Virus genome (UHGV): UHGV-0208947
Length of the DNA stretch: 43,224 bases
Strand: one strand, 5' to 3'
From: a virus
Shown here: positions 1-43,224 of the stretch, piece after piece
Layout: each line of letters opens with the position of its first letter
How positions within the stretch are numbered: the stretch's first letter is position 1
Made by a program: the position numbers and the translations under genes
The notes under the pieces: generated by a model
Databases searched by the model: none
The model's input: the letters and a program-made list of their open reading frames with translations, nothing else
Told to the model about the DNA's origin: nothing

Positions 1-960
1 ATCACTCAGCGCCAGAATGGCCCGGCAACGATCGATTCCCGCTTTCTTTAATACAGAACTGTCATTACTGTCACCGGGGATAACATCAGCATTATCGCCT
101 AAGCGTTGCTCAAGTTGCTTGATATCATCTTCAGGCAAGTTGCTGATAACCGTTACGTTTTGTCCGCGTTGATTCAGTTGCAGGATCGTATTGATGGCGA
201 GAATCGAATGTCCGCAAACAATAAAATGATCTTTACGATGCATTGTATGATTGTTTCCTTTTACAAGTTTGTTGAATCCCCCGCGGATAAGCGGACCAAA
301 AATTGAGGTCATAGATGTGGCAAAAACGGTAATGCCGGAAATAATGACCGAAATAGTGAACAATCGTGCTGATTCAGAAACAGGGACAATATCGCCATAG
401 CCGACGGTTGACATGGTTTCTATCGAAAAATAGAACGCGGTCATCAAACTTTCTATTCGCGGATTAAAACCTTCGCTTAAATAAAGCGCACCGTAGGTTG
501 AGTAAAACAGTAATGTCGTGAAACTAATAAATGCAAAAATTGTCCCGGCTGCGGCGCTACTGTGGGAGAAGTCTTTGCGCAGTATCAGCAAAAACACCAG
601 CGTAAAAATGCAAAATCCAATACTAAATTTCAGCCAGGGATAAAAATGCAGGGTGTAAATTAGCGCTATCAACAACAAAATGATACTGATTGCCCATGCG
701 AGCTTTGCCCGGAACAGTAAGCCAATGGAGTTCAGGACAAGAAAGACGCCGAGCATAAATAGTGGGGCGTTTGCCAGCAAGGAGAGATCCAACTCTGAAA
801 ATGCTTTGATATGGAAAATATCAAGCAAATTGACCGACATACCATAGATTGTTTTAAAAATAAGCAATCCATTTAAAAAGACGGCCAGCGCGAGAATGTC
901 GTGCCGTAGGGTCACCCATAAATTTGTTGCTGTTTGTTTGAATGTAGCCCAGTGACTCAC
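1..960 (-). CDS. kch: Voltage-gated K+ channel Kch-like protein, partial (C-terminal part runs off the window start)
   Basis: Minus-strand ORF starting with GTG at 960-958 (MSHWATFKQ...), several hydrophobic segments, K+ selectivity-filter signature TVGYGD encoded by the reverse complement of 391-408; open to position 1 with no stop. Confidence 0.8.
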   Translation of the reverse strand, partial: MSHWATFKQTATNLWVTLRHDILALAVFLNGLLIFKTIYGMSVNLLDIFHIKAFSELDLSLLANAPLFMLGVFLVLNSIGLLFRAKLAWAISIILLLIALIYTLHFYPWLKFSIGFCIFTLVFLLILRKDFSHSSAAAGTIFAFISFTTLLFYSTYGALYLSEGFNPRIESLMTAFYFSIETMSTVGYGDIVPVSESARLFTISVIISGITVFATSMTSIFGPLIRGGFNKLVKGNNHTMHRKDHFIVCGHSILAINTILQLNQRGQNVTVISNLPEDDIKQLEQRLGDNADVIPGDSNDSSVLKKAGIDRCRAILALSD

Positions 961-1417
961 TGATACCTCTGTAACCACAATTTTGTTTAATAATCTTAGC
1001 GTGCACATTTTCTGAACATACATGCAGCGCGTGAATGTGTTAAACAATAGTAGATGACTTTATCGGCAGTAATCAAAGGTTTTGAGCGAGCAACTCTGCG
1101 TCAGGAAAGGGCATTTTCCTGAATATGTTCACATCATATAAAGAAATACAGATAAAGCTATTATCTGCTTGTGGTGGTGAATGCACTGACCGGCTATAAG
1201 GAAAGGCCAAACAAGAACACGGTTGCAAAAACCGTGCCCTTAAATATTGAATCTCTATTCAGAACACTTTCTTAAATTGTCATTTGGCATATTACGAACA
1301 ATTCCGCGTAAAAACGTTCTGTTACGCTAAACCCTTATCCAGCAGGCTTTCAAGGATGTAAACCATAACACTCTGCGAACTAGTGTTACATTGCGTGTAG
1401 CTTTGAGTGGGCAACTT

Positions 1418-1458
1418 TGTGTACACTTTTGTGTACCCAAAAACAAAAATGTGTACCC
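1418..1458 (+). repeat. Three direct repeats TGTGTAC(A/C)C immediately upstream of the integrase start; candidate arm-type Int binding sites or int regulatory repeats
   Basis: TGTGTACAC at 1418-1426, TGTGTACCC at 1430-1438 and 1450-1458, same orientation. Confidence 0.4.
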
Positions 1459-1463
1459 ATTCA

Positions 1464-2657
1464 ATGATCACCGACACAAAGCTCAGGAAGGCGCTCGGCA
1501 AGAAAAGAGATGATATCGAGATTATTTCTGATTCGCACGGGCTCAACGCCAGAATCAGCCAGGCCGGAAAAATATCATTTTTCTATCGGTATCGCTGGGC
1601 CGGTAAAGCGGTAAAACTCAATGTTGGTGATTATCCTGCAATGAGTATCACCCAGGCAAGAGAGCGTCGCCAACAATTCAGAAACTGGTTAACTGAGGGA
1701 CTGGATCCGCGAGAGCAGGTGAAGCTGGATAAGCAGACCCGACAGGAAGCGATGTCCGTTGCCGAAGCGTTCAATTACTGGATTGAAAGGCACTGTATCG
1801 CTAACGGGCTAGTTAAAGTCGATTACTATCGCTAGGTGTTTGAGAAACATATCGCCGAACCGATGAAGAATGTCAAAGTCGATAACACAGCGAAAATGCA
1901 CTGGATCAACGTCTTCGATTCTATAGAAAGCAGGGTGATGGCTCATTACATGCTTTCGCTGTGCAAACGGGCGTTTAGGTTCTGCGTTAACAGAAGTGTG
2001 ATCGCCTCAAACCCACTCGAGGGATTACTGCCATCTGATGTCGGGCAAAAGCCTAAAAAGAGAACTCGCAGGATGGACGATGACGATCTGCGCAAAATCT
2101 ATCAGTGGTTGAAAAGCCATATGTCGATAGAGTCCGTTTTCCTGGTGAAATTTATTATGCTTACCGGATGCCGTACGGCTGAGATTCGACTTAGTGAGAG
2201 ATCATGGTTTCGATTGGATGATAATGAGTGGGTCGTGCCTGCGGGCAGTTATAAAACTCGGGTACATATTAGAAGGGGACTCTCAGACGCCGCCGTTAAC
2301 CTGGTCAGAAATCACCTCAAGAAAATAAACACCAATCACCTGGTGACTTCACAACGTAAAATTGATGGCGGGATCAAAGATTCGCCCGTTCATTCACCTG
2401 TGGCATCCAATTACGCCCGTTCTATTTGGAATGGAACAGGTATGGCAGAGTGGTCGCTTCATGATATGAGGCGGACGATAGCCACAAATCTCTCTGAGTT
2501 AGGTTGCCCGCCGCACGTAATTGAAAAGCTGCTCGGGCATCAGATGGTGGGGGTTATGGCGCATTACAACCTTCATGACTATATCGATGATCAGAAACAC
2601 TGGCTCCGCGTTTGGCAGAGCCATCTTGAAGAGATCATCGGAGAGCCCTTCAGTTAA
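1464..2657 (+). pseudogene. int: P4-type tyrosine integrase interrupted by an in-frame TAG (amber) codon at 1833-1835
   Basis: N-terminal [14 protein letters not shown]...[31 protein letters not shown] resembles the arm-binding domain of P4-like integrases; C-terminal part (ORF 1836-2657) has HxxR and a terminal MAHYNLHDY tyrosine motif. Track ORFs 1407-1835 and 1836-2657 are in the same frame, separated only by TAG. Confidence 0.6.
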
Positions 2658-2896
2658 TTTATCTTCTTTTTATCCTCCCACTCTTTGATTGACTCAGAGC
2701 GCCAGCGGTTAGGGTTGCCGGGCCAGTCAGGGGGTGGGAACGGGCATACGAAGCCCCGAGGCATTGTGTCTGCACTTTGCCATGACCAAAGGGTTTTGCG
2801 TGAAATTTTGTAGCGACTGGTCAGGTCTGACGTTACCAAAATATCATCCATAGCTCTCTCCAGTTGCCCGTTCGGGCCATTCAAAATCTTTTTCAA
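2654..2896 (-). CDS. AlpA-family small DNA-binding protein (putative excisionase or regulator)
   Basis: 80-aa ORF adjacent to int; ...[15 protein letters not shown]... resembles AlpA/Xis-type HTH; start codon uncertain. Confidence 0.5.
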
Positions 2897-3135
2897 CCAA
2901 CCTGCCCGGGCAGGGAGCGGAGACGGCGCATGCCGGTCATCGCTGTGGCCACGTAGCTCGCCTTTCGGTTCACCACCTCCACCCAGACTTTCACGCCTTC
3001 AACCTTCACCGTATAAGTCTCTTTCATCTTGCTTCGCCCATAGTCGCCATATGTTTGCAAGTGAGCTGCCAGCGCGATGTCGCATGCTTGGCGAGCTAAA
3101 GGTGATTGCTTACTTCCTCGATTGATCAGTCGCAT
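2893..3135 (-). CDS. Hypothetical prophage protein
   Basis: 80-aa ORF co-oriented and overlapping the neighbouring gene by 4 nt; no recognisable motif. Confidence 0.4.
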   Translation of the reverse strand: MRLINRGSKQSPLARQACDIALAAHLQTYGDYGRSKMKETYTVKVEGVKVWVEVVNRKASYVATAMTGMRRLRSLPGQVG

Positions 3136-3173
3136 ATAATCTCCTTGAGGGAGGGTTACCCCTCCCGGTCTCG

Positions 3174-4292
3174 TCAGGCCACGTATTCCGGTTTCATATC
3201 CGCCAGGGTGATGCTGAATTGATCGTGCAGTTCATCGCCTAAGTGACGCTTTGAAGATGCAAGCATGCGCTCGGCTTCAGCGAACCGTTCGGCTGCATGC
3301 GGCTCGTCGGGCTGGGGCAGGGATTTAATAGCCTCCTCAACCTTGTTGCGTGCATCCACTAGGTAATAACGCTTTACGGCTTTGTTTTTCAGCTCGGTGA
3401 ATAGTGCGGATCCCAGCGTAGCTTTCGCCGTTTCAATGTCGGCACGCAGCGATTTGGCGCTATCCACGTCCTGAGCAGATTCGATGCGTTCGCGGAAATC
3501 ATCGGCAAGAGAGTCGACATTTACCGACGATTCCTGTGCGCTTTGCGTGGTTGTGACGGTGTCACCTGAGATATCAGCCAGGCTAACGCGTTGCGGCGTT
3601 GGGTTGATCTCTTTTTCTGTGCGCTGTTCAATCTCATCAGGGGTGTACACACCAAGAACAACTGCAGGGCAATACAGGCGCGCCCAGTATTTGAGTGCCA
3701 GATAAGCGATCTGCTGTTTCGGGTTTGATACCCAAAGTGGAGAATTACGTGTGATTACGCTGGAGAGGAAAACAGGCTCTCCCCAGGTGATATCACTTTC
3801 ACCGCGAATAACGGCACCTACCCGTACCGACAGTCCTTGTTCATCAGCACTTTCCCAACCGCGTACCATTTCTTTCTTGTCGTACGTCCCGCCACCTTTC
3901 GCAGGCTTTTTAACGGTTATCTCGCGGCTGCTGGCACATTTCGACCAGTCGCCCTCGTACTCATAGTGAAAGCGGCCAACGATGGCGTTTGAGCTGGAGA
4001 TCACCGCATTAACCAGTTGCGCTTCGTATCCCAGGACACCGTTAACCAGGTGCGTCTTTTGCGCCACGGCGTAAGGGTTCATACCCCACTGCATCGCCTG
4101 CATGATGATGGCCATGCAGTCTGCCGGATTGCCGCGGAGGTGCTCAGGCACCGTTACGGCTGCCTGTGCCATCAACCCGGCGACAGACTGAAGCTGGGTT
4201 AAAGCCTGCACGTTGAAAATGGCATTGCTGGCTGAGATCGTGTTTGGAGTCTGCTGTTCAGCGGTTACGATATTCGTGTTTTCCATCATCAT
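3174..4292 (-). CDS. RecT-family single-strand annealing protein (candidate)
   Basis: 372-aa ORF immediately downstream of the RecE-like exonuclease; region ...VPEHLRGNPADCMAIIMQAMQWGMNPY...GVLGYEAQLVNAV... follows the RecT-like pattern as I recall it. Confidence 0.55.
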   Translation of the reverse strand: MMMENTNIVTAEQQTPNTISASNAIFNVQALTQLQSVAGLMAQAAVTVPEHLRGNPADCMAIIMQAMQWGMNPYAVAQKTHLVNGVLGYEAQLVNAVISSSNAIVGRFHYEYEGDWSKCASSREITVKKPAKGGGTYDKKEMVRGWESADEQGLSVRVGAVIRGESDITWGEPVFLSSVITRNSPLWVSNPKQQIAYLALKYWARLYCPAVVLGVYTPDEIEQRTEKEINPTPQRVSLADISGDTVTTTQSAQESSVNVDSLADDFRERIESAQDVDSAKSLRADIETAKATLGSALFTELKNKAVKRYYLVDARNKVEEAIKSLPQPDEPHAAERFAEAERMLASSKRHLGDELHDQFSITLADMKPEYVA

Positions 4293-4297
4293 TCCCC

Positions 4298-7207
4298 TTA
4301 TGCATGAGTACGCAGCGCTTCAAGGCGGCGCAGGTCGAAGTCGTTCAGTTCGTCGGTGTAGTCAGCAGTGATTGGCGCTGGCCATTCACCTGTGTCGAAT
4401 CCGGTTGCGATATTGCGCATCGCTTTGCGGTACTCGAGCATACCCAGCTCCAGTAGTTCAGCGGATGCCTCGATGATGGCGATCCAGTGGTAGTTCTCGT
4501 CTTTGTTGACGAAAATCCAGAAGAACTGATCCAGCGCTGCGGTTTCGCAGTACATAGCCGCGCTCAGGTGATAATCACGTTCAATAATTTCCCGGTGTAG
4601 CCTGGCGCGCAGGCTTTCCTGCTTAACATTCCACATGCTGATGGTTTTCAGGTCAGCACCGATACGCACGCCGTCTAGGTCGATCTCAAGGTCAGGGCGC
4701 ACACGAACTTCCAGTCCCGTCTCCTCGTCAAAGCCAAAGTAGCTCACCTCAACGGCGCGGCTCGGGTGGGTTAGCAGCATGCCTGCGGTCGGGTGCGAGA
4801 GCAGTGCTGACTGAATTGCCTGCGCGGTGGCAAGTTGCTGGTGGGTAACCAGCACTTTCCCTTCCGGGTTGTTGCGCCAAGCATCGAGCAGCTCGTCGGC
4901 GAACACTGCATCTGGTTTGACTGCCTTCACGGCCTGAATCAGATCGGCCTTCGTGCCAGAGACTTTCAGCGGTTGCAGCTTCTGAGCTTCCTGCGCGACC
5001 AGGTCAGGATTGATAATCGCAAGTTGTTCGAGTAGTGCGTCGCGGCTGCCGCTGGTTTTAATCTGCGCTGGCAGGGTGGCGTTGTACTCTTTGATGCACG
5101 CCTTCATTGCTGTTGCTGTCTTCTTCTGATCTGCATCGATACGTTGGAATTCAGCTGGCAGCGCCATATAGTTCTGCGCCGTTTCATCCAGGCTAGCGCC
5201 CAGCGGCACCAGCGCTGGCAGGGTGGCGTTGTATTCATCCAGCAAAGCTTTGATATCGTCTGCGCTCAGTTGCGCTGGCAGGCTGGCGTTGTACTCATCA
5301 ATAAACGCGCGGATCGTTGCCGTGGTGGTAAATGCACCTTCCGGAATTACGGGTTCAACGCTAAATTCTTCATCAAGCTGTTCTGGCTGCAACGCCAGCG
5401 CATGTACCAGGTTTCCCATGTCCAGCACTGAGGAGCGCTCTTTGACGATGGTTTTCTCAACGTGGCGCGCATTGAAGTACATCAGCGAAACGCGCGCATC
5501 TTTTACCTGGGTGGAACTGATGCCGTTGGCAGCGTGGTAAACCTCGTTCGGCAGACCTTCATAGCGCCCAGGCTCGAAGTAATCGGGGTAAAAAACAGCT
5601 TGTTCGTCAGATTGCGCCTCTGGCTCGACGTGTGCCAAAACTGGTTCAGTCTGGTTTACAGAATCGCTATTTTGAGCGACAGATTCCGTATTTTGGTTTA
5701 CATCGGCCTGCTGGCCGGGATGTGACTCTTCACCAGTTTCCAGACTGCTTTCGCCTGACTGCATTTCATTACCAACATTTTTTTCATCACTGACAGTTTC
5801 TTGAACCTGCACATTGCTGGTGGTTTCCGTAGCCTGTTTCGTGCCATGAGTTGCTGAGTTCTGCAGTAAAGCCGTAACATCGAATATTCCGTTGCCGACA
5901 TTTTTAACCAGTTCTTGTTCGGCTTTATGTGGTTGTGCTGTCGCTTCCTCTGCGCGGCGGCGTGCTTCTTCTTCACGTACGCGTTGCAGGTTCTCTTCGT
6001 GAGTGCAGAAGGGTTTGCGTGGAGACTCCTTACTTTCAGGTTGGGGAATTTCCTGTGTTGCGGGCTCAGCTTCATGCAATGGCAATAACTCAACAGCAGC
6101 ATTAAACGCAGCAGTCATGGTCCGGTTAACAAACTCCAGGTGAGCGACAGGAGTTAGATGAATATTTTCCGGCGCGATACGTATCAGGTTAAAAATAGCT
6201 GTGCGGTTAACGCCAAGAACGCCGGGTTGATTGCGCAGAATGCTGCTCCATGATTTCCACGGTTCTTCTTTTTTGGTCACGATTTCTTTAGCGCGACGAA
6301 GAATGCTGCCCGGGATCTCGAAGTGGTTGAAGTCCATAGGCAGAAGGGCACATGCAATCTCTAAATCGAGAGTGTCAAGGGTATGGTATGTATCAGGTCC
6401 ACGGTCAGTGACGTAACCGCCGTTGGCATTGGTTCCGGAATCAGTACGCTGAACACTACTGATGTGATTACCGGCAGCCCATTCACGCGCCAGGATGCCA
6501 CGGTCAATGTAATCAGTAGCCGCCCACATTCTGGTGAAACGGAGTACCAGCGCGAGTTCGTGACGCTTGTCCTGGCTGAACACTTTGCGAATGGCATCGG
6601 TGTAGCGCCACAGGTCTTTGGTGTCGTAACCCTTCACTTCCGGGCAGTTCTCAGCAGCTAACAGCAAGTTCTGGACGTAACTGTTATCAGTGTCCATCTC
6701 CAGCGCGCCGATAGCTTCGTACTCTTCGCGGGTTACGTGGTGGCGCAGTTCGTCGGCGGTGAACTGGGAAAGCAGTTGCTTACGAAACGGCATCTGCACT
6801 ACCGGGTAGAGGGTTGAGTCGTCGTCGTGTTCGTCCAGCGTGATGCCAGCGGTTTCTGGCAGCGTTGACTCAGTAGTTATGTGACTATCAACGGTCTGAG
6901 CCGTTTTCTCGTCAGAGTTTTCAGCTGTGACTTTTGGCAGCCAGGTGCGGTCATCGTTCTGCAGTTCGTAGCGTTCGCACCAGGTGTAATCCACTGCGCC
7001 TTCTTCCGGCAGGTCGTCATATACCGGGAAATCGGTGCGGATTGGTTTGGCATAATCTTTACCGCGGCCAGTTTCTTCAATTCCGGCTTCTTCCAGTGCC
7101 ACATCGAGTTGGAGATTGGCGCGCGCTACACTTTTCGCAGTGAACCAAATCACTGCATCTTTCTTGCCAGACTTCTGACTGGCTTTTATCAGATGGAAAA
7201 ATTCCAT
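4298..7207 (-). CDS. RecE-like exonuclease VIII (recombination exonuclease)
   Basis: Long ORF; start taken at the ATG at 7207-7205 (MEFFHLIK...) preceded by AAGAGGA with 6-nt spacing; the track start at 7312 is GTG. Acidic C-terminal domain and position upstream of the RecT-like gene fit a RecE/RecT pair; contains internal EYNA(S/T)LPA repeats. Confidence 0.6.
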   Translation of the reverse strand: MEFFHLIKASQKSGKKDAVIWFTAKSVARANLQLDVALEEAGIEETGRGKDYAKPIRTDFPVYDDLPEEGAVDYTWCERYELQNDDRTWLPKVTAENSDEKTAQTVDSHITTESTLPETAGITLDEHDDDSTLYPVVQMPFRKQLLSQFTADELRHHVTREEYEAIGALEMDTDNSYVQNLLLAAENCPEVKGYDTKDLWRYTDAIRKVFSQDKRHELALVLRFTRMWAATDYIDRGILAREWAAGNHISSVQRTDSGTNANGGYVTDRGPDTYHTLDTLDLEIACALLPMDFNHFEIPGSILRRAKEIVTKKEEPWKSWSSILRNQPGVLGVNRTAIFNLIRIAPENIHLTPVAHLEFVNRTMTAAFNAAVELLPLHEAEPATQEIPQPESKESPRKPFCTHEENLQRVREEEARRRAEEATAQPHKAEQELVKNVGNGIFDVTALLQNSATHGTKQATETTSNVQVQETVSDEKNVGNEMQSGESSLETGEESHPGQQADVNQNTESVAQNSDSVNQTEPVLAHVEPEAQSDEQAVFYPDYFEPGRYEGLPNEVYHAANGISSTQVKDARVSLMYFNARHVEKTIVKERSSVLDMGNLVHALALQPEQLDEEFSVEPVIPEGAFTTTATIRAFIDEYNASLPAQLSADDIKALLDEYNATLPALVPLGASLDETAQNYMALPAEFQRIDADQKKTATAMKACIKEYNATLPAQIKTSGSRDALLEQLAIINPDLVAQEAQKLQPLKVSGTKADLIQAVKAVKPDAVFADELLDAWRNNPEGKVLVTHQQLATAQAIQSALLSHPTAGMLLTHPSRAVEVSYFGFDEETGLEVRVRPDLEIDLDGVRIGADLKTISMWNVKQESLRARLHREIIERDYHLSAAMYCETAALDQFFWIFVNKDENYHWIAIIEASAELLELGMLEYRKAMRNIATGFDTGEWPAPITADYTDELNDFDLRRLEALRTHA

Positions 7208-7345
7208 GTGAGATCCTCTTTTTTGAGTGTTAGAATCCCCGGGCCAGAGATAGCGCCCATTGGATGTTTTTTGGTTTGGTATAAATTCCGGTGTAACTTT
7301 GGTCGGTGGCACCGGACGTGAATCCCGCCTTGCGCGGGTTTTACG

Positions 7346-7507
7346 TTAGCCTTCGTGAGCCATCTGGTCGTGCGAAGCGCAACGTTTGGAGCAATACTCT
7401 TTTTCTTTGCGCGCCAGCTGTGAGCCGTTGCGATAGAGAAGGGTGCTCTTGATTACTTCCTCCGTTTTAACCGGCTTGCCGCAATATCCGCATTTCTTGT
7501 CTAACAT
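7346..7507 (-). CDS. Small zinc-ribbon protein (53 aa), hypothetical
   Basis: ATG at 7507-7505 preceded by GGAGGA; MLDKKCGYCGKPVKTEEV...YCSKRCASHDQMAHEG contains CxxC...CxxxC; below the 60-aa track cutoff. Confidence 0.45.
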   Translation of the reverse strand: MLDKKCGYCGKPVKTEEVIKSTLLYRNGSQLARKEKEYCSKRCASHDQMAHEG

Positions 7508-7518
7508 GACATCCTCCG

Positions 7519-7869
7519 CTAGTGGCTGAGTCCATGCCCCAGACCGTTCAGATAAACTTCAACCAGCAAATCCTTGGTGTAAGTCATTTCTACGCCGCGA
7601 TGCAGATACAAACGTCCGCGAGCGTTAGCTGATGCCGTCCAGGTTGAGTCTTTGTGTTTGACGAGCATCCCCGGCTGAACTGCGCCGCGGTTTACTGTCT
7701 GTGTACCGTAGTGCTGATGAACCATGATGTTCTCCAGTTTTTCTGAGTGAACTTCGCTGGTGGTGCCGCGGCGCTGATCTTCACGGTTGAGCGTTTTAAC
7801 TCTGCAATTCACCACCGCGAAGCTCACTCTGTGCTTTGCCCTTGTCGCCAGGCTGGCGGAACGTTTCAA
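7519..7869 (-). CDS. Hypothetical early protein in the position of an N-like gene (function not supportable)
   Basis: 116-aa ORF just downstream of the leftward operator; track start is TTG, true start unclear (internal M at MVHQHYG). Confidence 0.35.
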   Translation of the reverse strand: MKRSASLATRAKHRVSFAVVNCRVKTLNREDQRRGTTSEVHSEKLENIMVHQHYGTQTVNRGAVQPGMLVKHKDSTWTASANARGRLYLHRGVEMTYTKDLLVEVYLNGLGHGLSH

Positions 7870-7979
7870 ACCTACTGCGCGTTAATCTCACCACCTCATT
7901 CCGGTCTTCGTATGCCCCGGACGGCTACTTCGTGGGCTCCATGCCTGGGTGGTTCGTGGTGCGTCTTGGTGATTGCATA

Positions 7980-7996
7980 TTAAGCCTGAGACTTAA
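7980..7996. promoter_or_regulatory. Candidate left operator site (17-bp near-palindrome TTAAGCCTGAGACTTAA)
   Basis: Exact reverse complement of the 17-mer at 10194-10210 next to the repressor/cro divergent region. Confidence 0.5.
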
Positions 7997-8027
7997 ATCA
8001 TGTCAAGCTCCAGGCGAAATGTGATTG

Positions 8028-8043
8028 TAAGTTTCAGGCTTAA
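8028..8043. promoter_or_regulatory. Second candidate left operator half-copy (TAAGTTTCAGGCTTAA)
   Basis: 16/17 match to the operator motif, 32 bp from the first copy. Confidence 0.35.
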
Positions 8044-8146
8044 TCGTGATGTTCACCGAATTGCAGGCAAAAAAAATCCCGACGCTAAGGTCGAGATCGG
8101 GGACTTCGTGGCTGGGTGTTGGCGGCTGAGATGGTGGGTGAGGGTG

Positions 8147-8177
8147 TAAAAAACCCGACGCTGTGGCCGGGTTTTTT
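8147..8177. terminator. Candidate rho-independent terminator ending the repressor operon (leftward), possibly bidirectional
   Basis: A-run, GC hairpin CCCGAC/GGCCGGG, T-run; on the minus strand the stem CCCGGC/GTCGGG is followed by T7. Confidence 0.45.
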
Positions 8178-8301
8178 CATTACTGCTGGTTAAATCCTTT
8201 CGGCGAGTGCTGCTGTTCTTTATTACCAAATTTTTGATTTACAATGATTTTATAAGCGTTATTGAGAGCTTGCTTTATAGACATTAATATCTCCTTATGT
8301 G

Positions 8302-9606
8302 TTATTGACGATTAAAGTAGTTAGAGTTTAGCTCTTTAGGGAAGTAGTGTTTACGATTTACCCAAACAAATCCATCAACTTTTGATATCACAGCGACATC
8401 AACAGGCCCACCGACAGTTTCATAATCATGTGATACTTTTCTTTTGAATGCAGTGATGTTCACTAATGATTCGGCCATATACGCAAGATCTGCCTTCCCA
8501 AGTGATTGCAACATCGATATCATTTTATTTGTATGGTTATTAACAATATAGCTTTCAAGTTTAGTATCGTGATCTTGTAAAAGTACGTTTTTGAGTTCCT
8601 CAATTTCACTGGAGAAGTGATTGGCTAGTACTCCATTGTTCATTGCAGGGAAAATATTGCTAGAAACATAATGATTAAGCCGATCAAAAACTTCCTCTGT
8701 AAGAGTTCTGTTAAAATTAATGATGTTAGGGTTGCACCCATCAATGAAAGTTACTACTTCATCTTCTTGAGCAAATGGTATAACAAACCCCATATTGGTT
8801 ACCTTATTATGGGATTTATCATCAATATTATGGATCATCAATTTGTTTTTAAAAATGCCGTAGATATGAAGAGTGCAAATGGAAGGGTAATATTCTTCCT
8901 CTCCATAACCTGTTATAACAATCCCTGAATATGTACGACTAGCATGGACTTTGAAAATTAAACAAGTGGAATATAATATGACTTTTTCCATAAGCTCTTG
9001 CTGTATATTTTCACAGTTATCAAGAACAATAATTGATGAAATGTATGGCGATATTAAATCTTGTATATATGCTAAAGCATCATTAAACTCTTCTGTATCA
9101 AACCCTTCGAAAAAGAGATTATTCCTTAAGATTCCTATCTCTAAATCAAAGGCTTGCTTAACTATGTTTTGAAAAATAACATTGTCGAGTTCAACGGCGG
9201 GGTTCATTGTTAAATAGTTTACTACATTATTATCATTAATGTATCTCATCAAACCTTTGAGGTTATCAACAACAAGGTTTATAACGCAAGCCTCTCTCAT
9301 TTCATTTGTTATAAGGTCTGAGTTACCATTGATGAATTTTACAAAGTCATTAACATATTCTTTAATGGTAGGGAAACTAGTTTTCCCCAATTGTTTTCTA
9401 TAGGATTTAATTATAAGTTCCCACGGTGCGCCACCCAGTGTCGCATTATTATAAATCATGATCCCCACGGGATGGTGTTTAGATAGTTCGAATAGTTTTT
9501 CCGCACTATTATTTATTTTTACTAATCTATTATGCTCTGTGGTGACTGCAGAGTCAGCAGCAAGGGCGATTCCAGTATTATTTATTACAACAATCTCAGC
9601 TGTCAT
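8302..9606 (-). CDS. AT-rich accessory protein with HslV/proteasome-beta-like (Ntn hydrolase, threonine peptidase) signatures; candidate defence or abortive-infection gene in the rex position
   Basis: Minus-strand ORF co-oriented with and directly downstream of the repressor gene. The internal ATG at 9606-9604 gives MTAEIVVINNTGIALAADSAVTTEHNRLVKIN..., closely paralleling HslV [35 protein letters not shown] (Thr after Met, Asp about 17, Lys about 30). The C-terminus ...YETVGGPVDVAVISKVDGFVWV resembles the GSGG / D-x-x-S-G-G region of the same fold. About 300 residues of Asn/Ile/Lys-rich sequence lie between. The track ORF extends to an ATG at 9705 (467 aa); 434 aa from 9606. Confidence 0.6.
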   Translation of the reverse strand: MTAEIVVINNTGIALAADSAVTTEHNRLVKINNSAEKLFELSKHHPVGIMIYNNATLGGAPWELIIKSYRKQLGKTSFPTIKEYVNDFVKFINGNSDLITNEMREACVINLVVDNLKGLMRYINDNNVVNYLTMNPAVELDNVIFQNIVKQAFDLEIGILRNNLFFEGFDTEEFNDALAYIQDLISPYISSIIVLDNCENIQQELMEKVILYSTCLIFKVHASRTYSGIVITGYGEEEYYPSICTLHIYGIFKNKLMIHNIDDKSHNKVTNMGFVIPFAQEDEVVTFIDGCNPNIINFNRTLTEEVFDRLNHYVSSNIFPAMNNGVLANHFSSEIEELKNVLLQDHDTKLESYIVNNHTNKMISMLQSLGKADLAYMAESLVNITAFKRKVSHDYETVGGPVDVAVISKVDGFVWVNRKHYFPKELNSNYFNRQ

Positions 9607-9747
9607 TGCAAAACATCCCGTGTAGTAGTGATAAATATTAATTAAATTGATAGTTTTTTTCAATCTAACATAAATGGCGGAATCACCCCCCAGTAAAGAC
9701 ATCATTGTCTCATGGGAACTAAAAATTCAGGACAAACCTAAAGCGAT

Positions 9748-10134
9748 TCAGTCCCCCTGCGAGCGAATCCGCCCCTTCATGTACTTCTCATACAGCTCAT
9801 CCAGTTCCTTAAGACGTATCGAAAAGATGCGGAGCATGTTCTGTTGCTCTTCTTCTGGCAGCTGGCGGTAGAGCTCAAGCAGGCGCTGTTCGTCCGGCTT
9901 AAGTCCGTCCTTCTCGCCGACATCCTCACCGAGTAACCAAGGCACAGACACGCCAGCTGCGTCAGCGACAGCGAGAGCTGATTTCTTGCTGATCACGCCT
10001 TTTTTAAACCAGCCGTTCACAGACTGCGGGGTTACCCCAGCAACCCTGGCCATATCGGATTTGGTCATACCGCGCCCGTTCAGCTCTGAAAGGCGTTCGA
10101 CAAGTATCGGATTAAGTACGGTTTTCTCTTTCAT
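9748..10134 (-). CDS. Prophage repressor, DicA/CI-like HTH (XRE family) protein
   Basis: 128 aa; HTH MTKSDMARVAGVTPQSVNGWFKKG; C-terminal LLELYRQLPEEEQQNML resembles DicA; divergent from the cro-like gene with operator repeats between. Confidence 0.8.
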   Translation of the reverse strand: MKEKTVLNPILVERLSELNGRGMTKSDMARVAGVTPQSVNGWFKKGVISKKSALAVADAAGVSVPWLLGEDVGEKDGLKPDEQRLLELYRQLPEEEQQNMLRIFSIRLKELDELYEKYMKGRIRSQGD

Positions 10135-10193
10135 GGTTAGAAGAATAAGCCTTTTTCTTAAACTTGAAAATTCGCCTCAGGCTTGACAATAAA

Positions 10194-10210
10194 TTAAGTC
10201 TCAGGCTTAA
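10194..10210. promoter_or_regulatory. Candidate right operator (TTAAGTCTCAGGCTTAA) in the repressor/cro divergent promoter region, with -35-like TTGACA at 10183-10188
   Basis: 17-bp near-palindrome identical (as reverse complement) to 7980-7996; related half-sites CTCAGGCTT at 10176-10184 and AAGCCT at 10147-10152. Confidence 0.5.
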
Positions 10211-10238
10211 TTTGATTGTATTCAAATCGGAGACAACG

Positions 10239-10457
10239 ATGAACGGGTTAACGAAAGCCATTAAGTCCGCTGGCACTGCAACAAATCTCGCAACCATGCT
10301 GGGCATCAAGCCGATGTCGGTCAGCCGCTGGAAAAACCGGTACCAGGGCGTGGTGCCTGCTGATCGGGTCCTTCAAATCTACGCGGCTACCGGCGTAACT
10401 CCACACGAGCTGCGCCCTGATCTCTATCCAAACCCAAGTGACGGTTTACCAAAGTAA
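10239..10457 (+). CDS. Cro/YdaS-like small HTH regulator
   Basis: ATG at 10239 after GGAGA; MNGLTKAIKSAGTATNLATMLGIKPMSVSRWKNR... HTH; divergent from the repressor. Confidence 0.7.
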   Translation: MNGLTKAIKSAGTATNLATMLGIKPMSVSRWKNRYQGVVPADRVLQIYAATGVTPHELRPDLYPNPSDGLPK

Positions 10458-10468
10458 GGAATGTAACT

Positions 10469-11008
10469 ATGCAATCACTTACGTATCAACAGAGTAACGG
10501 GTTCATTTCAGCAGCGCTGATAAATCGCGCTCAACCAAAACCGGGCGTCAGTTGTGGTGCCCTCCGTGATGCTGTTCGCGCCTGGTCAGCAGTAGCCGGG
10601 CAGGACGTTGTAACGGCCCTGATCGTTGAAGAGTGGCACCGGATAGGTGGCGAAGGTATCGACTTTCCGGCAGATCACAGCCGTGCCCGGCAGAAGCTGT
10701 TCCGCTTCCTGGATAACCATTTCAACAGCGAACGGTACCGCGAGAACGTCCGCCAGCTGACGCCGGCAATCCTCGCTGTCCTGCCGATTGAATACCGCAA
10801 TCGTCTGCTACCAGAAGACAACGTAATGGCTCGTCTGGCAAGGCTGGAGAAGGAAACCAGCGAAGCGAAGATTGCTGTCGCAATGGATGCGCCACGTCAT
10901 CAGAAGCTGAAAGAGTTGAGCGAGGGGATCGTGGAGATGTATCGCGTTGACCCTGGGTTAACCGGTCCGTTGATGGAAATGGTGCAGATTATGCTGGGGG
11001 CTATATGA
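10469..11008 (+). CDS. CII/YdaT-like early regulatory protein (family uncertain)
   Basis: 179-aa ORF immediately after the cro-like gene, before the replication genes. Confidence 0.45.
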   Translation: MQSLTYQQSNGFISAALINRAQPKPGVSCGALRDAVRAWSAVAGQDVVTALIVEEWHRIGGEGIDFPADHSRARQKLFRFLDNHFNSERYRENVRQLTPAILAVLPIEYRNRLLPEDNVMARLARLEKETSEAKIAVAMDAPRHQKLKELSEGIVEMYRVDPGLTGPLMEMVQIMLGAI

Positions 11009-11092
11009 CCGGTTCAAAAATGGCGAAAGCCGCGGTGCTCGAACACCAACGGCTTTCAGGTGCAAAAACAGTGCGTAATTGCGGAGAACAGT

Positions 11093-12004
11093 ATGTCAAA
11101 CACCGCTGAAATAATCAATTTCCCAAATAAAACCGAACAACCGGGAGGTCGTATGGCCGACCTGTCGAACGGGTATACCAAGGTCGCTAACGAGATCCAA
11201 CAGCTTAAGCCTCGCCTGAGACTGTCAGGCCGGGAATGGCAATGTTTTGAGGCGGTGATCTGGCTTACCTACGGCTGGAACAAGAAACAGGACCGCGTGA
11301 CAAATACGGTTATTGCCGAGCTTACGGGCCTGAGCGATACGCATGTATCGGACGCGCTTAAGTCTCTCGCAGAACGCAAAATCATCTTTTCACAGAAGCA
11401 GGGCATGATGAAAATCGTCGGTGTAAACACTGACCTTTCAGCATGGATTTTAGACAAACCGGAAACGGGAAGAAAATTCCCGAAAACGGGAAAATCCTTC
11501 CCGAAATCAGGAATAACCTTCCCGAAAACGGTAGACACCCAATACAAGAACAAGAACAGTATTAAAAGATCTTCGTCCGAGAATTCTGACGAATCCTCTG
11601 ACGCACGTCTGAAGAAATTTTTATCAACTCATCCTGAAGCTGCGGTCTACACACCATCCGGTGCGAAGTGGGGCTCTGCTGAAGACCTCGAGACAGCTAA
11701 GTGGATTTCCTCCAGGGTGAAGCTGATTAACCCAACCTGCAAAGCCCCGGACATGACCTCCTGGTCTAACACTGTTCGCCTGATGCGCCAGATAGACAAC
11801 CGGTCGCACCAGGACATCTGCGCGCTGTATGACTGGGCTAGCAAACACCACTTCTGGCAGACCAACATCCTGAGTCCCGAAAGCCTGCGTAAGCAGTGGG
11901 ACAAGCTGACAATGCAGCGTAACGCCGGAGGTGAGCAGCGCGGCGCTGTCAAGCCAGATCTGGACTTCAACAACACTGACTGGGCCTATGGGGTGATCCG
12001 ATGA
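11093..12004 (+). CDS. Replication initiator, lambda O-like
   Basis: MSNTAEIINFPNK... parallels lambda O MTNTAKILNF...; ...LTYGWNKKQDRVT... parallels O ...KTYGWNKPMDRIT...; iterons inside the gene; ATGA overlap with the P-like gene. Confidence 0.8.
   Translation: MSNTAEIINFPNKTEQPGGRMADLSNGYTKVANEIQQLKPRLRLSGREWQCFEAVIWLTYGWNKKQDRVTNTVIAELTGLSDTHVSDALKSLAERKIIFSQKQGMMKIVGVNTDLSAWILDKPETGRKFPKTGKSFPKSGITFPKTVDTQYKNKNSIKRSSSENSDESSDARLKKFLSTHPEAAVYTPSGAKWGSAEDLETAKWISSRVKLINPTCKAPDMTSWSNTVRLMRQIDNRSHQDICALYDWASKHHFWQTNILSPESLRKQWDKLTMQRNAGGEQRGAVKPDLDFNNTDWAYGVIR
11457..11531. repeat. Iteron array (candidate replication origin) inside the O-like gene
   Basis: TTCCCGAAAACGGG at 11477, TTCCCGAAATCAGG at 11498, TTCCCGAAAACGG at 11519 (21-bp periodicity) plus a degenerate copy at 11457; AT-richer stretch follows. 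Confidence 0.55.
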
Positions 12005-12690
12005 AATCTCTTGCAGAGCAGATGCGTAACCACGACCGCGAGCAGATGAGCCGCATGGCCCATAACCTGCCAGAGCAGTACCAGGAGTGCGCGCCGGTCG
12101 AGCAGGTGGCGCAGGTATTCAACAAGCTGTTCAACGAGCTGCGCGCCGCGTTCCCGGCCAGCATGGCGAACTTCCGCACCCAGGAAGACCTGAACGAATT
12201 CCGCCGTCAGTGGCTGCTGGCGTTTCAGGAGAACGGGATCCACACCATGGCTCAGGTCGATGCCGGCATGCGCATTGCCCGCCGCCAGGAGCGCCCATTC
12301 CTGCCGTCGCCGGGCCAGTTCGTCGCCTGGTGCAAGCAGAGCGGCGGCGCGCTGGGCGTCAACGTTGACCAGGTGATCGCCGAATACTGGGACTGGCGTA
12401 ACCGCTCGTTCGAATTCATCTCCAGCGAGCAATTTCCATGGTCGCAGCCGGTCATGTACCACATTTGCGTAGAATTGCGCCACCGCAGCACCGAGCGCCA
12501 GTTAACGCATGGTGAACTGGCACGCGAGGCAGGCGATCTGCTGGACATGTGGGAAAGGCGCGTCACCGAGGGTAAGCCAGTGCCGCCGGTACGCCGGGCT
12601 ATTGCCGCACCAGCTGCCGAGCAAGGGCCGACGCCGATCCAGCTGCTGCTGGCCAAGTACAACCGCAACAAGTCGAACGGGATGGTGTGA
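12001..12690 (+). CDS. Replication protein P-like (helicase loader)
   Basis: MKSLAEQMRNHDREQMSRMAHNLPEQY...RPFLPSPGQFVAWC... closely parallels lambda P (MKNIAAQMVNFDREQMRRIANNMPEQY...RPFLPSPGQFVAWC). Confidence 0.85.
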   Translation: MKSLAEQMRNHDREQMSRMAHNLPEQYQECAPVEQVAQVFNKLFNELRAAFPASMANFRTQEDLNEFRRQWLLAFQENGIHTMAQVDAGMRIARRQERPFLPSPGQFVAWCKQSGGALGVNVDQVIAEYWDWRNRSFEFISSEQFPWSQPVMYHICVELRHRSTERQLTHGELAREAGDLLDMWERRVTEGKPVPPVRRAIAAPAAEQGPTPIQLLLAKYNRNKSNGMV

Positions 12691-12749
12691 CATGAACATA
12701 ACAATCCGTGAGCAGGTGCTGGCAGCCCTGCGCAACAACCCAGGGTTGA

Positions 12750-12932
12750 ACAACGCCAAACTGGCAGGGCTTCCCGGAGTGGTACATCATCGATCAGGAC
12801 TATCGGGGGCAGAAGTACGCGAAGGACAAGCAGGTTGCGCGTTGTGGCAACGCAGTTCCGCCGCCATTCGCCGAGGCACTGGTGAGGGCTAATTTACCGG
12901 AGCTTTGTCAGCAGAAAGAGATCGCAGCTTAA
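12750..12932 (+). pseudogene. 3' remnant of a DNA cytosine-5 methyltransferase gene (start-less C-terminal fragment)
   Basis: Open frame with no start encodes ...QGFPEWYIIDQDYRGQKYAKDKQVARCGNAVPPPFAEALVRANLPELCQQKEIAA; GFP(D/E) and GNAVPPP match C5-MTase C-terminal motifs; bounded upstream by TGA at 12747-12749. Confidence 0.5.
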
Positions 12933-13031
12933 TGTCCGAGTTTCAGAACATGGTGTAACAAATCCTGCTACTTCAATGACGTAGATTCAAACCTGATATA
13001 ATTAGGCTCTTCACAACACGAGGAGCCTAAA

Positions 13032-13268
13032 ATGCACCATTACATGATCCCTATCAACGGAACTGTTCACCTGATCAAGACTGACTCTCTAATCCCTGAA
13101 GGGACTGAGTATAGCTTTGAAGGAGAAAGTCTAATCTGCGCTCATGCCACTTTTAAATCTGGGACGTATGGCTTCCTGATACCAAAGGGAAATCAGTTGA
13201 ATAGAGAGCATGCGTTCTGGCATGTAAGTGGAATTCACCCTAATCCCCTGGGAATGGATAAATCGTAA
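13032..13268 (+). CDS. Hypothetical 78-aa moron protein
   Basis: ATG at 13032 with AGGAG 7 nt upstream and TATAAT at 12997-13002; AT-richer than flanks; lies between two methyltransferase 3' remnants. Confidence 0.5.
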   Translation: MHHYMIPINGTVHLIKTDSLIPEGTEYSFEGESLICAHATFKSGTYGFLIPKGNQLNREHAFWHVSGIHPNPLGMDKS

Positions 13269-13387
13269 TCCATAATATGCATGCCATCGTCCTGAACATA
13301 CGGTGGCATGCATCCGGCACTACAACAGAAACGTTAAAGTGCAAACAATACAATTCGAGCAATATTCAACCTGTCACAGATGGCGAA

Positions 13388-13520
13388 TACCACCGCCATT
13401 TCGTGCATTCTGTGGTTTCTATTACCCATTGCGTTAATGCTGTCCAATCATCAGCTCGCTGAGGCGCTGGTTAGGGCTAACCTACAGGAGCTTTGTCAGC
13501 AGAAACAAATAGCGGCGTAA
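13388..13520 (+). pseudogene. Second, frameshifted remnant of a C5-methyltransferase 3' end
   Basis: ...ITHCVNAV... then, in a shifted frame, ...LAEALVRANLQELCQQKQIAA stop; shares the exact 18-mer GAGCTTTGTCAGCAGAAA (13488-13505) with the first remnant (12900-12917). Confidence 0.35.
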
Positions 13521-13538
13521 TAAAACATCGCTAATTCA

Positions 13539-13567
13539 ACCCGCTACGGCGGGTTTTCTTTTTTTAC
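13539..13567 (+). terminator. Rho-independent terminator
   Basis: ACCCGC-TACG-GCGGGT hairpin followed by TTTTCTTTTTTT. Confidence 0.6.
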
Positions 13568-13627
13568 TACTGACAGAAAATTAACAATTTGTGCTCTTAA
13601 AGCGTTGATCATTTCCGCGCATAGGTA

Positions 13628-13647
13628 TACTGTATAAAAACACAGTA
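13628..13647. promoter_or_regulatory. LexA (SOS) box upstream of the DinI-like gene
   Basis: TACTGTATAAAAACACAGTA: CTGT-N8-ACAG with AT-rich centre, matching the E. coli LexA consensus; ends 18 nt before the dinI-like ATG. Confidence 0.6.
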
Positions 13648-13665
13648 AATGCAATGGGGGCCATT

Positions 13666-13899
13666 ATGAAAGTTGAATTAACCATTGATCGCATGAAAGA
13701 ACTTCCTAAAGGCGCAGTACCAGCACTGGAGAAAGAACTGCTTAAGCGCCTGAATGATCACTATGACAATTGCAGGCTCACAATCCGCCGTGCCGGGGCC
13801 GATGGGTTAAGTGTTTTTGGTGGTGACAAGGACGATAAAAAGAAAATTGAATCAATCCTCCAGGATACCTGGGAAAGCGCTGACGACTGGTTTTATTAG
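13666..13899 (+). CDS. dinI: DinI-family protein (DNA-damage-inducible protein I homologue)
   Basis: MKVELTIDRMKELPKGAVPALEKELLKRL...DKKKIESILQDTWESADDWFY parallels E. coli DinI including the C-terminal ...ILQETWESADDWF. Confidence 0.8.
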   Translation: MKVELTIDRMKELPKGAVPALEKELLKRLNDHYDNCRLTIRRAGADGLSVFGGDKDDKKKIESILQDTWESADDWFY

Positions 13900-14016
13900 A
13901 ATTGCGCTTAAGGCTGGCGCGCATTTTTCAGAATACCGCAATTTGCGTAACCCTCTGATGCTGCTGCCGACAATCTTTAATCGCGTCTGTTAGTCGCTCG
14001 AAGGGAGAACATAAAT

Positions 14017-14265
14017 GTGAGTGATTCAGCTTTGCAAACGTCAGAAGACAACTGGTATGACATTGTAAGAAGGTCTGACGGCTGCGTGGTGTTTAGCTTT
14101 CCTTCATCGGGCAGGCATCTAATTTATCGCGTCAATGGCATGGTTTCTATGCGGCCTTTGCTGGATGATGAAGAGGTCTTTACTCCTAATGGTTTTATGC
14201 AGTTTATTCACCGTCTCGGCTACCGGGTAACCCCACCTTCTGATAATATGAAATCAACGGTCTGA
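14017..14265 (+). CDS. Hypothetical protein
   Basis: 82-aa ORF with GTG start, AGGGAG upstream; no recognisable motif. Confidence 0.4.
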   Translation: MSDSALQTSEDNWYDIVRRSDGCVVFSFPSSGRHLIYRVNGMVSMRPLLDDEEVFTPNGFMQFIHRLGYRVTPPSDNMKSTV

Positions 14266-14299
14266 ACAACCGTAACCTACTGCGCCACGGAGAGAAACC

Positions 14300-14899
14300 A
14301 TGGCGCACGAACTACAACTCATCAAGCATTCCTCAGGAATCCTGATCCCCGCTACGCCGGAGACCAGTGATTTACTGCAATCAAAAATCAAACTCGGCTC
14401 CGTACTGGTGGCTGAGTTCCGGCAGGTACGCAACCCGGCCTTTCACCGTCGTTTCTTCGCGTTACTCAATCTCGGTTTCGAATACTGGGAACCCACCGGC
14501 GGGGCAATCTCCTCCAACGAACGCAAGCTGGTAACCGGCTATGCCAAGTTCCTTGCCTCATTCGCGGGAAGTGAAGCAGCACTCCTGGATGCTGCTGAGC
14601 AATATCTGGAGCGCATCGCCGATAAGCGTACTGGTAGCATCTGCGCCTGTAAGTCATTCGATGCATATCGTGCATGGGTCACTATTGAGTCCGGCCATTA
14701 CGACGCCATTCAGCTGCCTGACGGCACCCTCCGCAAACATCCCCGCAGTATCTCATTCGCAAATATGGATGAAACTGAGTTCCAGCAGCTGTACAAAGCC
14801 GCGCTCGATGTTCTGTGGCGATGGATACTCTCCCGATCATTTCGCAGTTGTGAAGAGGCAGAAAACGCCGCCGCCCAGCTGATGAGCTTTGCGGGGTGA
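14300..14899 (+). CDS. Hypothetical nin-region protein
   Basis: 199-aa ORF with ATG and GGAGAGA upstream; typical lambdoid nin-region position. Confidence 0.55.
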   Translation: MAHELQLIKHSSGILIPATPETSDLLQSKIKLGSVLVAEFRQVRNPAFHRRFFALLNLGFEYWEPTGGAISSNERKLVTGYAKFLASFAGSEAALLDAAEQYLERIADKRTGSICACKSFDAYRAWVTIESGHYDAIQLPDGTLRKHPRSISFANMDETEFQQLYKAALDVLWRWILSRSFRSCEEAENAAAQLMSFAG

Positions 14900-15105
14900 T
14901 GGCGATGAAATTTTCCTGGTTCCACCATCACGAATGCACCACCGAACAGGCCGACGAGCTGGTGGAGAAATACCGGGCGCGCGGTGTAAAGACAGAGCGC
15001 AGCCTGAATCGCGACAACATCACCTGGACCGTCAGCGCGCAATTGCCGGAAGGCGATAACGCGCCTCGCCCGAGCCGGGTATGGCAAAGCAAGGCGTGGG
15101 GGTGA
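14896..15105 (+). CDS. Hypothetical small protein
   Basis: 69-aa ORF overlapping the previous stop (ATGA-type coupling). Confidence 0.35.
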   Translation: MMAMKFSWFHHHECTTEQADELVEKYRARGVKTERSLNRDNITWTVSAQLPEGDNAPRPSRVWQSKAWG

Positions 15106-15107
15106 GC

Positions 15108-15398
15108 ATGGCAAATTTACGCAAAGAGGCTCGTGGTCGTGATTGTCAGGTTCGAATTCCCGGCGTCTGCAACGGTAACCCGGAAACGTCTGTACTGGCG
15201 CACATTCGCCTGGCCGGGTTATGTGGCACCGGAATCAAACCGCCTGATCTGATTGCCACCATTGCATGCTCTGCCTGTCACGACGAGATCGACCGCCGTA
15301 CACATTTTGTCGATGCTGAGTATGCTAAAGAATGCGCGCTGGAAGGTATGGCGAGAACGCAGGTTATCTGGCTGAAAGAGGGGGTAATCAAGGCGTGA
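15108..15398 (+). CDS. YbcO-like (DUF1364-type) Cys-rich nin-region protein
   Basis: [34 protein letters not shown]...CSACHDEID...; directly precedes rusA as in DLP12-type prophages; start could also be the ATG at 15081. Confidence 0.6.
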
Positions 15399-15757
15399 AT
15401 ACTTACAACATCACATTGCCCTGGCCGCCGAGCAATAACCGCTACTACCGCCATAATCGCGGGCGCACGCACATCAGCGCAGAAGGGCAGGCATACCGCG
15501 ATAACGTCGCCCGAATCATTAAAAACGCAATGCTGGATATCGGTCTGGCTATGCCTGTGAAAATCCGCATTGAGTGCCACATGCCGGATCGCCGTCGCCG
15601 TGACCTGGATAATCTGCAAAAGGCCGCTTTTGACGCACTCACCAAAGCAGGTTTCTGGCTGGACGATGCTCAGGTCGTTGATTATAGCGTTGTGAAGATG
15701 CCCGTTACCAAAGGTGGAAAGCTGGAACTGACAATCACCGGGCTGGAGGCCGTATGA
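15395..15757 (+). CDS. rusA: Holliday-junction resolvase RusA
   Basis: GTG start overlapping the upstream stop; [96 protein letters not shown]... near-identical to E. coli RusA; 120 aa. Confidence 0.85.
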
Positions 15758-15890
15758 CATTTGAATCCTGTTTTTCCGATCACCTCCGCGTTCGCTGGCA
15801 GCGGCTTCGCTTATACCACTTTCCCGGCTCTGTGCTAACGGACTACCGGATACTGAAGAATTACGTGAAAACTTATGCTGGAGAAGCGCT

Positions 15891-16673
15891 ATGAACCTTG
15901 AAAACACAGTGAAATACCACTTCGCTAAATCCACACTGATTAGCGATTCTCCGCGCGCTACCGCCTCCGATTCACTGACCGGTACCGACATAATGGCTGC
16001 CATGGGCATGACGCAGGAACGCGCCGCAATGGGTTACAGCGCCTTCCTCGGCAAGATGGGCATAAGCAATAACGACCGGGATCGGGCGATCGGTCTGCTG
16101 GCTGAGTACGCGATGACAAAATGCGACAAGGTTGCCGCACTGCGTAAGCTCGGTGCCGCGGTTAAACCTCAGGTGATGCACCAGTTGGCCACCTTCGCTT
16201 TTGAGGACTATTCCCGCAGCGCTGCCAGCGTGAAGCAGTGCGATTGTTGTGACGGTCAGGGCTTCATTGAGGCTGACGTATTTACCAATAAATTCCGTAA
16301 GCCAGAAGGGAAAATGACCGTGTCCGGGATGGTGAAGGTCAAAGAATCCATCAAAGTGCTATGCAAAAAGTGTAATGGCTCTGGTGTGGTTAGTGCTTCT
16401 TGCAGTGATTGCCATGGGCGCGGCAAGGCAGTGAACCAGGCTCTTACTGAGAAACAGGGCGTTCCTGTTCTGGCTGACTGTAAGCGCTGCGGAGGGCGTG
16501 GGTATGAACGACTTCCGTCGACTGAAGCCTATGCTGCTGTATGCCAGATTACTGACGCCATTAGCCTGGACACCTGGAAAAAGTCTGTTAAGCCATTCTA
16601 CGACCTGCTGATCACGAAATTTGATATCGAAGAGTCCTGGGCCGAAAAACAGCTTAAGCAGATAACGCGGTAA
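15891..16673 (+). CDS. Late-gene antiterminator Q-like protein with CxxCxGxG zinc-finger repeats
   Basis: 260-aa ORF between rusA and the lysis cassette; CDCCDGQG, CKKCNGSG, CSDCHGRG, CKRCGGRG repeats; call is mainly positional. Confidence 0.6.
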   Translation: MNLENTVKYHFAKSTLISDSPRATASDSLTGTDIMAAMGMTQERAAMGYSAFLGKMGISNNDRDRAIGLLAEYAMTKCDKVAALRKLGAAVKPQVMHQLATFAFEDYSRSAASVKQCDCCDGQGFIEADVFTNKFRKPEGKMTVSGMVKVKESIKVLCKKCNGSGVVSASCSDCHGRGKAVNQALTEKQGVPVLADCKRCGGRGYERLPSTEAYAAVCQITDAISLDTWKKSVKPFYDLLITKFDIEESWAEKQLKQITR

Positions 16674-16772
16674 CGCCTATAGCGATAGCCTATGATTTTG
16701 TCTTGGGCTATTTACTTTTCCCGAATCTGTGTTAATTTTGTCCCAACGATGGGTTAATGCCTTCGTTTCAAG

Positions 16773-16799
16773 CCCTGCGGATAACACCGTGGGGTTTTT
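16773..16799 (+). terminator. Candidate tR'-like terminator downstream of Q
   Basis: CCCTGCGG-ATAACA-CCGTGGGG hairpin (two G-U pairs) followed by TTTTT. Confidence 0.4.
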
Positions 16800-16876
16800 G
16801 CGTTTCTGGAGACAGCAATACCAAGGTTCGAGACATTCAGGTAAAATTGATGCATTACAGGATGTGAGGTTGGGGA

Positions 16877-17446
16877 ATGAATAATCTACCCGATGATTAC
16901 TTTTTGGATGCGGACGACGAACTCGTTGCTTTTCTGGAGAAGCAGGGCGAGGATTGTATACGCGAAATTCACCAGTCCAACGCACTAAACAAAGAAAATG
17001 GCCAGAAGTTATTGAGTATACTCATTGCTGGCGTGGGCTCGTCATTTTTGTTATTAACGCAACGTACAGGTTTTGATTACCTCACCGCTGGAATGTCTGT
17101 TTTTTTAGTCTACTGGGCAATGTGTGCGGCTTATCTTGTTCGCTGCGTCCTCGTTGTAAGGTCACGAGCTCTCGTGTCATCGACACCCTATGCGCTTTAC
17201 CATGATGGCTATAAAGGGTTTACTGAAGATGATTACACTGGTTTTGAGTCGAAAGGATTTTCAGGAAAGCGTTCAACATTGAACGTCTTGCGGCGCTACC
17301 GGCTTGCGGATTTAACCAGAATGGCTGAAATGAGTAAAAAAGAGAATGCCAGAATAGGCCGAGAACTAGAAAGGGTAAGGATCGCTACAATCCTCACCCC
17401 TGTTTGTGCACTTGTAATCTCAGTACTTACTTACCTTTTTTTCTGA
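16877..17446 (+). CDS. Membrane protein of unknown function (moron between Q and the lysis genes)
   Basis: ATG at 16877 with GAGG upstream; 189 aa with about three hydrophobic helices; AT-rich relative to neighbours. Confidence 0.55.
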   Translation: MNNLPDDYFLDADDELVAFLEKQGEDCIREIHQSNALNKENGQKLLSILIAGVGSSFLLLTQRTGFDYLTAGMSVFLVYWAMCAAYLVRCVLVVRSRALVSSTPYALYHDGYKGFTEDDYTGFESKGFSGKRSTLNVLRRYRLADLTRMAEMSKKENARIGRELERVRIATILTPVCALVISVLTYLFF

Positions 17447-17576
17447 TGTTTTCAGCAGAATCGGCAACAAAGGTATAACCTGTCCTCAGATTTCTTTCGG
17501 CTGGCTGTGGAGCCGGTTTAGGCTGTGGTGCGGGTTGAGGCTTATTTTCTCCAGATGGTTTGTTTGATTCACTCAT
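17427..17576 (-). CDS. Possible small Pro-rich protein (49 aa), convergent with the membrane-protein gene
   Basis: ATG at 17576-17574 with GGAGAA upstream; MSESNKPSGENKPQPAPQPKPAPQPAERNL...; could be spurious. Confidence 0.25.
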   Translation of the reverse strand: MSESNKPSGENKPQPAPQPKPAPQPAERNLRTGYTFVADSAENIRKKGK

Positions 17577-17810
17577 ATAATTCTCCATGTTTGATAGGGT
17601 TATTTTTGGCGATTTAACGATATCAAATACAGTGATTTGCTGCTAGAGCATGCACTTATCTATAACTCGCCCCGGCACCCGCTGGGGCTTTTTTATTTCC
17701 GGCTCACGGTAATCATCCGCTACGTGCTTTGTTGATAAATCCAACCCGTGAAGCCTGAGCCTATTTCCCCTCATACCTGAGAGGACTCACAGCAATTAAG
17801 AGGGGGCTAA

Positions 17811-18197
17811 ATGTCCGATCCAATTTCCGGTACTGGGCTGGCTGGTGGTGCCCTGACGGGTGCCAGTGTTTATGGACTGCTGACCGGAACTGATTACGGC
17901 GTTGTATTTGGCGCATTTGCAGGGGCTGTATTCTACATAGCAACAGCAGCGGATCTGAGCGCATCGCGCCGACTGGCATATTTTATCGTGTCGTATATTG
18001 CCGGGATCCTTTGCTCTGGGTTGGTTGGCTCCAAGCTGGCAAGCTTGACCGGATACAGTGATAAACCTCTGGATGCCATTGGTGCCGTAATCGTATCTGC
18101 TTTAGCCGTTAAGATCCTGACGTTCCTGAATAATCAGGATATCGGGTCGCTGGTGGCGCTCATAACGCGCCGGGGAGGTTCAGGTGGAGCTAAATGA
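17811..18197 (+). CDS. Putative holin
   Basis: ATG with GAGGGGG upstream; 128 aa, Gly/Ala-rich hydrophobic helices, charged C-terminus; first gene of the lysis cassette. Confidence 0.6.
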   Translation: MSDPISGTGLAGGALTGASVYGLLTGTDYGVVFGAFAGAVFYIATAADLSASRRLAYFIVSYIAGILCSGLVGSKLASLTGYSDKPLDAIGAVIVSALAVKILTFLNNQDIGSLVALITRRGGSGGAK

Positions 18198-18465
18198 CCC
18201 GACAGCAACTATAAACGCGCTGTTATGTGCTTGTGTTGTTATTACTCTGATGTTTTATCGTCGTGGTGATTCGCGGCATCGTCCTTGGGTTTCACGTTTA
18301 GCCTGGCTGATTACTGTTACATACAGTGCTGTTCCGTTGGCCTATCTCTGTGGGATTTATCCCCATTCCTCATGGCCCATTATCGTGGCGAATACTATTT
18401 TTCTTTCCGTGCTGGTGGCCGTCAGAGGCAACGTTGCACGCCTGGTTGATCATCTGAGGCACTAA
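18184..18465 (+). CDS. Second small membrane protein of the lysis cassette (holin-like or lysis accessory)
   Basis: GTG start overlapping the holin stop; 93 aa, two hydrophobic segments; ends at the endolysin start (TAATGA overlap). Confidence 0.45.
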   Translation: MELNDPTATINALLCACVVITLMFYRRGDSRHRPWVSRLAWLITVTYSAVPLAYLCGIYPHSSWPIIVANTIFLSVLVAVRGNVARLVDHLRH

Positions 18466-19079
18466 TGAACCAACAATTATTTCAAAAGGCGGCTGGTATC
18501 AGCGCCGGACTGGCTGTGCGCTGGTTTCAACCAGTAGATGCAGCGATGAAAGAATTCGGCATTACAGCACCCGCGGATCAGGCCATGTTCATCGCTCAGG
18601 TAGGTCATGAGTCTGGTGGCTTTAGCGCTGTAGTTGAAAATTTGAACTACACACCATCTGCGCTGGTGGCGACGTTCGGAAAGAGGATCACACAGCAGCA
18701 GGCTGATGCCCTTGGCAGAACATCCGGACATGCAGCTCGTCAGGATGCTATTGCCAATCTGGTGTATAGCAACCGCCTGGGTAACAAAGCGCCCGGCGAC
18801 GGCTGGAAATATCGCGGCAGAGGGTTAATTCAAATCACTGGCCTCGACAATTATCGCACCTGCGGGGCTGCTCTGAAGTTAGATTTGGTGACTTCACCTG
18901 AACAACTGGAACAGGAACTACAGGCTGCGCGCTCAGCTGCATGGTTCTACACCTCTAAAGGCTGCATGATCTACGGTGCCGATATTAATCGTGTTACTCG
19001 CATCATTAACGGCGGTCTGAACGGTATTGAGGATCGTAAGGTCCGATACAACAAGGCGCGGGCGGCGCTGCTGGTATGA
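18465..19079 (+). CDS. Endolysin, glycoside hydrolase family 19-like lysozyme
   Basis: ...MFIAQVGHESGGF...ENLNY...RGRGLIQITGLDNY... match the GH19-type phage lysozyme pattern. Confidence 0.75.
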   Translation: MNQQLFQKAAGISAGLAVRWFQPVDAAMKEFGITAPADQAMFIAQVGHESGGFSAVVENLNYTPSALVATFGKRITQQQADALGRTSGHAARQDAIANLVYSNRLGNKAPGDGWKYRGRGLIQITGLDNYRTCGAALKLDLVTSPEQLEQELQAARSAAWFYTSKGCMIYGADINRVTRIINGGLNGIEDRKVRYNKARAALLV

Positions 19080-19468
19080 AGATGAGTTATTGGGCGCTTA
19101 TTTTAACGTTTATTGCTTGTATTGCTGGTGGTCTTGTCTGGTCAGCGAATCATTACCATGGAAAGTTTCTGGAGGAACAGCGGCGCGCTGACGATGCAGA
19201 ACAGCGCGCTGATTCCTTTGAGACCATCACCGCGAATGTCCTGCGCACCGTAGCAATAACGAACATCATTCTGGAGACAAATCAATATGCCAGGCAGCAG
19301 ATCGCACTGGAGTCACAGAGAACCGAGAACGATATCAAGGCTGCTGTTGCGGATGATGATTGTGCTGTTCGTTTTGTGCCTTCTGGCGCAGTTAAGCGGC
19401 TGCACGACTACGCGAACGGTCTACGTTCCAGTTCCGGTGGTTCCGTTACCAGCCAACCTGACGGCTGA
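19076..19468 (+). CDS. Rz-like inner-membrane spanin
   Basis: N-terminal TM (WALILTFIACIAGGLVW) then charged coiled-coil region; follows the endolysin; Rz1-like ORF is embedded/overlapping in the +1 frame. Confidence 0.6.
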   Translation: MKMSYWALILTFIACIAGGLVWSANHYHGKFLEEQRRADDAEQRADSFETITANVLRTVAITNIILETNQYARQQIALESQRTENDIKAAVADDDCAVRFVPSGAVKRLHDYANGLRSSSGGSVTSQPDG

Positions 19469-19631
19469 AACACCCCAGCCAGATTTACCCGATCCGTTTA
19501 CGTGGGGAGCAAGCCTTAACCTGAATGTTGCGTTGTTGTCAGCGTTAGCACAGTGCAACAGGGATAAGGCTGATATCAGGACTTTCGAGAACAACAGGGC
19601 AGGACAAACAGATGGCACGATTAAACGTTGA
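19353..19631 (+). CDS. Rz1-like outer-membrane lipoprotein spanin
   Basis: MMIVLFVLCLLAQLSGC... has signal peptide and lipobox LSGC; Pro-rich mature part; overlaps the 3' end of Rz in another frame. Confidence 0.6.
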   Translation: MMIVLFVLCLLAQLSGCTTTRTVYVPVPVVPLPANLTAETPQPDLPDPFTWGASLNLNVALLSALAQCNRDKADIRTFENNRAGQTDGTIKR

Positions 19632-19797
19632 AGTTATCCCACCAGACAGCGAGGTGCTGAACGGGATTTTTGCAGAGATTGAGCGCAAATATGCGCGTCA
19701 GCTGCTGACGCCAAAAGTAATTGATGAAATGCAACGCGAAGCGACGCGCCTTGTACGGCGAATGATAACCACAAAGGTTACGTTCGTCCGGGACTGA
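19612..19797 (+). CDS. Hypothetical small protein
   Basis: 61-aa ORF after the lysis cassette; no motif recognised. Confidence 0.3.
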   Translation: MARLNVEVIPPDSEVLNGIFAEIERKYARQLLTPKVIDEMQREATRLVRRMITTKVTFVRD

Positions 19798-19851
19798 CAT
19801 TACAGAAGCCCTTCACTGAGGGGCTTCGATAATGGAGCACTGGGATTATTC

Positions 19852-20472
19852 ATGAACAGACCACACCCACCAGCGCATTTTACGATGCCACCTGACCCGA
19901 AGCCTTACATCAGCATAATGCCCGCCATTGACGTTGGCGAGTGGCTGAATCAGCACATCCTGAGCGATGAGGGTGACCTCTACAACCCTGACCACCAGCA
20001 TTTGCTTGAAGCGGATCTGTGCTTTCTCTGGGCGTCGAACACTTTCGAGAAGAAAGGGCGGTCCGTGCTGGGGCAGGCGGAAGAAGTGGCAATGCGGGCT
20101 GGAGGCTGGCAGAAAGCGCGGATGGAGCAGCAGATGTATGAATGGTTCGGCAGGGTGCCGCAGTTCATCATCACGCTGGCCGCCGATTACTGCTCGCAAT
20201 GTTCCGATCTGGAATTCTGCGCGCTGATAGAGCACGAGCTTTATCACATCTGCCAAGCGACAGATGAATTTGGTGTGCCGAAGTTCACGCAGGAAGGGCA
20301 GCCAAAGCTGAAGCTGCGCGGCCATGACGTGGAAGAGTTTGTGGGCGTGGTTCGCCGTTACGGTGCGAGCCGTGATGTGCAGGAAATGATTGATGCGGCG
20401 AATCAGCCAGCGGAGGTTGCTCATCTCGATATTGCCAGAGCTTGCGGGACGTGCATGCTGCGACTGGCTTAA
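19852..20472 (+). CDS. HExxH-motif protein (possible zinc metallopeptidase-like), function unknown
   Basis: 206-aa ORF with HELYH within ...CALIEHELYHICQATDEFG...; lies between lysis and packaging genes. Confidence 0.45.
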   Translation: MNRPHPPAHFTMPPDPKPYISIMPAIDVGEWLNQHILSDEGDLYNPDHQHLLEADLCFLWASNTFEKKGRSVLGQAEEVAMRAGGWQKARMEQQMYEWFGRVPQFIITLAADYCSQCSDLEFCALIEHELYHICQATDEFGVPKFTQEGQPKLKLRGHDVEEFVGVVRRYGASRDVQEMIDAANQPAEVAHLDIARACGTCMLRLA

Positions 20473-20502
20473 AACTGGACTGAATAAGACGAATGGTGAT
20501 TT

Positions 20503-20976
20503 ATGGCTGCATTAAAACCTGATGTGAAAGCCTTCATCATTCAGTCGCTTGCGTGCTATGACACGCCGACGCAGGTGGTTGAGGCTGTCCAAAAAGAATT
20601 CGGGATCAAGATCACCCGCCAGCAGGCTGAATCTCACGACCCCACGAAGGCCAGCGGTAAGACGCTCGCCAAAAAGTGGATCGAGATGTTCCACGCTACG
20701 CGCGAACGGTTCCTGACCGAAACCAGCGACATTCCGATCGCGAACAAATCCTATCGCCTCCGCGTGCTTGACCGCATGGCAACCAAAACCGAGGGGATGA
20801 AAAACTTCTCCCTGACGGCGCAGCTGATTGAACAGGCCGCGAAAGAGGTTGGCGACGCTTACACCAATAAGCTGAAGGTTGAAAGCACTGGCAAGGATGG
20901 CGGCCCGATCAAGACCGAGACGACCAACCTCACCGCAGATCAGGCCGCAGAGATTTACCGCAAGATGATGGGGTGA
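20503..20976 (+). CDS. Putative terminase small subunit
   Basis: 157-aa ORF with GGTGA upstream, immediately before the terminase large-subunit region; assignment is positional. Confidence 0.45.
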   Translation: MAALKPDVKAFIIQSLACYDTPTQVVEAVQKEFGIKITRQQAESHDPTKASGKTLAKKWIEMFHATRERFLTETSDIPIANKSYRLRVLDRMATKTEGMKNFSLTAQLIEQAAKEVGDAYTNKLKVESTGKDGGPIKTETTNLTADQAAEIYRKMMG

Positions 20977-21001
20977 TAGCCGCATGTTGCGGCTATGGAT
21001 T

Positions 21002-21214
21002 CTAGGCTTGTTTTGGTCGAGTAATACGGCCAAGAGCTTTAATTGCAGCGACTTTGACGTTGTGATTTAGATCCGAAGATAAATCAAGTAAGCGATTTAC
21101 ATGAGCTGGCGTTGCTGAAGCACTCTCGCCGAGAGCATAAATTGCAGACAATTTTACTTCGTTGTTAAGGTCGTTGGTTAATTCCAACAACTTAGCGCTA
21201 ACTGCTGGTGTCAT
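21002..21214 (-). CDS. Small protein with two HEAT-like (PBS-lyase type) repeats, antisense to the packaging operon
   Basis: ATG at 21214-21212 with GGAGG upstream; MTPAVSAKLLELTNDLNNEVKLSAIYALGESASATPAHVNRLLDLSSDLNHNVKVAAIKALGRI shows two D.N..V(K/R)..A..ALG units; AT-rich. Confidence 0.4.
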   Translation of the reverse strand: MTPAVSAKLLELTNDLNNEVKLSAIYALGESASATPAHVNRLLDLSSDLNHNVKVAAIKALGRITRPKQA

Positions 21215-21285
21215 AAAACCTCCTGTAATTGGTACATAAACAATATCAACTTTGTTACGCAAAAACTCAATGCCTGGAATTGTTT

Positions 21286-22908
21286 ATGCCTCTTCCGTTT
21301 GAATTCGATTTCAGAAACCCTGATTACCAGATGGTTTTTGAATGGCGGATGGAGCGCTTACAGCGCATTCGCCAGAACCCTGAAATGCTGCCAGCACTAA
21401 AGCAGTTTTACCGCACCAACCCGGCACAGTTCATCATCGACTGGGGTATGACTACTGACCCGCGTAACATCGATTATGGCCTGCCGGTCACAATCCCTTT
21501 TCTGCTGTTCCCGAAACAGGAAGAGTGGATTCACTGGATCATTGAGCGGCGCGAACGACTGGAGAACGGCATCACCGAAAAGAGCCGCGAAATGGGGCTC
21601 AGTTGGACCGCGATCGGGCTGGCCTGCTCGCTTTGTCTCTTCAACAAAGAAATGGTTATCGGTTTCGGCTCCCGTAAAGAGGAATACGTCGACAGCACCG
21701 GTGACCCGAAGGCGCTGTTCTGGAAGGCGCGAAAGTTCGTGGAAACACTGCCCATCGAGTTTCGTGGTTCGTGGGACGAGAAGAAGCATGCGCCGTATAT
21801 GCGCGTTGAGTTTCCAGATACTGGCGCGGTTATCAAAGGCGAGGCTGGCGACAATATCGGACGTGGTGACCGTACCACGCTCTACCTGGTGGATGAAGCT
21901 GCATTCCTCCAGCGTCCTCTGTTGATTGATGCGGCGCTGTCGCAAACCACCCGTTGCCGTATTGACCTGAGCTCGGTTAATGGCATGGCGAACCCGTTCG
22001 CGCAGAAGCGCCACGGCGGAAAAATACCAGTATTCACATTCCACTGGCGAGATGACCCGCGCAAGGATGAAGAGTGGTATCGCAGGGAGTGCGAGAAAAT
22101 CGACAATCCGGTGGTGGTGGCGCAGGAACTTGACCTGAACTACAGCGCATCTGCGGAAGGCGTCCTGATCCCGTCCGACTGGGTACAGGCTGCCGTCGAC
22201 GCGCATATCAAACTTGGTATTCAGCCAACGGGCAAGCGACTGGGCGCGATGGACGTCGCCGACGAAGGCCGGGACAAAAATGCCTTTTCGACCCGTCACG
22301 GCTTCCTTCTGGAGAACGTGCGTGAATGGTCCGGCGTTGGCAGCGACATTTACCAGTCTGTTGAGAAGGTCTTCGGCTTTTGCGAACAGGACAACCTCGA
22401 AGAGTTTCGCTTCGACGAGGACGGCCTGGGTGCTGGCGTTCGCGGCGATGCGCGCGCCATCAACGAACTGCGTTACGCAGCGCGCCGACCGTCAATACTC
22501 GCCACACCGTTTCGTGGTAGCGGCGCGGTATTTGATCCGGACGATGAAGCGGTGCGCGGGGACAACGGACAGGCCGCACGCCTGAACAAGGACTTCTTCG
22601 CCAACGCCAAGGCCCAGAGCTGGTGGTGGCTACGCAAGCTTTTCCAGAACACCTATCGCGCCGTGGTTGAGGGCATGGCCTACAACCCGGACGAAATCAT
22701 CTCAATCAGCAGCGCCATGGCGAGCAAAGACAAACTCATCATTGAGCTGTCGCAGCCGACCTACTCCATTAATGGCGTGGGGAAAATCGTTGTTGATAAA
22801 CAGCCTGATGGCACCAAGTCGCCGAACCTCGCCGACTCGGTGATGATCAGCTACGCGCCAATGAATTCAGCCCTGAACATCTGGGAGCTGCTAGGGAGAC
22901 AGGCCTGA
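21286..22908 (+). CDS. Terminase large subunit
   Basis: About 540 aa from the ATG at 21286 (MPLPFEF...); Walker-B-like [10 protein letters not shown]; precedes the portal gene with ATGA-type overlap. Confidence 0.75.
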
Positions 22909-24377
22909 TGGCACGAAACAAGCAATCCTCTCAGCGAACGGCACAGGCCACCGCTGACGGCTACGAGAACTTCGTCGCCCGCGTTGGGATGCAGACGCCT
23001 AACCAGCATTCAGCATCGACCTACCGGGCGAACTTCACCAGCCGCAACCGCATGCTGGTGGAATGGTCATATCGCGGTTCGTGGGTTATCGGTGAAGCGG
23101 TCGACGCTATCCCGGACGATATGACCCGAAAGGGCATTCGCATCACTTCGGAGATTGACGCCAAAGACCGTGGCACCCTCGAAGCGCAACTGGATGAGTT
23201 GCAGATCTGGGATGCGCTGAACGACGTGCTGAAATGGTCGCGCCTCTACGGCGGCGCGGTCGGCTTCATCATGATCGAGGGGCAAGCACCAATGACCCCG
23301 CTGCGACTCGAAACCATTGGCGAGGGCAAGTTTAAGGGCATTCTCCCGCTCGACCGCTGGATGATTAACCCGGTGCTGACACGCCGCATTAAAGAGATGG
23401 GGCCGGACCTCGGCAAGCCTGAGTTTTACGACGTGGTGACCACCGCAACGGGCATTCCGGCCTGGCGCATCCATCACAGCCGCCTGATCCGCTTTGATGG
23501 CGTCACGCTGCCATTCCAGCAGAAGATGACCGAAAACGAATGGGGAATGTCGGTTGTAGAGCGTATCTGGGATCGGCTTACTGCGTTCGATAGCGCTACT
23601 GTCGGCGCGGCGCAGCTGGTCTATAAAGCGCATCTGCGTACCTATAGCGTGGAGAAGTTGCGCGAGCTTATCGCGCTTGGAGGCCCGGCGTTCGAAGCGT
23701 TGCTGAAGAACATCGACCTGATCCGCCAGTTCCAGAGCAATGAAGGTATGACGCTCATGGACTCGCGGGATAAGTTCGAAACCCACCAGTACAGCTTTAG
23801 TGGTCTGGATGACATTCTTTCGCAGTTTGCTGAGCAGATCAGCGGTGCCGTTGGTATCCCGCTGGTACGCCTGTTCGGTCAATCCCCGAAAGGCTTCTCT
23901 ACTGGTGATGCAGACCTCGCCAACTATTACGACCGGGTGAGCTCATTGCAGGAGCGCCGCTTACGACTGCCGATGCGCCGGATACTGGACATTATGCACC
24001 GCTCGGAACTCGGAAAGCCGCTGCCGGACGATTTCACGTTTGAGTTTAACCCGCTATGGCAAATGTCAGACGTTGACCGATCAACGGTAGCCGTAAACAC
24101 CACCAACGCGATCAGTACCGCGCTGGGCGACGGATTGATGACGCGTAAGGCGGCGATGACCGACCTGCGCGAAAACTCTGACGTCACCGGCATCGGGGCA
24201 TCCATTACCGACGAGGATATCGAGAATGCCGAAGACGAAGCGCCGCCAGGCATCGGCGAACTTGGCGACAAACCGCCAGAGCCGCCAGGCGGAGATCCGA
24301 TATCGAACGAGCCTACGGCAGATAGCGCGGGCGGTCGGGGATATCGTAAATGGTCGCTACGATGGTTCAAACGATAG
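22908..24377 (+). CDS. Portal protein
   Basis: 489-aa ORF directly after the large terminase and before the MuF-like gene; acidic/Pro-rich C-terminus. Confidence 0.75.
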   Translation: MARNKQSSQRTAQATADGYENFVARVGMQTPNQHSASTYRANFTSRNRMLVEWSYRGSWVIGEAVDAIPDDMTRKGIRITSEIDAKDRGTLEAQLDELQIWDALNDVLKWSRLYGGAVGFIMIEGQAPMTPLRLETIGEGKFKGILPLDRWMINPVLTRRIKEMGPDLGKPEFYDVVTTATGIPAWRIHHSRLIRFDGVTLPFQQKMTENEWGMSVVERIWDRLTAFDSATVGAAQLVYKAHLRTYSVEKLRELIALGGPAFEALLKNIDLIRQFQSNEGMTLMDSRDKFETHQYSFSGLDDILSQFAEQISGAVGIPLVRLFGQSPKGFSTGDADLANYYDRVSSLQERRLRLPMRRILDIMHRSELGKPLPDDFTFEFNPLWQMSDVDRSTVAVNTTNAISTALGDGLMTRKAAMTDLRENSDVTGIGASITDEDIENAEDEAPPGIGELGDKPPEPPGGDPISNEPTADSAGGRGYRKWSLRWFKR

Positions 24378-24999
24378 CGTCACCGAAATAATGGATGCGC
24401 TGGAGCGCTACAGCGAAATCATCACCCCCTGGGCGACTAAGGTTGCTGAGAGCTTCACCGCCGACATTGCGCGCCAGAATGAAAAGCAGTGGCGTCAGCA
24501 CAGTCGGAACATCAGCGCAGAACTACGCAACATGGTCGACCGCGCCCCGGTAGGCCAGGTGATGAAATCCATCGTCGCCGAGCAAATTAAGTACATCAAA
24601 TCTCTGCCTCTTGAGGCCGCCGATCGGGTGTATGACATTCAGAACAAGGCCATCGAGGCTGTAGTAACTGGTGGCCGCGCTGAGCCATTCGCGAAAGAGA
24701 TAGCTGCTTCCGGTGACGTGTCACGCTCACGAGCGAACCTTATCTCCCGGACTGAGCTTGGGCGCGCAACCGGTGCATTGGATCAGGCGCGTGCGCTGTC
24801 AATCGGCTCGAATGGTTATATCTGGCGTACAGCCGAAGATGGCGACGTCCGGCATTCTCATCGAGAGATGGAAGGGAAGTTTGTCGAATGGGGCCGACCT
24901 CCAACGCTTGACGGCATGACCGGTCACGCTGGCGAGCTCCCGAACTGCCGCTGTTACAAAGAAATCGTCTTCCCCAACCCTCATTCTTATCTCGCCTGA
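24226..24999 (+). CDS. Head morphogenesis protein, Mu F-like (minor capsid protein)
   Basis: C-terminal ...GYIWRTAEDGDVRHSHREMEGKFVEW...PNCRCY typical of the Mu F / SPP1 gp7 family; ATG at 24226 with GAGGA upstream overlaps the portal 3' end by about 150 nt, so the true start may be further downstream. Confidence 0.7.
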   Translation: MPKTKRRQASANLATNRQSRQAEIRYRTSLRQIARAVGDIVNGRYDGSNDSVTEIMDALERYSEIITPWATKVAESFTADIARQNEKQWRQHSRNISAELRNMVDRAPVGQVMKSIVAEQIKYIKSLPLEAADRVYDIQNKAIEAVVTGGRAEPFAKEIAASGDVSRSRANLISRTELGRATGALDQARALSIGSNGYIWRTAEDGDVRHSHREMEGKFVEWGRPPTLDGMTGHAGELPNCRCYKEIVFPNPHSYLA

Positions 25000-25013
25000 A
25001 TCGCAGGTAAACC

Positions 25014-26246
25014 ATGAAATATTTTTTCAATACCCGGCTGGGGGAAACCCGTTATCAGCTGGCTGACGGCTCGCTGCTGTGCAAAGACGTGCCGATAGGT
25101 CGAACGGGTAAGCAGCTTTACGGCGCTGCCGATCTGCCAAACCTCAAACCCGACAAGCTCGGCGAGATAGTCGTAACGCGCTCTCCTGATCAGGTATTCC
25201 ATCCGGCCACGCTCGCCTCATTCGAAGGGATGAGCATCACGATCCTGCATCCTGAAGATGAAAACGGGAATGTGCGGCTGGTCAACCCCGAGAACTGGAA
25301 AGAGCTTGCGGTCGGGCATCTTCAGAACGTTCGGCGCGGGACTGGTGATCAGTCTGATTTGATGCTGGCTGACCTTATCGTCAAAGACGAAAGCGCCATT
25401 CAGCTGATCGAAGATGGTCTGCGCGAAGTGTCGTGCGGCTATGACGCTGAGTACGAGCAGACCGAACCCGGAAAAGCCGAGCAGGTCGATATTACCGGAA
25501 ACCATGTGGCTCTTGTCCCTAAAGGCAGAGCCGGAAATCGTTGTGCAATTGGAGACAGAGACACAATGGCAAATCAAAAGAAAAGCTGGTGGACCCGCAT
25601 GCGCACGGCCATCAAAACGGGTGATGCTGACACCATGAACGAACTGCTGGACTCTGCGCCAGCGGCGGTAACGGGCGATGAAGGGGATCTGCCGAGCGGC
25701 GTTAACCTCAACATTAATCTTTCACCGCAACAACCATTGCCGGACAAAAAGCCGGAAATGGGCGGAGAGCCAACCGGCGACGGCGAGGACGATATCAAAA
25801 CCTTGCTCAAAGCCCTGCTGGCTAAGCTGGAAGGTACTGCAACGGGCGATAACGACGATAAGCCTGACGGCAAAGATAACAAAGACCCTACCGGCGACGG
25901 TGAGGACGACGAAGAGGAAACCACGATTACCGGTGACGCTGCTTATCGTGCCGAAGTTATCGTTCCGGGTATCGATCTGAGCCGTAAGGTGAAACCGACC
26001 GCGTTCAAACGTGATGTGCTGTCCGCCGCTGACAAAACACTGGTTCGCCAGGTTGTCGGTGATGCAGATATCCGCAAATTGCCCAAGCAATCGGTCGATA
26101 TGGCGTTTAACGCCGTGTCTGAGATTGCCAAAGGGCGAAACACCCGCAGCACCACGGGCGATGCACAACGTCCAAATATGGGCATGACCAGCATCGCTTC
26201 CCTGAACAAACAAAACGCCGACTTCTGGTCTAACCGCAAAGGATAA
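25014..26246 (+). CDS. Prohead protease/scaffold protein (Mu gpI-like)
   Basis: 410-aa ORF after the MuF-like gene; highly acidic Asp/Gly/Glu-rich linker region (GDGEDD repeats) typical of scaffolding proteins. Confidence 0.55.
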   Translation: MKYFFNTRLGETRYQLADGSLLCKDVPIGRTGKQLYGAADLPNLKPDKLGEIVVTRSPDQVFHPATLASFEGMSITILHPEDENGNVRLVNPENWKELAVGHLQNVRRGTGDQSDLMLADLIVKDESAIQLIEDGLREVSCGYDAEYEQTEPGKAEQVDITGNHVALVPKGRAGNRCAIGDRDTMANQKKSWWTRMRTAIKTGDADTMNELLDSAPAAVTGDEGDLPSGVNLNINLSPQQPLPDKKPEMGGEPTGDGEDDIKTLLKALLAKLEGTATGDNDDKPDGKDNKDPTGDGEDDEEETTITGDAAYRAEVIVPGIDLSRKVKPTAFKRDVLSAADKTLVRQVVGDADIRKLPKQSVDMAFNAVSEIAKGRNTRSTTGDAQRPNMGMTSIASLNKQNADFWSNRKG

Positions 26247-26250
26247 TCCA

Positions 26251-26754
26251 ATGACTGCATATTTGTACCGGATGCCTGTTGGCATTGCCGGGGCTATCTC
26301 TCGCCCGCAGGATTTAACCGTCGAGCCGGTGATCCTTAAATCCGCTAACGCCTTCGCTGCCTATGGTCTGGCTGGCAAATACGACGCTGACGGCTTTTTT
26401 GTGCCGCTGGCGGACGGTGACACCTCCGACAAAGTGAAGGGGATTTACGTTCGTCCGTATCCGACCACATCACAGCCGGACATGGTTCGCCAGGTGGGGA
26501 CGGATAAGAACTTCCCGGGCGATGCAATGAAGCGCGGTTACATGACCGTTAACCTTGGTTCTGACTTTGATGCCAGCACCATCAAAAAAGGTGACCCGGT
26601 ATACGTTGTTGTCTCCACTGATGAATCTATTAAAGTGCCGCTGGGTGGTTTCTGCTCTTCAAGCGTGGAAGGGAAAACTGTCGTACTCGCGAATGCTGAA
26701 TTTACTGGTGCCGGTGACGCTAACGGTAATGCAGAAATCTCCTGGAAGATTTAA
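26251..26754 (+). CDS. Capsid-associated structural protein
   Basis: 167-aa ORF between the scaffold and major capsid genes. Confidence 0.45.
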   Translation: MTAYLYRMPVGIAGAISRPQDLTVEPVILKSANAFAAYGLAGKYDADGFFVPLADGDTSDKVKGIYVRPYPTTSQPDMVRQVGTDKNFPGDAMKRGYMTVNLGSDFDASTIKKGDPVYVVVSTDESIKVPLGGFCSSSVEGKTVVLANAEFTGAGDANGNAEISWKI

Positions 26755-26765
26755 GGAACAGACAA

Positions 26766-27707
26766 ATGATTACTTTTGATCAGGCAACCGTAGATAGCTC
26801 CGGTGCCTTTCTCATCGGGGAGCTGGAGCGACTCGACCAGACGCTGAACCTGCCTCTGGTGGGGTACACCTGGACCCGAGATATTCAACTGCGTGAAGAC
26901 GTGTCTATCGCAGATGACATTTCCAGCTGGACGAATACCAGCTTCGCCGCTGCGGGTACTGGTGCAAATCCGAATGGTAAAAACTGGGTAGGCAAAGACT
27001 CCACCGCTATTGCTGGCGTGAACGTGGATATCAGCAAAGACGGCAATCCACTGAACCTCTGGGGTATGGAACTGGGCTGGACCGTTGTAGAGCTGGCAGC
27101 TGCTCAGCAGGTAGGCCGCCCGATTGATACCCAGAAGTACGACGGGATGCAGCTCAAATGGCAGATGGACAACGACGAGCAGGTTTACATCGGTGATGAC
27201 GCACTCGGCCTGAAAGGTCTGGCAAACCTCGTCGGTGTGACGCTGAACAACGCGCCGAAGACCTGGGCGAACTCAACCAACGACGAGATCCTCGATAGCG
27301 TGAACAGCATTCTGTCTAATGCCTGGGCAGCATCCGGTTATTCCATCGTGCCTTCTGATCTGCGCATTCCGCCAGAGCAGTATTCACTGCTGGCGAGCCG
27401 TAAGGTTTCCGAAGCGGGTAACCAGTCACTGCTGACCTATCTGGCTGTGAACACTATCGCTTTCCACCAGAACGGCGTTCCGCTTGAAATCAAAGCGGTC
27501 AAATGGCTGAAAGGGCGTGGGGTTGGCGGTAAAGACCGTATGATCGCCTACACCAACGACAAGAAATACGTGCGCTATCCGCTGGTGCCGTTGCAGAGCG
27601 TTCCTGTCCAGTATCGCGGTCTGTATCAGATTGCGACCTACTACGGCAAGCTCGGTGCGGTTGAGCCAGTGTACAAAGAAACCCTGTCCTACGTGGACGG
27701 TATCTGA
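26766..27707 (+). CDS. Major capsid protein (Mu gpT-like)
   Basis: 313-aa ORF with strong RBS context in the expected position after protease/scaffold. Confidence 0.65.
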   Translation: MITFDQATVDSSGAFLIGELERLDQTLNLPLVGYTWTRDIQLREDVSIADDISSWTNTSFAAAGTGANPNGKNWVGKDSTAIAGVNVDISKDGNPLNLWGMELGWTVVELAAAQQVGRPIDTQKYDGMQLKWQMDNDEQVYIGDDALGLKGLANLVGVTLNNAPKTWANSTNDEILDSVNSILSNAWAASGYSIVPSDLRIPPEQYSLLASRKVSEAGNQSLLTYLAVNTIAFHQNGVPLEIKAVKWLKGRGVGGKDRMIAYTNDKKYVRYPLVPLQSVPVQYRGLYQIATYYGKLGAVEPVYKETLSYVDGI

Positions 27708-27748
27708 TAACCAGAACGGCCCCGAAAGGGGCCAGAAGGGAACTGAAA

Positions 27749-28138
27749 ATGGCGAAAGAAAAGCTGGTTACCATCCATGTTCACACCCCGTTTACGCTGA
27801 CGCTCGGCGATCAGTCAAAAAGGGAGTTTGGCCGGGGACGGCATAACGTACCGGAAGAGGTCGCGTCGCACTGGTTCACCCAGGCGCACTCCGAGCTTTC
27901 CGAAAGCGTGATTAGCGACACCGATGATCTGCAACCCATTATCGACAGCCTGCAAGCTCAGATTGCCGACAAAGATAAGCAGATTATCGATAAAGATCAG
28001 TTGATTGCCGATCTGCGAGAAGCGCTGCTTAAGCTGCAAGAGCAGAACGACAGCCTGCAAGCGCAGATTGCTGCCGCCCAGACTGGCGGTAATGGGGCGA
28101 AAGATGCCAAAGAATCAAAGCCTGCCAACAGTAAGTGA
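27749..28138 (+). CDS. Hypothetical structural protein with coiled-coil C-terminus
   Basis: 129 aa; heptad-like ...[44 protein letters not shown]. Confidence 0.45.
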
Positions 28139-28511
28139 TTTTCGGCGCGACTTTCCACAGTTTGCTGACCCTGCCAAATATCCCGAAGCACAAATCCAGT
28201 TTCGTCTGAATCTGGCTGATGTGCTGCTGAGCGAAAACGTCACCGGCAAAGAGTTGTTTCCGTACTTTGTCGAGTTGTTCGTGGCTCACTACATGACGCT
28301 CTGGGCGGCAGATAGCCGGGCAATGCTCGTCGGCGGCCCGGGTGGCTCAACCAATGGTGTTCAGTCCTCCAAGTCCGTTGACAAGGTAAGCGTCAGCTAT
28401 GACACCAGCGCGACGCTAAACCCTGACGCAGGCTTCTGGAATAACACCCGATATGGCGCTGAATTTTATCAGCTGATCACGATGTTCGGTGCGGGCGGTC
28501 GCCAGCTATGA
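28104..28511 (+). CDS. Head-tail connector/head completion protein (candidate)
   Basis: ATG at 28104 ([10 protein letters not shown]...) in frame with track ORF 28005-28511; position after the capsid gene. Confidence 0.45.
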
Positions 28512-29062
28512 GTTTCAAAAGTGGTGTAACAACGAGGGTTGATAACGCTCAGGCCATTCTGGATGCGCTCCGGTCGCTAACCAAAAAGGATGTGCTGGTG
28601 GGCATCCCGGAAGAAGACAGCGAGCGTGAGGATGTTCCGTTTGGTAATGCCGGGATCGGTTACGTCAACGAATACGGCTCACCAGCGCAAAACATACCCC
28701 CACGCCCGCACCTGATCCCCGGCGTTAAATCCGTAGAGGAACAGACGGTGCCGCAGCTCAAAGCAGCGGCGCAGGCTGCGCTTGATGGAAATGCGGCGGG
28801 TGCGGAAAGAGCGCTTAACCGCGCCGGAACGCTGGCCGCGAATGGCGTCAGGCGTTACATGACCATTACCGGCTTTACACCGCTTGCTGATAGCACCGTT
28901 GAAGCACGCGCACGCCGTGGGCGCAAAGGGGCAAAAGAGGAACTTGCGCGGCGCGCTGCTGGTGAGTCTCCTGGAACCGATCTGGTGAAACCGCTAATCG
29001 ACACCGGGCAATATCGCAGAGCTATTACCCATATTGTGAGGGATAAAGATGCCGACTCTTGA
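28508..29062 (+). CDS. Hypothetical virion protein
   Basis: 184-aa ORF translationally coupled (ATGA overlap) in the head-tail joining region. Confidence 0.45.
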
Positions 29063-29438
29063 TGTAACAGACGTGCTTTTTGACCCCGATTTTTGCGACT
29101 TCAACCTGTGGGTAACGCGTCGCGCGCAAACGGTGGACGATGACGGGATCGGCAGCGACAGCGAAGTTAAAACGCAGTTTGCCGGGGTTGTTACTGTTGA
29201 CCGCTCCCTGGAAAACCGCCGCATGCAGGCCGGGCAGGTTATCAGCGGCGCGATTCTCATCGTGACAACTGAGCGGCTGACGCAGGGGCAGACTGGCCGT
29301 GATGCCGATATCGTGACGTATCAGAACCGTGATTATCGCGTGACATTCGTCGACCCGTATACGGCTTACGGTGCTGGCTTCGTCCAGGCTCATTGTGAAT
29401 TACTGCCGTTTGATGGGGGAACTCCCATTGAGCAATAA
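29049..29438 (+). CDS. Hypothetical virion protein
   Basis: 129-aa ORF in the structural operon. Confidence 0.45.
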   Translation: MPTLDVTDVLFDPDFCDFNLWVTRRAQTVDDDGIGSDSEVKTQFAGVVTVDRSLENRRMQAGQVISGAILIVTTERLTQGQTGRDADIVTYQNRDYRVTFVDPYTAYGAGFVQAHCELLPFDGGTPIEQ

Positions 29439-29976
29439 CACCAGCACAGAGCGCGGCTGGCTGACACCCACCAGCGGCGATCCGGCTTATGACGAAGCGC
29501 TCGACAGGCTGCTAAGCCAGTGGATGCGCAATGTTTCCGGCTTGCCGTCTGGAATGGTTCGTCCGCGCTGGCAGAAAAATCAGCCGCCACTGCCACCCGT
29601 TGAAACGAACTGGTGCGCGTTTGGCGTTACCGGGTTGCTCATTGATAACAACCCTGCATTCACCGGGCAGACTGAAGAGGGCGCTCAGCTCTGGAGGCAT
29701 GAAACGTTCGAGTGCATGGCGTCGTTCTATGGTCCGGCTGGTATGTCTTATGCGTCCCGTTTTCGCGATGGTATATCTGTCCCGCAAAACAATGCTGAGC
29801 TGAACGCGCTTGGTTTATCCCTTGGCGACTATACCGCTCTGACCCCTTTCCCCGAACTTATCAACCAGCAATGGGTTCGCCGTTACGACATGACGGTGCG
29901 ACTGCGCCGGAAGGTTGTCCGCGAGTATGGCATCAAATCGCTGGTGGAAGTGCCAGTCACCTTTTTTGGAGAATAA
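29413..29976 (+). CDS. Hypothetical virion protein
   Basis: In-frame ATG at 29413 (MGELPLSNN...) within track ORF 29371-29976; start uncertain. Confidence 0.4.
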   Translation: MGELPLSNNTSTERGWLTPTSGDPAYDEALDRLLSQWMRNVSGLPSGMVRPRWQKNQPPLPPVETNWCAFGVTGLLIDNNPAFTGQTEEGAQLWRHETFECMASFYGPAGMSYASRFRDGISVPQNNAELNALGLSLGDYTALTPFPELINQQWVRRYDMTVRLRRKVVREYGIKSLVEVPVTFFGE

Positions 29977-29979
29977 ACT

Positions 29980-31140
29980 ATGACGCAGGGCTTACCTGTA
30001 TCCAACGTTGTAAACGTTGATGTGATCATCTCGCCGAAAGCGGCTACTGGTCGTAACTTCGGCGCATTGCTAATCCTTGGCTCTTCCACTGTCATTCCGG
30101 TGACAGAACGTACTCGCCTATATGCTTCCATTGAGGACATTGGCGAAGACTTCGGTGTCGACAGCCCGGAATATAAAGCAGCGCAGGTTTTCTTCAGCCA
30201 GTCACCGAAGCCGACACAGGTTTATGTTGGTCGCTGGGCGAAGACGCTGAGTTCTTCCGAGAGTGGAGATACTGAAACTATCGTGCAAGCCGTTAATGCC
30301 TGCCTGCAATATACCAACTGGTATGGGCTGGTTGTCGCTGATGATGTTGTCGCTGGTGGCGATGTGCTTGATGCTGATGACGTGATTGAGGTCGCCAAAC
30401 TTATTGAAGCGTCCAGCCTTAGCCGTATCTTTGGTGTGACCTCTGCCGACGCCGAGATTATCAGCACGACTTCGACGACCGATGTTGCGTCGAAATTAAA
30501 GGCTGGCAAGTATGCCCGTACCTTTATTCAGTATTCCACCAGCAGCCCTTACGCAGCGGTTTCTGCTTTCGGTCGTGCGTTTACTGTCAATTTCAACGGC
30601 AGCAATACCACCATTACCCTGAAGTTCAAACAGGAACCAAGCGTAACCTACGAAACGTTGACGGTAGGCCAGGCGGCTGCGGTGGATACGAAGAATGCGA
30701 ACGTGTTCGTGTACTACGCCAACGACACGGCGATCCTGCAACAGGGTGTCATGGCGAACGGTGACTTCTTCGACGAGCGCCACGGGCTCGACTGGTTGCA
30801 GAACTACGTTCAGACCAACCTCTATAACCTGCTTTACACCAGCACCACCAAAATTCCGCAGACTGATGCCGGTGTTACCCGTCTGCTTTCCAACGTTGAA
30901 CAGTCCATGGATCAGTCCGTCACGAACGGTCTGGTAGCTGCTGGCGTGTGGAATGGTGGCCCTATCGGACAGCTGAATTCCGGCGATACGCTGACCAAAG
31001 GCTATTACGTGTATGCGCAACCGCTGTCCGAACAGGCGCAGGCCGACCGCGAAGCGCGCAAAGCACCGTTAATCCAGGTGGCCTGTAAGCTGGCTGGCGC
31101 AGTTCATTATGCCGATGTGCAGATCAACGTGGTTCGCTAA
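29980..31140 (+). CDS. Contractile tail sheath protein (Mu gpL-like)
   Basis: 386-aa ORF followed by a tube-sized gene, a chaperone and the tape measure gene; canonical myovirus order. Confidence 0.65.
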
Positions 31141-31150
31141 GGAGCGATAA

Positions 31151-31591
31151 ATGGCAACTTATTCTTTTCTCGATGTAACCGCGTCGCTCACCGGGCCGAC
31201 CGGCGTTATCGATCTTGGTCAGGGTTCTGCGAACTCTGAGGAAGGTATCACCCAGACCATGGGCGGCAACAAAAACACCATGACCATCGGTGCCGATGGC
31301 GAGGTGATGCACAGCCTGCACGCCGATAAGTCAGGCACCATTACGGTGACGCTACTCAAAACCTCCCCGGTGAATAAAAAGCTGTCTCTGGCGTATAACG
31401 CGCAAAGCCAGTCCTCTGCCACCTGGGGCAATAACGTGATCGTCATTCGCAACACGGCATCGGGTGATATTTCTACTGCGCGTTCGTGTGCATTCCAGAA
31501 ACAGCCTGATTTCAATAACGCTAAAGAGGGCGGAACCGTCGCCTGGGTATTCGACTGCGGCAAGATTGACCAGCTTCTCGGGGAGTTTTAA
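31151..31591 (+). CDS. Tail tube protein
   Basis: 146-aa ORF between sheath and chaperone genes. Confidence 0.6.
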   Translation: MATYSFLDVTASLTGPTGVIDLGQGSANSEEGITQTMGGNKNTMTIGADGEVMHSLHADKSGTITVTLLKTSPVNKKLSLAYNAQSQSSATWGNNVIVIRNTASGDISTARSCAFQKQPDFNNAKEGGTVAWVFDCGKIDQLLGEF

Positions 31592-31594
31592 CGC

Positions 31595-32020
31595 ATGGAA
31601 TTCGAAATTAAAGGCGTGAAATATCGCACCGCAAAGCTCAGCGTTTTCGAACAGCTGAAGGTGTCCCGCAAGCTGTTGCCGGTTCTGGCCGGGATGGTTT
31701 CGGACTTCCGGAGCGTTCAGGAGAAGATCAGCAGCAAAGACACCGAAGGCGCGATGGCTACCATCCTGCCAAAGATTGCCAATGCTGTGTCCGATCTGAG
31801 TGATGGCGACGTGGACGCTATCCTGTTCCCCTGTCTTTCCGTTGTTTCACGCGAGCACATGAAAGGCTGGGTGCCGGTCTGCCAGCATGGCGAAATGGCG
31901 TTTGACGATATCGACCTGCTTACCATGCTGCAACTGGTGGCGCGGGTGGTCGCCGACTCGCTGGGAAATTTTTTGCAAGGACTCCCTACCAGCGAGACGC
32001 CCACCCCGCTAGCGGAATAA
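31595..32020 (+). CDS. Tail assembly chaperone; a -1 frameshift extension (to 32209) is predicted
   Basis: 141-aa ORF just upstream of the tape measure gene; slippery heptamer A-AAT-TTT at 31966-31972 with a start-less -1 frame open from 31960 to a stop at 32207-32209. Confidence 0.55.
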   Translation: MEFEIKGVKYRTAKLSVFEQLKVSRKLLPVLAGMVSDFRSVQEKISSKDTEGAMATILPKIANAVSDLSDGDVDAILFPCLSVVSREHMKGWVPVCQHGEMAFDDIDLLTMLQLVARVVADSLGNFLQGLPTSETPTPLAE

Positions 32021-32197
32021 CCTTCAACAGCCTGCCGGGCGGTGAAGATTTTATTCTTCGCCCGGCGCTTGCCTTCCATATTGACCAGAAAGACCTTAAC
32101 AGCGGTGCGGTAGACCTTTGCCGCATCGCGCTTCTCAATGACTACCTCGACATGCGCGAGGATAACGACGCCCGGGTAGATAAATGGAGAGCGGCCA

Positions 32198-34279
32198 ATG
32201 AGCGGTAACGCAGATACGATTAAAGATTTCCTTGTTTCGCTGGGATTCGATATCGATCAGGCTGGCGCTAATAAGTTTGAAGCAGTGCTGAAAGGCGTTA
32301 CCGCGAACGTTCTGAAGGTCGGCGCGGTGGTGGAAGGAGCAGCGCTGAGCATTGTCGGATTTACCACCCAGATCGCGAATGGTCTGGATAAAATTTACTG
32401 GGCATCCCAGCGGACGGGGGCCAGCGTCCAGGGCATCAAAGCGCTGGGCTATGCCGCATCGCAAACTGGCGCCAGCGCTGAGTCGGCCATGTCCTCCCTC
32501 GAAGGGTTGGCTGGCTTCATGCGTAGCAATCCGGGGGCGGAAGGGTTCCTGAACCGTCTTGGTGTCCAGACCCGCGATGCCAGCGGAAAGATGCGTGATA
32601 CTGCTGCCATCTTTACTGGCGTTGGGCAAAAGCTCAACAACATGCCGTATTACCGCGCGAAGCAATACGCGCAGATGCTCGGCATCGATGAAAACACGCT
32701 GATGGCGATGCGGCGCGGCATGAATGGCTTTACCGCCGATTACCAGTCTATGCTGCAAAAGACGGGGTTCAACGCTGATAAGGCAGCCGTTCAGTCCAAC
32801 AAATTCATGACGTCCATGCGCGGGCTTACGTCGCTGTTTGGCATTATGCGGGACAAGATCGGCTCAAATCTCGCTGGTGGCTTGGCTGGTTCGCTGGACA
32901 GCCTGCGGCGGCGCATCCTCGACAACTTCCCGAAGATTGAAGAGACTCTGACCAAAGTTATTAAGGGCGTGATCTGGCTTGCAAACGCCTTCACACGAAT
33001 GGCGTGGCGGCTTATACAGGGCGCTGGCTCTGTCATTGACTGGTGGAAGCGTCTTGATGATGGCAGTAAAAATCTGCTGAAAATATTCGGTGCTCTACTG
33101 GTCGCATGGCGTCTGCTTAATTCTGCGTTCCTGAAATCCCCGATTGGAATTATCACCACACTGATTCTGGCGATCGGATTGCTGTACGACGATTACCAGA
33201 CGTGGAAAGAGGGCGGTAAAAGCCTGATTGACTGGTCCAAATGGCAGCCAGAAATTGAGCAAGCAAAGAAGGTGTTCAAGTGGCTGCGCGATAAGTTTCT
33301 GGAGCTCAAGGACAACCTCGGCGGCTGGAAAAATACGCTCACCATCCTGTTTGGCTTTCTGGCTGGTGCGAAGCTGGTCTCCATGCTCACTGGCATCGGG
33401 CGACTTGTCGCCGGATTTATGGGGCTTGGTAAGGCAATTGGCGGCTCTATTGGTGGGCTGGGTAAGCTGGCGCAGGGGATCGCACAGCTGGCAATCAAGA
33501 ATCCATGGTTGCTTATGTTCATTCCTGCCAACAATACGCCGACCACCAGTGAAGAAATGGCGTCGATTGGCGGTATAGGCAGCAATATCGTACCTGAAAG
33601 GCAGCAGGCATATGAGGCGCTGAGAAAGGAAAATCCCGGCAAAGACTTTTTCACTGATGAGCAAATCCAGCGAAAAATTCAGGAGATGGGACTGGAGCCG
33701 GAGCTGCGAGCGCAGTCGGTTAAGCGACCTCAGGCGACGGCCCAGGGCAAGGTATTGCTCGACTGGATGGGGCCAATGTTCAATAAACTGGAGTCGCTTT
33801 ATCAGCTGCCAGCTGGCCTGTTGAAAAGCGTGGCGATCACCGAGTCGGGTGGTAACCAGTTCGCCATATCCGGCGCAGGCGCGAAAGGACTGTTTCAGTT
33901 TATGGATGGCACGGCGCGCGACATGGGCCTGCGTGGGAATGATGTATTCGACCCGGAAAAGTCAGCTCAGGCAGCCGCTAAGTACCTCAGCCAGCTGTTG
34001 CGGCAGAACGGCGGAGACCTTAGCAAAGCACTGGCATCATATAACTGGGGGATCGGGAATGTTAAGCGTTATGGAATGGGGCTAATGCCGCAGGAAACGC
34101 GCAACTACATTCCGAAAGTAATGAGCAATATGCCCACCAGCGCCCCGGTGATTCAGCAGGAAACGAATATTAACATCCACGGCGTTTTCGATCCGCGCGA
34201 GGCTGCCCGTTTGACTGTTGACCGTCAAAAGGGCGTGAATTCACAGTTAACCCAGCAACTCCCCGCAGGACCGAGATAA
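32198..34279 (+). CDS. Tail tape measure protein with C-terminal lytic transglycosylase (SLT) domain
   Basis: 693 aa, long helical central region; C-terminal ...SVAITESGGNQFAISGAGAKGLFQFMDGTARDMG...ASYNWGIGNV matches the SLT catalytic region (ES motif). Confidence 0.75.
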   Translation: MSGNADTIKDFLVSLGFDIDQAGANKFEAVLKGVTANVLKVGAVVEGAALSIVGFTTQIANGLDKIYWASQRTGASVQGIKALGYAASQTGASAESAMSSLEGLAGFMRSNPGAEGFLNRLGVQTRDASGKMRDTAAIFTGVGQKLNNMPYYRAKQYAQMLGIDENTLMAMRRGMNGFTADYQSMLQKTGFNADKAAVQSNKFMTSMRGLTSLFGIMRDKIGSNLAGGLAGSLDSLRRRILDNFPKIEETLTKVIKGVIWLANAFTRMAWRLIQGAGSVIDWWKRLDDGSKNLLKIFGALLVAWRLLNSAFLKSPIGIITTLILAIGLLYDDYQTWKEGGKSLIDWSKWQPEIEQAKKVFKWLRDKFLELKDNLGGWKNTLTILFGFLAGAKLVSMLTGIGRLVAGFMGLGKAIGGSIGGLGKLAQGIAQLAIKNPWLLMFIPANNTPTTSEEMASIGGIGSNIVPERQQAYEALRKENPGKDFFTDEQIQRKIQEMGLEPELRAQSVKRPQATAQGKVLLDWMGPMFNKLESLYQLPAGLLKSVAITESGGNQFAISGAGAKGLFQFMDGTARDMGLRGNDVFDPEKSAQAAAKYLSQLLRQNGGDLSKALASYNWGIGNVKRYGMGLMPQETRNYIPKVMSNMPTSAPVIQQETNINIHGVFDPREAARLTVDRQKGVNSQLTQQLPAGPR

Positions 34280-34881
34280 TGGATATTTTATCAGCGATTT
34301 TTCGCCAGCAATCCCGGCGAATTGGAATATTAATCCCCAGCGTGGTTGTTTCTGAAAAGCATTCTGATGCGCTAGAAATTACTGAGCACCCGGTGGAGAA
34401 GCCAACAACGAATAGCGCGTCGGGTTTCATCGCCGATCATGCGTATAAGCGCCCCAGCGAAGTCACGATGGAATGCGGCTTCGCAGGTGGCGGTTCGTTG
34501 CTGGACTTCATTGATACATCGTCAATCGGCCTCAGCGCCGGACTTAGCCCGAAAGAGACCTATCAGCAACTACTGGATCTCCAGTCCTCTCGGGTGCCGT
34601 TCGATGTAGTGACCGGAAAGCGGGTTTACAGCAATATGCTGGTGCGAGCCATCGAGGTGACAACGGATAAAACCAGCGAGAACGTGCTGAACTGCACGCT
34701 TACCCTGCGTGAAGTGATCATGTCGCAGACGCAGAGCGTTAGCGTTGCAGATAAATCAGATATGCAGGATGGCGTCAGCACATCGGCGGTGCAGAATTCC
34801 GGGATGAAATCCACTACACCGCCAAACGAATCCTTGCTGAGCCAGCTGGGCGGAAGCGTTACATCAGCATTCGGGGGATGA
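34279..34881 (+). CDS. Tail/baseplate protein
   Basis: 200-aa ORF coupled (ATGG overlap) to the tape measure gene. Confidence 0.45.
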   Translation: MDILSAIFRQQSRRIGILIPSVVVSEKHSDALEITEHPVEKPTTNSASGFIADHAYKRPSEVTMECGFAGGGSLLDFIDTSSIGLSAGLSPKETYQQLLDLQSSRVPFDVVTGKRVYSNMLVRAIEVTTDKTSENVLNCTLTLREVIMSQTQSVSVADKSDMQDGVSTSAVQNSGMKSTTPPNESLLSQLGGSVTSAFGG

Positions 34882-34882
34882 T

Positions 34883-35188
34883 ATGCAGTTTAACGAAATA
34901 CCGCTTTCTCCTGACAATCAGCAGTTCCGCGTTTTGCTGGGCAATACCACGTATACACTCAGGATCATCTGGCGTGATGCGGCTGGCTGGATTATGGACG
35001 TGATGGATAGCGGCGGTGCCGCGCTTCTCTCTGGCGTACCTCTACTGACCGGCGTAAACCTTTTACGACAATATCCACAGCTTGGCATTGATGGCGCGCT
35101 GGTGGTGGCGACCGATAAGGGCGCACCAGACGAGCCCACCAAAACCAACCTCGGCACATACAGCCACCTCATTTTCGTACAGGAGTAG
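34883..35188 (+). CDS. Tail/baseplate protein
   Basis: 101-aa ORF in the tail operon. Confidence 0.45.
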   Translation: MQFNEIPLSPDNQQFRVLLGNTTYTLRIIWRDAAGWIMDVMDSGGAALLSGVPLLTGVNLLRQYPQLGIDGALVVATDKGAPDEPTKTNLGTYSHLIFVQE

Positions 35189-35190
35189 AA

Positions 35191-36255
35191 ATGTCTCTTA
35201 ACTGGATGCGCCATTTTGAGCTGCAACTGTTGGACCAGAACGGGCAGGGCGTTTCCCTGTCTAACTTTAAGGTCACGTTCCAGATCGAGTGGGCAGACAC
35301 ACGCTGGCCGCGCGTGGCGAACGTGAAAATTTACAACCTTTCGACCGATACCACGAACAAGATACTTGGGCAGGAGTTTGCCAAAATTCGCATCATTGCC
35401 GGGTATGACGGTATAGCGCCGGATGTTGATGCGAGCCAGGTTGGTGTGTCCCGGGAGATTTCACCAGACCAGATAGGGCAGGTGAACGGTCAGAACTACG
35501 GCCTGATTTTTGACGGTGATATTCGCTTCACCGTCACCGGGAAGGACAACATTACGGATTCCTGGGTGTTGATTCAGGCCATTGGTGATCACGAAGCGTT
35601 CCTCTATGCGACCACCATCACCACGCTTGCCGCTGGCTATACCGTTGCGGATCTGCACCGGGCGACGATGCAGGATTTCAACGCGTTCGGCGTGACACAG
35701 GGCATTACCGGCGATTTTCCTGATACCGTGTTTCCTCGTGGCCGCGCGATTTACTCATCCAGCCGCAACGTGATGGATAATATTGCTGCGCAGTGCAAAG
35801 CGACATGGCAACTGGTGGATGGTCGGGTCCAGATGGTGCCGGAGGATAAATATATTCACGAAGCCATTGTGTTGAATGCCAATACTGGCCTGATCGGTAT
35901 GCCGCAACAGACAATGGGCGGCGGCGTAAACGTGCGGTGCCTGATAAACCCAAACATCCGCATTAATGGTCTTATCCAGCTCGATCAGGCTTCGGTGTAC
36001 CGCGCCACGCTCGGCAATAGCGAAATAGCACAGTCGCCCGGGCGTATCACCGAAACAGAAGAGAACGGCAACCGTGTGCTGACCGGCACGACGTCACAGG
36101 CTGCCAGCATTGCGACGGATGGCGTTTATATCGTCAAAGCTATCGACTATACTGGCGACACCAGAGGTCAGGCGTGGTACATGGATTTGATGTGTTTTGC
36201 GCGTGGCGCTCGTGATCTTTATAGCCCGAAAGCAATGCAAGGGACGACGAATTAG
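35191..36255 (+). CDS. Baseplate hub/tail protein (Mu gpP-like)
   Basis: 354-aa ORF preceding the spike gene. Confidence 0.5.
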   Translation: MSLNWMRHFELQLLDQNGQGVSLSNFKVTFQIEWADTRWPRVANVKIYNLSTDTTNKILGQEFAKIRIIAGYDGIAPDVDASQVGVSREISPDQIGQVNGQNYGLIFDGDIRFTVTGKDNITDSWVLIQAIGDHEAFLYATTITTLAAGYTVADLHRATMQDFNAFGVTQGITGDFPDTVFPRGRAIYSSSRNVMDNIAAQCKATWQLVDGRVQMVPEDKYIHEAIVLNANTGLIGMPQQTMGGGVNVRCLINPNIRINGLIQLDQASVYRATLGNSEIAQSPGRITETEENGNRVLTGTTSQAASIATDGVYIVKAIDYTGDTRGQAWYMDLMCFARGARDLYSPKAMQGTTN

Positions 36256-36267
36256 TGAGGTGGGGCC

Positions 36268-36612
36268 GTGAGACATTTACTTTGCACTGTTACCGTGTTC
36301 GCGGTGCTTATATCAGCACCCGCTTTTGCGGATCAGCAATGTGGTGATTTTAAAATCCATTGGGCAGATGATGGCTTAGCCAGAATCAATGGCGCAAAGC
36401 CAGAAATGCAAAAAATCACCTTCCTGAAAAACAAAGGCGATTATAACAATATCAAGATGGATTGGCGTATGGCTACCGATCAGCCTGGAAGATGGGTTGG
36501 TCTTGAGTACATCAATCGAAACGGCAAGATAATTCTCAATGCCCAGTGGCTGCAAGCCAGCATGAATGCGCCGCGTCAGTATGCAACCTATGATTGTATA
36601 AAGGTGAAATGA
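36268..36612 (+). CDS. Small secreted protein (signal peptide, two Cys), moron of unknown function
   Basis: MRHLLCTVTVFAVLISAPAFA-DQQC... signal peptide; AT-rich; inserted between baseplate genes. Confidence 0.55.
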   Translation: MRHLLCTVTVFAVLISAPAFADQQCGDFKIHWADDGLARINGAKPEMQKITFLKNKGDYNNIKMDWRMATDQPGRWVGLEYINRNGKIILNAQWLQASMNAPRQYATYDCIKVK

Positions 36613-37158
36613 GTGGCAGGTAAGGGACTGTCAACTATTGGCCCTTTGGATCTGGCATCTCTAAATGATGATAACTTTGTAATCACCATTGTTTTTCCTC
36701 ATTCGACGGCAAAAAATTATCCAATGGCTGTAGCCATTGCTGAGCTTTCAGATGTAAATAAAATTGGTGAGATAGCAGGGAAAAAATTCCATTTAGCGTC
36801 CTTTAGTAAAACGCCTGATCAACTATCAAGAGCTGCAAACCTATGTTATCTGGTGTATGGAATTACTGGCGTTCAAGCCTTTATTAACGGTGAGTTGGTT
36901 GTAAATGTTCAGGAGTTATCATCTTCTCTTGGATGTTATGCTCGATCACTAAAAGCCAACAATCAGCAGTCTTATTGCGAATGCGTTTCTAACTACCCGG
37001 GCAACTACCTTTTACCTTGCCGTTTACTTAGGGGGTGGGAAGGCGGAGTGTCCGATAAATTGCCATTTAGTTTGGCTGACCAAATACAAGCATTGGCAGT
37101 AAGTAAAGGGTGTAGTTGGTGTCCCAATTTCCACCCAGAAAAGATGAAGCGAATTTAA
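36613..37158 (+). CDS. Cys-rich hypothetical protein (second gene of the moron cassette)
   Basis: GTG start abutting the upstream stop; 181 aa with CxC...C...CxxC; followed by a strong terminator. Confidence 0.45.
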   Translation: MAGKGLSTIGPLDLASLNDDNFVITIVFPHSTAKNYPMAVAIAELSDVNKIGEIAGKKFHLASFSKTPDQLSRAANLCYLVYGITGVQAFINGELVVNVQELSSSLGCYARSLKANNQQSYCECVSNYPGNYLLPCRLLRGWEGGVSDKLPFSLADQIQALAVSKGCSWCPNFHPEKMKRI

Positions 37159-37165
37159 TAACACA

Positions 37166-37191
37166 AACCCGCCGCCGAGCGGGTTTTTTTT
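37166..37191 (+). terminator. Rho-independent terminator closing the moron cassette
   Basis: CCCGC-CGCCGA-GCGGG hairpin followed by T8. Confidence 0.6.
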
Positions 37192-37202
37192 ATGGGGTTT
37201 TT

Positions 37203-37943
37203 ATGCCAATTCCAACTCAATCACAGATCGGCGGTGAGCAGCAGACCGCGCAGGCCATTGCCGATTCGGTGTCTACCCAGATGCGCGTAGCGATGCCCGG
37301 CATCATTCAGTCGTTCGATCCTGATACTGTTACCTGCACGGTAGAGGTAGCGCTTCGCGGTATCGTTGGCGATGGCTCCACCGAATTAAAACCGCTGGTG
37401 GATGTGCCGGTTATCTTCCCGCGTGGCGGCGGTTGTACGCTGACTTTTCCGGTTAAAGAAGGCGACGAGTGCCTGCTGCTCTTTGCCGACCGTTGCATCG
37501 ATTTCTGGTGGCAGAGCGGCGGCGTTCAGGAGACCGTCGATCCGCGACAGCATGACTTATCTGATGCGTTCGCCATCGTTGGCCCGCAGTCGCAAGCACA
37601 GAAAATCAGCGGTATCAGTACCAGCGCCGCGCAGCTGCGAACCGATGATGGTGCGGCGTTCGTAGAGGTTGCCGCAGGACATAACATCACCGTTCAAACA
37701 CCGGGCCAGCTCACGGCTACGGCTGAAGGTGGAACGACAATCACATCCCCGACTATCACGCTGAACGGCAACGTAACGATTAATGGCAATCTGTCTCAGG
37801 GAATGGGCGAAAGTGGCGGTACTGCGACGATGCTTGGGCCGGTGACGGTGACTAACGATGTGAAGGCTGGAGGTAAGAGCCTCATCCAGCATACCCATGG
37901 CGGTGTGCAGAATGGCAGCGGGAATACTACCGCGCCTAATTAA
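37203..37943 (+). CDS. Baseplate spike/assembly protein V-like
   Basis: ATG at 37203 (MPIPTQSQIGGEQQTAQAIADSV...); Gly-rich C-terminus; precedes W-like and J-like baseplate genes. Confidence 0.6.
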   Translation: MPIPTQSQIGGEQQTAQAIADSVSTQMRVAMPGIIQSFDPDTVTCTVEVALRGIVGDGSTELKPLVDVPVIFPRGGGCTLTFPVKEGDECLLLFADRCIDFWWQSGGVQETVDPRQHDLSDAFAIVGPQSQAQKISGISTSAAQLRTDDGAAFVEVAAGHNITVQTPGQLTATAEGGTTITSPTITLNGNVTINGNLSQGMGESGGTATMLGPVTVTNDVKAGGKSLIQHTHGGVQNGSGNTTAPN

Positions 37944-37961
37944 AAACTACCAAACAGACAA

Positions 37962-37995
37962 AAGCCCCGGGTGCGCTAACACTTCGGGGCTTTTT
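37962..37995 (+). terminator. Hairpin plus T-run after the spike gene (terminator or attenuator)
   Basis: GCCCCG...CGGGGC stem followed by TTTTT. Confidence 0.45.
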
Positions 37996-38069
37996 ACTTT
38001 CTGCACCTTGAGGATAGCAAGGGAGAATATGTGATTAATTTTAGCAAACTGATACGGGAGTTGCGAGTC

Positions 38070-38168
38070 ATGGGCGAAAAACTACCCAACTGGAAATTCT
38101 TCCTCATCTGGGCCGTGTTCTTTTTATTCGGTCTGTCAAGCGTTATTAGCGCTATACGCTGGTGGTGA
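38070..38168 (+). CDS. Possible 32-aa membrane peptide
   Basis: MGEKLPNWKFFLIWAVFFLFGLSSVISAIRWW; GGGAG upstream; in-frame GTG at 38031 would give 45 aa; could be spurious. Confidence 0.2.
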   Translation: MGEKLPNWKFFLIWAVFFLFGLSSVISAIRWW

Positions 38169-38171
38169 TTT

Positions 38172-38525
38172 ATGCGATACCGACGCGAAGATGCTGACGG
38201 CGATTACACTTTCGGGCAGGGTGACAACACCTTCCTTATCGACAGCCCGGAGTGCGTTGCCCAGGCCGTAAAAACCCGTTTCGAGCTGTGGCGAGGTCAG
38301 TGGTTTCTCGACCTGACAGAAGGCACGCCGTATGTCCAGTCAGTGCTGGGTAAGCAGCGTTCTGACGTCTACATCCTGGCTATACGCGAACGCATACAGG
38401 ACACACCGGGCGTTCTGTCGATTCTTTCCTTTGATACCAATTATGACGGCACCAGTCGCCGCGTTACCTTCACCTCCTCCATTGACACAATCTACGGCCA
38501 GACGACTGTAACAAGCGAGGCATAA
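38172..38525 (+). CDS. Baseplate protein, GPW/gp25-like (candidate)
   Basis: 117-aa ORF immediately upstream of the J-like baseplate gene. Confidence 0.5.
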   Translation: MRYRREDADGDYTFGQGDNTFLIDSPECVAQAVKTRFELWRGQWFLDLTEGTPYVQSVLGKQRSDVYILAIRERIQDTPGVLSILSFDTNYDGTSRRVTFTSSIDTIYGQTTVTSEA

Positions 38526-39725
38526 ATGGCTTTGAACCTCGACACGCTGGGGCTATCGGCAACGGTAACCGCCCAGGGGATTAGTGCGCCTGATTACCAG
38601 ACAATCCTAGATACACTGACCAGCTATTTCAGGCAGATTTACGGTAGTGATGCCTACCTCGAACCAGACAGCAAAGACGGGCAGATGGTCGCGCTGGTGG
38701 CTCTTGCCGTGCATGACGCTAACAACACCGCTATCGGGATCTACAACTCTTTTTCACCGACGACAGCGCAGGCCGCAGCGCTTAGCAGCAATGTAAAAAT
38801 TAACGGGATCACGCGAAAAGTAGCGACAAACTCTACAGCTGACCTTCTGTTAACCGGTACGGCAGGCACGACTATCTCGAATGGTTCTGCACGGGATAAA
38901 AACGGCATAATCTGGAATTTTCCAGCGAGTGTAGCGATCGGCGTTGATGGTACTGTGCTGGTGACGGCCACATGTGCGAATAGCGGTTCGGTTGCGGCGA
39001 TGGCCGGGACTATCACCACCATTAACACACCGACTCGCGGCTGGGTGTCGGTAACCAACCCGGCTGCGGCTACTGTCGGTTCACCAGCAGAAACCGACGC
39101 AGAGCTGCGCATTCGGCAGGGGCAAAGCGTAGCGCTATCATCGATCACACCGTTTGAAGGCGTCGACGGTGCGATCGCCAACGTTGCGGGCGTGACACGT
39201 CACAAGCTCTACGAAAATGATACTGGAGCAACCGACAGCAACGGGTTGCCACCGCATTCAATTTCCGCCATCGTTGAGGGAGGGGATGTTACTGAAATAG
39301 CCCAGACCATCAGGGGGAATAAAGGGCAGGGAACCGCAACTTACGGTACAACTTCTGTCACCGTGCCGGATACTTACGGTAATCCTCACGTCATCAGTTT
39401 TTCGCGTTCTACCGATGTGCCAATTTTTGTAGCCATTACCCTGAAAGTTTTTACCGGGTATACATCTCAAATCGGCGAGCAGATAAAACAGGCTGTTGCC
39501 GATTATATAAATGGCCTGGCAATTGGCGATGACGTTCTGCTGAGTCGTATTTATTCCCCGGCAAACCTTGGCGTGGTAAGCGGAGGCAGTGCTCGCTATT
39601 ACGACATTCAGGAGCTGCTCATCGGCAAATCCTCTGACTCAGTCGCAAGCGGAAATATCGATATTGCTTATGACGAATCTGCGTCATGCGTTGCGAGTCA
39701 CGTCACTATCACGGTGACCTCATGA
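38526..39725 (+). CDS. Baseplate J-like protein
   Basis: 399-aa ORF in the conserved V-W-J baseplate order. Confidence 0.65.
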   Translation: MALNLDTLGLSATVTAQGISAPDYQTILDTLTSYFRQIYGSDAYLEPDSKDGQMVALVALAVHDANNTAIGIYNSFSPTTAQAAALSSNVKINGITRKVATNSTADLLLTGTAGTTISNGSARDKNGIIWNFPASVAIGVDGTVLVTATCANSGSVAAMAGTITTINTPTRGWVSVTNPAAATVGSPAETDAELRIRQGQSVALSSITPFEGVDGAIANVAGVTRHKLYENDTGATDSNGLPPHSISAIVEGGDVTEIAQTIRGNKGQGTATYGTTSVTVPDTYGNPHVISFSRSTDVPIFVAITLKVFTGYTSQIGEQIKQAVADYINGLAIGDDVLLSRIYSPANLGVVSGGSARYYDIQELLIGKSSDSVASGNIDIAYDESASCVASHVTITVTS

Positions 39726-40402
39726 GCAAATACACCGAACTGATCACTAACTACCATGCTACCAAGCCACTCTTTTTTGACCATATAGATCTGAGCACCC
39801 GCCCGCTGATTGATGTGTCCAGCACTATGTCAGGGCTTGTAACAGCCTTCGATATCGATACGGCGGTTGGCGTGCAACTCGATATCCTCGGCCTGTGGAT
39901 TGGGCGTAGTCGTATAGTCAGCCAGCCAATTAGCGGCGTTTATTTCAGCTGGGACACTGACGGGCTCGGATATGACCAGGGCATCTGGCAAGGGCCATAT
40001 GATCCTGATTCTGGCTATACGACGCTGAGTGATGAGACGTACCGCATCATTCTGAAAGCGAAAATCGCTATCAACAACTGGGATGGTCGGAACGACTCTC
40101 TGCCTCCCATCCTTGACGCTGCTACCGCAGGCTCTGGACTGAAGATGCAGATCGTCGATAACCAGGACATGACGATATCGGTCTGGGTTTTTCCCGAGAC
40201 TGATATTTCTGATGTGTCACTCGAACTGATAGCCGCTATCAAACAGGGTTATCTCACCGTTAAAGCTGCTGGTGTATGGGCTGGCGGCGTTGAAACACCC
40301 TCAGTCGAAACACCGTCCGAAGGAACAAAATTCTTTGGATTTGACATGGATAACGAATACATCGCCGGTTTTAATGACGGCGCATGGGGGAGATTACTTT
40401 AA
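39722..40402 (+). CDS. Tail protein (Mu gp48 / P2 gpI-like position)
   Basis: ATG at 39722 overlapping the previous stop; 226 aa; precedes the tail fibre gene. Confidence 0.5.
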   Translation: MSKYTELITNYHATKPLFFDHIDLSTRPLIDVSSTMSGLVTAFDIDTAVGVQLDILGLWIGRSRIVSQPISGVYFSWDTDGLGYDQGIWQGPYDPDSGYTTLSDETYRIILKAKIAINNWDGRNDSLPPILDAATAGSGLKMQIVDNQDMTISVWVFPETDISDVSLELIAAIKQGYLTVKAAGVWAGGVETPSVETPSEGTKFFGFDMDNEYIAGFNDGAWGRLL

Positions 40403-41130
40403 TGGCTGGAACTAATGATTTTAAAGCGTTTGCGACAGATGCTAATGCAAATGTTACCTCGCAGGAGGAATGGGAGACGCTAACCGCACTGAAGAAAGGA
40501 TTCTCCTCGGGTAAAGCATCCAGCGCACAGGTCAGTAAAGCGCTGCGCCAACCGTCGACGATGGCGGCTGTACTGGGGCAGTTTATCGCGAACGCCGAAC
40601 TGGACGCGCTCGATGATGGTGACGTTGATGGACTGGTGGCAAAGCTGGCGACAGCGATTACCACAAACCTTGGTTTGGGAGAAGGCTCTGCATTACCTGT
40701 TGGTGTCCCTGTTCCGTGGCCTTCAGCCACTCCGCCAACAGGCTGGCTGAAATGCAATGGTGCAGCTTTTTCTGCTGAAGAATACCCGGAACTGGCAAAG
40801 GCTTATCCGACAAATAAATTGCCTGATTTACGTGGTGAGTTTATTCGTGGCTGGGATGACGGTCGTTCAGTAGATACTGGTCGCAGCGTTATGTCTGCAC
40901 AGAGAGCGCGTGTTGGTTATATTAAATTTGATATGGGAATTTATGGTATTCCTGCAGGTACGGGCTCACTTATTTTGTCCAATGATATCTTAATTACGGG
41001 TCATGACAGTAATGGCTCAAGCCTATTACTGAACAACTCTAATGAGCGGGCAATTGGTGAAATGTATGTCGTTCCTGCCGATACTCGCCCACAAAATATT
41101 GCATTTAACTATATCGTGAGGGCCGCATAA
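40402..41130 (+). CDS. Tail fibre protein (constant N-terminus plus currently expressed variable C-terminus with tail-collar-like motif)
   Basis: ...GWLKCNGAAFSAEEYPELAKAY...LPDLRGEFIRG resembles the phage tail collar/fibre domain; the hix-like crossover site lies within the gene at 40658-40683. Confidence 0.75.
   Translation: MAGTNDFKAFATDANANVTSQEEWETLTALKKGFSSGKASSAQVSKALRQPSTMAAVLGQFIANAELDALDDGDVDGLVAKLATAITTNLGLGEGSALPVGVPVPWPSATPPTGWLKCNGAAFSAEEYPELAKAYPTNKLPDLRGEFIRGWDDGRSVDTGRSVMSAQRARVGYIKFDMGIYGIPAGTGSLILSNDILITGHDSNGSSLLLNNSNERAIGEMYVVPADTRPQNIAFNYIVRAA
40658..40683. promoter_or_regulatory. Left inversion crossover site (hix/gix-like 26 bp) inside the tail fibre gene
   Basis: TTACCACAAACCTTGGTTTGGGAGAA; its reverse complement shares the first 14 bp (TTCTCCCAAACCAA) with the site at 42591-42616. 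Confidence 0.6.
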
Positions 41131-41732
41131 TGAATAATGCAGAATTAAATAGTGAATTGATTGCTACTGCGGCAGGGAATATTACTGTTTATAACTATGA
41201 TGGTGAGACGCGAGAGTATACTACTACATCAACTGAATATCTTGCTGTGGGTGTCGGTATCCCGGCAAGTTCCTGTTTAGATACTCCTGGCTCATATAAA
41301 GCTGGTTATGCAATCTGCCGTTCTGCAGATTTTAACTCATGGGAATATGTGCCAGACCATCGCGGTGAAATCGTCTTTAGCACCGAAACAGGAGAATCAA
41401 AAGAAATCACAGCTCCGGGTGATTACCCTAATAATACAACCACTATCGCCCCATTAACGCCATACGATAAATGGGATGGTGAGAAATGGGTGACGGATAC
41501 TGAGGCACAGCATAGCGCCGCAGTAGACGCGGCAGAAGCACAGCGTCAGTCACTGATTGATGCTGCAATGGCTTCCATCAGTCTGATTCAGCTGAAATTA
41601 CAGGCCGGACGGAAGTTGATGCAGGCAGAAACAACCCGGCTTAACGCTGTGCTGGATTACATTGACGCGGTGACGGCAACAAATACCAGCACCGCGCCGG
41701 ATGTCATCTGGCCTGAACTGCCGGAGGAGTAG
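41130..41732 (+). CDS. Tail fibre assembly protein (chaperone)
   Basis: 200 aa; C-terminal ...TNTSTAPDVIWPELPEE typical of Tfa proteins; coupled to the tail fibre gene. Confidence 0.7.
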   Translation: MNNAELNSELIATAAGNITVYNYDGETREYTTTSTEYLAVGVGIPASSCLDTPGSYKAGYAICRSADFNSWEYVPDHRGEIVFSTETGESKEITAPGDYPNNTTTIAPLTPYDKWDGEKWVTDTEAQHSAAVDAAEAQRQSLIDAAMASISLIQLKLQAGRKLMQAETTRLNAVLDYIDAVTATNTSTAPDVIWPELPEE

Positions 41733-42147
41733 GCCATTCAATATCTGGCGCACCGGAAGTATCGACCAGTTCCAGTGCGTCCAGATAATCCAGCCACGAA
41801 TTATATTGCGCCAGTTCCTCGCCTTTCAGACGACCAATAGCAGCTTTGCCAGGCCACTGATGGGTATTGATGTAGGTATTGACTTCTGAAACCAAAGATA
41901 TTTTTTTCATTTCAGCCGTCAACACCTCATCCTCTTTTGAAGGGGGTGGGGAATTAATCCATACTGGCCGTCCTGAACTATCAGCGCCAATTTCTTTCCC
42001 TTCTGGATGCAGACCAAGAAATTGCTCATATGTTTCTCTGGTAATTTCAATAACATCATCAGGAAGCGTTCCCGCATCCTCATATTCTGGAAACAATTCT
42101 TGCAGATAAAAACTTTTACTTCCGGGTGAAAAGAATACTGAGTTCAT
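41704..42147 (-). CDS. Alternative tail fibre assembly protein (inverted orientation)
   Basis: 147 aa; C-terminal ...DTSGAPDIEWPTPPAVQAR parallels the plus-strand Tfa; convergent overlap. Confidence 0.7.
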   Translation of the reverse strand: MNSVFFSPGSKSFYLQELFPEYEDAGTLPDDVIEITRETYEQFLGLHPEGKEIGADSSGRPVWINSPPPSKEDEVLTAEMKKISLVSEVNTYINTHQWPGKAAIGRLKGEELAQYNSWLDYLDALELVDTSGAPDIEWPTPPAVQAR

Positions 42148-42149
42148 TA

Positions 42150-42623
42150 TTACCGTCCAATGATTAACGCTGAGACGCTGGTATCTGAAGGAAAGTCTGC
42201 ATTCAGTGGTTTGTCGACTTTGAATACAATCGTATTATTCCCCCGGACAGCGGCAAAAGAACAAACCGCCGTCGCGTATGAACCTGTAATATTACTGAAT
42301 ACACCACCATAGGCTGTTGTTGATACCAGAGGGATAACGCCCAGCACCTTATTAGGAAATACAAAGGGCAATGTGGCTGTGGCAATATAAGACTTATTAG
42401 AACCTGTAATGGCATAAGCATTATCAGTCATTCCATTCATCGCCACTGGACCGCTTATACTTACAGTAACCATCTGAGTGATTAGCCCGTCAGGTTGACG
42501 AATCACAAAATTTCCATTGCCACCAGTAACCGTCCAGAAAGACATATCAGGGATTTGGTTTTCCCCGTTGCCCACATTCCTTTTTGCCGCTTCTCCCAAA
42601 CCAACCTTTTTTATAACCATCAA
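42150..42623 (-). CDS. Alternative tail fibre variable C-terminal cassette (silent in this orientation)
   Basis: N-terminal ...KKVGLGEAAKRN... reads through the right hix-like site and shares the GLGE junction with the constant part of the plus-strand fibre (..TTNLGLGEGS..). Confidence 0.65.
   Translation of the reverse strand: MMVIKKVGLGEAAKRNVGNGENQIPDMSFWTVTGGNGNFVIRQPDGLITQMVTVSISGPVAMNGMTDNAYAITGSNKSYIATATLPFVFPNKVLGVIPLVSTTAYGGVFSNITGSYATAVCSFAAVRGNNTIVFKVDKPLNADFPSDTSVSALIIGR
42591..42616. promoter_or_regulatory. Right inversion crossover site (hix/gix-like 26 bp)
   Basis: TTCTCCCAAACCAACCTTTTTTATAA; compare hixL TTCTTGAAAACCAAGGTTTTTGATAA as recalled. Confidence 0.6.
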
Positions 42624-42675
42624 AAATCTGGTGATGCTTCGCCGTTTCTCCTGTTTTCATAACAGGAGAAATCCC

Positions 42676-43224
42676 ATGATTTACGGTTATGCCCGAGTAT
42701 CAACAAACCACCAGGACACTGAATTGCAACTAACGGCGCTCAAGTCAGCGGGTTGTGAGAAAATTTTTGAAGAGCATGCCAGCGGGAGGAAATCGAATCG
42801 GCCGGTTCTAAAACGGCTGATCGCCACTATGCAGCCGGGGGATGAACTGGTGGTCTGGAAGCTGGACAGGATAGGCCGCAACGTTCTGCATGCGCTGTTG
42901 ATGTTCCAGCAGTTACAGGAAAAGGGTATCAACTTCCGCAGTATTACCGATGGCGTGGATCTCAAAACAGCCAGCGGCCGCTATAACTTTCGTAACATCC
43001 TTTCCGCAGCACAATATGAATCTGATCTTAATAGCGAACGTACCTTAGCAGGGCTGGCCGTAGCCAGGGCAAAAGGGCGAGTTGGTGGTCGCAGGCCTAA
43101 GTTCACGGATGAGCAATGGTGGGAAATGGGGGAGCGGATGGCAACCGGTGAATCACGACAAAGCGTATCAAAAACATATGGAGTAGGGCTCTCAACTCTG
43201 TATAAAAAGTTTCCAGCTAGCTGA
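42676..43224 (+). CDS. Serine DNA invertase (Gin/Hin/Pin/Cin family)
   Basis: ATG at 42676 after AGGAGA; MIYGYARVSTNHQDTELQ... with catalytic Ser in YARVST, VVWKLDRIGRN, C-terminal HTH ...GLSTLYKKFPAS; ends with TGA at the last window base. Confidence 0.85.
   Translation: MIYGYARVSTNHQDTELQLTALKSAGCEKIFEEHASGRKSNRPVLKRLIATMQPGDELVVWKLDRIGRNVLHALLMFQQLQEKGINFRSITDGVDLKTASGRYNFRNILSAAQYESDLNSERTLAGLAVARAKGRVGGRRPKFTDEQWWEMGERMATGESRQSVSKTYGVGLSTLYKKFPAS

Follow-up and report, generated by a model that had tools for sequence, protein, structure and literature searches.

A premature amber codon in the integrase gene of an otherwise intact prophage at the phi80 attachment site of Escherichia coli

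Organization of the locus

The window, i.e. the entire stretch of 43,224 nucleotides analysed here (virus genome UHGV-0208947), carries a prophage of E. coli that occupies the phi80 attachment site, with kch on one side and yciI on the other. Positions 1–960 hold the 5' part of host kch on the minus strand, the gene continuing past the left window edge, as identified from the RefSeq annotation of three collinear loci (L001–L003). This gene borders the phi80 attachment locus on its left, chromosomal side; the order there is kch, prophage and yciI-tonB. The attL core, ACACTTTCTTAAATTGT (1264–1280), is the 17-bp phi80 attP core, located by mapping the 'attP core' feature of GenBank entry JX871397 by sequence, and homology to a contig spanning the attP junction (L014) and to two secondary-site lysogens (L010 and L011) starts at 1257–1267. 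Lysogens at secondary sites were observed beside tsr and nrf.

A putative promoter of the integrase gene int, pI (1395–1427, plus strand), consists of a -35 box GTGTAG (1395–1400) and a -10 box TACACT (1422–1427); the annotation is that of the depositors of JX871397 and was transferred by exact sequence. Three direct repeats of TGTGTAC(A/C)C (1418–1426, 1430–1438 and 1450–1458, plus strand) overlap the -10 box and the int start region. The motif has four matches in the window against 0.4 expected, and in phi80 attP a further, fourth copy spans the core, making these repeats candidate arm-type binding sites for Int. Within the 3' end of int, a putative terminator of leftward transcription (2602–2622, minus strand) is carried over from the phi80 annotation by exact sequence. 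The excisionase gene xis (2654–2851, minus strand, 65 aa) is intact, with a translation identical to phi80 Xis AFV29170.1; it converges on int, with a 4-nt overlap at the int stop codon. Both the 17-bp core and the cognate excisionase thus adjoin int.

The remainder of the prophage (2893–43224) was delineated by tblastn with the proteins of the LR-33 prophage, by annotation and from the attP junction contig. LR-33 is the closest relative among 5426 complete E. coli genomes, and its int is intact. The early and regulatory genes in this region comprise DUF4060, RecT, RecE, KilR/YdaE, repressor/cro-like, YdaT, O/P replication and Q genes, and the late genes comprise lysis, TerL and portal genes, a myovirus-type tail and an invertible tail-fibre segment with a Pin-type invertase at 42676–43221. 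Outside int and its attachment functions the prophage is unlike phi80, having a RecE/RecT early region and a SEN34/Omnitron-like myovirus structural module. The 60 LR-33 prophage proteins match over their full length and without stops everywhere but in the mosaic tail-fibre segment, so that int is the only broken gene and the other 60 prophage genes compared are all intact. No tRNA or suppressor gene was found in the window, which ends about 117 nt short of the attR core.

The integrase gene and its stop codon

The most likely extent of int is 1464–2657 (plus strand, 397 codons). Pfam, RefSeq and the phi80 record identify it as a phi80-type tyrosine integrase gene that has been pseudogenised by a single nonsense codon, and apart from that stop the protein shows no differences from phage phi80 Int (AFV29169.1) over 397 residues. 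The phi80 integrase is also carried by phages HK225, mEp237 and mEpX1. A reading of the sequence without database searches had called the enzyme P4-type, and this is borne out by the N-terminal domain, which is of the P4/CP4 type (PF13356; PDB entry 3jtz, 'CP4-like integrase'). Three starts are annotated for this gene: ATG 1464 (RefSeq), ATG 1449 (JX871397) and GTG 1407. The last, adopted in the sequence-only reading, is merely that of the longest possible ORF and corresponds to the 416-aa 'pot. int-polypeptide' of GenBank entry X04051; it probably lies too far upstream, given the RefSeq and JX871397 starts and the position of the annotated pI -10 box (1422–1427) downstream of it.

The premature amber codon occupies 1833–1835 (plus strand) in the context GTC GAT TAC TAT CGC TAG GTG TTT GAG. 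The flanking ORFs (1407–1835 and 1836–2657) share the frame of the TAG, and when they are joined their translation aligns collinearly with WP_000627155.1, an intact protein of 397 aa. The interruption is therefore a single in-frame amber without a frameshift, as first read, and an uninterrupted frame joining both integrase domains is absent from the window. Comparison with intact homologues also yields the ancestral codon: between 1300 and 2700 the sole difference from the intact copies in NEB5-alpha and ECCRA-119 is C to T at 1833, converting CAG to TAG. The codon affected specifies Gln124 by the RefSeq count, which corresponds to Gln129 of the 402-aa phi80 annotation and to Gln143 if the longest ORF is used. 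At the DNA level CGCCAGGTG has become CGCTAGGTG, and the resulting CTAGG (1832–1836) derives from CCAGG, a site of the Dcm methyltransferase (specificity from PMC9520237), in which the changed base is the second, inner C and the change is a transition.

The stop separates recognizable domains. The arm-type DNA-binding domain PF13356 (Arm-DNA-bind_3, formerly DUF4102) covers residues 2–87 (E = 1.3e-19) on its 5' side, and the catalytic domain PF00589 (Phage_integrase) covers residues 203–371 of the joined frame (E = 3e-17) on its 3' side, which shows that the stop does not fall by chance in a frame lacking constraint. The N-terminal domains of PDB entries 3jtz and 3ju0 align to Int residues 2–97 and the core-binding domain 2kj5 to residues 94–197. 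The catalytic residues Arg237, Lys264, His333, Arg336, His359 and Tyr368, located by motif, are all encoded after the TAG. Since the conserved arm-binding domain is encoded upstream of the stop, a true start beyond 1835 is rejected. As it stands in the window, int is a pseudogene, a non-functional member of the tyrosine recombinase family.

Translation from 1464 would end after 123 residues (1464–1832, plus strand). From the PF13356 match and the alignments to 3jtz, 3ju0 and 2kj5, the predicted product contains the whole arm-DNA-binding domain (2–87) and the beginning of the core-binding region. Such a fragment could bind arm sites but would have neither the bulk of the core-binding domain nor any catalytic residue; these are encoded in the untranslated remainder (1836–2654, plus strand), which includes the entire catalytic domain as judged from PF00589 and the motif positions.

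The retention of a complete arm-binding domain, together with the overlap of the candidate arm-type repeats with the pI -10 box and the int start, could mean that the gene has been repurposed, the 123-residue fragment acting as a repressor of pI or as a dominant-negative inhibitor of phi80-type integrases resident in the same cell, or pairing with a product restarted at GTG 1836 or ATG 1863. A GTG does directly follow the TAG, and lacI provides known cases of restart after an early amber codon. However, inspection of the sequences upstream of these two in-frame candidates revealed no Shine–Dalgarno sequence, a look-up of the 273-aa product from GTG 1836 returned no record, and any restarted protein would be missing the initial portion of the core-binding domain. 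In addition, the allele is rare, is one among many disruptions of this gene and bears no sign of selection. In phage lambda Int, moreover, separate N- and C-terminal polypeptides do not recombine, the halves needing engineered changes in order to do so (PMC9791396). A repurposed or two-part integrase is accordingly considered quite improbable.

Distribution of the amber allele

The TAG at 1833 is also present in at least six independent public assemblies (L006, L007, L008, L009, L013 and L139), and the accessions of its carriers are ERZ27289124, ERZ19693016, ERZ28618401, ERR4783141, SRR23529795 and SRR30350127. These differ from each other and from the window in SNPs at 55 and 1158, in int haplotype (1973C, 1664T) and in a variant 3' end, placing the TAG on two to four int haplotypes. 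It occurs with both alleles of the polymorphism at 1973, 140 nt away; the 1973C haplotype with CAG is found in 6 of 174 complete genomes. The host flanks of carriers L007 and L006 differ by about 0.8%, right up to attL. The TAG is found in none of the 174 complete E. coli genomes that carry this int, and a 40-mer containing it has no match in JGI metagenome contigs and none in IMG/VR, against 57 wild-type matches in the latter; the wild-type Int protein is present in at least 1000 contigs. The allele therefore appears to be rare and to have arisen more than once, although part of this recurrence could reflect recombination among mosaic prophages rather than independent mutation. The suggestion of a very recent mutation agrees with int being the sole broken gene, but not with an allele common to non-identical assemblies on several backgrounds. 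Assembly forks were seen exactly at the variable base. Pile-ups of contig ends were considered as a sign of mixed alleles within samples and set aside, since they are present also at positions without a known nonsense allele; the exact-length look-ups used bias this result.

The same distribution bears on whether the TAG was introduced by sequencing or assembly, e.g. through a nanopore miscall of a true CAG at a methylated CCAGG. [quoted passage not shown] One public contig, L019, has platform-type errors at precisely both CCAGG sites of int, and complete RefSeq E. coli genomes lack the TAG. The errors in L019 are nevertheless of other kinds (AG to GT and a 1-nt deletion), and the identical C-to-T change is found in MEGAHIT, metaSPAdes-type and Logan short-read assemblies of other samples. 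Of these short-read assemblies, one matches the window at 100% identity over 10.6 kb, and a second has a single SNP in 11.8 kb. Furthermore, only one of 95 CCWGG sites compared between the window and LR-33 shows C to T, namely 1833, the other differences (about 50) being ordinary polymorphisms, although this comparison is weak by itself because nanopore errors affect few sites per genome. The presence of the TAG in independent Illumina-type assemblies, from different samples and assemblers, leads to rejection of a sequencing error, which was one of the options raised from the sequence, as scarcely credible.

A genuine TAG could still be decoded, either by a suppressor of the supE/glnV type or by leaky near-cognate decoding, such that functional Int is made and excision and integration are kept, possibly at a lowered, tuned level. 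Because the codon was originally CAG, glutamine inserted at UAG by even low-level readthrough would give functional, exactly wild-type Int again, and the several host backgrounds are easier to explain if the phage still lysogenises. Several observations argue against this. The stop is not conserved among homologues, being absent from all 174 complete genomes and all 57 IMG/VR contigs that have this int, as would not be expected of a programmed feature; the window contains no tRNA gene; and the other stops (TGA and TAA) and frameshifts in the same gene are as plain decay predicts. Amber suppressors are also rare in natural isolates. Finally, no attP junction carrying the TAG was found, a result that provides no evidence either way on excision of the mutant. 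Maintenance of function by readthrough is thus judged highly unlikely.

Mutational origin

The amber codon is most probably a genuine natural null allele of int (Gln124 to amber) in an otherwise intact mosaic prophage, produced by a transition at the inner C of CCAGG and marking an early stage of decay. The inner C of CCAGG is the classic target of 5-methylcytosine deamination. Genomes of E. coli and Salmonella show C-to-T change at the inner C of CCWGG to be about eightfold faster than at other cytosines, and the T/G intermediate at these sites is repaired by Vsr (PMC9520237). Spontaneous deamination of a Dcm-made 5-methylcytosine that escaped Vsr repair is therefore the most likely origin of the change at 1833, on circumstantial grounds. 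The errors in L019 at the CCAGG sites are a hint of methylation in one other strain; the host's dcm and vsr genes, like any amber suppressor it may have, are located beyond the window.

The pattern of stops elsewhere in int is partly consistent with this origin. The gene has ten CAG codons, three of which lie in CCAGG. Natural amber alleles occur at Gln64 and Gln124, i.e. at two of the three CCAGG-context codons in public data, and the seven CAG codons in other contexts have none; exact-product look-ups miss fragments shorter than about 30 aa, e.g. that of Q33am. The Gln64 amber, carried by SRR35966814, SRR24556780, SRR11276987 and SRR22500207, sits on yet another haplotype than the Gln124 alleles. 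Stops unrelated to Dcm also exist, including C-to-T nonsense alleles at the CGA codons for Arg93 and Arg242, the first (R93op) on two haplotypes, and transversion stops at Lys118 and Cys236. Further lesions in public assemblies include TGA and TAA nonsense codons, frameshifts and insertions of IS3 and IS903B. Two other candidates were discarded: an apparent stop at Trp215 (a 214-aa fragment) is a sequence junction at 2107 rather than a point mutation, and Y122am comes from a contig (L106) of about 0.7x coverage with many other mismatches.

Alternatively, the TAG could have had a single origin by any route and have spread through prophage recombination or chromosomal transfer, the Dcm context being coincidental. 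Lambdoid prophages are strongly mosaic, and int is at least 99% identical across all 174 carrier genomes, so that short recombinant tracts would be invisible. The non-Dcm allele R93op is likewise found on two haplotypes. Moreover, among 20 transition-to-stop targets, both Dcm targets but only 2 of 18 non-Dcm targets are hit (Fisher p = 0.03), an enrichment that is marginal and based on small numbers. Against a single origin stand the occurrence of the TAG on both alleles of a polymorphism only 140 nt away, the divergence of about 0.8% between hosts right up to attL, the independent amber at Dcm-context Gln64 on another haplotype with none at the seven non-Dcm CAG codons, and the status of the inner C of CCWGG as a documented C-to-T hotspot (PMC9520237). 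A single origin is thus regarded as unlikely, though far less so than an artefact, readthrough or repurposing, and a methylation-dependent null mutation is preferred.

Consequences and comparison with known systems

With the core-binding part and the catalytic residues missing, Int-dependent recombination of attL and attR should fail despite the intact xis. Since none of the other 60 prophage genes in the comparison is damaged, the prophage probably remains inducible while being defective in excision. On induction it would be expected to replicate in place, to yield few or no viable phage and to fail to lysogenise a new host. A precedent is provided by P22 delta-int prophages, which replicate in situ, amplify flanking host DNA and give far lower titres (PMC8575938). 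The likeness to the P22 delta-int and delta-xis prophages lies in the loss of the integrase (delta-int) from an otherwise complete, presumably inducible prophage, whereas the present allele is a natural point nonsense mutation and that in P22 is an engineered deletion. Lateral transduction of the P22 type should not be assumed for this phage.

The int amber is genuine, but as an early event in the decay of a prophage it is ordinary. In cryptic or defective prophages of E. coli, too, the integrase gene is inactivated and the element remains in the chromosome, as part of general prophage decay. The window differs from such integrase pseudogenes in that int is the sole lesion beside 60 intact genes, so that decay is here at its very beginning and the element is no leftover. 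Domestication of a prophage can start with the loss of its integrase; this is known biology, and the present case leaves current understanding unchanged.

The amber hotspots of lacI at CCAGG are the classical Dcm 5-methylcytosine hotspots. The change at 1833 shares with them the motif, the inner C, the transition and the CAG-to-TAG outcome, is apparently recurrent and is accompanied by a second affected CCAGG codon. In contrast to the selected laboratory mutants of lacI, it comes from natural populations and a prophage gene, and int has non-Dcm stops as well. It is thus a natural example in which host cytosine methylation possibly biases which prophage genes break first.

A more far-reaching reading, considered improbable here, is that the CAG codons in CCAGG (Gln124, Gln64 and perhaps Gln33) are weak points at which Dcm repeatedly locks prophages in, that the 123-aa fragment, held on the arm-type repeats at attL and pI, and the occupied primary attB together block or divert phages with the same integrase, and that induction amplifies and possibly transduces yciI-tonB-trp. 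The locus would be of greater interest if amplification or transduction of tonB-trp by the locked prophage, or interference of the N-terminal fragment with related phages, proved true.

The similarity to phi80 int (JX871397, AFV29169.1; X04051) extends over the protein except for codon 124, the att core, pI, xis, the terminator and the kch/yciI site. For annotation, this complete-looking prophage should count as defective in both excision and lysogenisation. Its int should be entered as one pseudogene; gene callers split it into an 'Arm DNA-binding domain protein' and a short 'integrase'.

The interrupted integrase gene

The sequence-only reading of an amber codon within the integrase frame is borne out: the window reads GTC GAT TAC TAT CGC TAG GTG TTT GAG, and the TAG at 1833–1835 shares its frame with the flanking open reading frames 1407..1835 and 1836..2657. 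In Pfam, the arm-DNA-binding domain (PF13356; E-value 1e-19 over residues 2–87) is complete 5′ of the stop and the phage-integrase catalytic domain (PF00589; E-value 3e-17) lies 3′ of it, indicating that int is a single gene cut by a stop and ruling out two neighbouring open reading frames in its place. The extent 1407–2657 given in that reading holds for the interrupted frame but not for the start, GTG 1407 being only the beginning of the longest possible open reading frame. It is the start of the 416-residue 'potential int polypeptide' of a 1986 record (X04051), and the annotated promoter −10 box (1422–1427) lies downstream of it; int starts at ATG 1449 in the phi80 genome record and at ATG 1464 in RefSeq (397 residues, WP_000627155.1). 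Codons are numbered here from the RefSeq start, which makes the stop codon 124.

Curated phi80 features mapped by exact sequence place the attL core (ACACTTTCTTAAATTGT) at 1264–1280, the putative promoter pI at 1395–1400 (−35) and 1422–1427 (−10) and a putative leftward terminator at 2602–2622. The xis gene (65 residues; 2654–2851, minus strand), mapped in the same way, is identical to phi80 Xis, is convergent with int and overlaps the int stop codon by 4 nt, while the host gene kch occupies the leftmost 960 bases. The int–xis–attP cassette is common to phi80, HK225, mEp237 and mEpX1 in the phage collection, and the integrase is found at 99% identity or more in 174 of 5426 complete E. coli genomes, including the phi80dlacZ-delta-M15 laboratory strains DH5-alpha, NEB5-alpha, JM83, XL10-Gold and EPI300. 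Apart from codon 124 the window protein shows no difference from phi80 Int, whereas the remainder of the prophage differs from phi80.

Nature and authenticity of the mutation

Across positions 1300–2700 intact copies differ from the window at one base alone, 1833, where C→T has converted CAG (Gln) to TAG. The ancestral context CGC-CAG-GTG contains CCAGG and the changed base is its inner C, the base of CCWGG that is methylated by Dcm and can become T directly through deamination of 5-methylcytosine (PMC9520237). Vsr repair usually corrects the T/G mismatch that follows; in E. coli and Salmonella genomes the inner Dcm cytosine mutates to T about eightfold faster than other cytosines (PMC9520237). 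The int lesion is a textbook amber mutation of the 5-methylcytosine type.

The same context raises the alternative of a consensus error, since Dcm motifs are the main source of such errors with older nanopore base-callers (PMC8106442), and 1833 sits in one. One contig (L019, Logan DRR205406) departs from int precisely within its two CCAGG motifs, with AG→GT at window-equivalent 1654–1655 and a 1-nt deletion at 1834, and is unchanged elsewhere in the gene; the pattern resembles sequencing-platform errors where Dcm sites are methylated. Against an error in the window, however, 1833 is the only one of 95 CCWGG sites shared with the nearest complete relative, the LR-33 prophage, to show C→T, and the other ∼50 differences between the two are ordinary polymorphisms. 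Exact look-up of the truncated 123-residue product and of the 194-residue open reading frame called after the stop also recovered the same TAG in at least six independent assemblies, among the matches listed being ERZ27289124 (L006), ERZ19693016 (L008), ERZ28618401 (L009), ERR4783141 (L007), SRR23529795 (L013) and SRR30350127 (L139). These are not copies of the window: the L009 contig starts at window position 1223, position 1158 distinguishes both L006 and L008 from the window, and position 55 distinguishes L008 as well. Because a single Dcm site is affected and the allele recurs in independent, non-identical assemblies, it is real and has been inherited within a lineage that has since diversified.

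The allele is rare, being absent from every one of the 174 complete E. coli genomes and 57 IMG/VR contigs that carry this int and not found in JGI metagenome contigs; the wild-type protein occurs in at least 1000 contigs.

Probable recurrence of the allele, and other lesions of int

In L007 the TAG lies on the minority int haplotype 1973C, which carries CAG in six of the 174 complete genomes; its immunity region differs from that of the window, and the opp-cls-kch host flank beside it differs by ∼0.8% from the flank at the window-type locus. The int copy of L013 is a variant at its 3′ end and is followed by other DNA, resembling the CAG-bearing allele of strain KL53, and L139 has an additional 1664T. 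Independent mutations are the simplest reading, since a phage without integrase cannot lysogenize a new host unaided, although recombination among mosaic prophages may have spread the TAG.

Ten int codons are CAG, three of them within CCAGG (Q33, Q64 and Q124). In exact look-ups of predicted truncation products in public assemblies, four assemblies had a real Q64 amber (C1653T), carried by a further haplotype, and no amber was found at the seven non-Dcm CAG codons; the Q33 amber product, of only 32 residues, is effectively invisible to this search. Real C→T stops also occur at the CGA codons R93 and R242, and none of the transition stops looked up at CGA83, CGA250, CAA195, CAA297 or TGG75/147/215/248/256 was found. 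Transition-to-stop targets were hit at 2/2 Dcm vs 2/18 non-Dcm codons (Fisher p = 0.03), an enrichment that is suggestive but not conclusive.

Public genomes contain further breaks, among them transversion stops at K118 and C236. Loci L137 (the complete genome LR134247.1), L140, L141, L144, P0035 and H29 (MSB1_9D) show frameshifts in the A5 run at 2051–2055 (1-nt deletion), at ΔC2069 and at ΔG2023, a fusion of an IS3 end to codon 62/63 and an insertion of IS903B. Assembly error may account for some of the indels in homopolymers. The 194-residue C-terminal open reading frame is indexed in 293 collection blocks, and the general picture is of a phi80-type integrase that is often broken in nature, with Dcm-context codons as favoured targets. 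A further-reaching reading, in which CAG codons in Dcm context make the integrase systematically fragile and the locked prophage or its arm-binding fragment has effects on related phages or on host genes nearby, is possible but improbable.

Contigs of many unrelated assemblies (loci L010–L015, L027–L033 and L095–L134) end at exact int positions, window-equivalent 1652–54, 1740–41, 1814–16, 1826–28, 1832–34, 2107, 2167–69 and 2186, most of which are known nonsense-variant sites. These ends could be assembly-graph forks where wild-type and mutant int coexist in one sample or genome; exact-length look-ups introduce some ascertainment bias towards contigs ending at variable bases.

Predicted consequences for the protein and the prophage

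The stop falls shortly after the start of the core-binding region (residues 2–97 align with PDB N-domains and 94–197 with a core-binding domain) and precedes R237, K264, H333, R336, H359 and Y368. The mutant product would be a 123-residue arm-binding fragment devoid of catalytic capacity. The restart candidates GTG 1836 and ATG 1863 have no Shine–Dalgarno sequence before them, and N- and C-terminal polypeptides of lambda Int supplied as separate pieces fail to recombine (PMC9791396). Insertion of Gln at UAG, whether leaky or suppressor-mediated, would recreate wild-type Int; the window contains no tRNA genes.

All 60 of the other LR-33 prophage proteins are matched in the window by full-length counterparts free of stops, with exceptions solely in the mosaic tail-fibre segment, so the prophage has probably remained inducible. 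A P22 Δint prophage replicates in situ, amplifies flanking host DNA and yields few phage (PMC8575938). By analogy, induction here would be expected to give in-situ replication, amplified flanking host DNA and a low phage yield. Lateral transduction requires pac packaging. The lesion is a natural Q124am null allele of a phi80-type Int, in which gene, mutation type and outcome are all of known kinds, and the outcome is a first step of prophage decay.

Attachment sites and prophage organization

The phi80-annotated pI −10 box and the start codons of int are overlapped by three direct repeats of TGTGTAC(A/C)C (1418–1426, 1430–1438 and 1450–1458); beyond the att core, phi80 attP has a fourth copy (L119, 317–323). 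The window contains four matches vs 0.4 expected. The repeats probably serve as arm-type sites for Int binding, in which case int would be autoregulated.

Logan contig SRR25010975 (L014, 1–969) joins window 42949–43224, 117 further bases and window 1257–1832; it is the attP junction of an excised or circular phage with the wild-type C allele, and it places the window end ∼117 nt before the attR core. In two isolates, int lies beside tsr or the nrf operon (GCA_029172905.1, L010, 9800–10369; GCA_024905055.1, L011, 9804–10369), with junctions inside the degenerate core copies AAACTTTATGAAATTGT and GGCTTTCTTAAATTGT. Both isolates appear to be lysogens at secondary sites, and in each the contig ends exactly at window-equivalent 1832.

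The prophage has RecE/RecT/KilR in its early region, lambda-like O/P replication genes, a SEN34/Omnitron-like temperate myovirus structural module and a Pin-type invertase. LR-33 carries its prophage at the same site with int intact and is 99.8% identical to the window over the first 32.7 kb. The kch–attL intergenic region (961–1160) is unusually diverged from LR-33 (∼10 substitutions and one indel in 170 nt) and the adjoining prophage is nearly identical, which points to almost the same prophage in different host backgrounds. Relative to LR-33 the most mosaic part is 41130–43221, where highly diverged tail-fibre and tail-fibre-assembly genes lie in opposite orientations beside the Pin/Hin-type DNA invertase (42676–43221); it looks like an invertible host-range segment.

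Follow-up and report, generated by a model that had tools for sequence, protein, structure and literature searches.

Several groups of phages resemble parts of the locus described here. The Salmonella phage SEN34 (genus Brunovirus) has a lambda-like genome but Myoviridae morphology, with a contractile tail demonstrated by electron microscopy (Mikalova et al. 2017, PMC5261728). Citrobacter phage Omnitron (CP115737) and the E. coli phages vB_EcoM-611R5, 683R1 and 606R2 are similar to the locus in their virion arm, whereas their early regions are unrelated to it in DNA, and 611R5 encodes a DNA polymerase and a helicase of its own. The more distant phages Pam3, XM1 and E217, from cyanobacterial, Vibrio and Pseudomonas hosts, are not known to have lambdoid control regions. 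The phages mEp237, HK225 and phi80 have the opposite profile, with closely similar control genes, but siphovirus-type (HK97/lambda-like) virion genes. Finally, the tail of the lambdoid phage SfV is truly of the Mu type.

The window analysed here (the whole stretch of 43,224 nucleotides from virus genome UHGV-0208947) represents, with a probability of about 90%, nearly all of a ~42-kb temperate E. coli prophage in which two well-known gene pools have recombined, phi80/lambda-like early genes and a contractile-tail virion module of the SEN34/Pam3/XM1 type (Table 1). There is nothing unusual about it as an E. coli prophage, and the type of virion module has been described previously. The module is found in 403 of 5426 complete E. 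coli genomes, and the prophage of E. coli LR-33 is a near-identical relative (99.9%). Early, nin and lysis genes were named after the annotations available for the LR-33 prophage (PGAP) and for mEp237, and after tblastn and Pfam runs. The analysis confirms the original prediction of a mosaic temperate prophage in which a morphogenesis module for a contractile tail (myovirus) is joined, without a transposase, to early, nin and lysis regions of lambdoid type, and the genes that were listed are all present, in the predicted order and on the predicted strands. The description of the module as Mu-like did not hold, as it is of the SEN34/Omnitron type.

Table 1. Features of the prophage and its flank, in window coordinates
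Feature	Position	Strand	Basis
Host flank outside prophage: 5' part of kch (voltage-gated K+ channel)	1-960	-	LR-33 annotation, 99.9% identical
attL core, phi80-type, AGAACACTTTCTTAAAT	1261-1277	+	same as annotated mEp237 attP
phi80-type tyrosine integrase, in-frame amber codon at 1833-1835	1465-2657	+	translation
Leftward early genes: excisionase, DUF4060, RecT, RecE	2654-7312	-	mEp237 identity; LR-33/mEp237 annotations
Small leftward genes (YdaE-family, Kil-like)	7347-7869	-	LR-33 and mEp237 annotation
Cargo: uncharacterised proteasome-beta-like (Ntn, T1-type) protein, 434 aa	8302-9606	-	
Immunity region overall	9748-11008	both	
HTH repressor	9748-10134	-	Pfam HTH_3; 82% aa identity to SEN34 repressor
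cro	about 10239-10457	+	72% aa identity to SEN34 cro
YdaT-domain protein in cII position	10469-11008	+	Pfam YdaT_toxin
Replication genes O and P	11060-12690	+	39% and 47% aa identity to lambda O and P
nin-type region: DinI, DUF1367, YbcO, RusA, YlcG, Q	13654-16673	+	LR-33 annotation
Q antiterminator	15891-16673	+	37% aa identity to lambda Q
Cargo slot between Q and holin: 189-aa protein, phrog_11870	16877-17446	+	
Lysis cassette: two holins, GH19 endolysin, Rz/Rz1 spanins	17811-19631	+	LR-33 annotation
Phage metallopeptidase	19852-20472	+	Pfam (PF18894/PF10045 pair with TerS)
DUF2280 small terminase (TerS)	20503-20976	+	Pfam (PF18894/PF10045 pair with metallopeptidase)
70-aa HEAT-repeat ORF	21002-21214	-	Pfam HEAT_2; own AGGAGG ribosome-binding site
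Packaging/head: TerL, Phage_portal_3 portal, MuF-domain minor head protein, DUF2213, cement, major capsid PF09950	21286-27707	+	Pfam
Head-tail joining: STY1053-like, DUF4054, Neck1, head protein, tail terminator	27749-29976	+	Pfam, PHROGs
Tail: DUF3383 sheath, KPP10_Orf10-type tube, assembly chaperone, tape measure with SLT domain	29980-34279	+	Pfam
Simple baseplate region: Dit-like tube initiator, Pam3_gp18-type plug, hub, spike with GpV apex, wedge subunit, Baseplate_J, DUF2612	34279-40402	+	Pfam, PHROGs, NCBIfam
Two unknown ORFs in baseplate region	36268-37158	+	
Small membrane ORF in baseplate region	38031-38168	+	
Tail fibre, currently expressed form: constant N-terminus (~93 aa) and Collar-domain tip	40402-41130	+	Pfam Collar; translation
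Invertible segment, gix-like sites 40658-40684 and 42590-42616	40658-42616		inverted repeat
Fibre tip A, in invertible segment, part of expressed fibre			
Tfa, in invertible segment	41130-41732	+	
Tfa', in invertible segment	41704-42147	-	
Fibre tip B, in invertible segment	42150-42590	-	
Gin/Hin/Cin-family serine invertase, 182 aa	42676-43224	+	Pfam Resolvase and HTH_7

The first pool is a lambdoid control arm that is uninterrupted over attP once the phage is circular, in the order invertase, attP, int, xis, RecET, immunity region, O/P, nin region and Q. Its DNA is 95-99% identical to that of mEp237, HK225 and phi80, which share all these components except the immunity region, and also the attB site. 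Identity to mEp237 amounts to 96.1% across 1261-7954 and 94.9-95.6% across 10388-16282, and identity to phi80 to 99.3% over the parts in common. The three siphoviruses differ from the prophage in the immunity region, the adjoining cargo and the lysis genes. In the immunity region, the sequence departs from mEp237; the repressor and cro are 72-82% identical to their SEN34 counterparts. The Kil-like protein among the small leftward genes is 81% identical (aa) to that of SEN34. A Pfam run found no S24 peptidase domain in the repressor. The O gene contains 3.5 copies of a 21-bp iteron (tandem repeat, 11459-11531). The lysis cassette is 92% identical (nt) to phage SKA5, and Rz/Rz1 share 53-71% aa identity with SfV.

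The second pool is a virion arm, comprising metallopeptidase, TerS, TerL, head, contractile tail and simple baseplate. The head genes follow the order TerS, TerL, portal, MuF-domain protein, DUF2213, cement, major capsid and neck proteins, the tail genes the order sheath, tube, chaperone, SLT tape measure, initiator, plug, hub, spike, wedge, J and DUF2612, and after these come fibre, Tfa, inverted Tfa', inverted fibre tip and invertase. Between 19.8 and 42.5 kb, the DNA is ~95% identical to Omnitron (97% for the metallopeptidase and TerS stretch, 95.5% over 21286-33264, and 87-97% in other blocks), and ~65-85% identical to SEN34 and the vB_EcoM-6xxR phages (611R5: 65-86%). The stretch from TerL to DUF2612 has 25 genes, 24 of which match SEN34 at the protein level with 37-97% identity (84-97% from TerL to the major capsid, 76-96% for head-tail joining and 37-82% for the baseplate); the baseplate-region orf36613 had no match in this comparison. 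SEN34 has the same order of these genes, and likewise joins the module to a lambdoid early/nin/Q/lysis arm, but differs in integrase, att site, TerS and lysis cassette, has exo/bet instead of RecET, and carries an O-acetyltransferase in place of the invertible fibre segment and invertase. Overall DNA similarity to SEN34, roughly estimated from alignment blocks, is near 40%, below the genus threshold of 70% (PMC12945033).

According to established lambdoid biology, the prophage would be kept silent by its repressor. Upon induction, O would bind the iterons, and O and P together would recruit host DnaB. By analogy with lambda, Q would then antiterminate a single long rightward late transcript of the plus-strand genes for lysis, packaging, head, tail and fibre. 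The resulting particle should be a myovirus whose simple baseplate, like those of Pam3, XM1 and E217, consists of a small tube initiator and plug, hub, spike and three wedge proteins. For SEN34, contractile morphology was seen by electron microscopy; for the prophage, it is predicted from the genes.

Integration is at the phi80 attB site, between kch and yciI, via the phi80-type tyrosine integrase. The previously suggested start at 1400 lies within the prophage, but the true left edge is slightly earlier, at the att core just past the kch flank. The window ends exactly with the stop codon of the invertase (43224), whereas in LR-33 a 15-nt att repeat recurs ~123 bp beyond the invertase, adjoining yciI/tonB. 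Therefore, attR is outside the window. The integrase DNA is 99% identical to phi80/mEpX1, but codon 123 is amber where LR-33 reads CAG, and excision may thus be defective. The amber codon, and the location of attR outside the window, would fit a prophage remnant that is in decay and no longer functions, or a locus resembling a tailocin, with a hybrid layout that serves no current function. This appears improbable. LR-33 carries the same prophage with intact int and both att repeats, and all genes except int align over their full length to SEN34, Omnitron or mEp237 counterparts. A tailocin is contradicted by the presence of packaging and head genes. Moreover, the deposited sequences of the relatives SEN34, Omnitron and vB_EcoM-611R5 are phage genomes, and SEN34 has been induced and viewed by electron microscopy (PMC5261728). 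The prophage may still be viable.

A Mu origin of the virion module is even less likely. The module would then derive from a member of the Mu family whose transposition genes were lost, comparable to lambdoid phages of the SfV type, which have Mu tails. Gene functions do run in the same order as in Mu, the portal is followed by a protein with a Phage_Mu_F domain, and the simple baseplate resembles that of Mu in having a spike, three wedge proteins and fibres. However, this is the general gene order of simple-baseplate myoviruses. In tblastn searches, Mu A, B, c, ner, mor and C had no match better than E = 0.02, in agreement with the predicted lack of a transposase. Among the Mu virion proteins tested, gp47 (Baseplate_J) was the only one with a clear match (28% identity, E 1e-5). 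TerL (E 4e-4), the gp45 spike (E 1e-3) and U/U' (Tfa, E 2-3e-3) matched marginally, and Mu portal, F, I, T, L, M, tape measure, N, P, gp46, gp48 and S had no matches in the prophage. The same search readily detected the documented Mu-like tail of SfV, used as a positive control (sheath 36%, E 6e-84; also N, P, gp45-48, gp38 and U). The module and Mu have only the Pfam families Phage_Mu_F and Baseplate_J in common, both of which are widespread. Portal_Mu, Mu-like_Pro, Mu-like_gpT, Phage_sheath_1, Tail_tube, DNA_circ_N, GpP, GP46 and Phage_Mu_Gp48 were not found in the module. Instead, it contains Phage_portal_3, DUF2213, XM1_gp53/Phage_cement, PF09950, DUF3383, KPP10_Orf10, Dit_like, Pam3_gp18, E217_GP41 and DUF2612. 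For portal, protease/scaffold, capsid, sheath, tube, initiator, hub, wedge-1 and wedge-3, the Pfam families differ from those of Mu, and there is no BLAST similarity. The nearest solved structures are XM1, Pam3 and E217 chains (Pam3 portal, Pam3 capsid and XM1 for head proteins; XM1 gp6 sheath, 9e-36; Pam3 sheath, 3e-28; Pam3 tube, 4e-10). Portal, capsid, cement, sheath, tube, plug and hub share a Pfam family or best PDB match with these phages (E 1e-6 to 1e-36), a distant kinship judged by phmmer E-values and not by close identity. The tube initiator is a small Dit-like protein with a plug, as in Pam3, XM1 and E217, and not the large gp43 of Mu (PMC11915804). Late genes probably depend on a lambda-type Q, and not on C-activated promoters as in Mu. 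Descent from Mu is thus refuted at the sequence and family level (BLAST, Pfam, SfV control), and the module appears to be Mu-like in layout, but not in origin.

The Mu/P1-style invertible fibre segment with a Gin-family invertase is real, as judged from the DNA. The anticipated G-like segment is borne out by the gix-like sites, by an in-frame alternative fibre of 240 aa after in-silico inversion, and by Omnitron, which has the same sites and also the invertase, and carries the segment in the opposite orientation. The fibre/Tfa/Tfa'/fibre'/invertase layout recurs in 611R5. The invertase would flip the 1.96-kb segment, and thus exchange the C-terminal fibre tip and its chaperone, to switch host range. 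Shared architecture and fibre inversion therefore suggest that the tail works, and host range switches, in a Mu-like manner. The invertase shares 51% aa identity with Mu Gin, but is also common to a siphovirus: region 42538-43224 is 95% identical (nt) to mEp237, where the invertase adjoins attP and lacks a partner inversion site. The invertase thus travels with the phi80/mEp237-type att-int block, and therefore does not argue for descent of the virion genes from Mu.

The proteasome-like cargo gene is located next to the repressor, in an island of 34-36% GC. The gene for the 189-aa protein, which had no match in a Pfam search, is flanked by terminator-like hairpins (16770-16797 and 17669-17688), and similarity to mEp237 is interrupted around it (16811-17684). 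The HEAT-repeat ORF sits in a 307-bp insertion (20978-21285) between terS and terL, which abut in Omnitron.

The element proves to be a lambdoid prophage of mosaic make-up, which carries a contractile-tail virion module and a fibre switch in the style of Mu. In this respect the original prediction, which had described lambdoid early, nin and lysis regions fused to a Mu-like morphogenesis module, was half right: the mosaic, the contractile-tail module and the switch stand, and the Mu-like lineage of the virion does not. The hybrid layout is known. It has been published for the Salmonella phage SEN34 (a Brunovirus) and is common in E. coli, and the prophage is an ordinary example of it. The lambdoid gene classes were all found in the predicted order, as judged from the annotations of the near-identical prophage in E. 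coli LR-33 and of the lambdoid siphovirus mEp237, and from homologies to lambda. They comprise int-xis, recombination genes, a divergent repressor/cro pair, O/P, a nin region with a Holliday-junction resolvase, Q, and holin-endolysin-spanin genes. The counterparts of lambda O, P and Q share 39, 47 and 37% amino acid identity with the lambda proteins, and the control arm is 96-99% identical to mEp237 and phi80 at the nucleotide level. The repressor has an HTH_3 domain alone and lacks the S24 self-cleavage peptidase domain. The immunity region (9748-11008) is of SEN34 type (82% amino acid identity for the repressor, 72% for cro), amid early genes of mEp237 type. A search of the window with Rfam at the gathering threshold gave zero matches.

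Features of the prophage and its host flank, in genome order
Feature	Position	Strand	Content or remark
kch, 5' part (host gene)	first 960 bases	minus	
att core, phi80-type	1261-1277		AGAACACTTTCTTAAAT; prophage start; identical to annotated mEp237 attP
Leftward early genes from att			int, xis, DUF4060, RecT, RecE, small Kil-like genes
Cargo slot 1	7955-9747		next to repressor; 36% GC vs 52% for whole prophage
Proteasome-like cargo ORF	8302-9606	minus	434 aa; 34% GC; in slot next to repressor
HTH repressor	9748-10134	minus	followed by cro and a YdaT-domain protein in cII position
Rightward early genes			O, P, DinI, DUF1367, YbcO, RusA, YlcG, Q
Iteron, 21 bp, 3.5 copies	11459-11531		inside O
Cargo slot 2	16812-17683		between Q and holin; alignment break vs mEp237
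Lysis genes			two holins, GH19 endolysin, Rz/Rz1
Virion head and neck genes	from 20.5 kb		TerS, TerL, portal, MuF-domain, DUF2213, cement, major capsid, five neck proteins
Cargo slot 3	20978-21285		307-bp insertion between terS and terL
HEAT-repeat ORF, 70 aa	21002-21214	opposite to terS/terL	own AGGAGG ribosome-binding site
Tail genes			sheath, tube, chaperone, SLT-domain tape measure, in that order
Baseplate genes			tube initiator, plug, hub, spike, wedge, Baseplate_J, DUF2612
Cargo slot 4	36613-37158 and 37944-38171		inside baseplate cluster
Arm end			fibre, Tfa, inverted Tfa', inverted fibre tip, invertase
Cargo slot 5	fibre tips		differ also between window and LR-33
Inverted sites, 27 nt	40658-40684 and 42590-42616		inside fibre gene; upstream of invertase

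Nucleotide identity to mEp237 amounts to 96% over 1261-7954, 95-96% over 10388-16282, 83% over 16401-16811, and 95% over 42538-43224, a block with the outer inversion site and the invertase. Once the phage genome is circular, these blocks adjoin one another across attP, and the shared control arm therefore consists of the invertase, attP, and int through Q. Similarity to the Citrobacter phage Omnitron runs from 19798 (metallopeptidase, TerS) through the invertase. The result is a clean case of modular exchange. A phi80-type arm (95-99% identity) is joined to siphovirus virion genes in mEp237, but to myovirus virion genes in the window. Conversely, the virion arm of the window stands behind unrelated early regions in Omnitron and in the E. 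coli phage vB_EcoM-611R5, the latter with its own DNA polymerase and helicase. The junction between the phi80-type early arm and the head module is rare: positions 1-25000 of the window are covered to 80% or more in only 5 of 5426 genomes. The middle of the tape-measure gene (32712-33827) is the sole difference in the virion core from LR-33, whose prophage is otherwise 99% identical; the gene has 2082 nt in the window and 2016 nt in LR-33, and it diverges from Omnitron over 33264-34151.

The virion gene set and order that had been likened to Mu, from portal to invertase, are present in the window according to Pfam and PHROGs. However, a Mu-like order read by eye is no evidence of Mu ancestry, because it is common to simple-baseplate myoviruses. 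When tested as family membership by BLAST, Pfam, PDB searches and a positive control, the Mu-like character of the morphogenesis module found no support. Tblastn was run in both directions, with window proteins against Mu and Mu proteins against the window. It matched Gin (51%), gp47/Baseplate_J (28% over 166 aa, E 1e-5), Rz1, TerL (E 4e-4), gp45 (E 1e-3) and U/U' (E 2-3e-3). The Mu portal gp29, F, I, T, sheath L, tube M, tape measure, N, P, gp46, gp48 and S were unmatched in the window either way. At the nucleotide level (blastn), neither Mu nor lambda shared a block of at least 150 nt at E 1e-10 with the window. The control was SfV, a lambdoid phage whose tail genes are described in its own record as similar to those of Mu. 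With Mu proteins it returned the sheath (36%, E 6e-84), as well as N, P, gp45, gp46, gp47, gp48, gp38 and U, so that a Mu-type tail in the window would have been detected by the same test. The predicted lack of a transposase was borne out, as tblastn with Mu proteins detected none in any frame. Mu A, B, c, ner, mor and C all went undetected in the six frames of the window, the best E values for transposase A, B, c and ner being 0.02-0.7 over short stretches.

The Pfam assignments point in the same direction. The Mu head is made of Portal_Mu (PF06074), Phage_Mu_F, Mu-like_Pro (PF10123) and Mu-like_gpT (PF10124), and the Mu tail of Phage_sheath_1, Tail_tube (PF10618), DNA_circ_N (the gp43 initiator), GpP/Gp44, GP46 and Phage_Mu_Gp48. 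In the window, Portal_Mu, Mu-like_Pro and Mu-like_gpT are absent, and Phage_portal_3, DUF2213 and PF09950 are found instead. The Mu-type sheath, tube, initiator, hub, GP46 and Gp48 families are likewise absent from its tail and baseplate genes, which belong to DUF3383, KPP10_Orf10, Dit_like and Pam3_gp18, E217_GP41/phrog_196, phrog_120 and DUF2612; the counterpart of Mu GP46 has no Pfam family. The two virion modules have only Phage_Mu_F (PF04233, E 6e-17) and Baseplate_J (PF04865, E 4e-15) in common. Both are widespread among tailed phages, and sharing them with Mu is therefore not discriminating.

The families of the portal, cement, capsid, sheath, tube, initiator and plug (BH1a) and hub are common to the window and the structurally solved simple myoviruses Pam3, XM1 and E217 (Pfam). 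The match of the hub to E217_GP41 is weak (25.7 bits, below the Pfam cut-off of 27). Phmmer searches of the PDB matched the sheath to XM1 (9e-36) and Pam3 (3e-28), the portal to Pam3 (2e-36) and E217 (2e-13), and the capsid (3e-18) and tube (4e-10) to Pam3, and returned no Mu-named entry at E <=0.01, although published cryo-EM structures of Mu exist (PMC11915804). The tube initiator of Mu is the large multifunctional gp43, whereas Pam3, XM1 and E217 have a small initiator, the C-terminus of which binds a small plug protein (PMC11915804). In the window, a 200-aa Dit_like protein is followed by a 101-aa plug of Pam3_gp18 type, which is the Pam3/XM1/E217 arrangement and not that of Mu. What is kept of the resemblance to Mu is functional, in that the baseplate is simple, the genes follow the same order and a fibre segment is invertible.

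By sequence, the lineage of the virion module is that of SEN34 and Omnitron, with families of Pam3/XM1/E217 type, and not that of Mu. In megablast searches with the right half of the window, Omnitron matched with approximately 95% identity over 80%, and SEN34, vB_EcoM-611R5, 683R1, 606R2 and 689R2, and Hafnia phage yong1 with 80-85% over 50-56%. From TerL to DUF2612, 24 of 25 proteins match SEN34 in colinear order (37-97% amino acid identity), and nucleotide identity to SEN34 is 84.6% over 21304-31718. Like the window, SEN34 has a lambdoid early region, with O, P, NinB, NinG and Q. It was described in 2017 as genetically lambda-like with Myoviridae morphology in electron microscopy, and was put into "temperate 26", a new lambda cluster (PMC5261728). 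The hybrid layout is thus a published hallmark of this phage group. For the present prophage, the sheath, tube and baseplate genes predict a contractile-tail morphology, the electron microscopy being that of SEN34. Genus membership requires at least 70% nucleotide similarity over the whole genome (as cited in PMC12945033). By our own arithmetic, identity times length summed over blastn blocks, the similarity is roughly 40% to SEN34 and 46% to Omnitron. This is below the threshold: the prophage is related to Brunovirus through its virion arm and is not a member of the genus. Of 5426 complete E. coli genomes, 403 carry the head-to-sheath block, and in 294 of these the coverage reaches 80% or more; EPEC E2348/69 and O55:H7 DEC5B are among the carriers.

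The fibre switch does recall Mu, and here the prediction of a G-like invertible segment with an invertase was correct. A serine recombinase (Resolvase and HTH_7 domains by Pfam, 51% identity to Gin) adjoins a segment framed by inverted 27-nt sites, as in DNA-inversion systems of the Gin/Hin/Cin/Pin kind (sites of about 26 bp). Both TTACCACAAACCTTGGTTTGGGAGAA and the site inverted to it resemble TTATCCAAAACCTCGGTTTACAGGAA, the gix of Mu; the left site, written as TTACCACAAACC-TT-GGTTTGGGAGAA, is similar to TTATCCAAAACC-TC-GGTTTACAGGAA of Mu gix. Inversion in silico joins the constant 93 N-terminal fibre residues in frame to the second tip, giving a 240-aa protein, and also turns the second Tfa chaperone to the orientation that is expressed. 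In Omnitron (L007, 39255-41102) the segment corresponding to 40685-42590 lies in the opposite orientation between identical 27-nt sites, which is natural evidence that the switch operates. Between the window and LR-33, the fibre tips break at 40859-41191 and 41851-42541. The invertase and outer site (42538-43224) are 95% identical to the mEp237 invertase that adjoins attP (L006, 2197-2883). When mEp237 was searched for a partner inversion site, the repeats found were at chance level only, and its invertase is thus an orphan. Since the gene adjoins attP even in this siphovirus, it travels with the att-int block and not with the myovirus genes. Fibre-inversion cassettes are also present in P1, e14, p15B and many other phages.

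Base 43224, the last of the window, completes the stop codon of the invertase. The window matches the LR-33 prophage at 99.9% identity in its first 25 kb and at 99% in most of the remainder. In LR-33 the 15-nt att repeat recurs approximately 123 bp past the invertase, adjoining yciI and tonB, which implies a prophage of about 42 kb at the classical phi80 site, with attR just outside the window. A tRNA scan found no tRNA genes in the window, and integration is therefore not at a tRNA gene. The phi80-type integrase gene has an in-frame amber codon (TAG, 1833-1835) where LR-33 has CAG for glutamine. As read from the sequence, its product would end after 122 of 397 residues unless the codon is suppressed, and excision of this copy would be impaired. 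The copy may thus be unable to excise, barring a host with a glutamine-inserting amber suppressor. The remaining genes appear full length. The possibility that the element is a tailocin was rejected, since it has full-length terminase, portal and capsid genes.

By analogy with lambdoid biology, the prophage would be silenced by the repressor, O would bind the iterons with P loading the host helicase, and Q would permit a single long rightward transcript for lysis, packaging, head, tail and fibre. The genes between 10.2 and 41.7 kb are all on the plus strand, except for the small HEAT ORF. Homology to SEN34, Pam3 and XM1 predicts a myovirus particle with a simple baseplate, and host range may alternate through fibre-tip inversion. 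Beyond correct annotation, the importance of these assignments is small.

Variable cargo slots had been expected in such a hybrid, and comparison with the relatives mEp237 and Omnitron places them exactly, by alignment breaks. The slot between Q and the holin encodes a 189-aa protein (16877-17446, phrog_11870) bracketed by two terminator-like hairpins; mEp237 has an unrelated gene there. In Omnitron, which lacks the 307-bp insertion, terS and terL abut. The insertion has a hairpin at 20980-20993, and a HEAT-repeat ORF is annotated at the same position in LR-33. PADLOC, run on eight cargo candidates, gave a sole and weak HEAT-repeat match (E 2e-4, 86-aa ORF). The interval of about 230 nt between spike and wedge (37944-38171), absent in Omnitron, contains a terminator-like hairpin (approximately 37963-37995) followed by a 45-aa hydrophobic ORF (38031-38168). 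SEN34 has a 45-aa ORF at the same position.

The proteasome-like protein next to the repressor may merit separate study. Its ORF probably starts at the Met to which the PHROG (phrog_5990, of which it is a member) and all homologues align. Taken as 467 or 434 aa, it found nothing in Pfam, NCBIfam, PADLOC and PDB sequence searches, and the likeness to the proteasome emerged by fold comparison only. The core fold is interrupted by two large helical insertions of about 230 residues in total. An alignment of 36 homologues has M1-T2-A3-E4-I5, D18, K30, K37 and a C-terminal GGP-DVA as invariant positions. The residues of what reads as a complete proteasome-beta catalytic signature are the Thr after the initiator Met, Asp18, Lys37 in KLF, Gly48 and the C-terminal GGPVDVAVISKVDGFV. 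We take Thr2, Asp18, Lys37 and Gly48 to be the equivalents of proteasome Thr1, Asp17, Lys33 and Gly47, a correspondence that comes from motif comparison by eye with the Thermoplasma beta subunit and is to be read as a lead. Many new proteasome homologues, some with multiple insertions and some phage-borne, were reported by Fuchs, Alva and Lupas in 2021 (PMC8665760), and the protein may belong to one of their catalogued families. In the literature, no defence paper on a proteasome-like anti-phage protein was found. It is conceivable, albeit unlikely, that the protein is a prophage threonine-protease defence or exclusion factor, of a kind new to defence catalogues. It has more than 6000 homologues, and among the best 120, those that are named are all "hypothetical" or "uncharacterised". 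Homologues also occupy other cargo positions: in a Serratia prophage one lies on the opposite strand, in the interval from Q to the holin, and another is found in Vibrio, beside the Zot gene of a filamentous phage.

Follow-up and report, generated by a model that had tools for sequence, protein, structure and literature searches.

The DNA analysed here, hereafter the window, is a stretch of 43,224 nt from UHGV virus genome UHGV-0208947. At the locus considered, the gene of a short putative repressor and a cro-like gene are divergently oriented, and a 434-aa ORF (the cargo) lies between the repressor and a left-hand cluster of sites, a layout found just as a sequence-only reading of the same DNA had described it (Table 1). 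In the Pfam search of the repressor, no Peptidase_S24 domain was found; the only matches were HTH_3 and, weakly, Phage_CI_repr, within residues 21-70. Similarity to DicA is detectable both by BLASTP (E 4e-12, 29% identity over 111 aa, residues 24-125) and by hhalign (probability 97.5%), and the NCBIfam DicA model aligns over its full length at 34 bits, below its threshold of 101. These comparisons place the protein as a distant DicA-like member and not as an equivalog. In its helical C-terminal domain, some 55 aa long, it carries the signature L-x-P-x-E-x-x-LL-x-L-[FY]-x-x-LPE-x-EQ. Matches of the repressor to ubiquitin entries in the PDB were discarded as an artefact, a weak 23-residue match being repeated in polyubiquitin.

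Table 1. Features of the locus, in window coordinates; operators and promoters are predictions
Feature	Coordinates	Strand	Description
kil, 68 aa	7519..7725	-	phrog_294, E 8.9e-36; PGAP coordinates
PL (predicted)	7977..8006	-	TTGACA (8006..8001), 18-nt spacer, TAATAT (7982..7977)
OL1	7980..7996	-	exact copy of OR1; covers PL spacer and -10
OL2	8003..8019	-	TTTCGCCTGGAGCTTGA (minus strand); 12/17; overlaps PL -35 by 4 bp; conserved
OL3	8027..8043	-	TTAAGCCTGAAACTTAC (minus strand); 15/17; conserved across 19 OL variants
t2, intrinsic terminator	8067..8098	-	9-bp stem plus U8; conserved
t1, bidirectional hairpin	8148..8178	.	U/T runs on both strands; dG -16.2 kcal/mol, z -4.0
Cargo ORF, 434 aa	8302..9606	-	32-36% G+C; between repressor and OL
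Promoter-like site before cargo	9635..9663	-	TTGAAA-17-TAATAT; consensus match only
Repressor, 128 aa	9748..10134	-	N-terminal HTH_3 and short helical C-terminal domain; DicA-like
PRM (proposed)	10142..10170	-	TTTTCA (10170..10165), 17-nt spacer, TATTCT (10147..10142)
OR3	10145..10161	+	ATAAGCCTTTTTCTTAA; 13/17 to TTAAGYCTNAGRCTTAA; 25 bp from OR2; overlaps proposed PRM -10
OR2	10170..10186	+	ATTCGCCTCAGGCTTGA; 13/17 to TTAAGYCTNAGRCTTAA; 24 bp from OR1
PR (predicted)	10183..10211	+	TTGACA (10183-10188), 17-nt spacer, CTTAAT (10206-10211); read from sequence
OR1	10194..10210	+	TTAAGTCTCAGGCTTAA; covers PR spacer and -10
Cro analogue, 72 aa, YdaS family	10239..10457	+	PF15943, E 1.3e-14
YdaT-family protein, CII-like position	10469..11008	+	PF06254, E 2.5e-23

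Two arrays of 17-bp sites

The 17-mer TTAAGTCTCAGGCTTAA occurs in the whole 43 kb window in two exact copies, at 10194-10210 (+) and 7980-7996 (-), that is, as the reverse-complementary pair that had been pointed out from the sequence. A third copy matches at 15/17 over 8027-8043; the figure of 16/17 previously quoted for 8028-8043 has to be corrected, the match over that span being 15/16. The motif is not frequent elsewhere, as no further site of at least 15/17 was found on either strand of the window in the scan that the same reading had proposed. Specifically, matches with at most 3 mismatches are expected 0.09 times in the window, whereas the scan yielded 5 strand-hits in 3 places, a count reached by 0/100 shuffles. 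The 17-mer had been called a palindrome; the symmetry is real and the perfection is not, as 7/8 symmetric pairs agree around an odd central base. The degenerate consensus TTAAGYCTNAGRCTTAA is matched at 15/17 or better solely at OL1, OL3 and OR1 (shuffle mean 0.07), and at 13/17 or better at 8 sites across the window vs 4.3 expected. OR2, OR3 and OL2 are therefore individually at chance level window-wide, and it is their position, phasing and conservation that lend them significance.

In particular, the exact 17-mer is the promoter-proximal site in each of two three-site arrays, with site centres at 10202/10178/10153 on the right and 7988/8011/8035 on the left, 23-25 bp apart. What had been noted as a cluster of half-sites at 10144-10184 is correctly located and consists of two further 17-bp sites, OR2 and OR3. 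A TTGACA hexamer points outward 4-5 bp upstream of each O1, heading the predicted PR towards the YdaS-type cro and the predicted PL towards kil-recE; the right-hand one, already recognised beside its 17-mer, lies 5 bp upstream of it. The middle left site and the left TTGACA (8006..8001), 4 bp upstream of OL1, had been absent from the earlier description. The two clusters lie ~2.2 kb apart and bracket the repressor and the accessory gene.

On the right side, the outer TTAAG/CTTAA of OR1 is invariant in 16 distinct OR variants, with variation at the central base and at positions 6 and 12. OR2 overlaps the PR -35 by 4 bp, abuts the proposed PRM -35 and is mirrored by OL2 on the left; the OR3 position reads ...TTTTGCTTAA in most relatives. 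The PR -10 is weak or ambiguous, its assignment being uncertain by about 2 bp, and a strict promoter scan called neither PR nor PRM. Upstream of the cro ATG (10239) there is a GGAG, and no Shine-Dalgarno sequence precedes the repressor ATG. The A of the latter (10134) lies 7 nt past the proposed PRM -10, TATTCT, and the repressor mRNA is therefore probably leaderless. In five operator-specificity groups, the repressor ATG is preceded at 6-7 nt by a -10-like hexamer, and leaderless expression has been demonstrated experimentally for paaR2 of CP-933P (PMC8630535). On the left side, the PL hexamers match 10/12 consensus positions in the promoter scan, and 19 distinct OL regions keep the three sites and both PL hexamers while their spacers vary. 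The first gene of the predicted PL operon is kil, behind a leader of about 245 nt.

OL2 also forms an inverted repeat with OR2 plus its -35 (83% complementary over 18 nt). As the whole inverted repeat, with 26-nt arms that are 88% complementary, surrounds a 2.2-kb module exchanged among lambdoid phages, the 17-26 bp repeats could in principle be recombination scars or the terminal inverted repeats of a mobile 'immunity cassette'. To this explanation we give hardly any credence: every site is internally two-fold symmetric, the phased triplets overlap promoter hexamers, the boundaries of cargo exchange differ from the repeat positions, and neither a transposase nor a recombinase was found in the module.

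Operator types and repressors among relatives

When the 2.9 million viral contigs of IMG/VR were scanned for the exact 17-mer, the 37 stretches recovered all adjoined a repressor at least 82% identical together with a cro gene, or were truncated OL fragments. Repressor homologues with different HTH domains carry different 17-mers, such as GTAAACCACAGATTTAC and TTAAACATAATGTTTAG, and fall into at least 4 operator specificity groups. A site of the OR1 type is found again downstream of the repressor, at 0.5-2.8 kb, in 17/24 loci, compared with 0/24 control regions. In other species, the operator type swaps on both sides, OL and OR, together with the repressor HTH domain, while the C-terminal domain remains constant. 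In one instance, repressors 86% identical pair with TTAAG- and GTAAA-type half-sites, respectively; their N-terminal arms differ, as does the putative recognition helix at Ser38/Ala.

Cro identity between the groups is 64%, 55% and 74%. That is, the repressor and Cro change together, and co-variation cannot say which of the two proteins reads the sites. The motifs might then serve in vivo chiefly as targets of the Cro/YdaS-like protein, or of some other factor, with the 128-aa HTH protein not being the maintenance repressor at both clusters; YdaS of Rac in K-12 did not act as a classical Cro (PMC9638921). We regard this as quite improbable, given that it is the repressor HTH that is exchanged with the operator type on a constant C-terminal domain, that DicA, its homologue, acts as a repressor at the PR- as well as the PL-equivalent (PMC10448788), and that the sites overlap PR and PL, promoters necessarily silent in a lysogen expressing the leftward gene.

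Site arrays, association with the repressor, co-variation and conservation all agree with the proposal that OL- and OR-like operators bracket the repressor operon. We consider it very likely that the 17-mers are the O1 sites of mirror-image three-site OL/OR arrays, and that these belong to the immunity region of a lambdoid E. coli prophage similar to Rac. In the mechanism that we infer, which would include OL-OR looping, a dimer of the DicA-like repressor would bind the near-palindrome TTAAGYCT-N-AGRCTTAA, with the 17-mers as the strongest sites of both arrays. Occupation of OR1 and OR2 would block PR and hence cro/YdaS, YdaT and the replication genes, and occupation of OL1 and OL2 would block PL and hence kil, ydaE and recE/recT. 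Repressor bound at OR2 would stand beside the -35 of the weak PRM and may activate it, while OR3, which overlaps PRM, would close that promoter once repressor becomes abundant. For the Cro analogue, the opposite order of occupancy at these sites is presumed. Transcription from PRM would run through the variable cargo slot and stop at the two conserved terminators before OL. Since the repressor has no self-cleavage domain, induction would have to follow another route, such as an antirepressor.

Relation to known prophage switches

The predicted switch shares with that of lambda three 17-bp near-palindromic sites per cluster at a spacing of about 24 bp, with O1 over the outward promoter, O2 beside the PRM -35 and O3 over PRM. 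It also shares clusters about 2.2 kb apart around the repressor and accessory gene(s), a terminator before OL, a leaderless (here probably so) repressor mRNA and, for PRM, cargo and terminators, an arrangement resembling cI-rexAB-timm. Unlike in lambda, PL is not followed by an N-like gene, kil coming first, and one proteasome-like gene takes the place of rexAB as cargo; the operators of the two are unrelated in sequence. The 128-aa repressor is not related in sequence to its lambda counterpart beyond the HTH, and its lack of Peptidase_S24 excludes RecA-mediated cleavage.

Closer parallels are found among E. coli prophages. The Qin prophage of K-12 has a homologous short 'unconventional' repressor devoid of a cleavage site, and its DicA/DicC system has a PR- and a PL-equivalent with three operators apiece (PMC10448788). 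It differs in the TTAGT/TTAGC-type sites of the dicA-dicC spacer and in its Cro, which is here of the YdaS type and matches DicC weakly (E 0.002); no homologue of Rem, the Qin antirepressor, was found in the window. CP-933P of O157:H7 has YdaS/YdaT-family partners, and for its PaaR2/YdaS pair EMSA, footprinting and reporter assays have confirmed OR1-3, OL1-3 and PL (PMC8630535). Its repressor likewise has no peptidase domain, the repressor gene is leaderless, as is probable here, and an accessory cargo, there the toxin-antitoxin pair paaA2-parE2, directly follows the repressor in the operon (PMC8630535). The N-domains of the two repressors are unrelated and no similarity was detected between the Cro proteins, whereas the C-terminal domains are possibly homologous (hhalign probability 75.6%, E 2.4e-5, residues 49-118). 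BLASTP between the two repressors gives E 9e-4 over 43 aa. In CP-933P, the operators consist of GTTTAGT-type repeats whose direct and inverted arrangement is more complex (PMC8630535), and the YdaT site of that prophage, TTGATT-N6-AATCAA, is not enriched here (5 vs 2.4 expected) and is absent from the immunity region.

With Rac of K-12 the window shares the module order recE, ydaE, kil, slot, repressor, ydaS, ydaT, and three inverted-repeat operators have been reported in the Rac repressor-ydaS spacer (PMC9638921). These read (T/A)TAGGC-n3-GCCTA(T/A), the Rac slot holds sieB, ydaF and ydaG, and the 158-aa RacR aligns over a 32-aa HTH stretch only, the NCBIfam RacR model giving 17 bits against a cut-off of 200. 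The PL leader showed no convincing homology to the KilS sRNA of Rac, and an Rfam scan of the whole window returned no family at threshold. Three-site OL/OR arrays are thus already described for Qin and CP-933P, and what is predicted to be new is the immunity specificity. Defining TTAAGYCT-N-AGRCTTAA within the DicA-like repressor family would be of modest value; the comparative set provides natural specificity switches with which DNA choice by short, non-cleavable repressors and the evolution of heteroimmunity can be studied.

The cargo and its slot

The cargo is co-oriented with the repressor in 26/26 loci examined, and the cassette boundaries fall directly after the repressor stop codon and directly before the conserved tandem terminators that precede OL. 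The first terminator past the cargo, t1, is kept in loci with different cargo, and the terminator scan found none between repressor and cargo. Strand, terminators and cassette boundaries support the earlier proposal that the 434-aa gene belongs to the immunity transcription unit, as predicted from this anatomy. A different possibility is that the operators are genuine and that the cargo, as an autonomous moron at a permissive insertion site, has a promoter to itself and is functionally no part of the repressor operon. Consistent with this are the 141-nt gap behind the repressor stop codon, the promoter-like site at 9663..9635, inside the AT-rich cassette and about 22 nt upstream of the cargo ATG, and the homologues in the Q-holin slot of other prophages, which sit alone on the opposite strand and must have their own promoters there. 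We hold it to be rather unlikely in view of the constant co-orientation, the negative terminator scan between the two genes and the cassette junctions exactly at the repressor stop codon and shared terminators. The two alternatives are also not mutually exclusive: lambda rexB is expressed by PRM read-through and from its own promoter. Within the immunity transcription unit, the cargo may thus also be expressed independently of PRM from its promoter-like site.

Related phages fill the slot between repressor and OL with anti-phage defence candidates, four alternative cargoes matching PADLOC PDC-S42, PDC-M11A, PDC-M63B and PDC-M66A/B. The slot behaves as a defence-gene hotspot and, being bounded by the repressor stop codon and the tandem terminators, offers a convenient location in which to search for new anti-phage genes.

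The cargo itself, annotated in RefSeq as 467 aa (the 434-aa start was judged better), is a proteasome-beta-like Ntn-hydrolase homologue, with a proteasome-type Ntn fold and two helical insertions. The residues sought were an N-terminal Thr nucleophile and the equivalents of Asp17 and Lys33: M1, T2, D18, K30 and K37 do not vary among 40 sequences that share 35-80% identity with the cargo, and T2 and D18 are spaced as in HslV. Sequence searches against Pfam, NCBIfam and PDB sequences gave no match, the PADLOC-DB 2.0 HMMs gave 0 families at E <= 0.1, and hhalign against E. coli HslV was not significant (probability 0.2%); a fold search of BFVD gave a single, marginal match to a phage 'proteasome beta' (E 8.5e-4). 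The family counts >6,000 homologues, is named in no library searched, and occupies cI-downstream, Q-holin and tail-end moron slots in unrelated prophages.

A tentative proposal is that the family is a lysogen-expressed anti-phage effector, acting in superinfection exclusion or abortive infection and carried as a cassette in the repressor operon or other lambdoid moron slots. The grounds are circumstantial, namely the defence candidates of the same slot, the homologues in moron slots, the foreign base composition (32-36% G+C) and the invariant Met-Thr start; literature searches found no proteasome-like anti-phage system. If true, a stand-alone threonine Ntn hydrolase would represent a proteolytic or amidohydrolytic defence mechanism outside current catalogues. 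Among candidates for new anti-phage genes, the proteasome-like protein of the window is the most interesting, and it is less ordinary than the probable lambda-type switch around it. By description, it can be likened to the PMI proteins ('proteasome homologs with multiple insertions', Fuchs et al. 2021), which also have a proteasome-beta fold and no propeptide (PMC8665760). That survey does not appear to mention the prophage immunity-operon context seen for the cargo (PMC8665760). It does record PMI-4 in phages, and it describes long helical insertions of PMI-3 and PMI-4 after H1/H2 and between H3/H4, the same two positions as in the cargo (PMC8665760).

Operator sites and promoters around the repressor gene

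The sequence-only reading started from a 17-mer repeated exactly on both sides of the repressor operon and, in fact, TTAAGTCTCAGGCTTAA is found without mismatch at the sites here called OR1, to the right of the operon, and OL1, to its left. The third copy, reported as a 16/17 match at 8028-8043, is also present (OL3, GTAAGTTTCAGGCTTAA), but it agrees at 15 of 17 positions over a span that begins one nucleotide earlier. For comparison, 0.09 matches to the 17-mer with up to three mismatches are expected by chance. Seven of the eight pairs in the 17-mer are symmetric (TTAAGTCT / C / AGGCTTAA), which makes it a near-palindrome, and the window was scored against the symmetric consensus TTAAGYCTNAGRCTTAA. 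Only these three sites reach at least 15/17 in the window (shuffle mean 0.07). The half-sites noted at 10144-10184 correspond to two 13/17 sites, OR2 and OR3, while three further 13/17 matches are scattered and at chance level (8 sites of 13/17 or better observed in all, 4.3 expected). A sixth site, OL2, matches at 12/17 and, compared with OR2 and the adjacent TTGACA, forms an 18-nt inverted repeat (83%). Within the replication O-like gene, TTAAGTCTCTCGCAGAA stands alone as an operator-like match (13/17), again at chance level.

Positions of the sites and predicted elements in the window
Feature	Position	Strand	Remarks
OR1	10194-10210 (centre 10202)	+	
OR2	10170-10186 (centre 10178)		
OR3	10145-10161 (centre 10153)		
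OL1	7980-7996 (centre 7988)	-	
OL2	8003-8019 (centre 8011)		
OL3	8027-8043 (centre 8035)		
PR (predicted)	TTGACA 10183-10188, 17 nt, CTTAAT 10206-10211	+	OR1 over spacer and -10; OR2 overlaps -35
PL (predicted)	TTGACA 8006..8001, 18 nt, TAATAT 7982..7977	-	OL1 and OL2 arranged as at PR
PRM (proposed)	TTTTCA 10170..10165, 17 nt, TATTCT 10147..10142	-	OR2 abuts -35; OR3 overlaps -10
cro start	GGAG, then ATG at 10239	+	3' of PR
Leader of predicted PL transcript	7726-7972	-	
t1	8148-8178		U-runs on both strands; dG -16 kcal/mol, z -4
t2	8075-8098 + U8		3' of cargo; second terminator
t1-t2 gap	within 8062-8185	-	
Promoter-like site	9663..9635		within cargo cassette
LexA-like CTGT-N8-ACAG	9001-9016		within cargo gene
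Isolated operator-like site	11358-11374		
DinI-family gene	13654-13899 (13628-13899 with the LexA box)	+	

The centres are spaced by 24/25 bp on the right and by 23/24 bp on the left and, given the positions of sites and promoters, the two clusters are mirror images, each pointing outwards. PR and PRM fall below a strict consensus promoter scan and are therefore predictions only. The A of the repressor ATG, at 10134, lies just 7 nt past the PRM -10 element and is not preceded by a Shine-Dalgarno sequence, so that the repressor mRNA is likely to be leaderless. Four other specificity groups likewise have TACAAT or TAGAAT 6 nt ahead of the repressor ATG, in the spacer towards cro, and leaderless translation has been experimentally demonstrated for paaR2 of CP-933P (PMC8630535).

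On the left, the predicted PL transcript would begin with a leader of about 245 nt ahead of kil. It contains no convincing ORF, and its predicted fold is a long hairpin with imperfect pairing (dG -79 kcal/mol, z -2.2); no KilS sRNA homology, N-like gene or Rfam match was found in it. In Rac of K-12 the KilS sRNA occupies this position, but the leader of the window has no homology to it.

Distribution and co-variation of the operators

For an association test the exact 17-mer was searched in 2.9 million IMG/VR contigs, of which 37 stretches carry it. All those with enough flanking DNA encode a cro homologue and a repressor 82-100% identical to that of the window, with the motif in the repressor-cro spacer or 0.6-2.5 kb past the repressor; three exceptions are truncated OL fragments beside kil. 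For a co-variation test, repressor homologues were sought in one genome per species, yielding 23 in Enterobacterales (61-97% identity) and one distant partial match in a Spirochaetaceae genome. Their last 55-60 C-terminal residues are almost constant, whereas the HTH domain splits into groups, and group-specific 17-mers occupy the repressor-cro spacer (GTAAACCACAGATTTAC, GTAAAGCACCAATTTAC, TTAAACATAATGTTTAG and TAAAGCATAGGTTTGC). Moreover, in 17 of 24 loci the best spacer palindrome is found again 0.5-2.8 kb past the repressor (at most three mismatches), and in none of the loci does it recur in an equal-length control region on the cro side.

Conservation also leaves a footprint. Specifically, OL3, OL2 with the -35 and OL1 with the -10 are conserved among 19 distinct OL regions; between OL3 and OL2, between the -35 and OL1, and past the -10 the sequence varies freely. 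Among 16 OR variants, changes affect the central base and positions 6 and 12, and TTAAG/CTTAA is invariant. Together, the association, co-variation and footprint results make chance, or a repeat with no regulatory role, a very unlikely source of the sites; the proposal that operators of the OL and OR type bracket the repressor operon is supported, by these tests and by the anatomy of the region, as far as sequence analysis can reach.

OR3 of the window reads ATAAGCCTTTTTCTTAA, while ...TTTTGCTTAA is the reading in 14 of 16 distinct OR variants; this G-to-T change, with the loss of one consensus base, may weaken negative autoregulation. In addition, the group-B repressors, about 86% identical to that of the window, nevertheless have operators of the GTAAACCACAGATTTAC type and not TTAAGTCTCAGGCTTAA. 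Among the differences within residues 1-70 are Ala for Ser38, located in the putative recognition helix, and another N-terminal arm, and the pair of repressors is a natural minimal switch of specificity.

Relation to known switches and to a Rac-like prophage

The repressor (128 aa, HTH_3 domain at residues 21-67) has no Peptidase_S24 domain in Pfam. Among named proteins it is closest to DicA of prophage Qin (29% identity over 111 aa, E 4e-12; hhalign probability 97.5%; full-length but sub-threshold NCBIfam match). It has only the HTH in common with RacR, and possibly the C-terminal domain with PaaR2 (hhalign 75.6%). Cro (72 aa) is of the YdaS family and the following gene of the YdaT family. 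Three operators at each of the PR and PL equivalents have been described for DicA/DicC (PMC10448788) and, by EMSA, footprinting and reporters, for PaaR2/YdaS (PMC8630535), as have three operators for RacR (PMC9638921). In other words, the architecture is a textbook one, and the system of the window is a new specificity inside a known class. Short repressors of this kind are noted in the literature not to be RecA-cleavable; DicA is relieved by the antirepressor Rem, and PaaR2 assembles as octamers. By analogy, OL-OR looping and antirepressor-type induction might be expected here.

Chromosomal prophages with 100% identity to the region occur in a number of E. coli genomes, among them NZ_CP062811, where the prophage adjoins kch/cls and has the gene order int, recT, recE, ydaE, kil, a hypothetical gene, HTH protein, transcriptional regulator, YdaT-domain protein, replication O/P, DinI-like, rusA, Q, lysis, terminase. 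The window is a Rac-like lambdoid prophage. Phage mEp237 matches its left arm (kil and upstream, 7400-7958) at 98% identity. The immunity region itself was found in no deposited phage, and among 5,426 complete E. coli genomes only 12 have the repressor gene at 99% identity or more.

A LexA box close to consensus, TACTGTATAAAAACACAGTA, is located directly 5' of a gene for an 81-aa DinI-family protein (Pfam E 4e-26). Tum, the coliphage 186 antirepressor, resembles DinI; since, in addition, the repressor lacks a cleavage domain and no Rem homologue is found in the window, this SOS-controlled protein is a candidate inducer or antirepressor, although a speculative one. A LexA-like sequence within the AT-rich cargo gene is at chance level.

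The cargo slot and its proteasome-like occupant

A more interesting lead than the operators is the bounded slot between repressor and terminators, together with its proteasome-like occupant. The cargo ORF (434 aa) has the orientation of the repressor and begins 141 nt past its stop codon, with no terminator-like hairpin between the two and the terminators t1 and t2 after it, an arrangement that agrees with its earlier assignment to the immunity transcription unit; the promoter-like site in the cassette leaves room for additional autonomous expression. The layout is that of lambda cI-rexAB-timm, and bstA (PMC8585504) and paaA2-parE2 of CP-933P (PMC8630535) occupy the same position.

In an alignment of 13 loci that share these operators and differ in insert, similarity breaks off right past the repressor stop codon and returns just ahead of t1, and in most loci both terminators, the C-rich spacer of some 50 nt between them and OL3 belong to the backbone. 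The t1/t2 unit is conserved across phages differing in cargo, including the G-poor gap (ACACCCUCACCCACCAUCUCAGCCGCCAACACCCAGCC...), which might resemble a Rho-utilisation element, act as a backup or form the 3' end of a small RNA. The slot is filled by ten or more distinct gene sets, all on the repressor strand and with 35-43% G+C against about 52% in the flanks; four alternative cargoes match candidate defence systems of PADLOC (PDC-S42, PDC-M11A, PDC-M63B and PDC-M66A/B). In seven IMG/VR loci a 569-bp slot holds a second DicA-like repressor paralogue of 133 aa; its HTH domain is of another, group-D-like type, its C-terminal domain has diverged, and it might give immunity to a heteroimmune phage.

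The cargo protein matches phrog_5990 over its full length from the ATG at 9606 (E 3e-178) and has more than 6,000 homologues, mostly of 427-434 aa, none of which has a name or a Pfam domain. Across 40 aligned sequences M1, T2, A3, E4, D18, K30 and K37 are invariant, and the motif VGGP-D-VA-S-K at the C-terminus is completely or almost completely so. RefSeq WP_231531568.1 gives 467 aa from an ATG at 9705 (8302-9705, -); considering the invariant MTAE start, the PHROG match from 9606 and a relative without the extension, this start is probably wrong and the 434-aa one better. The latter places Thr at residue 2, as a candidate N-terminal nucleophile. No match to the proteasome/HslV family is detectable by sequence (Pfam; hhalign against HslV). 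Two long helical insertions span approximately residues 62-218 and 281-392, at the positions known from 'PMI' proteasome homologues (PMC8665760). As a best guess, a defence or exclusion role of the protein in the lysogen can be put forward tentatively.

All the homologues sampled are in phage contexts. In Klebsiella prophages one type lies directly 3' of an S24-type CI repressor, and other homologues, at 37-40% identity (ten loci), occupy other classic moron positions. These are the opposite strand in the gap from Q antiterminator to holin, a prophage end with tail or ejection-protein genes and, in Vibrio, the vicinity of a filamentous phage that encodes Zot, with a PLD-like gene as neighbour. 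In Enterobacter wuhouensis, the cargo slot itself, behind a repressor of group D, holds a homologue.

Follow-up and report, generated by a model that had tools for sequence, protein, structure and literature searches.

The window, a viral DNA stretch of 43,224 nt, carries a mobile two-gene module in which a gene for a putative proteasome-family hydrolase is followed by a tiny partner gene, as cargo next to the repressor gene of a prophage. The hydrolase is an alpha-beta-beta-alpha Ntn sandwich with proteasome topology, its catalytic residues and the two-gene arrangement are conserved, and in phages and satellites the pair turns up repeatedly in accessory slots. We propose, with a confidence a little under an even chance, that the partner restrains the hydrolase and that the pair provides exclusion, abortive infection, or addiction to the element.

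Start and domain layout of the protease gene

The first gene lies at 8302..9606 on the minus strand and encodes 434 aa plus a stop (ATG at 9606, product MTAEIVV...). The first-pass annotation had described a longer ORF (8302..9705, minus strand; 467 aa from the ATG at 9705) with an internal ATG at 9606 whose product starts MTAEIVVINNTGIALAADSAVTT..., and both were found exactly as quoted. The 467-aa form in RefSeq is probably over-extended, because phrog_5990 and all homologues start at 9606; judged by these relatives, 9606 is the true start. Nearly all of the 150 matches listed (of 6,075 in all) aligned from their own residue 1, and therefore Met-Thr is the true N-terminus family-wide.

Domain limits were taken from secondary structure, with the Thermoplasma acidophilum beta subunit (T. 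acidophilum) as the register reference; all coordinates below are on the minus strand. The N-terminal catalytic core (residues 1-98, 9313..9606) comprises strands S1-S4 and helices H1-H2 and contains Thr2, Asp18, Thr22, and Lys37. Its mean top-residue frequency was 0.64, and 26 of its 98 columns were conserved at 90% or above. Helical insertion 1 (residues 99-218, 8953..9312) follows at the H2 'pore-loop' position, with helices over 101-218 by secondary structure; it is hypervariable (mean top-residue frequency 0.26, 0 conserved columns out of 120) and acidic (18 D/E vs 6 K/R). The middle core (residues 219-292, 8731..8952), made up of strands S5-S8 plus helix H3, has three invariant glycines (G228, G233, and G235) and a conserved PFAQ motif. 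Helical insertion 2 (residues 293-370, 8497..8730), at the H3/H4 position, is made of long paired helices (293-322 and 325-368) and is also hypervariable (0.29). The C-terminal core (residues 371-434, 8305..8496), which includes H4, S9, S10, and the ETVGGPVDVAVISKVDGFVW motif, is the best-conserved region (0.79). What had been read at first as 300 unrecognisable residues is really these two insertions around the recognisable core strands of residues 219-292. No transmembrane segment was found in the product.

Kinship with proteasome subunits and the active site

Thr2, Asp18, Ser19, and Lys37 were invariant in 147 relatives with a mean column identity of only about 35%, which places the proteasome-like signature noticed in the first-pass annotation far beyond chance. 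The codons of the three catalytic candidates are at 9601-9603 (Thr2), 9553-9555 (Asp18), and 9496-9498 (Lys37). In hhalign with the T. acidophilum beta subunit, D18 fell on Glu17 and K37 on Lys33, so that the Asp/Glu17 and Lys33 positions of the triad are filled by two invariant residues. The threonine after the initiator Met and the Asp about 17 residues in, both picked out by eye, were thus borne out as Thr2 and Asp18, and the catalytic Lys that had been placed near residue 30 is Lys37; Lys30 aligned with beta Lys29. From its known specificity, methionine aminopeptidase would remove Met1 and leave Thr2 as the nucleophile, with Asp18 and Lys37 completing a proteasome-type triad.

The Met-Thr start without a long propeptide is common to HslV (ClpQ), likewise a bacterial proteasome homologue, and the suggested likeness to the HslV N-terminus was sound in this respect. 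The protein differs, however, from the compact subunit of about 175 aa, with double hexameric rings and an HslU partner, that defines HslV.

The window protein matched nothing in Pfam, including the proteasome profile PF00227 named for a check in the first-pass annotation, and nothing useful was obtained with it from Pfam, NCBIfam, PADLOC, or PDB-sequence searches. With the family profile, beta subunits ranked top in the PDB at an E of about 0.9. Full-length hhalign against proteasome beta aligned the C-terminal motif only (probability 75%); this motif, ETVGGPVDVAVISKVDGFVW, aligned to beta residues 168-188, ASGGMIDVAVITRKDGYV. With the insertions excised, hhalign gave a probability of 94.7% and an E of 5.6e-8 over 192 columns, where the excision was a model-guided choice and a possible source of bias and the register of Thr2 on Thr1 arose unforced. 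The viral fold library gave two significant matches only: a protein labelled 'proteasome beta type-2' from a phage, and one from a Gordonia phage.

Beta Ser169 aligned to the nearly invariant Val398 (at least 90% of A2) and Gly170 to Gly399. Gly47 fell in an alignment gap; position 53 is Gly in most members and Asn in the window protein. Because Ser169 is replaced by Val, and Ser129, Asp166, and Gly47 have no assigned equivalents, the active site may work differently or may not hydrolyse peptides at all.

Relation to described proteasome homologues

Compared with 20S beta subunits and Anbu (MEROPS T1, PF00227), the protein has about 200 extra helical residues in two insertions, lacks a PF00227 match, and has Val in place of Ser169. 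The gene is cargo of a mobile element, without an alpha subunit, an AAA+ ATPase, or the Anbu operon context. The proteasome fold and triad would suit an ordinary self-compartmentalising housekeeping protease that acts on unfolded proteins as HslV or 20S does. We regard this as extremely improbable in view of the large insertions at the ring and inter-ring contact sites, the sporadic occurrence (22 of 5,426 E. coli genomes), the foreign AT-rich composition, and the lack of an AAA+ partner near the gene at the chromosomal loci scanned, as was also reported in PMC8665760. With two hypervariable helical insertions predicted to occupy the 20S ring and inter-ring contact sites, a closed degradation chamber is therefore unlikely. 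A free, substrate-selective hydrolase would be more likely, with the insertions giving specificity or regulation.

PMI-4, 'Proteasome homolog with Multiple Insertions 4' (Fuchs, Alva and Lupas 2021, Bioinformatics 37:4694, PMC8665760), is the largest PMI group and was described from Proteobacteria, Firmicutes, Actinobacteria, Bacteroidetes, PVC, Cyanobacteria, Euryarchaeota, and phages. Like PMI-4, the window protein has no propeptide and combines the Thr1/Asp17/Lys33 triad with a proteasome-like core; one long insertion follows H1/H2 (here about 99-218, between H2 and S5), and another lies between H3 (281-289) and H4 (371-392), here 293-370. Set against Table 1 of PMC8665760, its family is likewise large and spread broadly over bacterial phyla, with members in Euryarchaeota and in phages. 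By the published description of architecture and range, the first gene is most likely PMI-4. None of ten consensus-like family members carried the accession of the PMI-4 representative, HDY66466.1. The PMI-4 study reported no conserved genomic context and no function (PMC8665760), to which the present analysis adds a conserved small downstream partner and recurrent accessory slots in phages and satellites.

The small partner gene

The second gene (8180..8284, minus strand; 34 aa plus a stop, MSIKQALNNAYKIIVNQKFGNKEQQHSPKGFNQQ) has its ATG 17 nt past the protease stop codon, with an AAGGAG Shine-Dalgarno sequence upstream, and is absent from the RefSeq annotation. Annotation pipelines mostly miss this tiny gene. 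In most loci, the distance from the protease stop codon to the partner ORF is -29 to +30 nt, and a recognised partner class was present in 107 of 158 loci. A control that counted any downstream ORF was positive at 66% of random positions and was replaced, as too permissive, by HMM position tests. The class-D HMM gave 14 matches, 13 in the downstream slot and one further downstream of a truncated protease gene. Class-D relatives of the window partner (MSLQQVVDNAYKALAAAKFP...) adjoin proteases just 41-46% identical to that of the window. In the first 20 codons, the window and Klebsiella partners differ at 7 codons synonymously and at 5 non-synonymously. The partner looks obligate. A conserved larger neighbour or an upstream small gene was sought at the family loci and not found.

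The partners fall into five small-protein classes; the best inter-class hhalign E was about 0.002, at which homology between the classes was not established. They matched no Pfam or PHROG family, and a database search with them returned only 41 unnamed relatives, with no fusions. The second gene is predicted to encode a tiny, fast-evolving helical protein and often overlaps the protease stop codon.

A pair of this kind could also be a connectase-like system, that is, a sequence-specific transpeptidase or processing enzyme whose small partner is a dedicated substrate. The amine or hydroxyl of Thr2 would attack a defined bond in this partner, which would be matured or ligated to a target, for tagging or peptide maturation. 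Connectase (MJ0548 family) is also an insertion-bearing proteasome homologue, works on a single specific partner sequence without being enclosed in a chamber, and is an earlier example of an Ntn enzyme that is partner-specific and non-degradative (PMC7980362). It has, however, no H1/H2 and carries a two-helix insertion between S3 and S4 over the active site (PMC8665760, PMC7980362), whereas the window protein keeps H1/H2 (helices 62-73 and 81-94) and has neither the S3/S4 insertion nor any other long early-strand insertion. In the AF2 model of the partner, the invariant Pro is located at a helix-helix kink and not in an exposed extended segment. The window partner has KFG instead of KFP, and classes C and F are without the motif. 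We consider a connectase-like role improbable.

Prophage setting and cassette boundaries

The host element is a Rac-like lambdoid E. coli prophage, in which RecE, RecT, Kil, and replication O/P genes are present. An HTH repressor-like gene (9748..10134, minus strand; 128 aa) matched HTH_3 (E=1e-6), Phage_CI_repr, and phrog_8/phrog_4 (regulator/repressor), and its product has no Peptidase_S24 domain; a YdaS/Cro-like gene and YdaT are divergent from it. In agreement with the first-pass annotation, the proteasome-homologue gene is located 3' of this gene on the same strand, across a gap of 141 nt, and is AT-rich relative to the flanking phage genes: GC is 0.28-0.43 across about 8200-9700, the minimum of the 43-kb window, against 0.48-0.60 in the flanks.

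The pair is contained in an exchanged cargo cassette of about 1.57 kb (8178..9751), which consists of a spacer, a promoter-like site, the protease gene, and the small partner gene. Homology with sister Rac-like prophages ends on the left at 8177 (L022) and picks up on the right at 9752/9766. The Klebsiella copy has 69.5% DNA identity to the window, with homology confined to 8228-9606. The promoter-like site, TTGAAA-17-TAATAT (9635..9663, minus strand), is a consensus match only (9/12 in a consensus scan) and lies within the cassette, in the interval from the repressor stop codon to the ATG at 9606. At the cassette end, an intrinsic-terminator-like hairpin was read from the sequence (aaaaaaCCCGGCcacagcGTCGGGtttttt; 8148..8177, minus strand), and the sister-prophage homology restarts at 8177. 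A second terminator-like site, at 8098-8075, was the only site reported by the terminator scan. Rfam gave no RNA family within 7400-10500. Neither the alternative cargo of the sister prophages nor a 128-aa antisense ORF in Klebsiella had informative matches.

In lambda (rexAB) and in Rac and P22 (sieB), non-essential exclusion genes lie between the repressor gene and the leftward early promoter/terminator. The cassette occupies a slot of this kind: it reads in the same direction as the repressor gene and differs from one related prophage to the next. In sequence and in fold, the pair is unrelated to rexAB and sieB, and RexAB combines a sensor with an ion channel in the membrane, whereas the window pair is predicted to be a soluble hydrolase and a small helical protein.

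An ImmA-like induction protease, which would cleave the adjacent S24-less HTH repressor and thereby set off the lytic switch, would fit the co-oriented position next to this repressor and the finding that in E. coli the 128-aa repressor is always accompanied by the cassette (13 of 13 genomes). A 70%-identical Klebsiella copy, however, lies 3' of an S24-type CI capable of self-cleavage. In strain ET881, the cassette is 99.8% identical and the repressor only 81.7%. Some copies are far from any repressor, or in the chromosomes of archaea and unrelated bacteria, and the conserved partner is the small downstream gene and not the repressor. A repressor protease was rejected on context (the Klebsiella S24-type CI and the cassette/repressor mismatch of ET881), and we regard it as very improbable.

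Distribution and genomic placement

The protease and small-gene pair recurs in phages, satellites, bacteria, and archaea. The family was found in 244 viral contigs and in genomes deposited as phages (Stenotrophomonas, Providencia, and Porphyromonas). The gene is carried by 22 of the 5,426 E. coli genomes, always on the chromosome and, in both copies inspected, by a prophage; among 72,556 plasmids, 10 carry the family. Horizontal transfer drives this distribution, which is patchy in both bacteria and archaea.

The occurrence in deposited phages and viral contigs, together with the Providencia phage copy co-oriented with Q and the lysis genes, would accord with a gene that benefits the phage during infection, with the protease destroying defence or regulatory proteins of the host, for counter-defence or takeover. 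Other placements argue against this: in prophages of Enterobacter, ETEC, and Klebsiella the gene runs antisense to the late operon, and in E. coli and Klebsiella the cassette follows the repressor on the lysogenic strand. Copies are also present in satellites, and those in archaeal and bacterial chromosomes had no phage genes among the nearest neighbours scanned. We consider a benefit to the infecting phage improbable.

Across diverse phyla, 80 chromosomal loci had mostly housekeeping or miscellaneous genes as their closest neighbours. Defence-type neighbours were few (2 methyltransferases, 2 AAA_21, and 2 Zeta toxins, of 130), and therefore enrichment in defence islands was not demonstrated. 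PADLOC-DB v2 gave 0 matches at E<=1 to known or candidate defence proteins, and a literature search found no paper linking proteasome homologues to defence. The proposal in the first-pass annotation of a proteasome-like gene for phage defence was partly supported.

The autonomous two-gene unit, with genes overlapping or closely spaced, and its patchy horizontal spread in bacteria and archaea among unrelated housekeeping genes would also be expected of a toxin-antitoxin-like addiction module without a role in phage defence, in which the hydrolase and a small labile partner would do no more than stabilise the carrier element or chromosomal region. The layout of adjacent small and large genes, mobile and patchy, is that of type II toxin-antitoxin systems. 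Against pure addiction stand the repeated placement in prophage and satellite accessory slots, the site of lysogen-expressed exclusion genes, and the rarity on plasmids, where addiction modules are common. This reading also overlaps with defence, because many toxin-antitoxin modules are also defensive. We give it a small share of the probability.

Proposed role of the pair

In the partner-restrained hydrolase that we favour, the pair would be expressed in the lysogen from the repressor transcript and/or from its own promoter. As in a toxin-antitoxin pair, the partner would bind the hydrolase and hold it back, or else direct it. Against this stands the gene order, because the antitoxin gene comes first in most toxin-antitoxin modules, whereas the small gene is second here. 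On superinfection by a phage, or when the element is lost, the hydrolase would be set free and would cut particular proteins of the host or the phage; exclusion, abortive infection, or addiction to the element would follow. The zinc metalloprotease Lit cleaves EF-Tu. By analogy, Lit-type abortive infection and toxin-antitoxin systems would share the proposed principle of a latent prophage protease unleashed during infection; Lit is of another catalytic class and has no homology to the window family. It is a more tentative possibility that this is the first anti-phage module built on a proteasome-family N-terminal-threonine hydrolase, in which a free, non-compartmentalised enzyme, kept inactive by a tiny co-evolving helical partner, would be released by infection to cut one particular host or phage protein, with the same design in phages, satellites, bacteria, and archaea.

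Proteasome homologues beyond 20S, HslV, and Anbu are numerous and orphan in function, and the tiny partner gene and the recurring prophage and satellite accessory slots are new leads for an orphan family of thousands. If the partner is processed or ligated, the enzyme would be a second connectase-like tool enzyme. If the immune-module reading is true, it would provide the first function for the large orphan PMI-4 family. Phage exclusion, if true, would make threonine Ntn hydrolases a new catalytic class in bacterial immunity and would add to the eukaryotic-type protein machineries that have immune relatives in prokaryotes.

A proteasome-like gene beside the repressor of a Rac-like prophage

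The window was a Rac-like lambdoid prophage of E. coli, with integrase, RecT, RecE (1004 aa), YdaE and Kil as its leftward genes. A 128-aa HTH repressor-like gene (9748-10134, minus strand) was divergent from a YdaS/Cro-like gene, YdaT and the replication O/P genes. The first-pass annotation had described an AT-rich gene directly downstream of the repressor and co-oriented with it, and these points were confirmed. The minus-strand ORF (8302-9705; 467 aa from ATG 9705) was present, the repressor-like gene lay immediately upstream in the same orientation, and GC content at ~8200-9700, the lowest of the 43-kb window, was 0.28-0.43 versus 0.48-0.60 on either side. The internal ATG at 9606 yielded the quoted N-terminus (MTAEIVVINNTGIALAADSAVTT...).

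Comparison with homologues indicated that ATG 9606 is almost certainly the true start of the protease. M-T-A-E was the N-terminus of every homologue, and the match to PHROG family 5990 spanned residues 34-467 of the 467-aa form (E=3.7e-178). Because homologues and phrog_5990 begin at the internal ATG, the 467-aa RefSeq model (WP_231531568.1, start ATG 9705) is probably over-extended; a wrong annotated start would conceal the N-terminal Thr from automated analysis. A promoter-like site at 9663-9635 (minus strand), a candidate promoter of the cassette, fell inside the supposed N-terminal extension (9607-9705, minus strand).

A strong promoter-like site (TTGACA-18-TAATAT, 10/12 matches) was found at 7977-8006 (minus strand), 3' of the cassette terminators and upstream of kil. 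If it is the leftward early promoter, as is plausible, the cassette would be placed exactly as rexAB is relative to pL in lambda. Further along, the RecE-family exonuclease ORF (4298-7312, minus strand) was unusually long, with 1004 aa from a GTG start versus 969 aa in RefSeq. Its middle was acidic and of low complexity, and its N- and C-terminal parts matched different PHROG exonuclease families.

Fold and active site of the large protein

Direct searches of the protein against Pfam, NCBIfam, PADLOC and PDB sequences gave no match, and no transmembrane segment was found. Its family was large, with >6,148 matches in a 90%-clustered database, all named "hypothetical", and 6,075 clusters at 50% identity. 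The AlphaFold2 model, built with 52 homologues, was confident (pLDDT 87.3, pTM 0.82) and contained two helical insertions, residues 99-218 and 293-370. The best 50 PDB matches of the model in Foldseek were all 20S beta subunits or Anbu.

When the family profile was compared with the PDB, archaeal beta subunits ranked first at a non-significant E of about 0.9, the match being carried by tVGGPiDVAviSKgdGfi against ASGGMIDVAVITRKDGYV; hhalign of the full-length protein recovered the C-terminal motif only. With the insertions removed following the AlphaFold2 model, the core aligned with a 20-sequence archaeal beta profile over 192 columns (beta residues 1-194) with 94.7% probability and E=5.6e-8. 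The reference T. acidophilum beta sequence was identical to 1pma_B. The proteasome-like structural reading made from sequence alone was right.

In the hhalign register, Thr2 aligned with Thr1, Asp18 with Glu/Asp17, Thr22 with Thr21, Lys37 with Lys33 and Gly399 with Gly170; no equivalent of Gly47, Ser129 or Asp166 was assigned from the alignment alone, and the Ser169 position was Val398. T2, N9, A16, D18, S19, K37, P46, G228, G233, G235, D403, V404 and G412 were invariant in an alignment of 147 sequences (mean column identity ~35%). The Thr after the initiator Met and the Asp about 17 residues in, both pointed out earlier, are thus invariant residues aligned with catalytic positions of beta subunits. 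The earlier "Lys near 30" is corrected: Lys30 aligned with beta Lys29, and the equivalent of the catalytic Lys is the invariant Lys37. The large protein has a proteasome-beta-like Ntn fold with invariant Thr2/Asp18/Lys37.

Mean top-residue frequency was 0.50-0.79 in the conserved core and 0.26-0.29 in the hypervariable insertions. We considered a housekeeping chamber protease, as the 20S fold would suggest; both insertions, however, occupy positions that mediate ring contacts in 20S. In a purely in silico study, Fuchs, Alva and Lupas (2021) described 22 new proteasome homologues and argued that such insertions should block ring and double-ring assembly (PMC8665760). Their PMI-4 ("Proteasome homolog with Multiple Insertions" group 4; representative HDY66466.1), the largest PMI group, has a long insertion after H1/H2, a second between H3/H4 and no propeptide, and ranges over Proteobacteria, Firmicutes, Actinobacteria, Bacteroidetes, PVC, Cyanobacteria, Euryarchaeota and phages (PMC8665760). 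Compared by this published description, insertion sites, missing propeptide, large size and taxonomic range all agreed with our family, which is therefore not new to science and fits PMI-4 by its described features. The family is functionally uncharacterised.

A small partner gene follows the protease gene

A 34-codon ORF (MSIKQALNNAYKIIVNQKFGNKEQQHSPKGFNQQ; 8284-8180, minus strand), preceded by AAGGAG, began 17 nt after the protease stop and was followed by a terminator-like hairpin at about 8177-8148 (minus strand). In 82/85 loci from genomes and phages, an ORF with the orientation of the protease gene, 29-149 aa long and mostly 34-82, began between -29 and +60 nt relative to the protease stop codon, which many of these ORFs overlapped. 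Because such an ORF also turned up at 66% of random positions, homology was tested instead, by the position of HMM matches. An HMM of class A, the commonest partner class (about 60 aa), was run over the complete six-frame set from 87 loci (21,660 segments); all 41 matches at E<0.1 fell in the immediate-downstream slot, which makes up 0.95% of the segments. With HMMs of five classes and 80 IMG/VR loci added (36,653 segments, slot 0.92%), 107 of 111 matches at E<1e-3 were in the slot. The remaining four likewise lay downstream in the protease orientation; an unreliable in-frame stop position had caused three of them to be misclassified, and one followed a truncated protease gene.

The ORF of the window belonged to class D (MSLQQVVDNAYKALAAAKFP...), which was kept beside proteases only 41-46% identical to that of the window. 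Its first 20 codons differed from the Klebsiella copy by seven synonymous and five non-synonymous codon differences. Class profiles matched one another marginally at best, with E about 0.002 for A-B and for C-D. On these sequence comparisons, we claim that partners share position, size and orientation and are homologous within a class; common ancestry of all classes is not claimed. No Pfam or PHROG family was found for them; the 41 proteins retrieved by a database search (45-69 aa) were all unnamed, and none was a fusion. The protease gene is tightly coupled to a tiny gene for a helical partner.

AlphaFold2 predicted three helices for the class-A partner (pLDDT 83) and placed its invariant residue, the single Pro of an [FY][FLY]P motif, at a helix kink. 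Two hydrophobic or aromatic residues came before this Pro in every case; among 34 class-A partners (29% mean column identity), it was the sole invariant residue after Met1 (alignment column Pro28). It may serve the structure, or be a site of recognition or cleavage. A connectase-like enzyme that processes or ligates the small partner was considered, connectase being a precedent for such a proteasome homologue (PMC7980362).

In Klebsiella prophages (loci L013-L016, locus coordinates), an annotated 128-aa ORF (7292-7678, minus strand) was antisense to the protease 3' end and the partner ORF (7331-7438, plus strand), overlapped both, and had no Pfam or PADLOC match. It is either a spurious AT-rich call masking the small gene or an overlapping antisense gene.

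The module is a mobile cassette in accessory slots

Homology to sister Rac-like prophages of E. coli stopped at 7972-8177 on the left and came back at 9752/9766 on the right, therefore defining an exchanged cassette of about 8178-9751. The Klebsiella copy, 70% identical, was homologous over 8228-9606 only. Between the same flanks, the sister prophages carried an unrelated two-gene cargo. In the two sister loci (L021 2282-3064 and L022 2171-3117, both minus strand), it lay between Kil and the repressor and coded an 84-aa or 101-aa protein together with a coiled-coil protein of 173 or 211 aa; Pfam and PADLOC gave no informative matches, and these cargoes are uncharacterised candidates for lysogen-expressed functions.

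Relatives occupied several slots. In Klebsiella lambdoid prophages, the gene came immediately after an unrelated S24-type CI. Enterobacter and ETEC prophages had it in the Q-holin region, antisense to the late operon, and a Providencia phage had it in that region in the sense orientation. Copies where the lysis and tail genes meet were seen in Klebsiella prophages and in a Stenotrophomonas phage, and in Serratia the gene lay 3' of primase in an integrase-AlpA-primase island. Streptococcus satellites and a Porphyromonas phage carried further relatives. The cassette is a self-contained mobile unit that favours accessory slots of phages and satellites, and a protease benefiting the phage was considered.

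The Q-to-holin region carries stx in Stx phages. A distant paralogue of 427 aa (locus L183, 8989-10272, minus strand), carried by ETEC strain 120899 and eight further genomes, lay there in a lambdoid prophage, antisense between the Q antiterminator and DNA methyltransferase, tRNA-Thr, tRNA-Gly and holin genes.

The gene was rare in E. coli: the window's copy was found in 13/5,426 complete genomes and the distant paralogue in nine. All 22 carriers were chromosomal, and the two inspected were both prophage-borne. Plasmid occurrence was rare (10/72,556 records). The module was widespread on chromosomes of diverse phyla and archaea, where identity to the protein from E. coli stayed flat at 30-38%. 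In E. coli ET881 (NZ_CP100890.1), the cassette was 99.8% identical and the adjacent repressor 81.7% over 84% of its length, a mismatch that, as judged from sequence, indicates recombination between cargo and immunity gene. An ImmA-like protease acting on the adjacent repressor was rejected because the module is also found next to a CI that cleaves itself and at sites distant from any repressor, and because of the ET881 mismatch. We have high confidence in the statements on identity, as distinct from function.

Other neighbours

When flanking ORFs were clustered, the small gene was the sole conserved neighbour. No family was common to more than two loci among the 130 nearest large neighbours, and no conserved upstream small gene was found. 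Enrichment in defence islands was not demonstrated by the nearest-neighbour survey, because the chromosomal neighbours were mostly ordinary genes, with few methyltransferase, AAA_21 and Zeta-toxin genes.

One locus, in a Methanophagales MAG (L184, 3474-7197), looks like a defence island. A 70-aa protein, HicB-type antitoxin-like by eye, preceded the protease (3704-4999), and the partner (5001-5177), annotated by gene callers 1 nt after the protease gene, had genes for an N6_N4 methyltransferase and an RE_MjaI restriction enzyme downstream.

Possible function of the cassette

The 2021 survey saw no genomic context or co-occurrence hinting at function (PMC8665760). A literature search found no paper joining proteasome-like proteins with an anti-phage role, and related queries likewise gave nothing relevant. 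Conservation of the partner gene, the limits of the cassette and its repeated occurrence in accessory slots appear to be new observations.

Methionine aminopeptidase removes Met before a small second residue; because of this specificity, we infer that Met1 removal would expose Thr2. The enzyme would be a free, selective hydrolase instead of a chamber, and the small partner may bind it and restrain or direct it. In the lysogen, transcription could come from the repressor transcript, the promoter-like site at 9663-9635, or both. Infection or loss of the element would free the activity, leading to exclusion, abortive infection or addiction; a module purely for addiction was also considered. We put forward this account of a restrained hydrolase tentatively, and with it, as a hypothesis, that the cassette may serve in defence.

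What the first reader, a model, noticed from the sequence alone, without database searches (positions are those of the whole stretch)
12690..13570. Two diverged methyltransferase 3' remnants flanking a promoter-equipped small moron
A start-less frame at 12750-12932 encodes a C5-cytosine methyltransferase C-terminus (GFPEW...RCGNAVPPPFAEAL...), and a second frameshifted copy of the same gene end is at about 13388-13520; the two share the exact 18-mer GAGCTTTGTCAGCAGAAA and are roughly 75-80 percent identical across about 70 bp. Between them lies a 78-aa ORF (13032-13268) with its own TATAAT and AGGAG, followed by an imperfect inverted repeat (ATGCATGCCATCG ... CGGTGGCATGCAT, 13278-13316). This looks like the scar of recombination between related phages at a methyltransferase locus that captured a small cargo gene; such loci often carry defence or anti-defence cargo.
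Basis: partly seen in the sequence, partly recalled or inferred. Interest (0 to 1): 0.5.

Follow-up and report, generated by a model that had tools for sequence, protein, structure and literature searches.

The report
Decayed phage methylase locus with moron
This is an ordinary patchwork junction in an E. coli lambda-like prophage: a large DNA cytosine methylase gene has been almost wholly deleted, but the small independently expressed gene of unknown function that normally sits just behind it has been kept.

Summary
The window is an mEp237-like lambdoid prophage of E. coli.

- **Remnant 1 (12764-12932):** the last 56 codons of a 650-716-aa phage C5-cytosine methyltransferase. A 718-bp deletion between two 9-bp repeats (GCAGGGCTT) joined it out of frame to the first 26 codons of a ren-like winged-helix gene.
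- **Remnant 2 (about 13421-13520):** the decayed, frameshifted tail of a different methylase allele. It follows the small gene even in relatives that still have an intact methylase, so it is an older scar.
- **The 78-aa ORF:** a real gene (phrog_30079, unknown function). It has at least four allele classes at about 40% identity. dN/dS within a class is about 0.25-0.4.
- **Its usual position:** three of the four classes lie directly downstream of the big methylase. Three of the four share a nearly identical extended -10 promoter and a hairpin that sequesters the Shine-Dalgarno sequence.
- **Moron loss:** in other E. coli genomes, recombination across the shared 18-mer has deleted the moron.

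No defence, anti-defence, Pfam or fold match was found. This is a new member of a known kind: a moron at a mosaic junction. Interest is low to moderate.

The parts
12693..12893 (+). 66-codon hybrid ORF. It consists of the first 26 codons of a ren-like winged-helix gene (ATG overlapping the stop of replication gene P) running out of frame into methylase DNA. Probably a non-functional fusion.
   Evidence: Identical to mEp237 gp44 up to 12772, then jumps 718 bp. RefSeq annotates it as hypothetical protein WP_001299077.1. Full-length gp44 matches HTH_24 and phrog_142 'Ren-like'.
12764..12772 (+). Deletion junction: the 9-bp microhomology GCAGGGCTT. In mEp237 it is present once in the ren-like gene and once in the methylase fragment, 718 bp apart.
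   Evidence: BLAST pieces overlap by exactly these 9 bases. Junction sequences were printed.
12764..12932 (+). Remnant 1: the last 56 codons plus stop of a large phage C5-cytosine methyltransferase (motif IX/X region, ...QGFPEWYIID...RCGNAVPPPFAEALVRANLPELCQQKEIAA*).
   Evidence: 53/55 identical to residues 658-712 of the intact 712-aa enzyme of L013. Pfam PF00145. About 89% nt identity to intact genes.
12868..12933 (+). Direct repeat copy 1 (methylase tail). It contains the shared 18-mer at 12900-12917.
12976..13002 (+). Putative sigma-70 promoter of the moron: ATGACG, a 15-nt spacer, then the extended -10 TGATATAAT (12994-13002). The 27-nt core is conserved in three allele classes of the downstream gene.
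   Evidence: Sequence. Annotated as a promoter in mEp237. Invariant apart from two sites in 11 loci. Same core in front of the 40%-identical alleles of L040 and L041. Not experimentally shown.
13002..13030 (+). 5'-UTR hairpin UUAGGCUCUUC...GAGGAGCCUAA, which pairs the Shine-Dalgarno AGGAG (13021-13025) with an anti-SD located 2-10 nt after the -10 element.
   Evidence: -16.4 kcal/mol, z = -6.3. Equivalent SD-pairing hairpins in the L041 (-8.9) and L040 (-11.0) alleles, none in L039. A transcript starting at about 13008 folds at only -5.5.
13032..13268 (+). 78-aa moron gene (mEp237 gp47 homologue; phrog_30079, unknown function). Predicted small soluble protein with five beta strands and a C-terminal helix. 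Invariant residues across the seven sequences of alignment A4: M1 Y4 P7 L14 K16 P22 G24 G31 C36 H38 Y46 G47 L49 G53 P70 N71 P72 L73.
   Evidence: AF2 pLDDT 80.5. dN/dS 0.25-0.4 within allele classes.
13277..13313 (+). Stem-loop directly after the stop codon (14-nt arms, 9-nt loop) with no U tract. Probably an RNA 3' stabiliser or weak pause site rather than a terminator.
   Evidence: Arm changes in L013 give G-U or A-U pairs on the + strand only. The stem is partly deleted in L031.
13421..13520 (+). Remnant 2: the decayed tail (last ~32 codons plus stop) of a second, different C5-methyltransferase allele. The window has a +1 frameshift (extra A near 13452-13453). The nucleotide-level repeat is 13456-13521, with the 18-mer at 13488-13505.
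   Evidence: 92-97% identical to the methylase tails that precede dinI in other E. coli prophages. Relatives carry independent lesions: a -1 frameshift in L032 and an in-frame TGA in L013.
13538..13565 (+). Intrinsic terminator (7-bp GC-rich stem plus U run). It ends the moron transcript and separates it from the LexA-controlled dinI.
   Evidence: -12.8 kcal/mol, z = -4.8.
13628..13899 (+). Context: LexA box TACTGTATAAAAACACAGTA (13628-13647) and the dinI gene (13666-13899). In Klebsiella phage 5 LV-2017 the dinI homologue directly follows the intact methylase.
   Evidence: Sequence. Pfam DinI E=4e-26. L007 annotation.

Best explanation
The region is the eroded remains of a 'large C5-methyltransferase plus small companion gene' module. 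It lies at the junction between the replication genes and the nin region of an mEp237-like lambdoid prophage of E. coli.

Shown:
1. The ancestral layout, still present in relatives, is P, ren-like gene, other genes, a 650-716-aa C5-methylase, promoter, 78-aa gene, hairpin, the tail of a second methylase allele (remnant 2), terminator, LexA box and dinI.
2. Remnant 2 is an old illegitimate-recombination scar. It already accompanies the small gene in genomes with an intact methylase, and it is decaying neutrally.
3. In this lineage the methylase was removed. A 718-bp deletion between two 9-bp repeats left its last 56 codons fused out of frame to the 5' end of the ren-like gene (remnant 1).
4. 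The two methylase tails are direct repeats. A crossover inside their shared 18-mer has deleted the moron in other E. coli prophages.
5. The 78-aa ORF is a genuine protein-coding gene. It belongs to a very small, Enterobacteriaceae-prophage-restricted family with at least four divergent allele classes.

Inferred:
- The gene is transcribed from its own extended -10 promoter, probably also in the lysogen, and the transcript ends at the terminator at 13538-13565.
- The anti-SD arm lies between the -10 element and the likely start site. Read-through early transcripts from upstream would therefore have the ribosome-binding site locked in a hairpin, while the moron's own transcript would not.

Functional guess (low confidence, about 0.2): a small soluble binding protein acting in a conflict connected with cytosine methylation, for example countering methylation-dependent restriction, or another phage-host or phage-phage interaction. 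It does not need the methylase in cis, because it is kept after the methylase is lost.
For: **Deletion and junction.** mEp237 matches the window at 99.7-100% in two pieces offset by 718 bp. The pieces overlap by 9 bp.

**Degradation series.**
- Intact methylase plus moron plus remnant 2 plus dinI: L027/L038, L029, L030.
- Intact methylase plus moron plus remnant 2, with no dinI downstream: L013/L014/L036.
- Intact methylase with other alleles: L039, L041, L050, L055, L069.
- Truncated methylase: at least 11 different left breakpoints, all leaving only the last 28-123 codons.

**Remnant 2 comes from another allele.** It is 83% identical to the adjacent tail but 92-97% identical to the tails upstream of dinI in KL53, AR_0119 and ECCWS199. 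It carries independent frameshifts and a nonsense codon in different relatives.

**Collapsed derivative.** AR_0119 (L003) has the same ren::methylase junction. Its single hybrid tail switches from remnant-1 to remnant-2 variants inside the 18-mer. At least four complete E. coli genomes are of this type. About 30 are window-type and one is mEp237-type.

**The gene is real.**
- phrog_30079, E=7e-49.
- Homologues at 39-43% identity with 18 invariant residues.
- dN/dS 0.25 (15 synonymous, 16 non-synonymous changes) and 0.36 within allele classes.
- AF2 pLDDT 80.5.

**Cassette exchange.** dS of the ORF among window-type loci is 0.02-0.13. dS of the neighbouring methylase in the same genome pairs is 0.46-1.4.

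**Promoter and hairpin.**

**Base composition.** GC drops from about 0.60 to about 0.43 at 12900.

**Moron definition.** PMC2629481, citing Juhala et al. 2000.
Against: - No transcription or translation data exist. The promoter is a consensus match with a poor -35 and a 15-nt spacer, and the generic scan missed it.
- The ORF changes among the closest relatives are few and include many non-synonymous ones (window vs L013, dN/dS about 1).
- The order of events (mEp237-type then window-type, or L027-type directly to window-type) cannot be resolved.
- The collapsed type could also have arisen by an inter-phage crossover in the methylase tail rather than by intramolecular deletion.
- The link between the small protein's function and methylation rests only on synteny. 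One allele class (L040/L057) sits near xis/int with no methylase.
- The SD-hairpin logic depends on an unmapped transcription start.
- All loci were retrieved by searching with the small gene or its promoter. 'The gene is retained when the methylase is lost' is therefore partly an ascertainment effect.
Confidence: 0.85

Rival explanations
1. A single recombination between two related phages within their methylase genes captured a small cargo gene. The two methylase 3' ends are the two sides of that one event.
For: Two diverged tails in direct orientation flank the gene. Remnant 2 does come from a different allele.
Against: Remnant 1 is continuous with an intact methylase in relatives that already carry the gene and remnant 2. 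Its truncation is a separate 718-bp deletion. The gene follows the methylase with no second tail in the H6-type and L039 alleles.
Confidence: 0.1
2. Local duplication. Insertion of the promoter-gene cassette into the 3' end of one methylase gene duplicated the tail, like a long target duplication. The two copies then diverged in place.
For: The repeats are direct and flank the insert. The 18-mer is identical in both.
Against: The copies differ by 17%, while the cassette between them differs by only 0-6% among loci. Remnant 2 is closer (92-97%) to tails in unrelated prophage contexts than to its neighbour. The part of remnant 2 upstream of 13454 is far more diverged than any in-place copy would be.
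Confidence: 0.07
3. The stretch 13380-13520 is not junk. It encodes a 46-aa hydrophobic peptide (MANTTAISCILWFLLPIALML...) overprinted on the methylase remnant.
For: The frame is open in the window and begins with ATG. Window vs L013 shows 6 synonymous changes against 1 non-synonymous codon in that frame.
Against: There is no Shine-Dalgarno sequence. The ATG is lost in L035 and deleted in L009. L032 has a -1 frameshift inside the frame. L031 and L035 carry mostly non-synonymous changes. The C-terminus differs between loci because of the +1 indel.
Confidence: 0.04
4. The 78-aa protein is a dedicated subunit or regulator of the methylase. Here, without its partner, it is a functionless leftover awaiting deletion.
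For: Conserved adjacency to the methylase in three of four allele classes. Derivatives that have lost the gene exist.
Against: At least 11 independent methylase truncations keep the gene and promoter intact. The ORF is 100% conserved in about 30 E. coli genomes that lack the methylase. One allele class lives away from any methylase. The gene has its own promoter.
Confidence: 0.1
5. Sequencing or assembly artefact: one contiguous methylase gene miscalled.
For: None.
Against: The arrangement is identical in about 30 independent complete genomes and many IMG/VR contigs. Only 169 nt of a roughly 2.1-kb gene are present.
Confidence: 0.01

Closest known systems
Enterobacteria phage mEp237 (NC_019704 / JQ182730), genes gp44-gp48
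   Same: 99.7-100% identical DNA. It has the same promoter (annotated there), the same 78-aa gene (gp47, 'hypothetical protein'), the same remnant 2, terminator and dinI.
   Different: mEp237 still has the whole ren-like gene, a 65-aa gene and a 134-aa C-terminal methylase fragment. The window lacks 718 bp of this. Remnant 2 is not annotated in mEp237.
Morons of lambdoid phages (Juhala et al. 2000; definition quoted in PMC2629481)
   Same: A small gene with its own promoter-like and terminator elements. Its base composition is lower than that of the upstream operon. It is present in some and absent from other otherwise colinear phages, and it lies inside the early-right operon.
   Different: It shows a conserved linkage to one particular neighbour (the large C5-methylase) across alleles that are only about 40% identical. 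This is unusual for a randomly inserted moron. Expression from the prophage is not shown.
Orphan phage C5-cytosine methyltransferases (Pfam PF00145; e.g. the 715-aa 'putative methylase' of Klebsiella phage 5 LV-2017, which is directly followed by dinI)
   Same: Remnants 1 and 2 are the motif IX/X tails of this family. Their position just upstream of dinI is the same.
   Different: Only 56 and about 32 codons remain here. Catalytic motifs I-VIII and the target-recognition region are gone, so no enzyme can be made.
Gene-boundary mosaic junctions of lambdoid phages (modular exchange, nin region)
   Same: Novel joints fall at or near gene ends. For example, relatives diverge exactly at the stop codon of remnant 2. 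Different cargo sits upstream of the same methylase tail in KL53, ECCWS199 and AR_0119.
   Different: Here one joint can be assigned to a microhomology-mediated deletion (9 bp). Another can be assigned to a homologous crossover in an 18-bp identity.

Membership tests
Moron (independently expressed insert in a phage operon) | Present in some and absent from other otherwise colinear relatives | tested here: met
   Absent in AR_0119-type prophages with the same flanks. Klebsiella phage 5 LV-2017 has methylase then dinI with nothing between.
Moron (independently expressed insert in a phage operon) | Own promoter | tested here: inconclusive
   Extended -10 TGATATAAT with a weak -35. The core is conserved across three allele classes. 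The generic scan gave no call. No transcript data.
Moron (independently expressed insert in a phage operon) | Own terminator | tested here: met
   Intrinsic terminator at 13538-13565 downstream of the gene and remnant 2. The H6-type allele has a terminator right after the ORF.
Moron (independently expressed insert in a phage operon) | Base composition different from neighbours | tested here: inconclusive
   GC is 0.43-0.44 against 0.59-0.63 upstream. Downstream genes (dinI and others) are also about 0.45.
Moron (independently expressed insert in a phage operon) | Expressed from the repressed prophage | not testable with these tools
   Needs RNA-seq or 5'-RACE of a lysogen.
C5-cytosine DNA methyltransferase (PF00145), functional enzyme | Full set of motifs: I (FxGxG AdoMet site), IV (PC catalytic Cys), VI, VIII, target-recognition domain, IX, X | tested here: not met
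   Only the motif IX/X tail is present. It matches profile positions 286-320 of 324 and residues 658-712 of 712. Intact relatives have motif I (IVDNFAGGGGASTG) at the N-terminus. The window holds pseudogene remnants only.
C5-cytosine DNA methyltransferase (PF00145), homology of the remnants | Significant similarity to family members | tested here: met
   Remnant 1, E=8e-37. Remnant 2 (unframeshifted relatives), E=1e-11, against the intact 712-aa enzyme.
phrog_30079 (phage protein family, unknown function) | Full-length match to the family HMM | tested here: met
   E=6.9e-49 over residues 1-78 of 78. Distant alleles score 1.8e-29 and 2.5e-19.
Known anti-phage defence proteins (PADLOC-DB v2) | Match to any defence-system HMM | tested here: not met
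   No hit for the 78-aa protein or its two distant homologues at E<=0.01.
Any solved or predicted fold with known function | Significant structural similarity | tested here: not met

The most novel reading that the evidence does not exclude
The 78-aa family (phrog_30079) may be a dedicated, fast-diversifying companion of the large prophage C5-methyltransferases. One possibility is an inhibitor of methylation-dependent (type IV, McrBC/McrA/Mrr-like) restriction, or another conflict protein. The supporting observations are:
- It is expressed from a conserved extended -10 promoter.
- Its anti-SD hairpin would silence translation on read-through early transcripts.
- The allele classes are only about 40% identical, although they sit behind a nearly identical promoter and next to 70-90% identical methylase DNA.
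- Methylase truncation always stops 28-123 codons before the gene.

Together these features could reflect selection on this small module.
Probability: 0.15. Interest if true: 0.6.

Novelty: new member of a known kind. Interest (0 to 1): 0.28.

Why it matters
As it stands, this locus is a clean, fully traceable example of how lambdoid prophage genomes erode and reshuffle. One junction is explained by a 9-bp microhomology deletion. One is explained by an 18-bp homologous crossover. One is an older illegitimate joint. There is also a graded series of relatives.

It flags a very rare, unannotated small gene. PGAP does not call it in window-type E. coli genomes. The gene is consistently linked to big phage cytosine methylases and has an unusually conserved promoter and 5' UTR.

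If that gene proves to act on methylation-dependent restriction or on other phages, it would add a new small effector family. If not, the locus is ordinary mosaic debris.

Tried and rejected
- **Small hydrophobic ORF at 13380-13520.** I considered it because of a 6:1 synonymous pattern against L013. I rejected it after more relatives showed start loss, frameshifts and mostly non-synonymous change.
- **Operator-like palindrome CTACTTCAATGACGTAG over the -35.** The left half is not conserved in L040/L057 and the arm spacing differs, so it was dropped.
- **Rfam scan of 12500-14100.** It gave only a sub-threshold chance hit (anti-hemB, 17.8 bits against 49.5) on the terminator.
- **Long repetitive proteins** found by the exhaustive HMMER search (P0006-P0010). 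Their Pfam matches are unrelated families (for example Hsp20, clostripain, dockerin), so I treated these hits as spurious.
- **GTDB species-representative genomes.** No copy of the gene was found.
- **GenBank phage collection.** The gene occurs only in mEp237.
- **Literature.** A search for mEp237 gave nothing about gp47.
- **Fold searches.** These gave no informative match, and AFDB50 was unavailable.
- **Single-sequence AF2 model.** It was poor (pLDDT 62). The five-sequence alignment raised it to 80.5.
Full report
**Setting.** The window is a lambdoid (Rac/mEp237-like) prophage of E. coli.
- Early genes: integrase (1836-2657), RecT and RecE (3174-7312, minus strand), an HTH repressor (9748-10134) and a YdaT-like gene.
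- Replication and later genes: O (11060-12004), P (12001-12690), the region in question, a LexA-boxed dinI (13628-13899), NinB/DUF1367 (14300-14899), RusA and Q.
- The stretch 12600-13660 is 99.8-100% identical in about 30 complete E. coli chromosomes.
- It is 99.7-100% identical, in two pieces, to phage mEp237.

**Checking the observation.**
- The frame at 12750-12932 is 53/55 identical to the last 55 residues of an intact 712-aa C5-methyltransferase (E=8e-37).
- Pfam PF00145 matches the tail. The score is E=0.0033 on the 60 aa alone and 3.9e-7 on mEp237's longer fragment.
- The two methylase tails form a 66-nt direct repeat (12868-12933 and 13456-13521) at 83% identity.
- The exact 18-mer occurs only at 12900-12917 and 13488-13505. 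None was expected in shuffles.
- The 78-aa ORF (13032-13268) is preceded by TGATATAAT (an extended -10) and by AGGAG 6 nt before the ATG.
- It is followed by a 14-nt-arm stem-loop, -21.8 kcal/mol.
- A canonical intrinsic terminator lies at 13538-13565.

**Origin of remnant 1.**
- mEp237 carries, after P, a 114-aa ren-like winged-helix gene, a 65-aa gene and a 134-aa C-terminal methylase fragment. The annotated promoter and the 78-aa gene gp47 follow.
- The window matches mEp237 up to 12772 and again from 12764, with a 718-bp offset. The 9 overlapping bases, GCAGGGCTT, occur at both deletion endpoints in mEp237. This is a microhomology-mediated deletion.
- The deletion fuses the first 26 codons of the ren-like gene out of frame to the last 56 codons of the methylase. 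The result is the 66-codon hybrid ORF that RefSeq calls a hypothetical protein.

**Normal position of the small gene.**
- The protein has almost no relatives. Only 2 clusters were found in 5.8 billion proteins with a single query, and 7 with a profile. It has no Pfam or PADLOC hit, and it belongs to phrog_30079, function unknown.
- Genomic look-ups and IMG/VR scans gave a graded series.
  - Intact 650-716-aa methylase directly upstream, followed by the same moron, remnant 2, terminator and dinI: L027/L038 (same ren-like backbone, moron 100% identical), L029 and L030.
  - Same, but followed by other cargo: L013/L014/L036.
  - Only a methylase tail of variable length: mEp237 123 codons, L034 about 92, L009 81, L031/L032 66, window-type 56, L033 43, L035 none.
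- The exhaustive HMMER search added two distant homologues at 39-40% identity. A search for the promoter motif and a megablast with the methylase revealed a fourth class, the H6-type.
- In L039 (40%-identical allele) and in E. coli H6 (41%), the gene again lies 78-100 nt downstream of an intact large C5-methylase.
- The H6-type also shows intact (L050, L055, L069) and truncated (81, 71, 61 and 28 codons) methylase versions.
- Only the L040/L057 class lies elsewhere, near xis/int.
- The small gene was therefore not captured between two remnants. It is a long-standing downstream neighbour of this methylase family.

**Remnant 2.**
- It is present after the gene in every window-type relative, including those with an intact methylase. 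It therefore predates the loss of the methylase.
- In relatives lacking the window's extra A (near 13452), the stretch translates as ITHCVNAVQSSLAEALVRANLQELCQQKQIAA*. This is colinear with methylase residues 681-712 (E=1e-11).
- It is closer (92-97%) to the methylase tails that precede dinI in unrelated E. coli prophage contexts (KL53, AR_0119, ECCWS199). Each of those tails has a different left breakpoint and different upstream cargo. It is only 83% identical to its own neighbour.
- It carries independent lesions in different loci: +1 in the window, L027, L031, L032 and L035; -1 in L032; an in-frame TGA in L013.
- It is thus a neutrally decaying scar of an older illegitimate joint with a second methylase allele.
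- Several relatives diverge from the window exactly at its stop codon. This is a typical gene-boundary mosaic junction.

**The repeats are recombinogenic.**
- E. coli AR_0119 (L003) has the same ren::methylase junction but a single hybrid tail. The tail carries remnant-1 variants up to the 18-mer and remnant-2 variants after it, and the moron is gone.
- At least four complete genomes are of this collapsed type.
- The prophage encodes RecE/RecT. These could promote such short-homology events. This link is an inference.

**Is the ORF a gene, and how is it expressed?**
- Across classes, 18 residues are invariant.
- Within classes, dN/dS is 0.25 (L041 vs L070, 15 synonymous and 16 non-synonymous changes) and 0.36 (L040 vs L057). 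Among window-type loci the counts are small and the ratios are mostly 0.2-0.6.
- AF2 with five sequences gives pLDDT 80.5. The model has five beta strands plus a C-terminal helix. No fold match was informative.
- The ORF's synonymous divergence among window-type loci (0.02-0.13) is 10-70 times lower than that of the adjacent methylase in the same genome pairs (0.46-1.4). The cassette has therefore been exchanged recently between diverged phages.
- Conversely, between allele classes the methylase tail is 70-88% identical and the intergenic and promoter stretch is 82-85% identical. The 27-nt promoter core is identical apart from two sites. The ORF drops to 42-57% nucleotide identity.
- The 5' UTR forms a hairpin that pairs the Shine-Dalgarno sequence with an anti-SD starting 2-3 nt after the -10 element (-16.4 kcal/mol, z = -6.3). 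SD-pairing hairpins also occur in the H6 and L040 alleles, but not in L039.
- A start about 7 nt after the -10 element would remove most of the anti-SD arm (-5.5 kcal/mol). I infer that the moron's own transcript is translatable, while read-through early transcripts are not. This is untested.

**What it is.** The locus is a moron at a decayed methyltransferase locus. The membership features for 'moron' are met for presence/absence and for the terminator. They are suggestive for the promoter and for composition, and untestable for prophage expression. The methylase remnants are homologous to PF00145 enzymes but fail the test for a functional enzyme, because motifs I-VIII are absent.

**Function.**
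- My best guess is a small binding protein involved in a conflict related to cytosine methylation or to other phages (about 0.2).
- It evidently does not need the methylase in cis.
- Repeated methylase loss in E. coli would fit the known toxicity of foreign C5-methylation in Mcr+ hosts. That is established knowledge, not tested here.

**An unexplained point.** All of the at least 11 independent truncations leave only the last 28-123 codons. There are no intermediate or 5' fragments. Part of the 'gene retained, methylase lost' pattern is ascertainment bias, because the loci were found with the small gene or its promoter.

**Verdict.** The structure is essentially already deposited and annotated in mEp237, and it belongs to a well-known kind of phage genome feature. 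The small gene family and its linkage to large phage methylases are a modest new lead.

Noticed in passing
window 13032-13268: In window-type E. coli genomes (e.g. NZ_CP020048), RefSeq/PGAP annotates no CDS between the 66-aa hybrid ORF and dinI. The 78-aa gene is therefore unannotated there. It is annotated in mEp237 (gp47), and the H6 allele is annotated as WP_016247098.1.
   Followed up: partly
window 13628-13899: A perfect LexA box, TACTGTATAAAAACACAGTA, lies upstream of a prophage dinI gene (Pfam DinI E=4e-26). In L039 a similar LexA box directly precedes the homologue of window ORF 14017-14265 (phrog_340), and no dinI is present.
   Followed up: partly
window 8302-9705 (- strand): A 467-aa ORF sits next to the HTH repressor gene (9748-10134), in the position where prophages often carry exclusion or defence genes. 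It has no Pfam hit at E<=1e-5 and no PADLOC hit.
   Followed up: partly
loci L009-L072 (methylase left breakpoints): All of the at least 11 independent truncations of the large methylase keep only its last 28-123 codons. No intermediate or 5' fragments were seen. This is not expected for random breakpoints in a 2.1-kb gene.
   Followed up: partly
L035 4488-5220: In this relative, two further small ORFs lie between the terminator that follows remnant 2 and dinI. One is a 55-aa protein with a lipoprotein/signal-like N-terminus, MKKILVVLLVSLFSLTATA. The site is a repeated landing place for small cargo.
   Followed up: no
L005 (E. coli ECCWS199) 1209-3445: The same slot between the ren-like gene and the methylase tail plus dinI holds five hypothetical genes and an annotated tRNA-Ile on the opposite strand.
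   Followed up: no
L013 2042-4901 and L039 3076-5923: A conserved trio lies upstream of the small gene: a dATP/dGTP pyrophosphohydrolase-like gene (PF04447), an 85-86-aa gene overlapping the methylase start, and the large C5-methylase. L039 additionally carries two N6/N4 methylases.
   Followed up: no
window 3174-7312 (- strand): The prophage encodes RecT and a 1004-aa RecE/exonuclease VIII-like protein. This recombination system could mediate the short-homology events seen at the methylase tails.
   Followed up: no
window 13380-13520: A 46-aa ORF with a hydrophobic core is read in an alternative frame of remnant 2. It is open here, but it is not conserved as an ORF in relatives.
   Followed up: yes

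Follow-up and report, generated by a model that had tools for sequence, protein, structure and literature searches.

We consider it highly probable that the LexA box at positions 13628-13647 of the window, the whole 43,224-nucleotide stretch of virus genome UHGV-0208947 analyzed here, functions as a LexA operator at the promoter of an SOS operon of three genes (dinI, a GfoA-type antirepressor gene and an irsA/DUF1367 gene) that induces the prophage carrying it. The carrier is an E. coli prophage, lambdoid and Gifsy-like. Its features run in the order terminator, LexA box, dinI, 82-aa GTG-start ORF and DUF1367/irsA homologue (Table 1), a predicted layout already known from the LexA-controlled induction operon of the Gifsy prophages in Salmonella (Lemire et al. 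2011). The operon is outside the immunity region, separated from the repressor gene on its left by 3.5 kb.

Table 1. Coordinates of the predicted operon features and of the repressor gene in the window.
Feature	Coordinates	Strand	Details
Prophage repressor gene, 128 aa, GfoR/GfhR/DicA-type	9748..10134	-	HTH_3 domain only
Intrinsic terminator	13538..13565	+	Stem AACCCGC/GCGGGTT, 7 pairs (5 G-C), then TTCTTTTTTT
Putative promoter PdinI	13605..13631	+	-35 TTGATC 13605-13610, 15-nt spacer, -10 TATACT 13626-13631
dinI homologue, 77 aa, operon gene 1	13666..13899	+	Pfam DinI PF06183
dinI-antirepressor leader, 117 nt	13900..14016	+	Weak hairpin and T-run 13903-13921; GGGAG Shine-Dalgarno 14003-14007
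Putative GfoA-family antirepressor gene, 82 aa, GTG start	14017..14265	+	Between dinI and the irsA homologue
irsA homologue (DUF1367), 199 aa, operon gene 3	14300..14899	+	Pfam DUF1367 6.2e-93

By analogy with experiments on the Gifsy homologues, LexA would bind the box and the genes of the operon would be transcribed together. A promoter scan between dinI and the 82-aa ORF found no promoter-like site, and no intrinsic terminator was found from dinI to the end of the gene for the antiterminator Q, located at 15891-16673. The hairpin in the leader is built from 6 pairs, including 4 G-C pairs, and could limit read-through past dinI; the Gifsy-2 leader, which is ~90% identical, permits read-through. 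The segment 13855-13999, comprising the end of dinI and most of the leader, is ~90% identical to both Gifsy-1 and Gifsy-2 DNA, and the leader is common to GfoA-type and GftA-type operons. A structured RNA or attenuator in the leader was considered and rejected: shuffled versions of the window leader fold about as well as the leader itself (z = 0.36), and RNAalifold on 15 diverse leaders returned just 4 invariant pairs and zero covariation. The third gene is 85% identical to Gifsy-1 STM2620, named an irsA homologue by Lemire et al. (PMC3121763).

The first gene is preceded by a GGGGG Shine-Dalgarno sequence at 13656-13660. The program-listed ORF begins at an in-frame ATG at 13654; since this codon overlaps the Shine-Dalgarno sequence and its equivalent runs into a stop in the Gifsy homologues, 13666 is taken as the true start. 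The 77-aa DinI-family product, which ends ...QDTWESADDWFY, matches Pfam PF06183 (3.8e-26, 91.6 bits against a cut-off of 24.2) and the sequence of the solved E. coli DinI structure 1GHH (E = 9.5e-18). The acidic C-terminal helix, the RecA-interacting surface, is nearly identical in the two proteins (ILQDTWESADDWF in the window versus ILQETWESADDWF in 1GHH). The initial annotation was right that the product parallels DinI, C-terminus included, and that the setting is a prophage; the alignment with chromosomal DinI that it proposed gives 47% identity, and identity to the Gifsy-1 DinI homologue is 66%. Because the window protein scores 91.4 bits against NF007893, the NCBIfam equivalog for chromosomal DinI, below the cut-off of 111, we place it in a phage subfamily paralogous to chromosomal DinI. 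The two genes share PF06183 membership, an upstream LexA box and the acidic helix, but chromosomal E. coli dinI is monocistronic whereas the window dinI would head a phage induction operon, and their identity goes no higher than the value given above.

Non-polar dinI deletions in Gifsy-1 and Gifsy-3 caused no significant change in induction level or rate (PMC3121763), which makes it unlikely that the LexA box governs essentially dinI alone, with the phage DinI modulating RecA filaments and so tuning induction of its own or co-resident prophages. The box and the DinI homology are real, the RecA-interacting helix is conserved, the hairpin and T-run just after dinI could end a monocistronic transcript, and the position of dinI, retained in 116 related loci, argues for a selected function. 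Against this, Gifsy induction is determined by the ORF 3′ of dinI, transcribed from the dinI promoter (PMC3121763, PMC5322425); no promoter-like site was found in the window between dinI and the 82-aa ORF; and the repressor has no S24 domain, so that RecA co-protease activity would not be the direct trigger. The initial annotation had proposed an SOS-induced RecA modulator that could tune prophage induction. SOS control is very likely, because nalidixic acid raises the expression of homologous Gifsy dinI genes, whose boxes have equal geometry, 4.6- to 23-fold (PMC8072944), but tuning through DinI and RecA is an unsupported mechanism, given the Gifsy deletions and a repressor without an autocleavage domain. 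The action on co-resident prophages that it attributed to dinI most likely belongs to the neighboring 82-aa ORF; its reading had stopped at the dinI stop codon and missed the second gene of the operon, the GfoA-type antirepressor.

The 82-aa ORF has its Shine-Dalgarno sequence 9 nt 5′ of the GTG. A non-ATG start codon is shared by gftA, gfoA and gfhA (PMC3121763) and was found in the GfoA- and GftA-type loci examined; the arrangement dinI, small ORF, irsA is likewise present in related loci. The protein is identical at 74/82 positions (~90%) to an SEN34/L151-type protein; the gfoA primers from the literature match the gene of this protein at 20/20 nt (5′) and 37/40 nt (3′). Its termini (VSDSALQ...HRLGYRVTPPSD) match those of GfoA (MSNSALQ...RRLGYRVTPPSD), a comparison made with the primer-encoded ends from the published primer table, the 3′ primer being off the nearest locus by 3/40 nt. 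From these matches we infer that the ORF encodes a GfoA-family antirepressor and is the candidate induction effector.

The assignment rests on the GfoA branch because homology to GftA is weak: BLASTP of the ORF against LT2 GftA is not significant (E = 0.98), and hhalign of the window-ORF and GftA subfamily profiles gives E = 0.002 with a probability of 13.5%. A BLAST link between the window ORF and GftA in single-linkage clustering was discarded as an artefact of the conserved leader being translated ahead of the true start codon. Rem, which Qin encodes as an antirepressor of DicA, was also tried as a relative and showed no detectable profile similarity (hhalign E = 0.36). No Pfam, NCBIfam or PADLOC model matches the ORF, and PADLOC also had no match for the 467-aa, 78-aa or 116-aa ORFs. 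An AlphaFold model of modest confidence (mean pLDDT 69, core ~81-85) has four strands and a helix; Foldseek found no significant match for it in the PDB (best E = 2.6), and neither did a profile search against the PDB.

The probable target of this antirepressor, on the model of experiments with the Gifsy homologues, is the 128-aa repressor, whose gene is divergent to a YdaS-type cro-like gene (~10239-10457) and a YdaT-type gene (10469-11008). A Pfam search of the repressor found no Peptidase_S24 (autocleavage) domain, and a protein of this length lacking that domain does not fit induction through a self-cleaving repressor of the lambda CI/LexA type. Both of its ends are GfoR-like (MKEKT...EKYMKGRIRSQGD in the window versus MKEKTHQ...EKYMKGRIRTRED in primer-derived GfoR). 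Overall identity is 81% to SEN34_43, 78% to mEp237 gp39, 29% to DicA (BLASTP E = 4e-12) and 25% to Gifsy-2 GtgR.

Antirepressor and repressor subtypes co-vary. The antirepressor subtype fits the repressor subtype in 64/65 loci, a count that includes related phages and hence not independent events: GfoA-type antirepressors, the window's among them, occur with GfoR-type repressors in 55/56 loci, GftA-type with GtgR-type in 6/6 and a third type in 3/3. This pairing holds across 0.5-9 kb of variable DNA between the two genes and lends indirect support to the predicted binding of the repressor by the antirepressor. The 24 unique repressors paired with GfoA-like antirepressors are 81% identical to the window's in the C-terminal half and 62% in the DNA-binding half, and a C-terminal half of the window type accompanies GfoA-like antirepressors in 31/31 loci.

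That invariable association makes it very unlikely that the module is SOS-induced but a mere passenger, either mismatched to its repressor or carried by a defective prophage, so that no induction follows. Lambdoid phages are mosaic, and phage mEp237 (gp48-gp50, NC_019704) illustrates the point: its DNA is 98.8% identical over 13400-14394, with DinI identical and the 82-aa protein 99% identical, yet its immunity region differs and holds a tandem pair of GfoR-like repressor genes (gp38, gp39). A mismatch does occur in the lone exception to the pairing (locus L105), where the antirepressor stands with the 'wrong' repressor type, and a single SNP can be enough to silence a module of this kind, as seen for Gifsy-1 in strain D23580 (PMC5322425). 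In mEp237, however, it is the repressor N-terminus that diverges, while the C-terminus is nearly identical. In the window the LexA box, the Shine-Dalgarno sites and the three ORFs are all intact, and many E. coli genomes carry the module at 100% identity. GfoA and GfhA are reported to act on the heteroimmune repressors GfoR and GfhR.

The predicted LexA operator itself, TACTGTATAAAAACACAGTA, lies at the position and at the distance from the gene, 18 nt from the end of the box to the dinI ATG, that the initial annotation had given. Measured against the gammaproteobacterial LexA box, a 20-bp palindrome TACTGT-(AT)4-ACAGTA in which CTG/CAG is invariant, it matches 17/20 consensus positions, and both of its arms, TACTGT and ACAGTA, are perfect. 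No other site in the window comes within three mismatches of TACTGTATAAAAACACAGTA or of the consensus TACTGTATATATATACAGTA, and such a match arose in 0/100 dinucleotide-preserving shuffles of the window. The looser core CTGT-N8-ACAG occurs twice (0.6 expected), the second copy, at 9001-9016, falling within an AT-rich ORF. Among the 160 related loci, we scored the pattern CTG[TG]-N8-[AC]CAG ending 17-24 nt 5′ of the dinI ATG, and it was present in all 107 that have upstream sequence. The central 8 nt of the box vary among these loci (~27 distinct 16-mers). Although the looser core is expected 0.6 times per window by chance and its second copy is in coding sequence, the notion of a chance palindrome without a regulatory role in AT-rich promoter DNA is effectively refuted by this conservation of position while spacer and flanks diverge, together with the shuffle result and the experimental LexA dependence of homologous boxes (PMC3121763, PMC8072944).

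The -10 element of the putative promoter PdinI overlaps the left arm of the box. In an alignment of 88 upstream regions, TTGA and TATACT are each at least 90% conserved. A consensus promoter scan requiring a 16-18 nt spacer called no sigma-70 promoter at this position, and the hexamers were assigned by manual reading of the sequence together with the 88-region alignment. The spacer length of the promoter so read is unusual. Gifsy-1 loses its induction through one SNP in the -10 region of PdinI-gfoA (PMC5322425). Of the 88 unique upstream regions, most retain the upstream terminator, and a similar terminator precedes all Gifsy dinI LexA boxes (Lemire et al. 2011, PMC3121763); we propose that it may shield the SOS operon from upstream early-right transcription.

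In an undamaged cell, LexA would sit on the box overlapping the -10 element and the terminator would stop read-in, leaving the operon silent. Upon DNA damage, RecA would become active, LexA would cleave itself and the operon would be transcribed. The antirepressor, probably kept scarce through its GTG start, would bind the short non-cleavable GfoR-like repressor and strip it off its operators in the 10135-10240 region, releasing the lytic programme. DinI would be co-induced and would probably bind RecA filaments. Since such antirepressors act on related heteroimmune repressors, this one could also induce co-resident prophages having GfoR-type repressors. These steps follow the experimental record of the Gifsy phages: replacing the LexA-box promoter of Gifsy-2 with PBAD makes induction dependent on arabinose, gftA or gfoA alone suffices to induce the prophage, and the antirepressor causes both induction and cross-induction of co-resident prophages (PMC3121763).

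The nearest known systems are the PdinI-gfoA operon of Gifsy-1 (ATCC 14028) and the gfhA operon of Gifsy-3 (Lemire, Figueroa-Bossi and Bossi 2011; Owen et al. 2017). They share with the window the terminator, a LexA box ~19 nt from the ATG, dinI, a non-ATG antirepressor gene and irsA/DUF1367, as well as a short non-cleavable HTH repressor with GfoR-like termini and a RecE/RecT left arm. The window differs from them in several respects. Its host is E. coli rather than Salmonella, and it is known from sequence alone; its antirepressor starts with GTG instead of TTG and, compared with the closest protein encoded by a gene that fits the gfoA primers, shows ~90% identity and not 100%. The N-terminal DNA-binding half of the repressor also differs, which points to a different immunity, and the cro/cII equivalents are of YdaS/YdaT type, unlike those of Gifsy-1 and Gifsy-3.

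The dinI-gftA operon of Gifsy-2 and LT2 Gifsy-1 has a layout identical to that of the window, with the box TACTGTGTTTATATACAGTG, and its DinI and IrsA are 66% and 85% identical to the window proteins. Its antirepressor GftA (73 aa) is of the other subtype, with 25% identity to the window ORF, and pairs with a GtgR-type repressor. A further likeness is found in Tum of coliphage 186, which is also a LexA-controlled, DinI-associated antirepressor that inactivates a non-cleavable repressor (PMC3121763). Tum is a fusion with the antirepressor part ahead of the DinI-like part, whereas the window has separate genes in the reverse order; tum is split in PSP3 and Fels-2. The PHROG DinI family profile spans 151 positions, of which the window DinI covers just 71-148.

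Another reading, which we regard as unlikely, is that the leader and the start codon act as a LexA-gated timing device setting the DinI-to-antirepressor ratio and with it the induction threshold, with DinI feedback and read-through into Q. It is suggested by the strongly conserved leader shared by otherwise unalignable GfoA- and GftA-type cassettes, the non-ATG starts and the lack of a terminator up to the end of Q. DinI feedback on RecA* might lengthen or shorten the LexA-free window, and read-through from PdinI might supply Q independently of the immunity region. Such timing-device features are described for none of the Gifsy phages.

The module was found in 52/5426 complete E. coli genomes. 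In RefSeq E. coli genomes and in phage records, GfoA and GftA antirepressors go by 'hypothetical protein', as does mEp237 gp49. These families are experimentally defined, have no Pfam or NCBIfam model and are of 'unknown function' in PHROGs, which is also the label on the PHROG families of the 82-aa ORF. As a consequence of this annotation gap, readers and pipelines see only a LexA box and DinI, and assign the locus a wrong function. The E. coli prophage described here is most likely induced through SOS-driven antirepression and not through repressor self-cleavage, a biology already established for the Salmonella Gifsy phages. If antirepression holds, induction would be reversible in principle and cross-induction of prophages with GfoR-type repressors would be possible, both of which bear on prophage dynamics under DNA-damaging antibiotics.

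The initial annotation had placed a consensus LexA box 18 nt before a DinI-like gene, which proved right in every detail. No site in the 43-kb window other than the 20-mer TACTGTATAAAAACACAGTA at 13628-13647 comes within three mismatches of that 20-mer or of the LexA consensus TACTGTATATATATACAGTA, and none of 100 dinucleotide-preserving shuffles contained a matching site. The looser core CTGT-N8-ACAG was observed twice in the window (0.6 expected). The likeness to DinI, C-terminal helix included, was borne out by matches to the Pfam DinI family (PF06183, 3.8e-26, 91.6 bits, cut-off 24.2) and to the solved E. coli DinI structure (1GHH, 9.5e-18). Alignment with chromosomal E. coli DinI gave 47% identity, with the acidic C-terminal helix ILQDTWESADDWF nearly unaltered; identity to the Gifsy-1 DinI homologue is 66%. 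As the protein scores 91.4 bits against the NCBIfam chromosomal DinI equivalog, under its cut-off of 111, we assign it to a phage subfamily. It is probably SOS-induced and capable of binding RecA.

Features of the dinI region and its surroundings in the window
Feature	Position	Strand	Details
RecT and 1003-aa RecE-like exonuclease genes			farther left than the repressor gene
467-aa ORF	8302-9705	minus	immediately 3′ of the repressor gene; corresponds in position to lambda rexAB
Repressor gene	9748-10134	minus	128 aa; divergent from cro-like gene; HTH_3 the only domain
Replication O and P genes, YdaT-type gene, YdaS-type (cro-like) gene			left of the dinI module
Strong intrinsic terminator	13538-13565		upstream of the LexA box
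Putative dinI promoter (PdinI)			best reading: −35 TTGATC, 15-nt spacer, −10 TATACT; −10 overlaps left arm of the box
LexA box	13628-13647		ends 18 bases before the dinI ATG (13666)
dinI homologue	13666-13899		77 codons; ATG start; GGGGG Shine-Dalgarno (13656-13660) 5 nt before ATG
Leader	13900-14016		117 nt, between dinI and the 82-codon ORF
82-codon ORF	14017-14265	plus	GTG start, preceded by GGGAG
irsA homologue (DUF1367)	14300-14899		199 aa
YbcO-like, RusA, YlcG-like and Q antiterminator genes			downstream of the DUF1367 gene, in this order; Q at 15891-16673
First intrinsic terminator past the weak hairpin after dinI	16770-16797	plus	just beyond the Q gene

To compare related loci, we fetched 80 genomic loci with the DUF1367 gene as anchor and 80 viral contigs with dinI as anchor. 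A dinI homologue was present in 116 loci, nine of which begin at dinI; all 107 with upstream sequence carry a box (CTG[TG]-N8-[AC]CAG) ending 17-24 nt 5′ of the ATG, where a random match within 105 positions is expected in less than 1% per locus. Since these boxes comprise about 27 distinct 16-mers, the half-sites are preserved while spacer and flanks drift. The promoter scanner made no call at PdinI, and its hexamers therefore count as inferred. Just 5′ of the putative −35, a block (TTAACAATTTGTGCTCTTAAAGC, 13581-13603) is kept in most of 88 distinct upstream regions, divergent ones included (for example GCATTTTGTGCGCTTAAAAC), and may serve as an UP element, as a further promoter or as the binding site of another regulator.

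The order of these elements is that of a characterized Salmonella system. Induction of prophages Gifsy-1, -2 and -3 does not proceed via repressor cleavage but requires a LexA-repressed locus that lies some 1.3 kb past the replication genes and outside the immunity region. Behind a terminator-like palindrome, this locus has a LexA box followed by dinI and irsA homologues, with a small ORF of non-canonical start codon between the two (Lemire, Figueroa-Bossi, Bossi, PLoS Genet 2011, PMC3121763). Expression of the small ORF alone, which encodes the antirepressors GftA, GfoA and GfhA, suffices to induce, and PBAD in place of the LexA-box promoter renders induction arabinose-dependent (PMC3121763). 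The antirepressor binds the short repressor in a stable complex and takes it off DNA, and both GfoA and GfhA target the heteroimmune repressors GfoR and GfhR (PMC3121763). Gifsy-1 of strain D23580 cannot be induced, owing to a single SNP in the PdinI-gfoA −10 region (Owen et al. 2017, PMC5322425). Nalidixic acid induces the three Gifsy dinI genes 23-, 14- and 4.6-fold; in each, a single box (heterology index 3.9-5.3) lies 19 bp from the ATG (Mérida-Floriano et al. 2021, PMC8072944).

The 82-codon ORF has no Pfam match, and BLASTP found no similarity to LT2 GftA. A global alignment with GftA gave a common pattern at 25% identity, and a profile-profile comparison (E = 0.002, probability only 13.5%) is suggestive only. 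The decisive link, to GfoA, lies in the primer table of PMC3121763: PBAD-gfoA encodes M-S-N-S-A-L-Q-K and gfoA::3xFLAG encodes ...R-R-L-G-Y-R-V-T-P-P-S-D-I, and the window ORF begins V-S-D-S-A-L-Q-T... and ends ...H-R-L-G-Y-R-V-T-P-P-S-D-N-M-K-S-T-V. The gfoA 5′ primer is exact in four fetched loci (phage SEN34 and three IMG/VR contigs), where the 3′ primer matches at 37/40 nt, and the bridging protein from these loci is identical to the window ORF at 74/82 positions. GfoR termini from the same table (MKEKTHQ... and ...EKYMKGRIRTRED) are paralleled in the window repressor (MKEKTVLN... and ...EKYMKGRIRSQGD), which has 29% identity to DicA (4e-12) and in which no S24 peptidase domain was found. 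Primer-encoded termini, bridging protein and repressor termini together place the window ORF in the GfoA antirepressor family and the window repressor in the GfoR family. Rem, the Qin antirepressor, was rejected as a relative for want of similarity; a structure model of the window antirepressor (pLDDT 69) had neither a fold nor a sequence match in the PDB, and PADLOC gave no hit.

Across the fetched loci the ORFs 3′ of dinI sort into a few families, and these co-vary with the repressor. Where the repressor lay inside the fetched flank, antirepressors related to the window ORF and GfoA accompany GfoR-type repressors in 55/56 loci (L105 being the exception), GftA-type accompany GtgR-type in 6/6, and a third antirepressor type a third repressor type in 3/3; these counts take in related phages, so the events are not independent. 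Variable cargo of 0.5-9 kb separates the two genes. The 24 distinct repressors found alongside GfoA-like antirepressors average 62% identity to that of the window in the DNA-binding half and 81% in the C-terminal half; where the partner is the sister antirepressor subtype, the repressors reach 32% and 40%. In coliphage mEp237 the antirepressor is 99% identical to that of the window, and the repressor is diverged at the N-terminus but nearly identical at the C-terminus, a pattern mirroring the published action of GfoA and GfhA on the heteroimmune GfoR and GfhR (PMC3121763).

The window represents a Rac/Gifsy-type lambdoid prophage. Positions 13400-14394 are 98.8% identical to mEp237, in which the module genes are annotated as DinI (gp48), hypothetical protein (gp49) and 'NinB/Orf' (gp50). 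Among 5426 complete E. coli genomes, 52 carry the stretch 13530-14300, always on the chromosome and with ≥99% identity in 45 of the 52; its annotation there reads 'hypothetical protein | DinI family protein | DUF1367 family protein'. The match to Salmonella phage SEN34 spans the entire module at 86%, and those to Gifsy-1 and Gifsy-2, at about 90%, span the dinI end and most of the leader. Contigs labelled Sphingomonas sp. NPDC019816 (L024) and Streptomyces sp. NPDC002677 (L060) carry an enterobacterial-type dinI-antirepressor-DUF1367 module nearly identical to that of Serratia montpellierensis (L025), and are probably contaminants in those assemblies. The DUF1367 protein, known in the literature as the irsA homologue, is 85% identical to its Gifsy-1 counterpart. 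In RefSeq phage records and in PHROGs (phrog_319) it goes under 'NinB/Orf homologous recombination mediator', as do its counterparts in mEp237 (L001 6901-7500) and SEN34 (L005 7811-8413); the Pfam match to DUF1367 (6e-93) gives that label no support.

The leader (also at L002 3037-3153 and in about 25 other loci) is kept between otherwise unalignable GfoA- and GftA-type antirepressor genes. Directly 5′ of the Shine-Dalgarno, GCGTC-N5-GTCGCTC is almost invariant, and the examined loci of GfoA and GftA type start the antirepressor with GTG or TTG. Neither a thermodynamically stable fold nor covariation was found in the leader, which may serve translational control or be a mere recombination joint for cassette exchange.

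The 467-aa ORF has a GC content of 31-35%, against about 50% in its flanks. It had no match in Pfam, NCBIfam or PADLOC, its sole match being phrog_5990 (unknown function, 3.7e-178), and may be a moron or a defence gene. In its place mEp237 and SEN34 have a second GfoR-like repressor paralogue, so that each carries two tandem genes (gp38/gp39, L001 1235-2114; SEN34_42/43, L005 462-1274) where the window has one; these are 52-57% identical to each other's counterparts, with similar C-terminal halves. Within the ORF lies a second LexA-like palindrome (TGCTGTATATTTTCACAGTT, 8999-9018) with a perfect CTGT-N8-ACAG core and five mismatches to the 20-mer consensus, which resembles the lexA gene's own operator. 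The site may be fortuitous, given its mid-coding position, the low GC and an expectation of 0.6 cores in the window; alternatively, it could flag an SOS-regulated start inside the ORF.

The analysis directly shows the features of the sequence, the families of its products, conservation and co-variation; the best supported mechanism, drawn from homology, has four steps. LexA bound to its box would block the promoter, SOS induction would take LexA away, dinI, the antirepressor gene and the irsA homologue would be transcribed jointly, and the antirepressor would inactivate the non-cleavable repressor. A promoter scan found no promoter-like site between dinI and the antirepressor gene; the window leader shares about 90% identity with the leader of Gifsy-2, in which PBAD placed at dinI drives induction by read-through (PMC3121763). 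A consensus scan found no plus-strand intrinsic terminator between 13921 (the weak hairpin after dinI) and the one beyond Q, so PdinI transcripts might pass the irsA homologue, ybcO, rusA and ylcG; considering intrinsic termination alone, read-through from the LexA-controlled promoter into Q could in principle occur.

This kind of system is already known, and conservation of such operons in Escherichia prophages has been explicitly reported (PMC3121763); the window copy is an uncharacterised member with a near-identical copy sequenced in mEp237. The GfoA and GftA families have no Pfam or NCBIfam model, are of 'unknown function' in PHROGs (phrog_340, phrog_1813, phrog_4847), and all 37 database homologues are unnamed, hypothetical or uncharacterized. 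The practical point is this missing annotation in Pfam, NCBIfam and PHROGs. The initial annotation had proposed that an SOS-induced DinI could tune prophage induction, a reading that is partly supported: the SOS-regulated DinI homologue is real, but the sole experimental evidence on dinI is that non-polar deletion of dinI, as of irsA, did not significantly alter induction in the Gifsy phages (PMC3121763). The adjacent antirepressor, which had been overlooked, is the element most likely to tune the induction of this prophage or of its co-residents.
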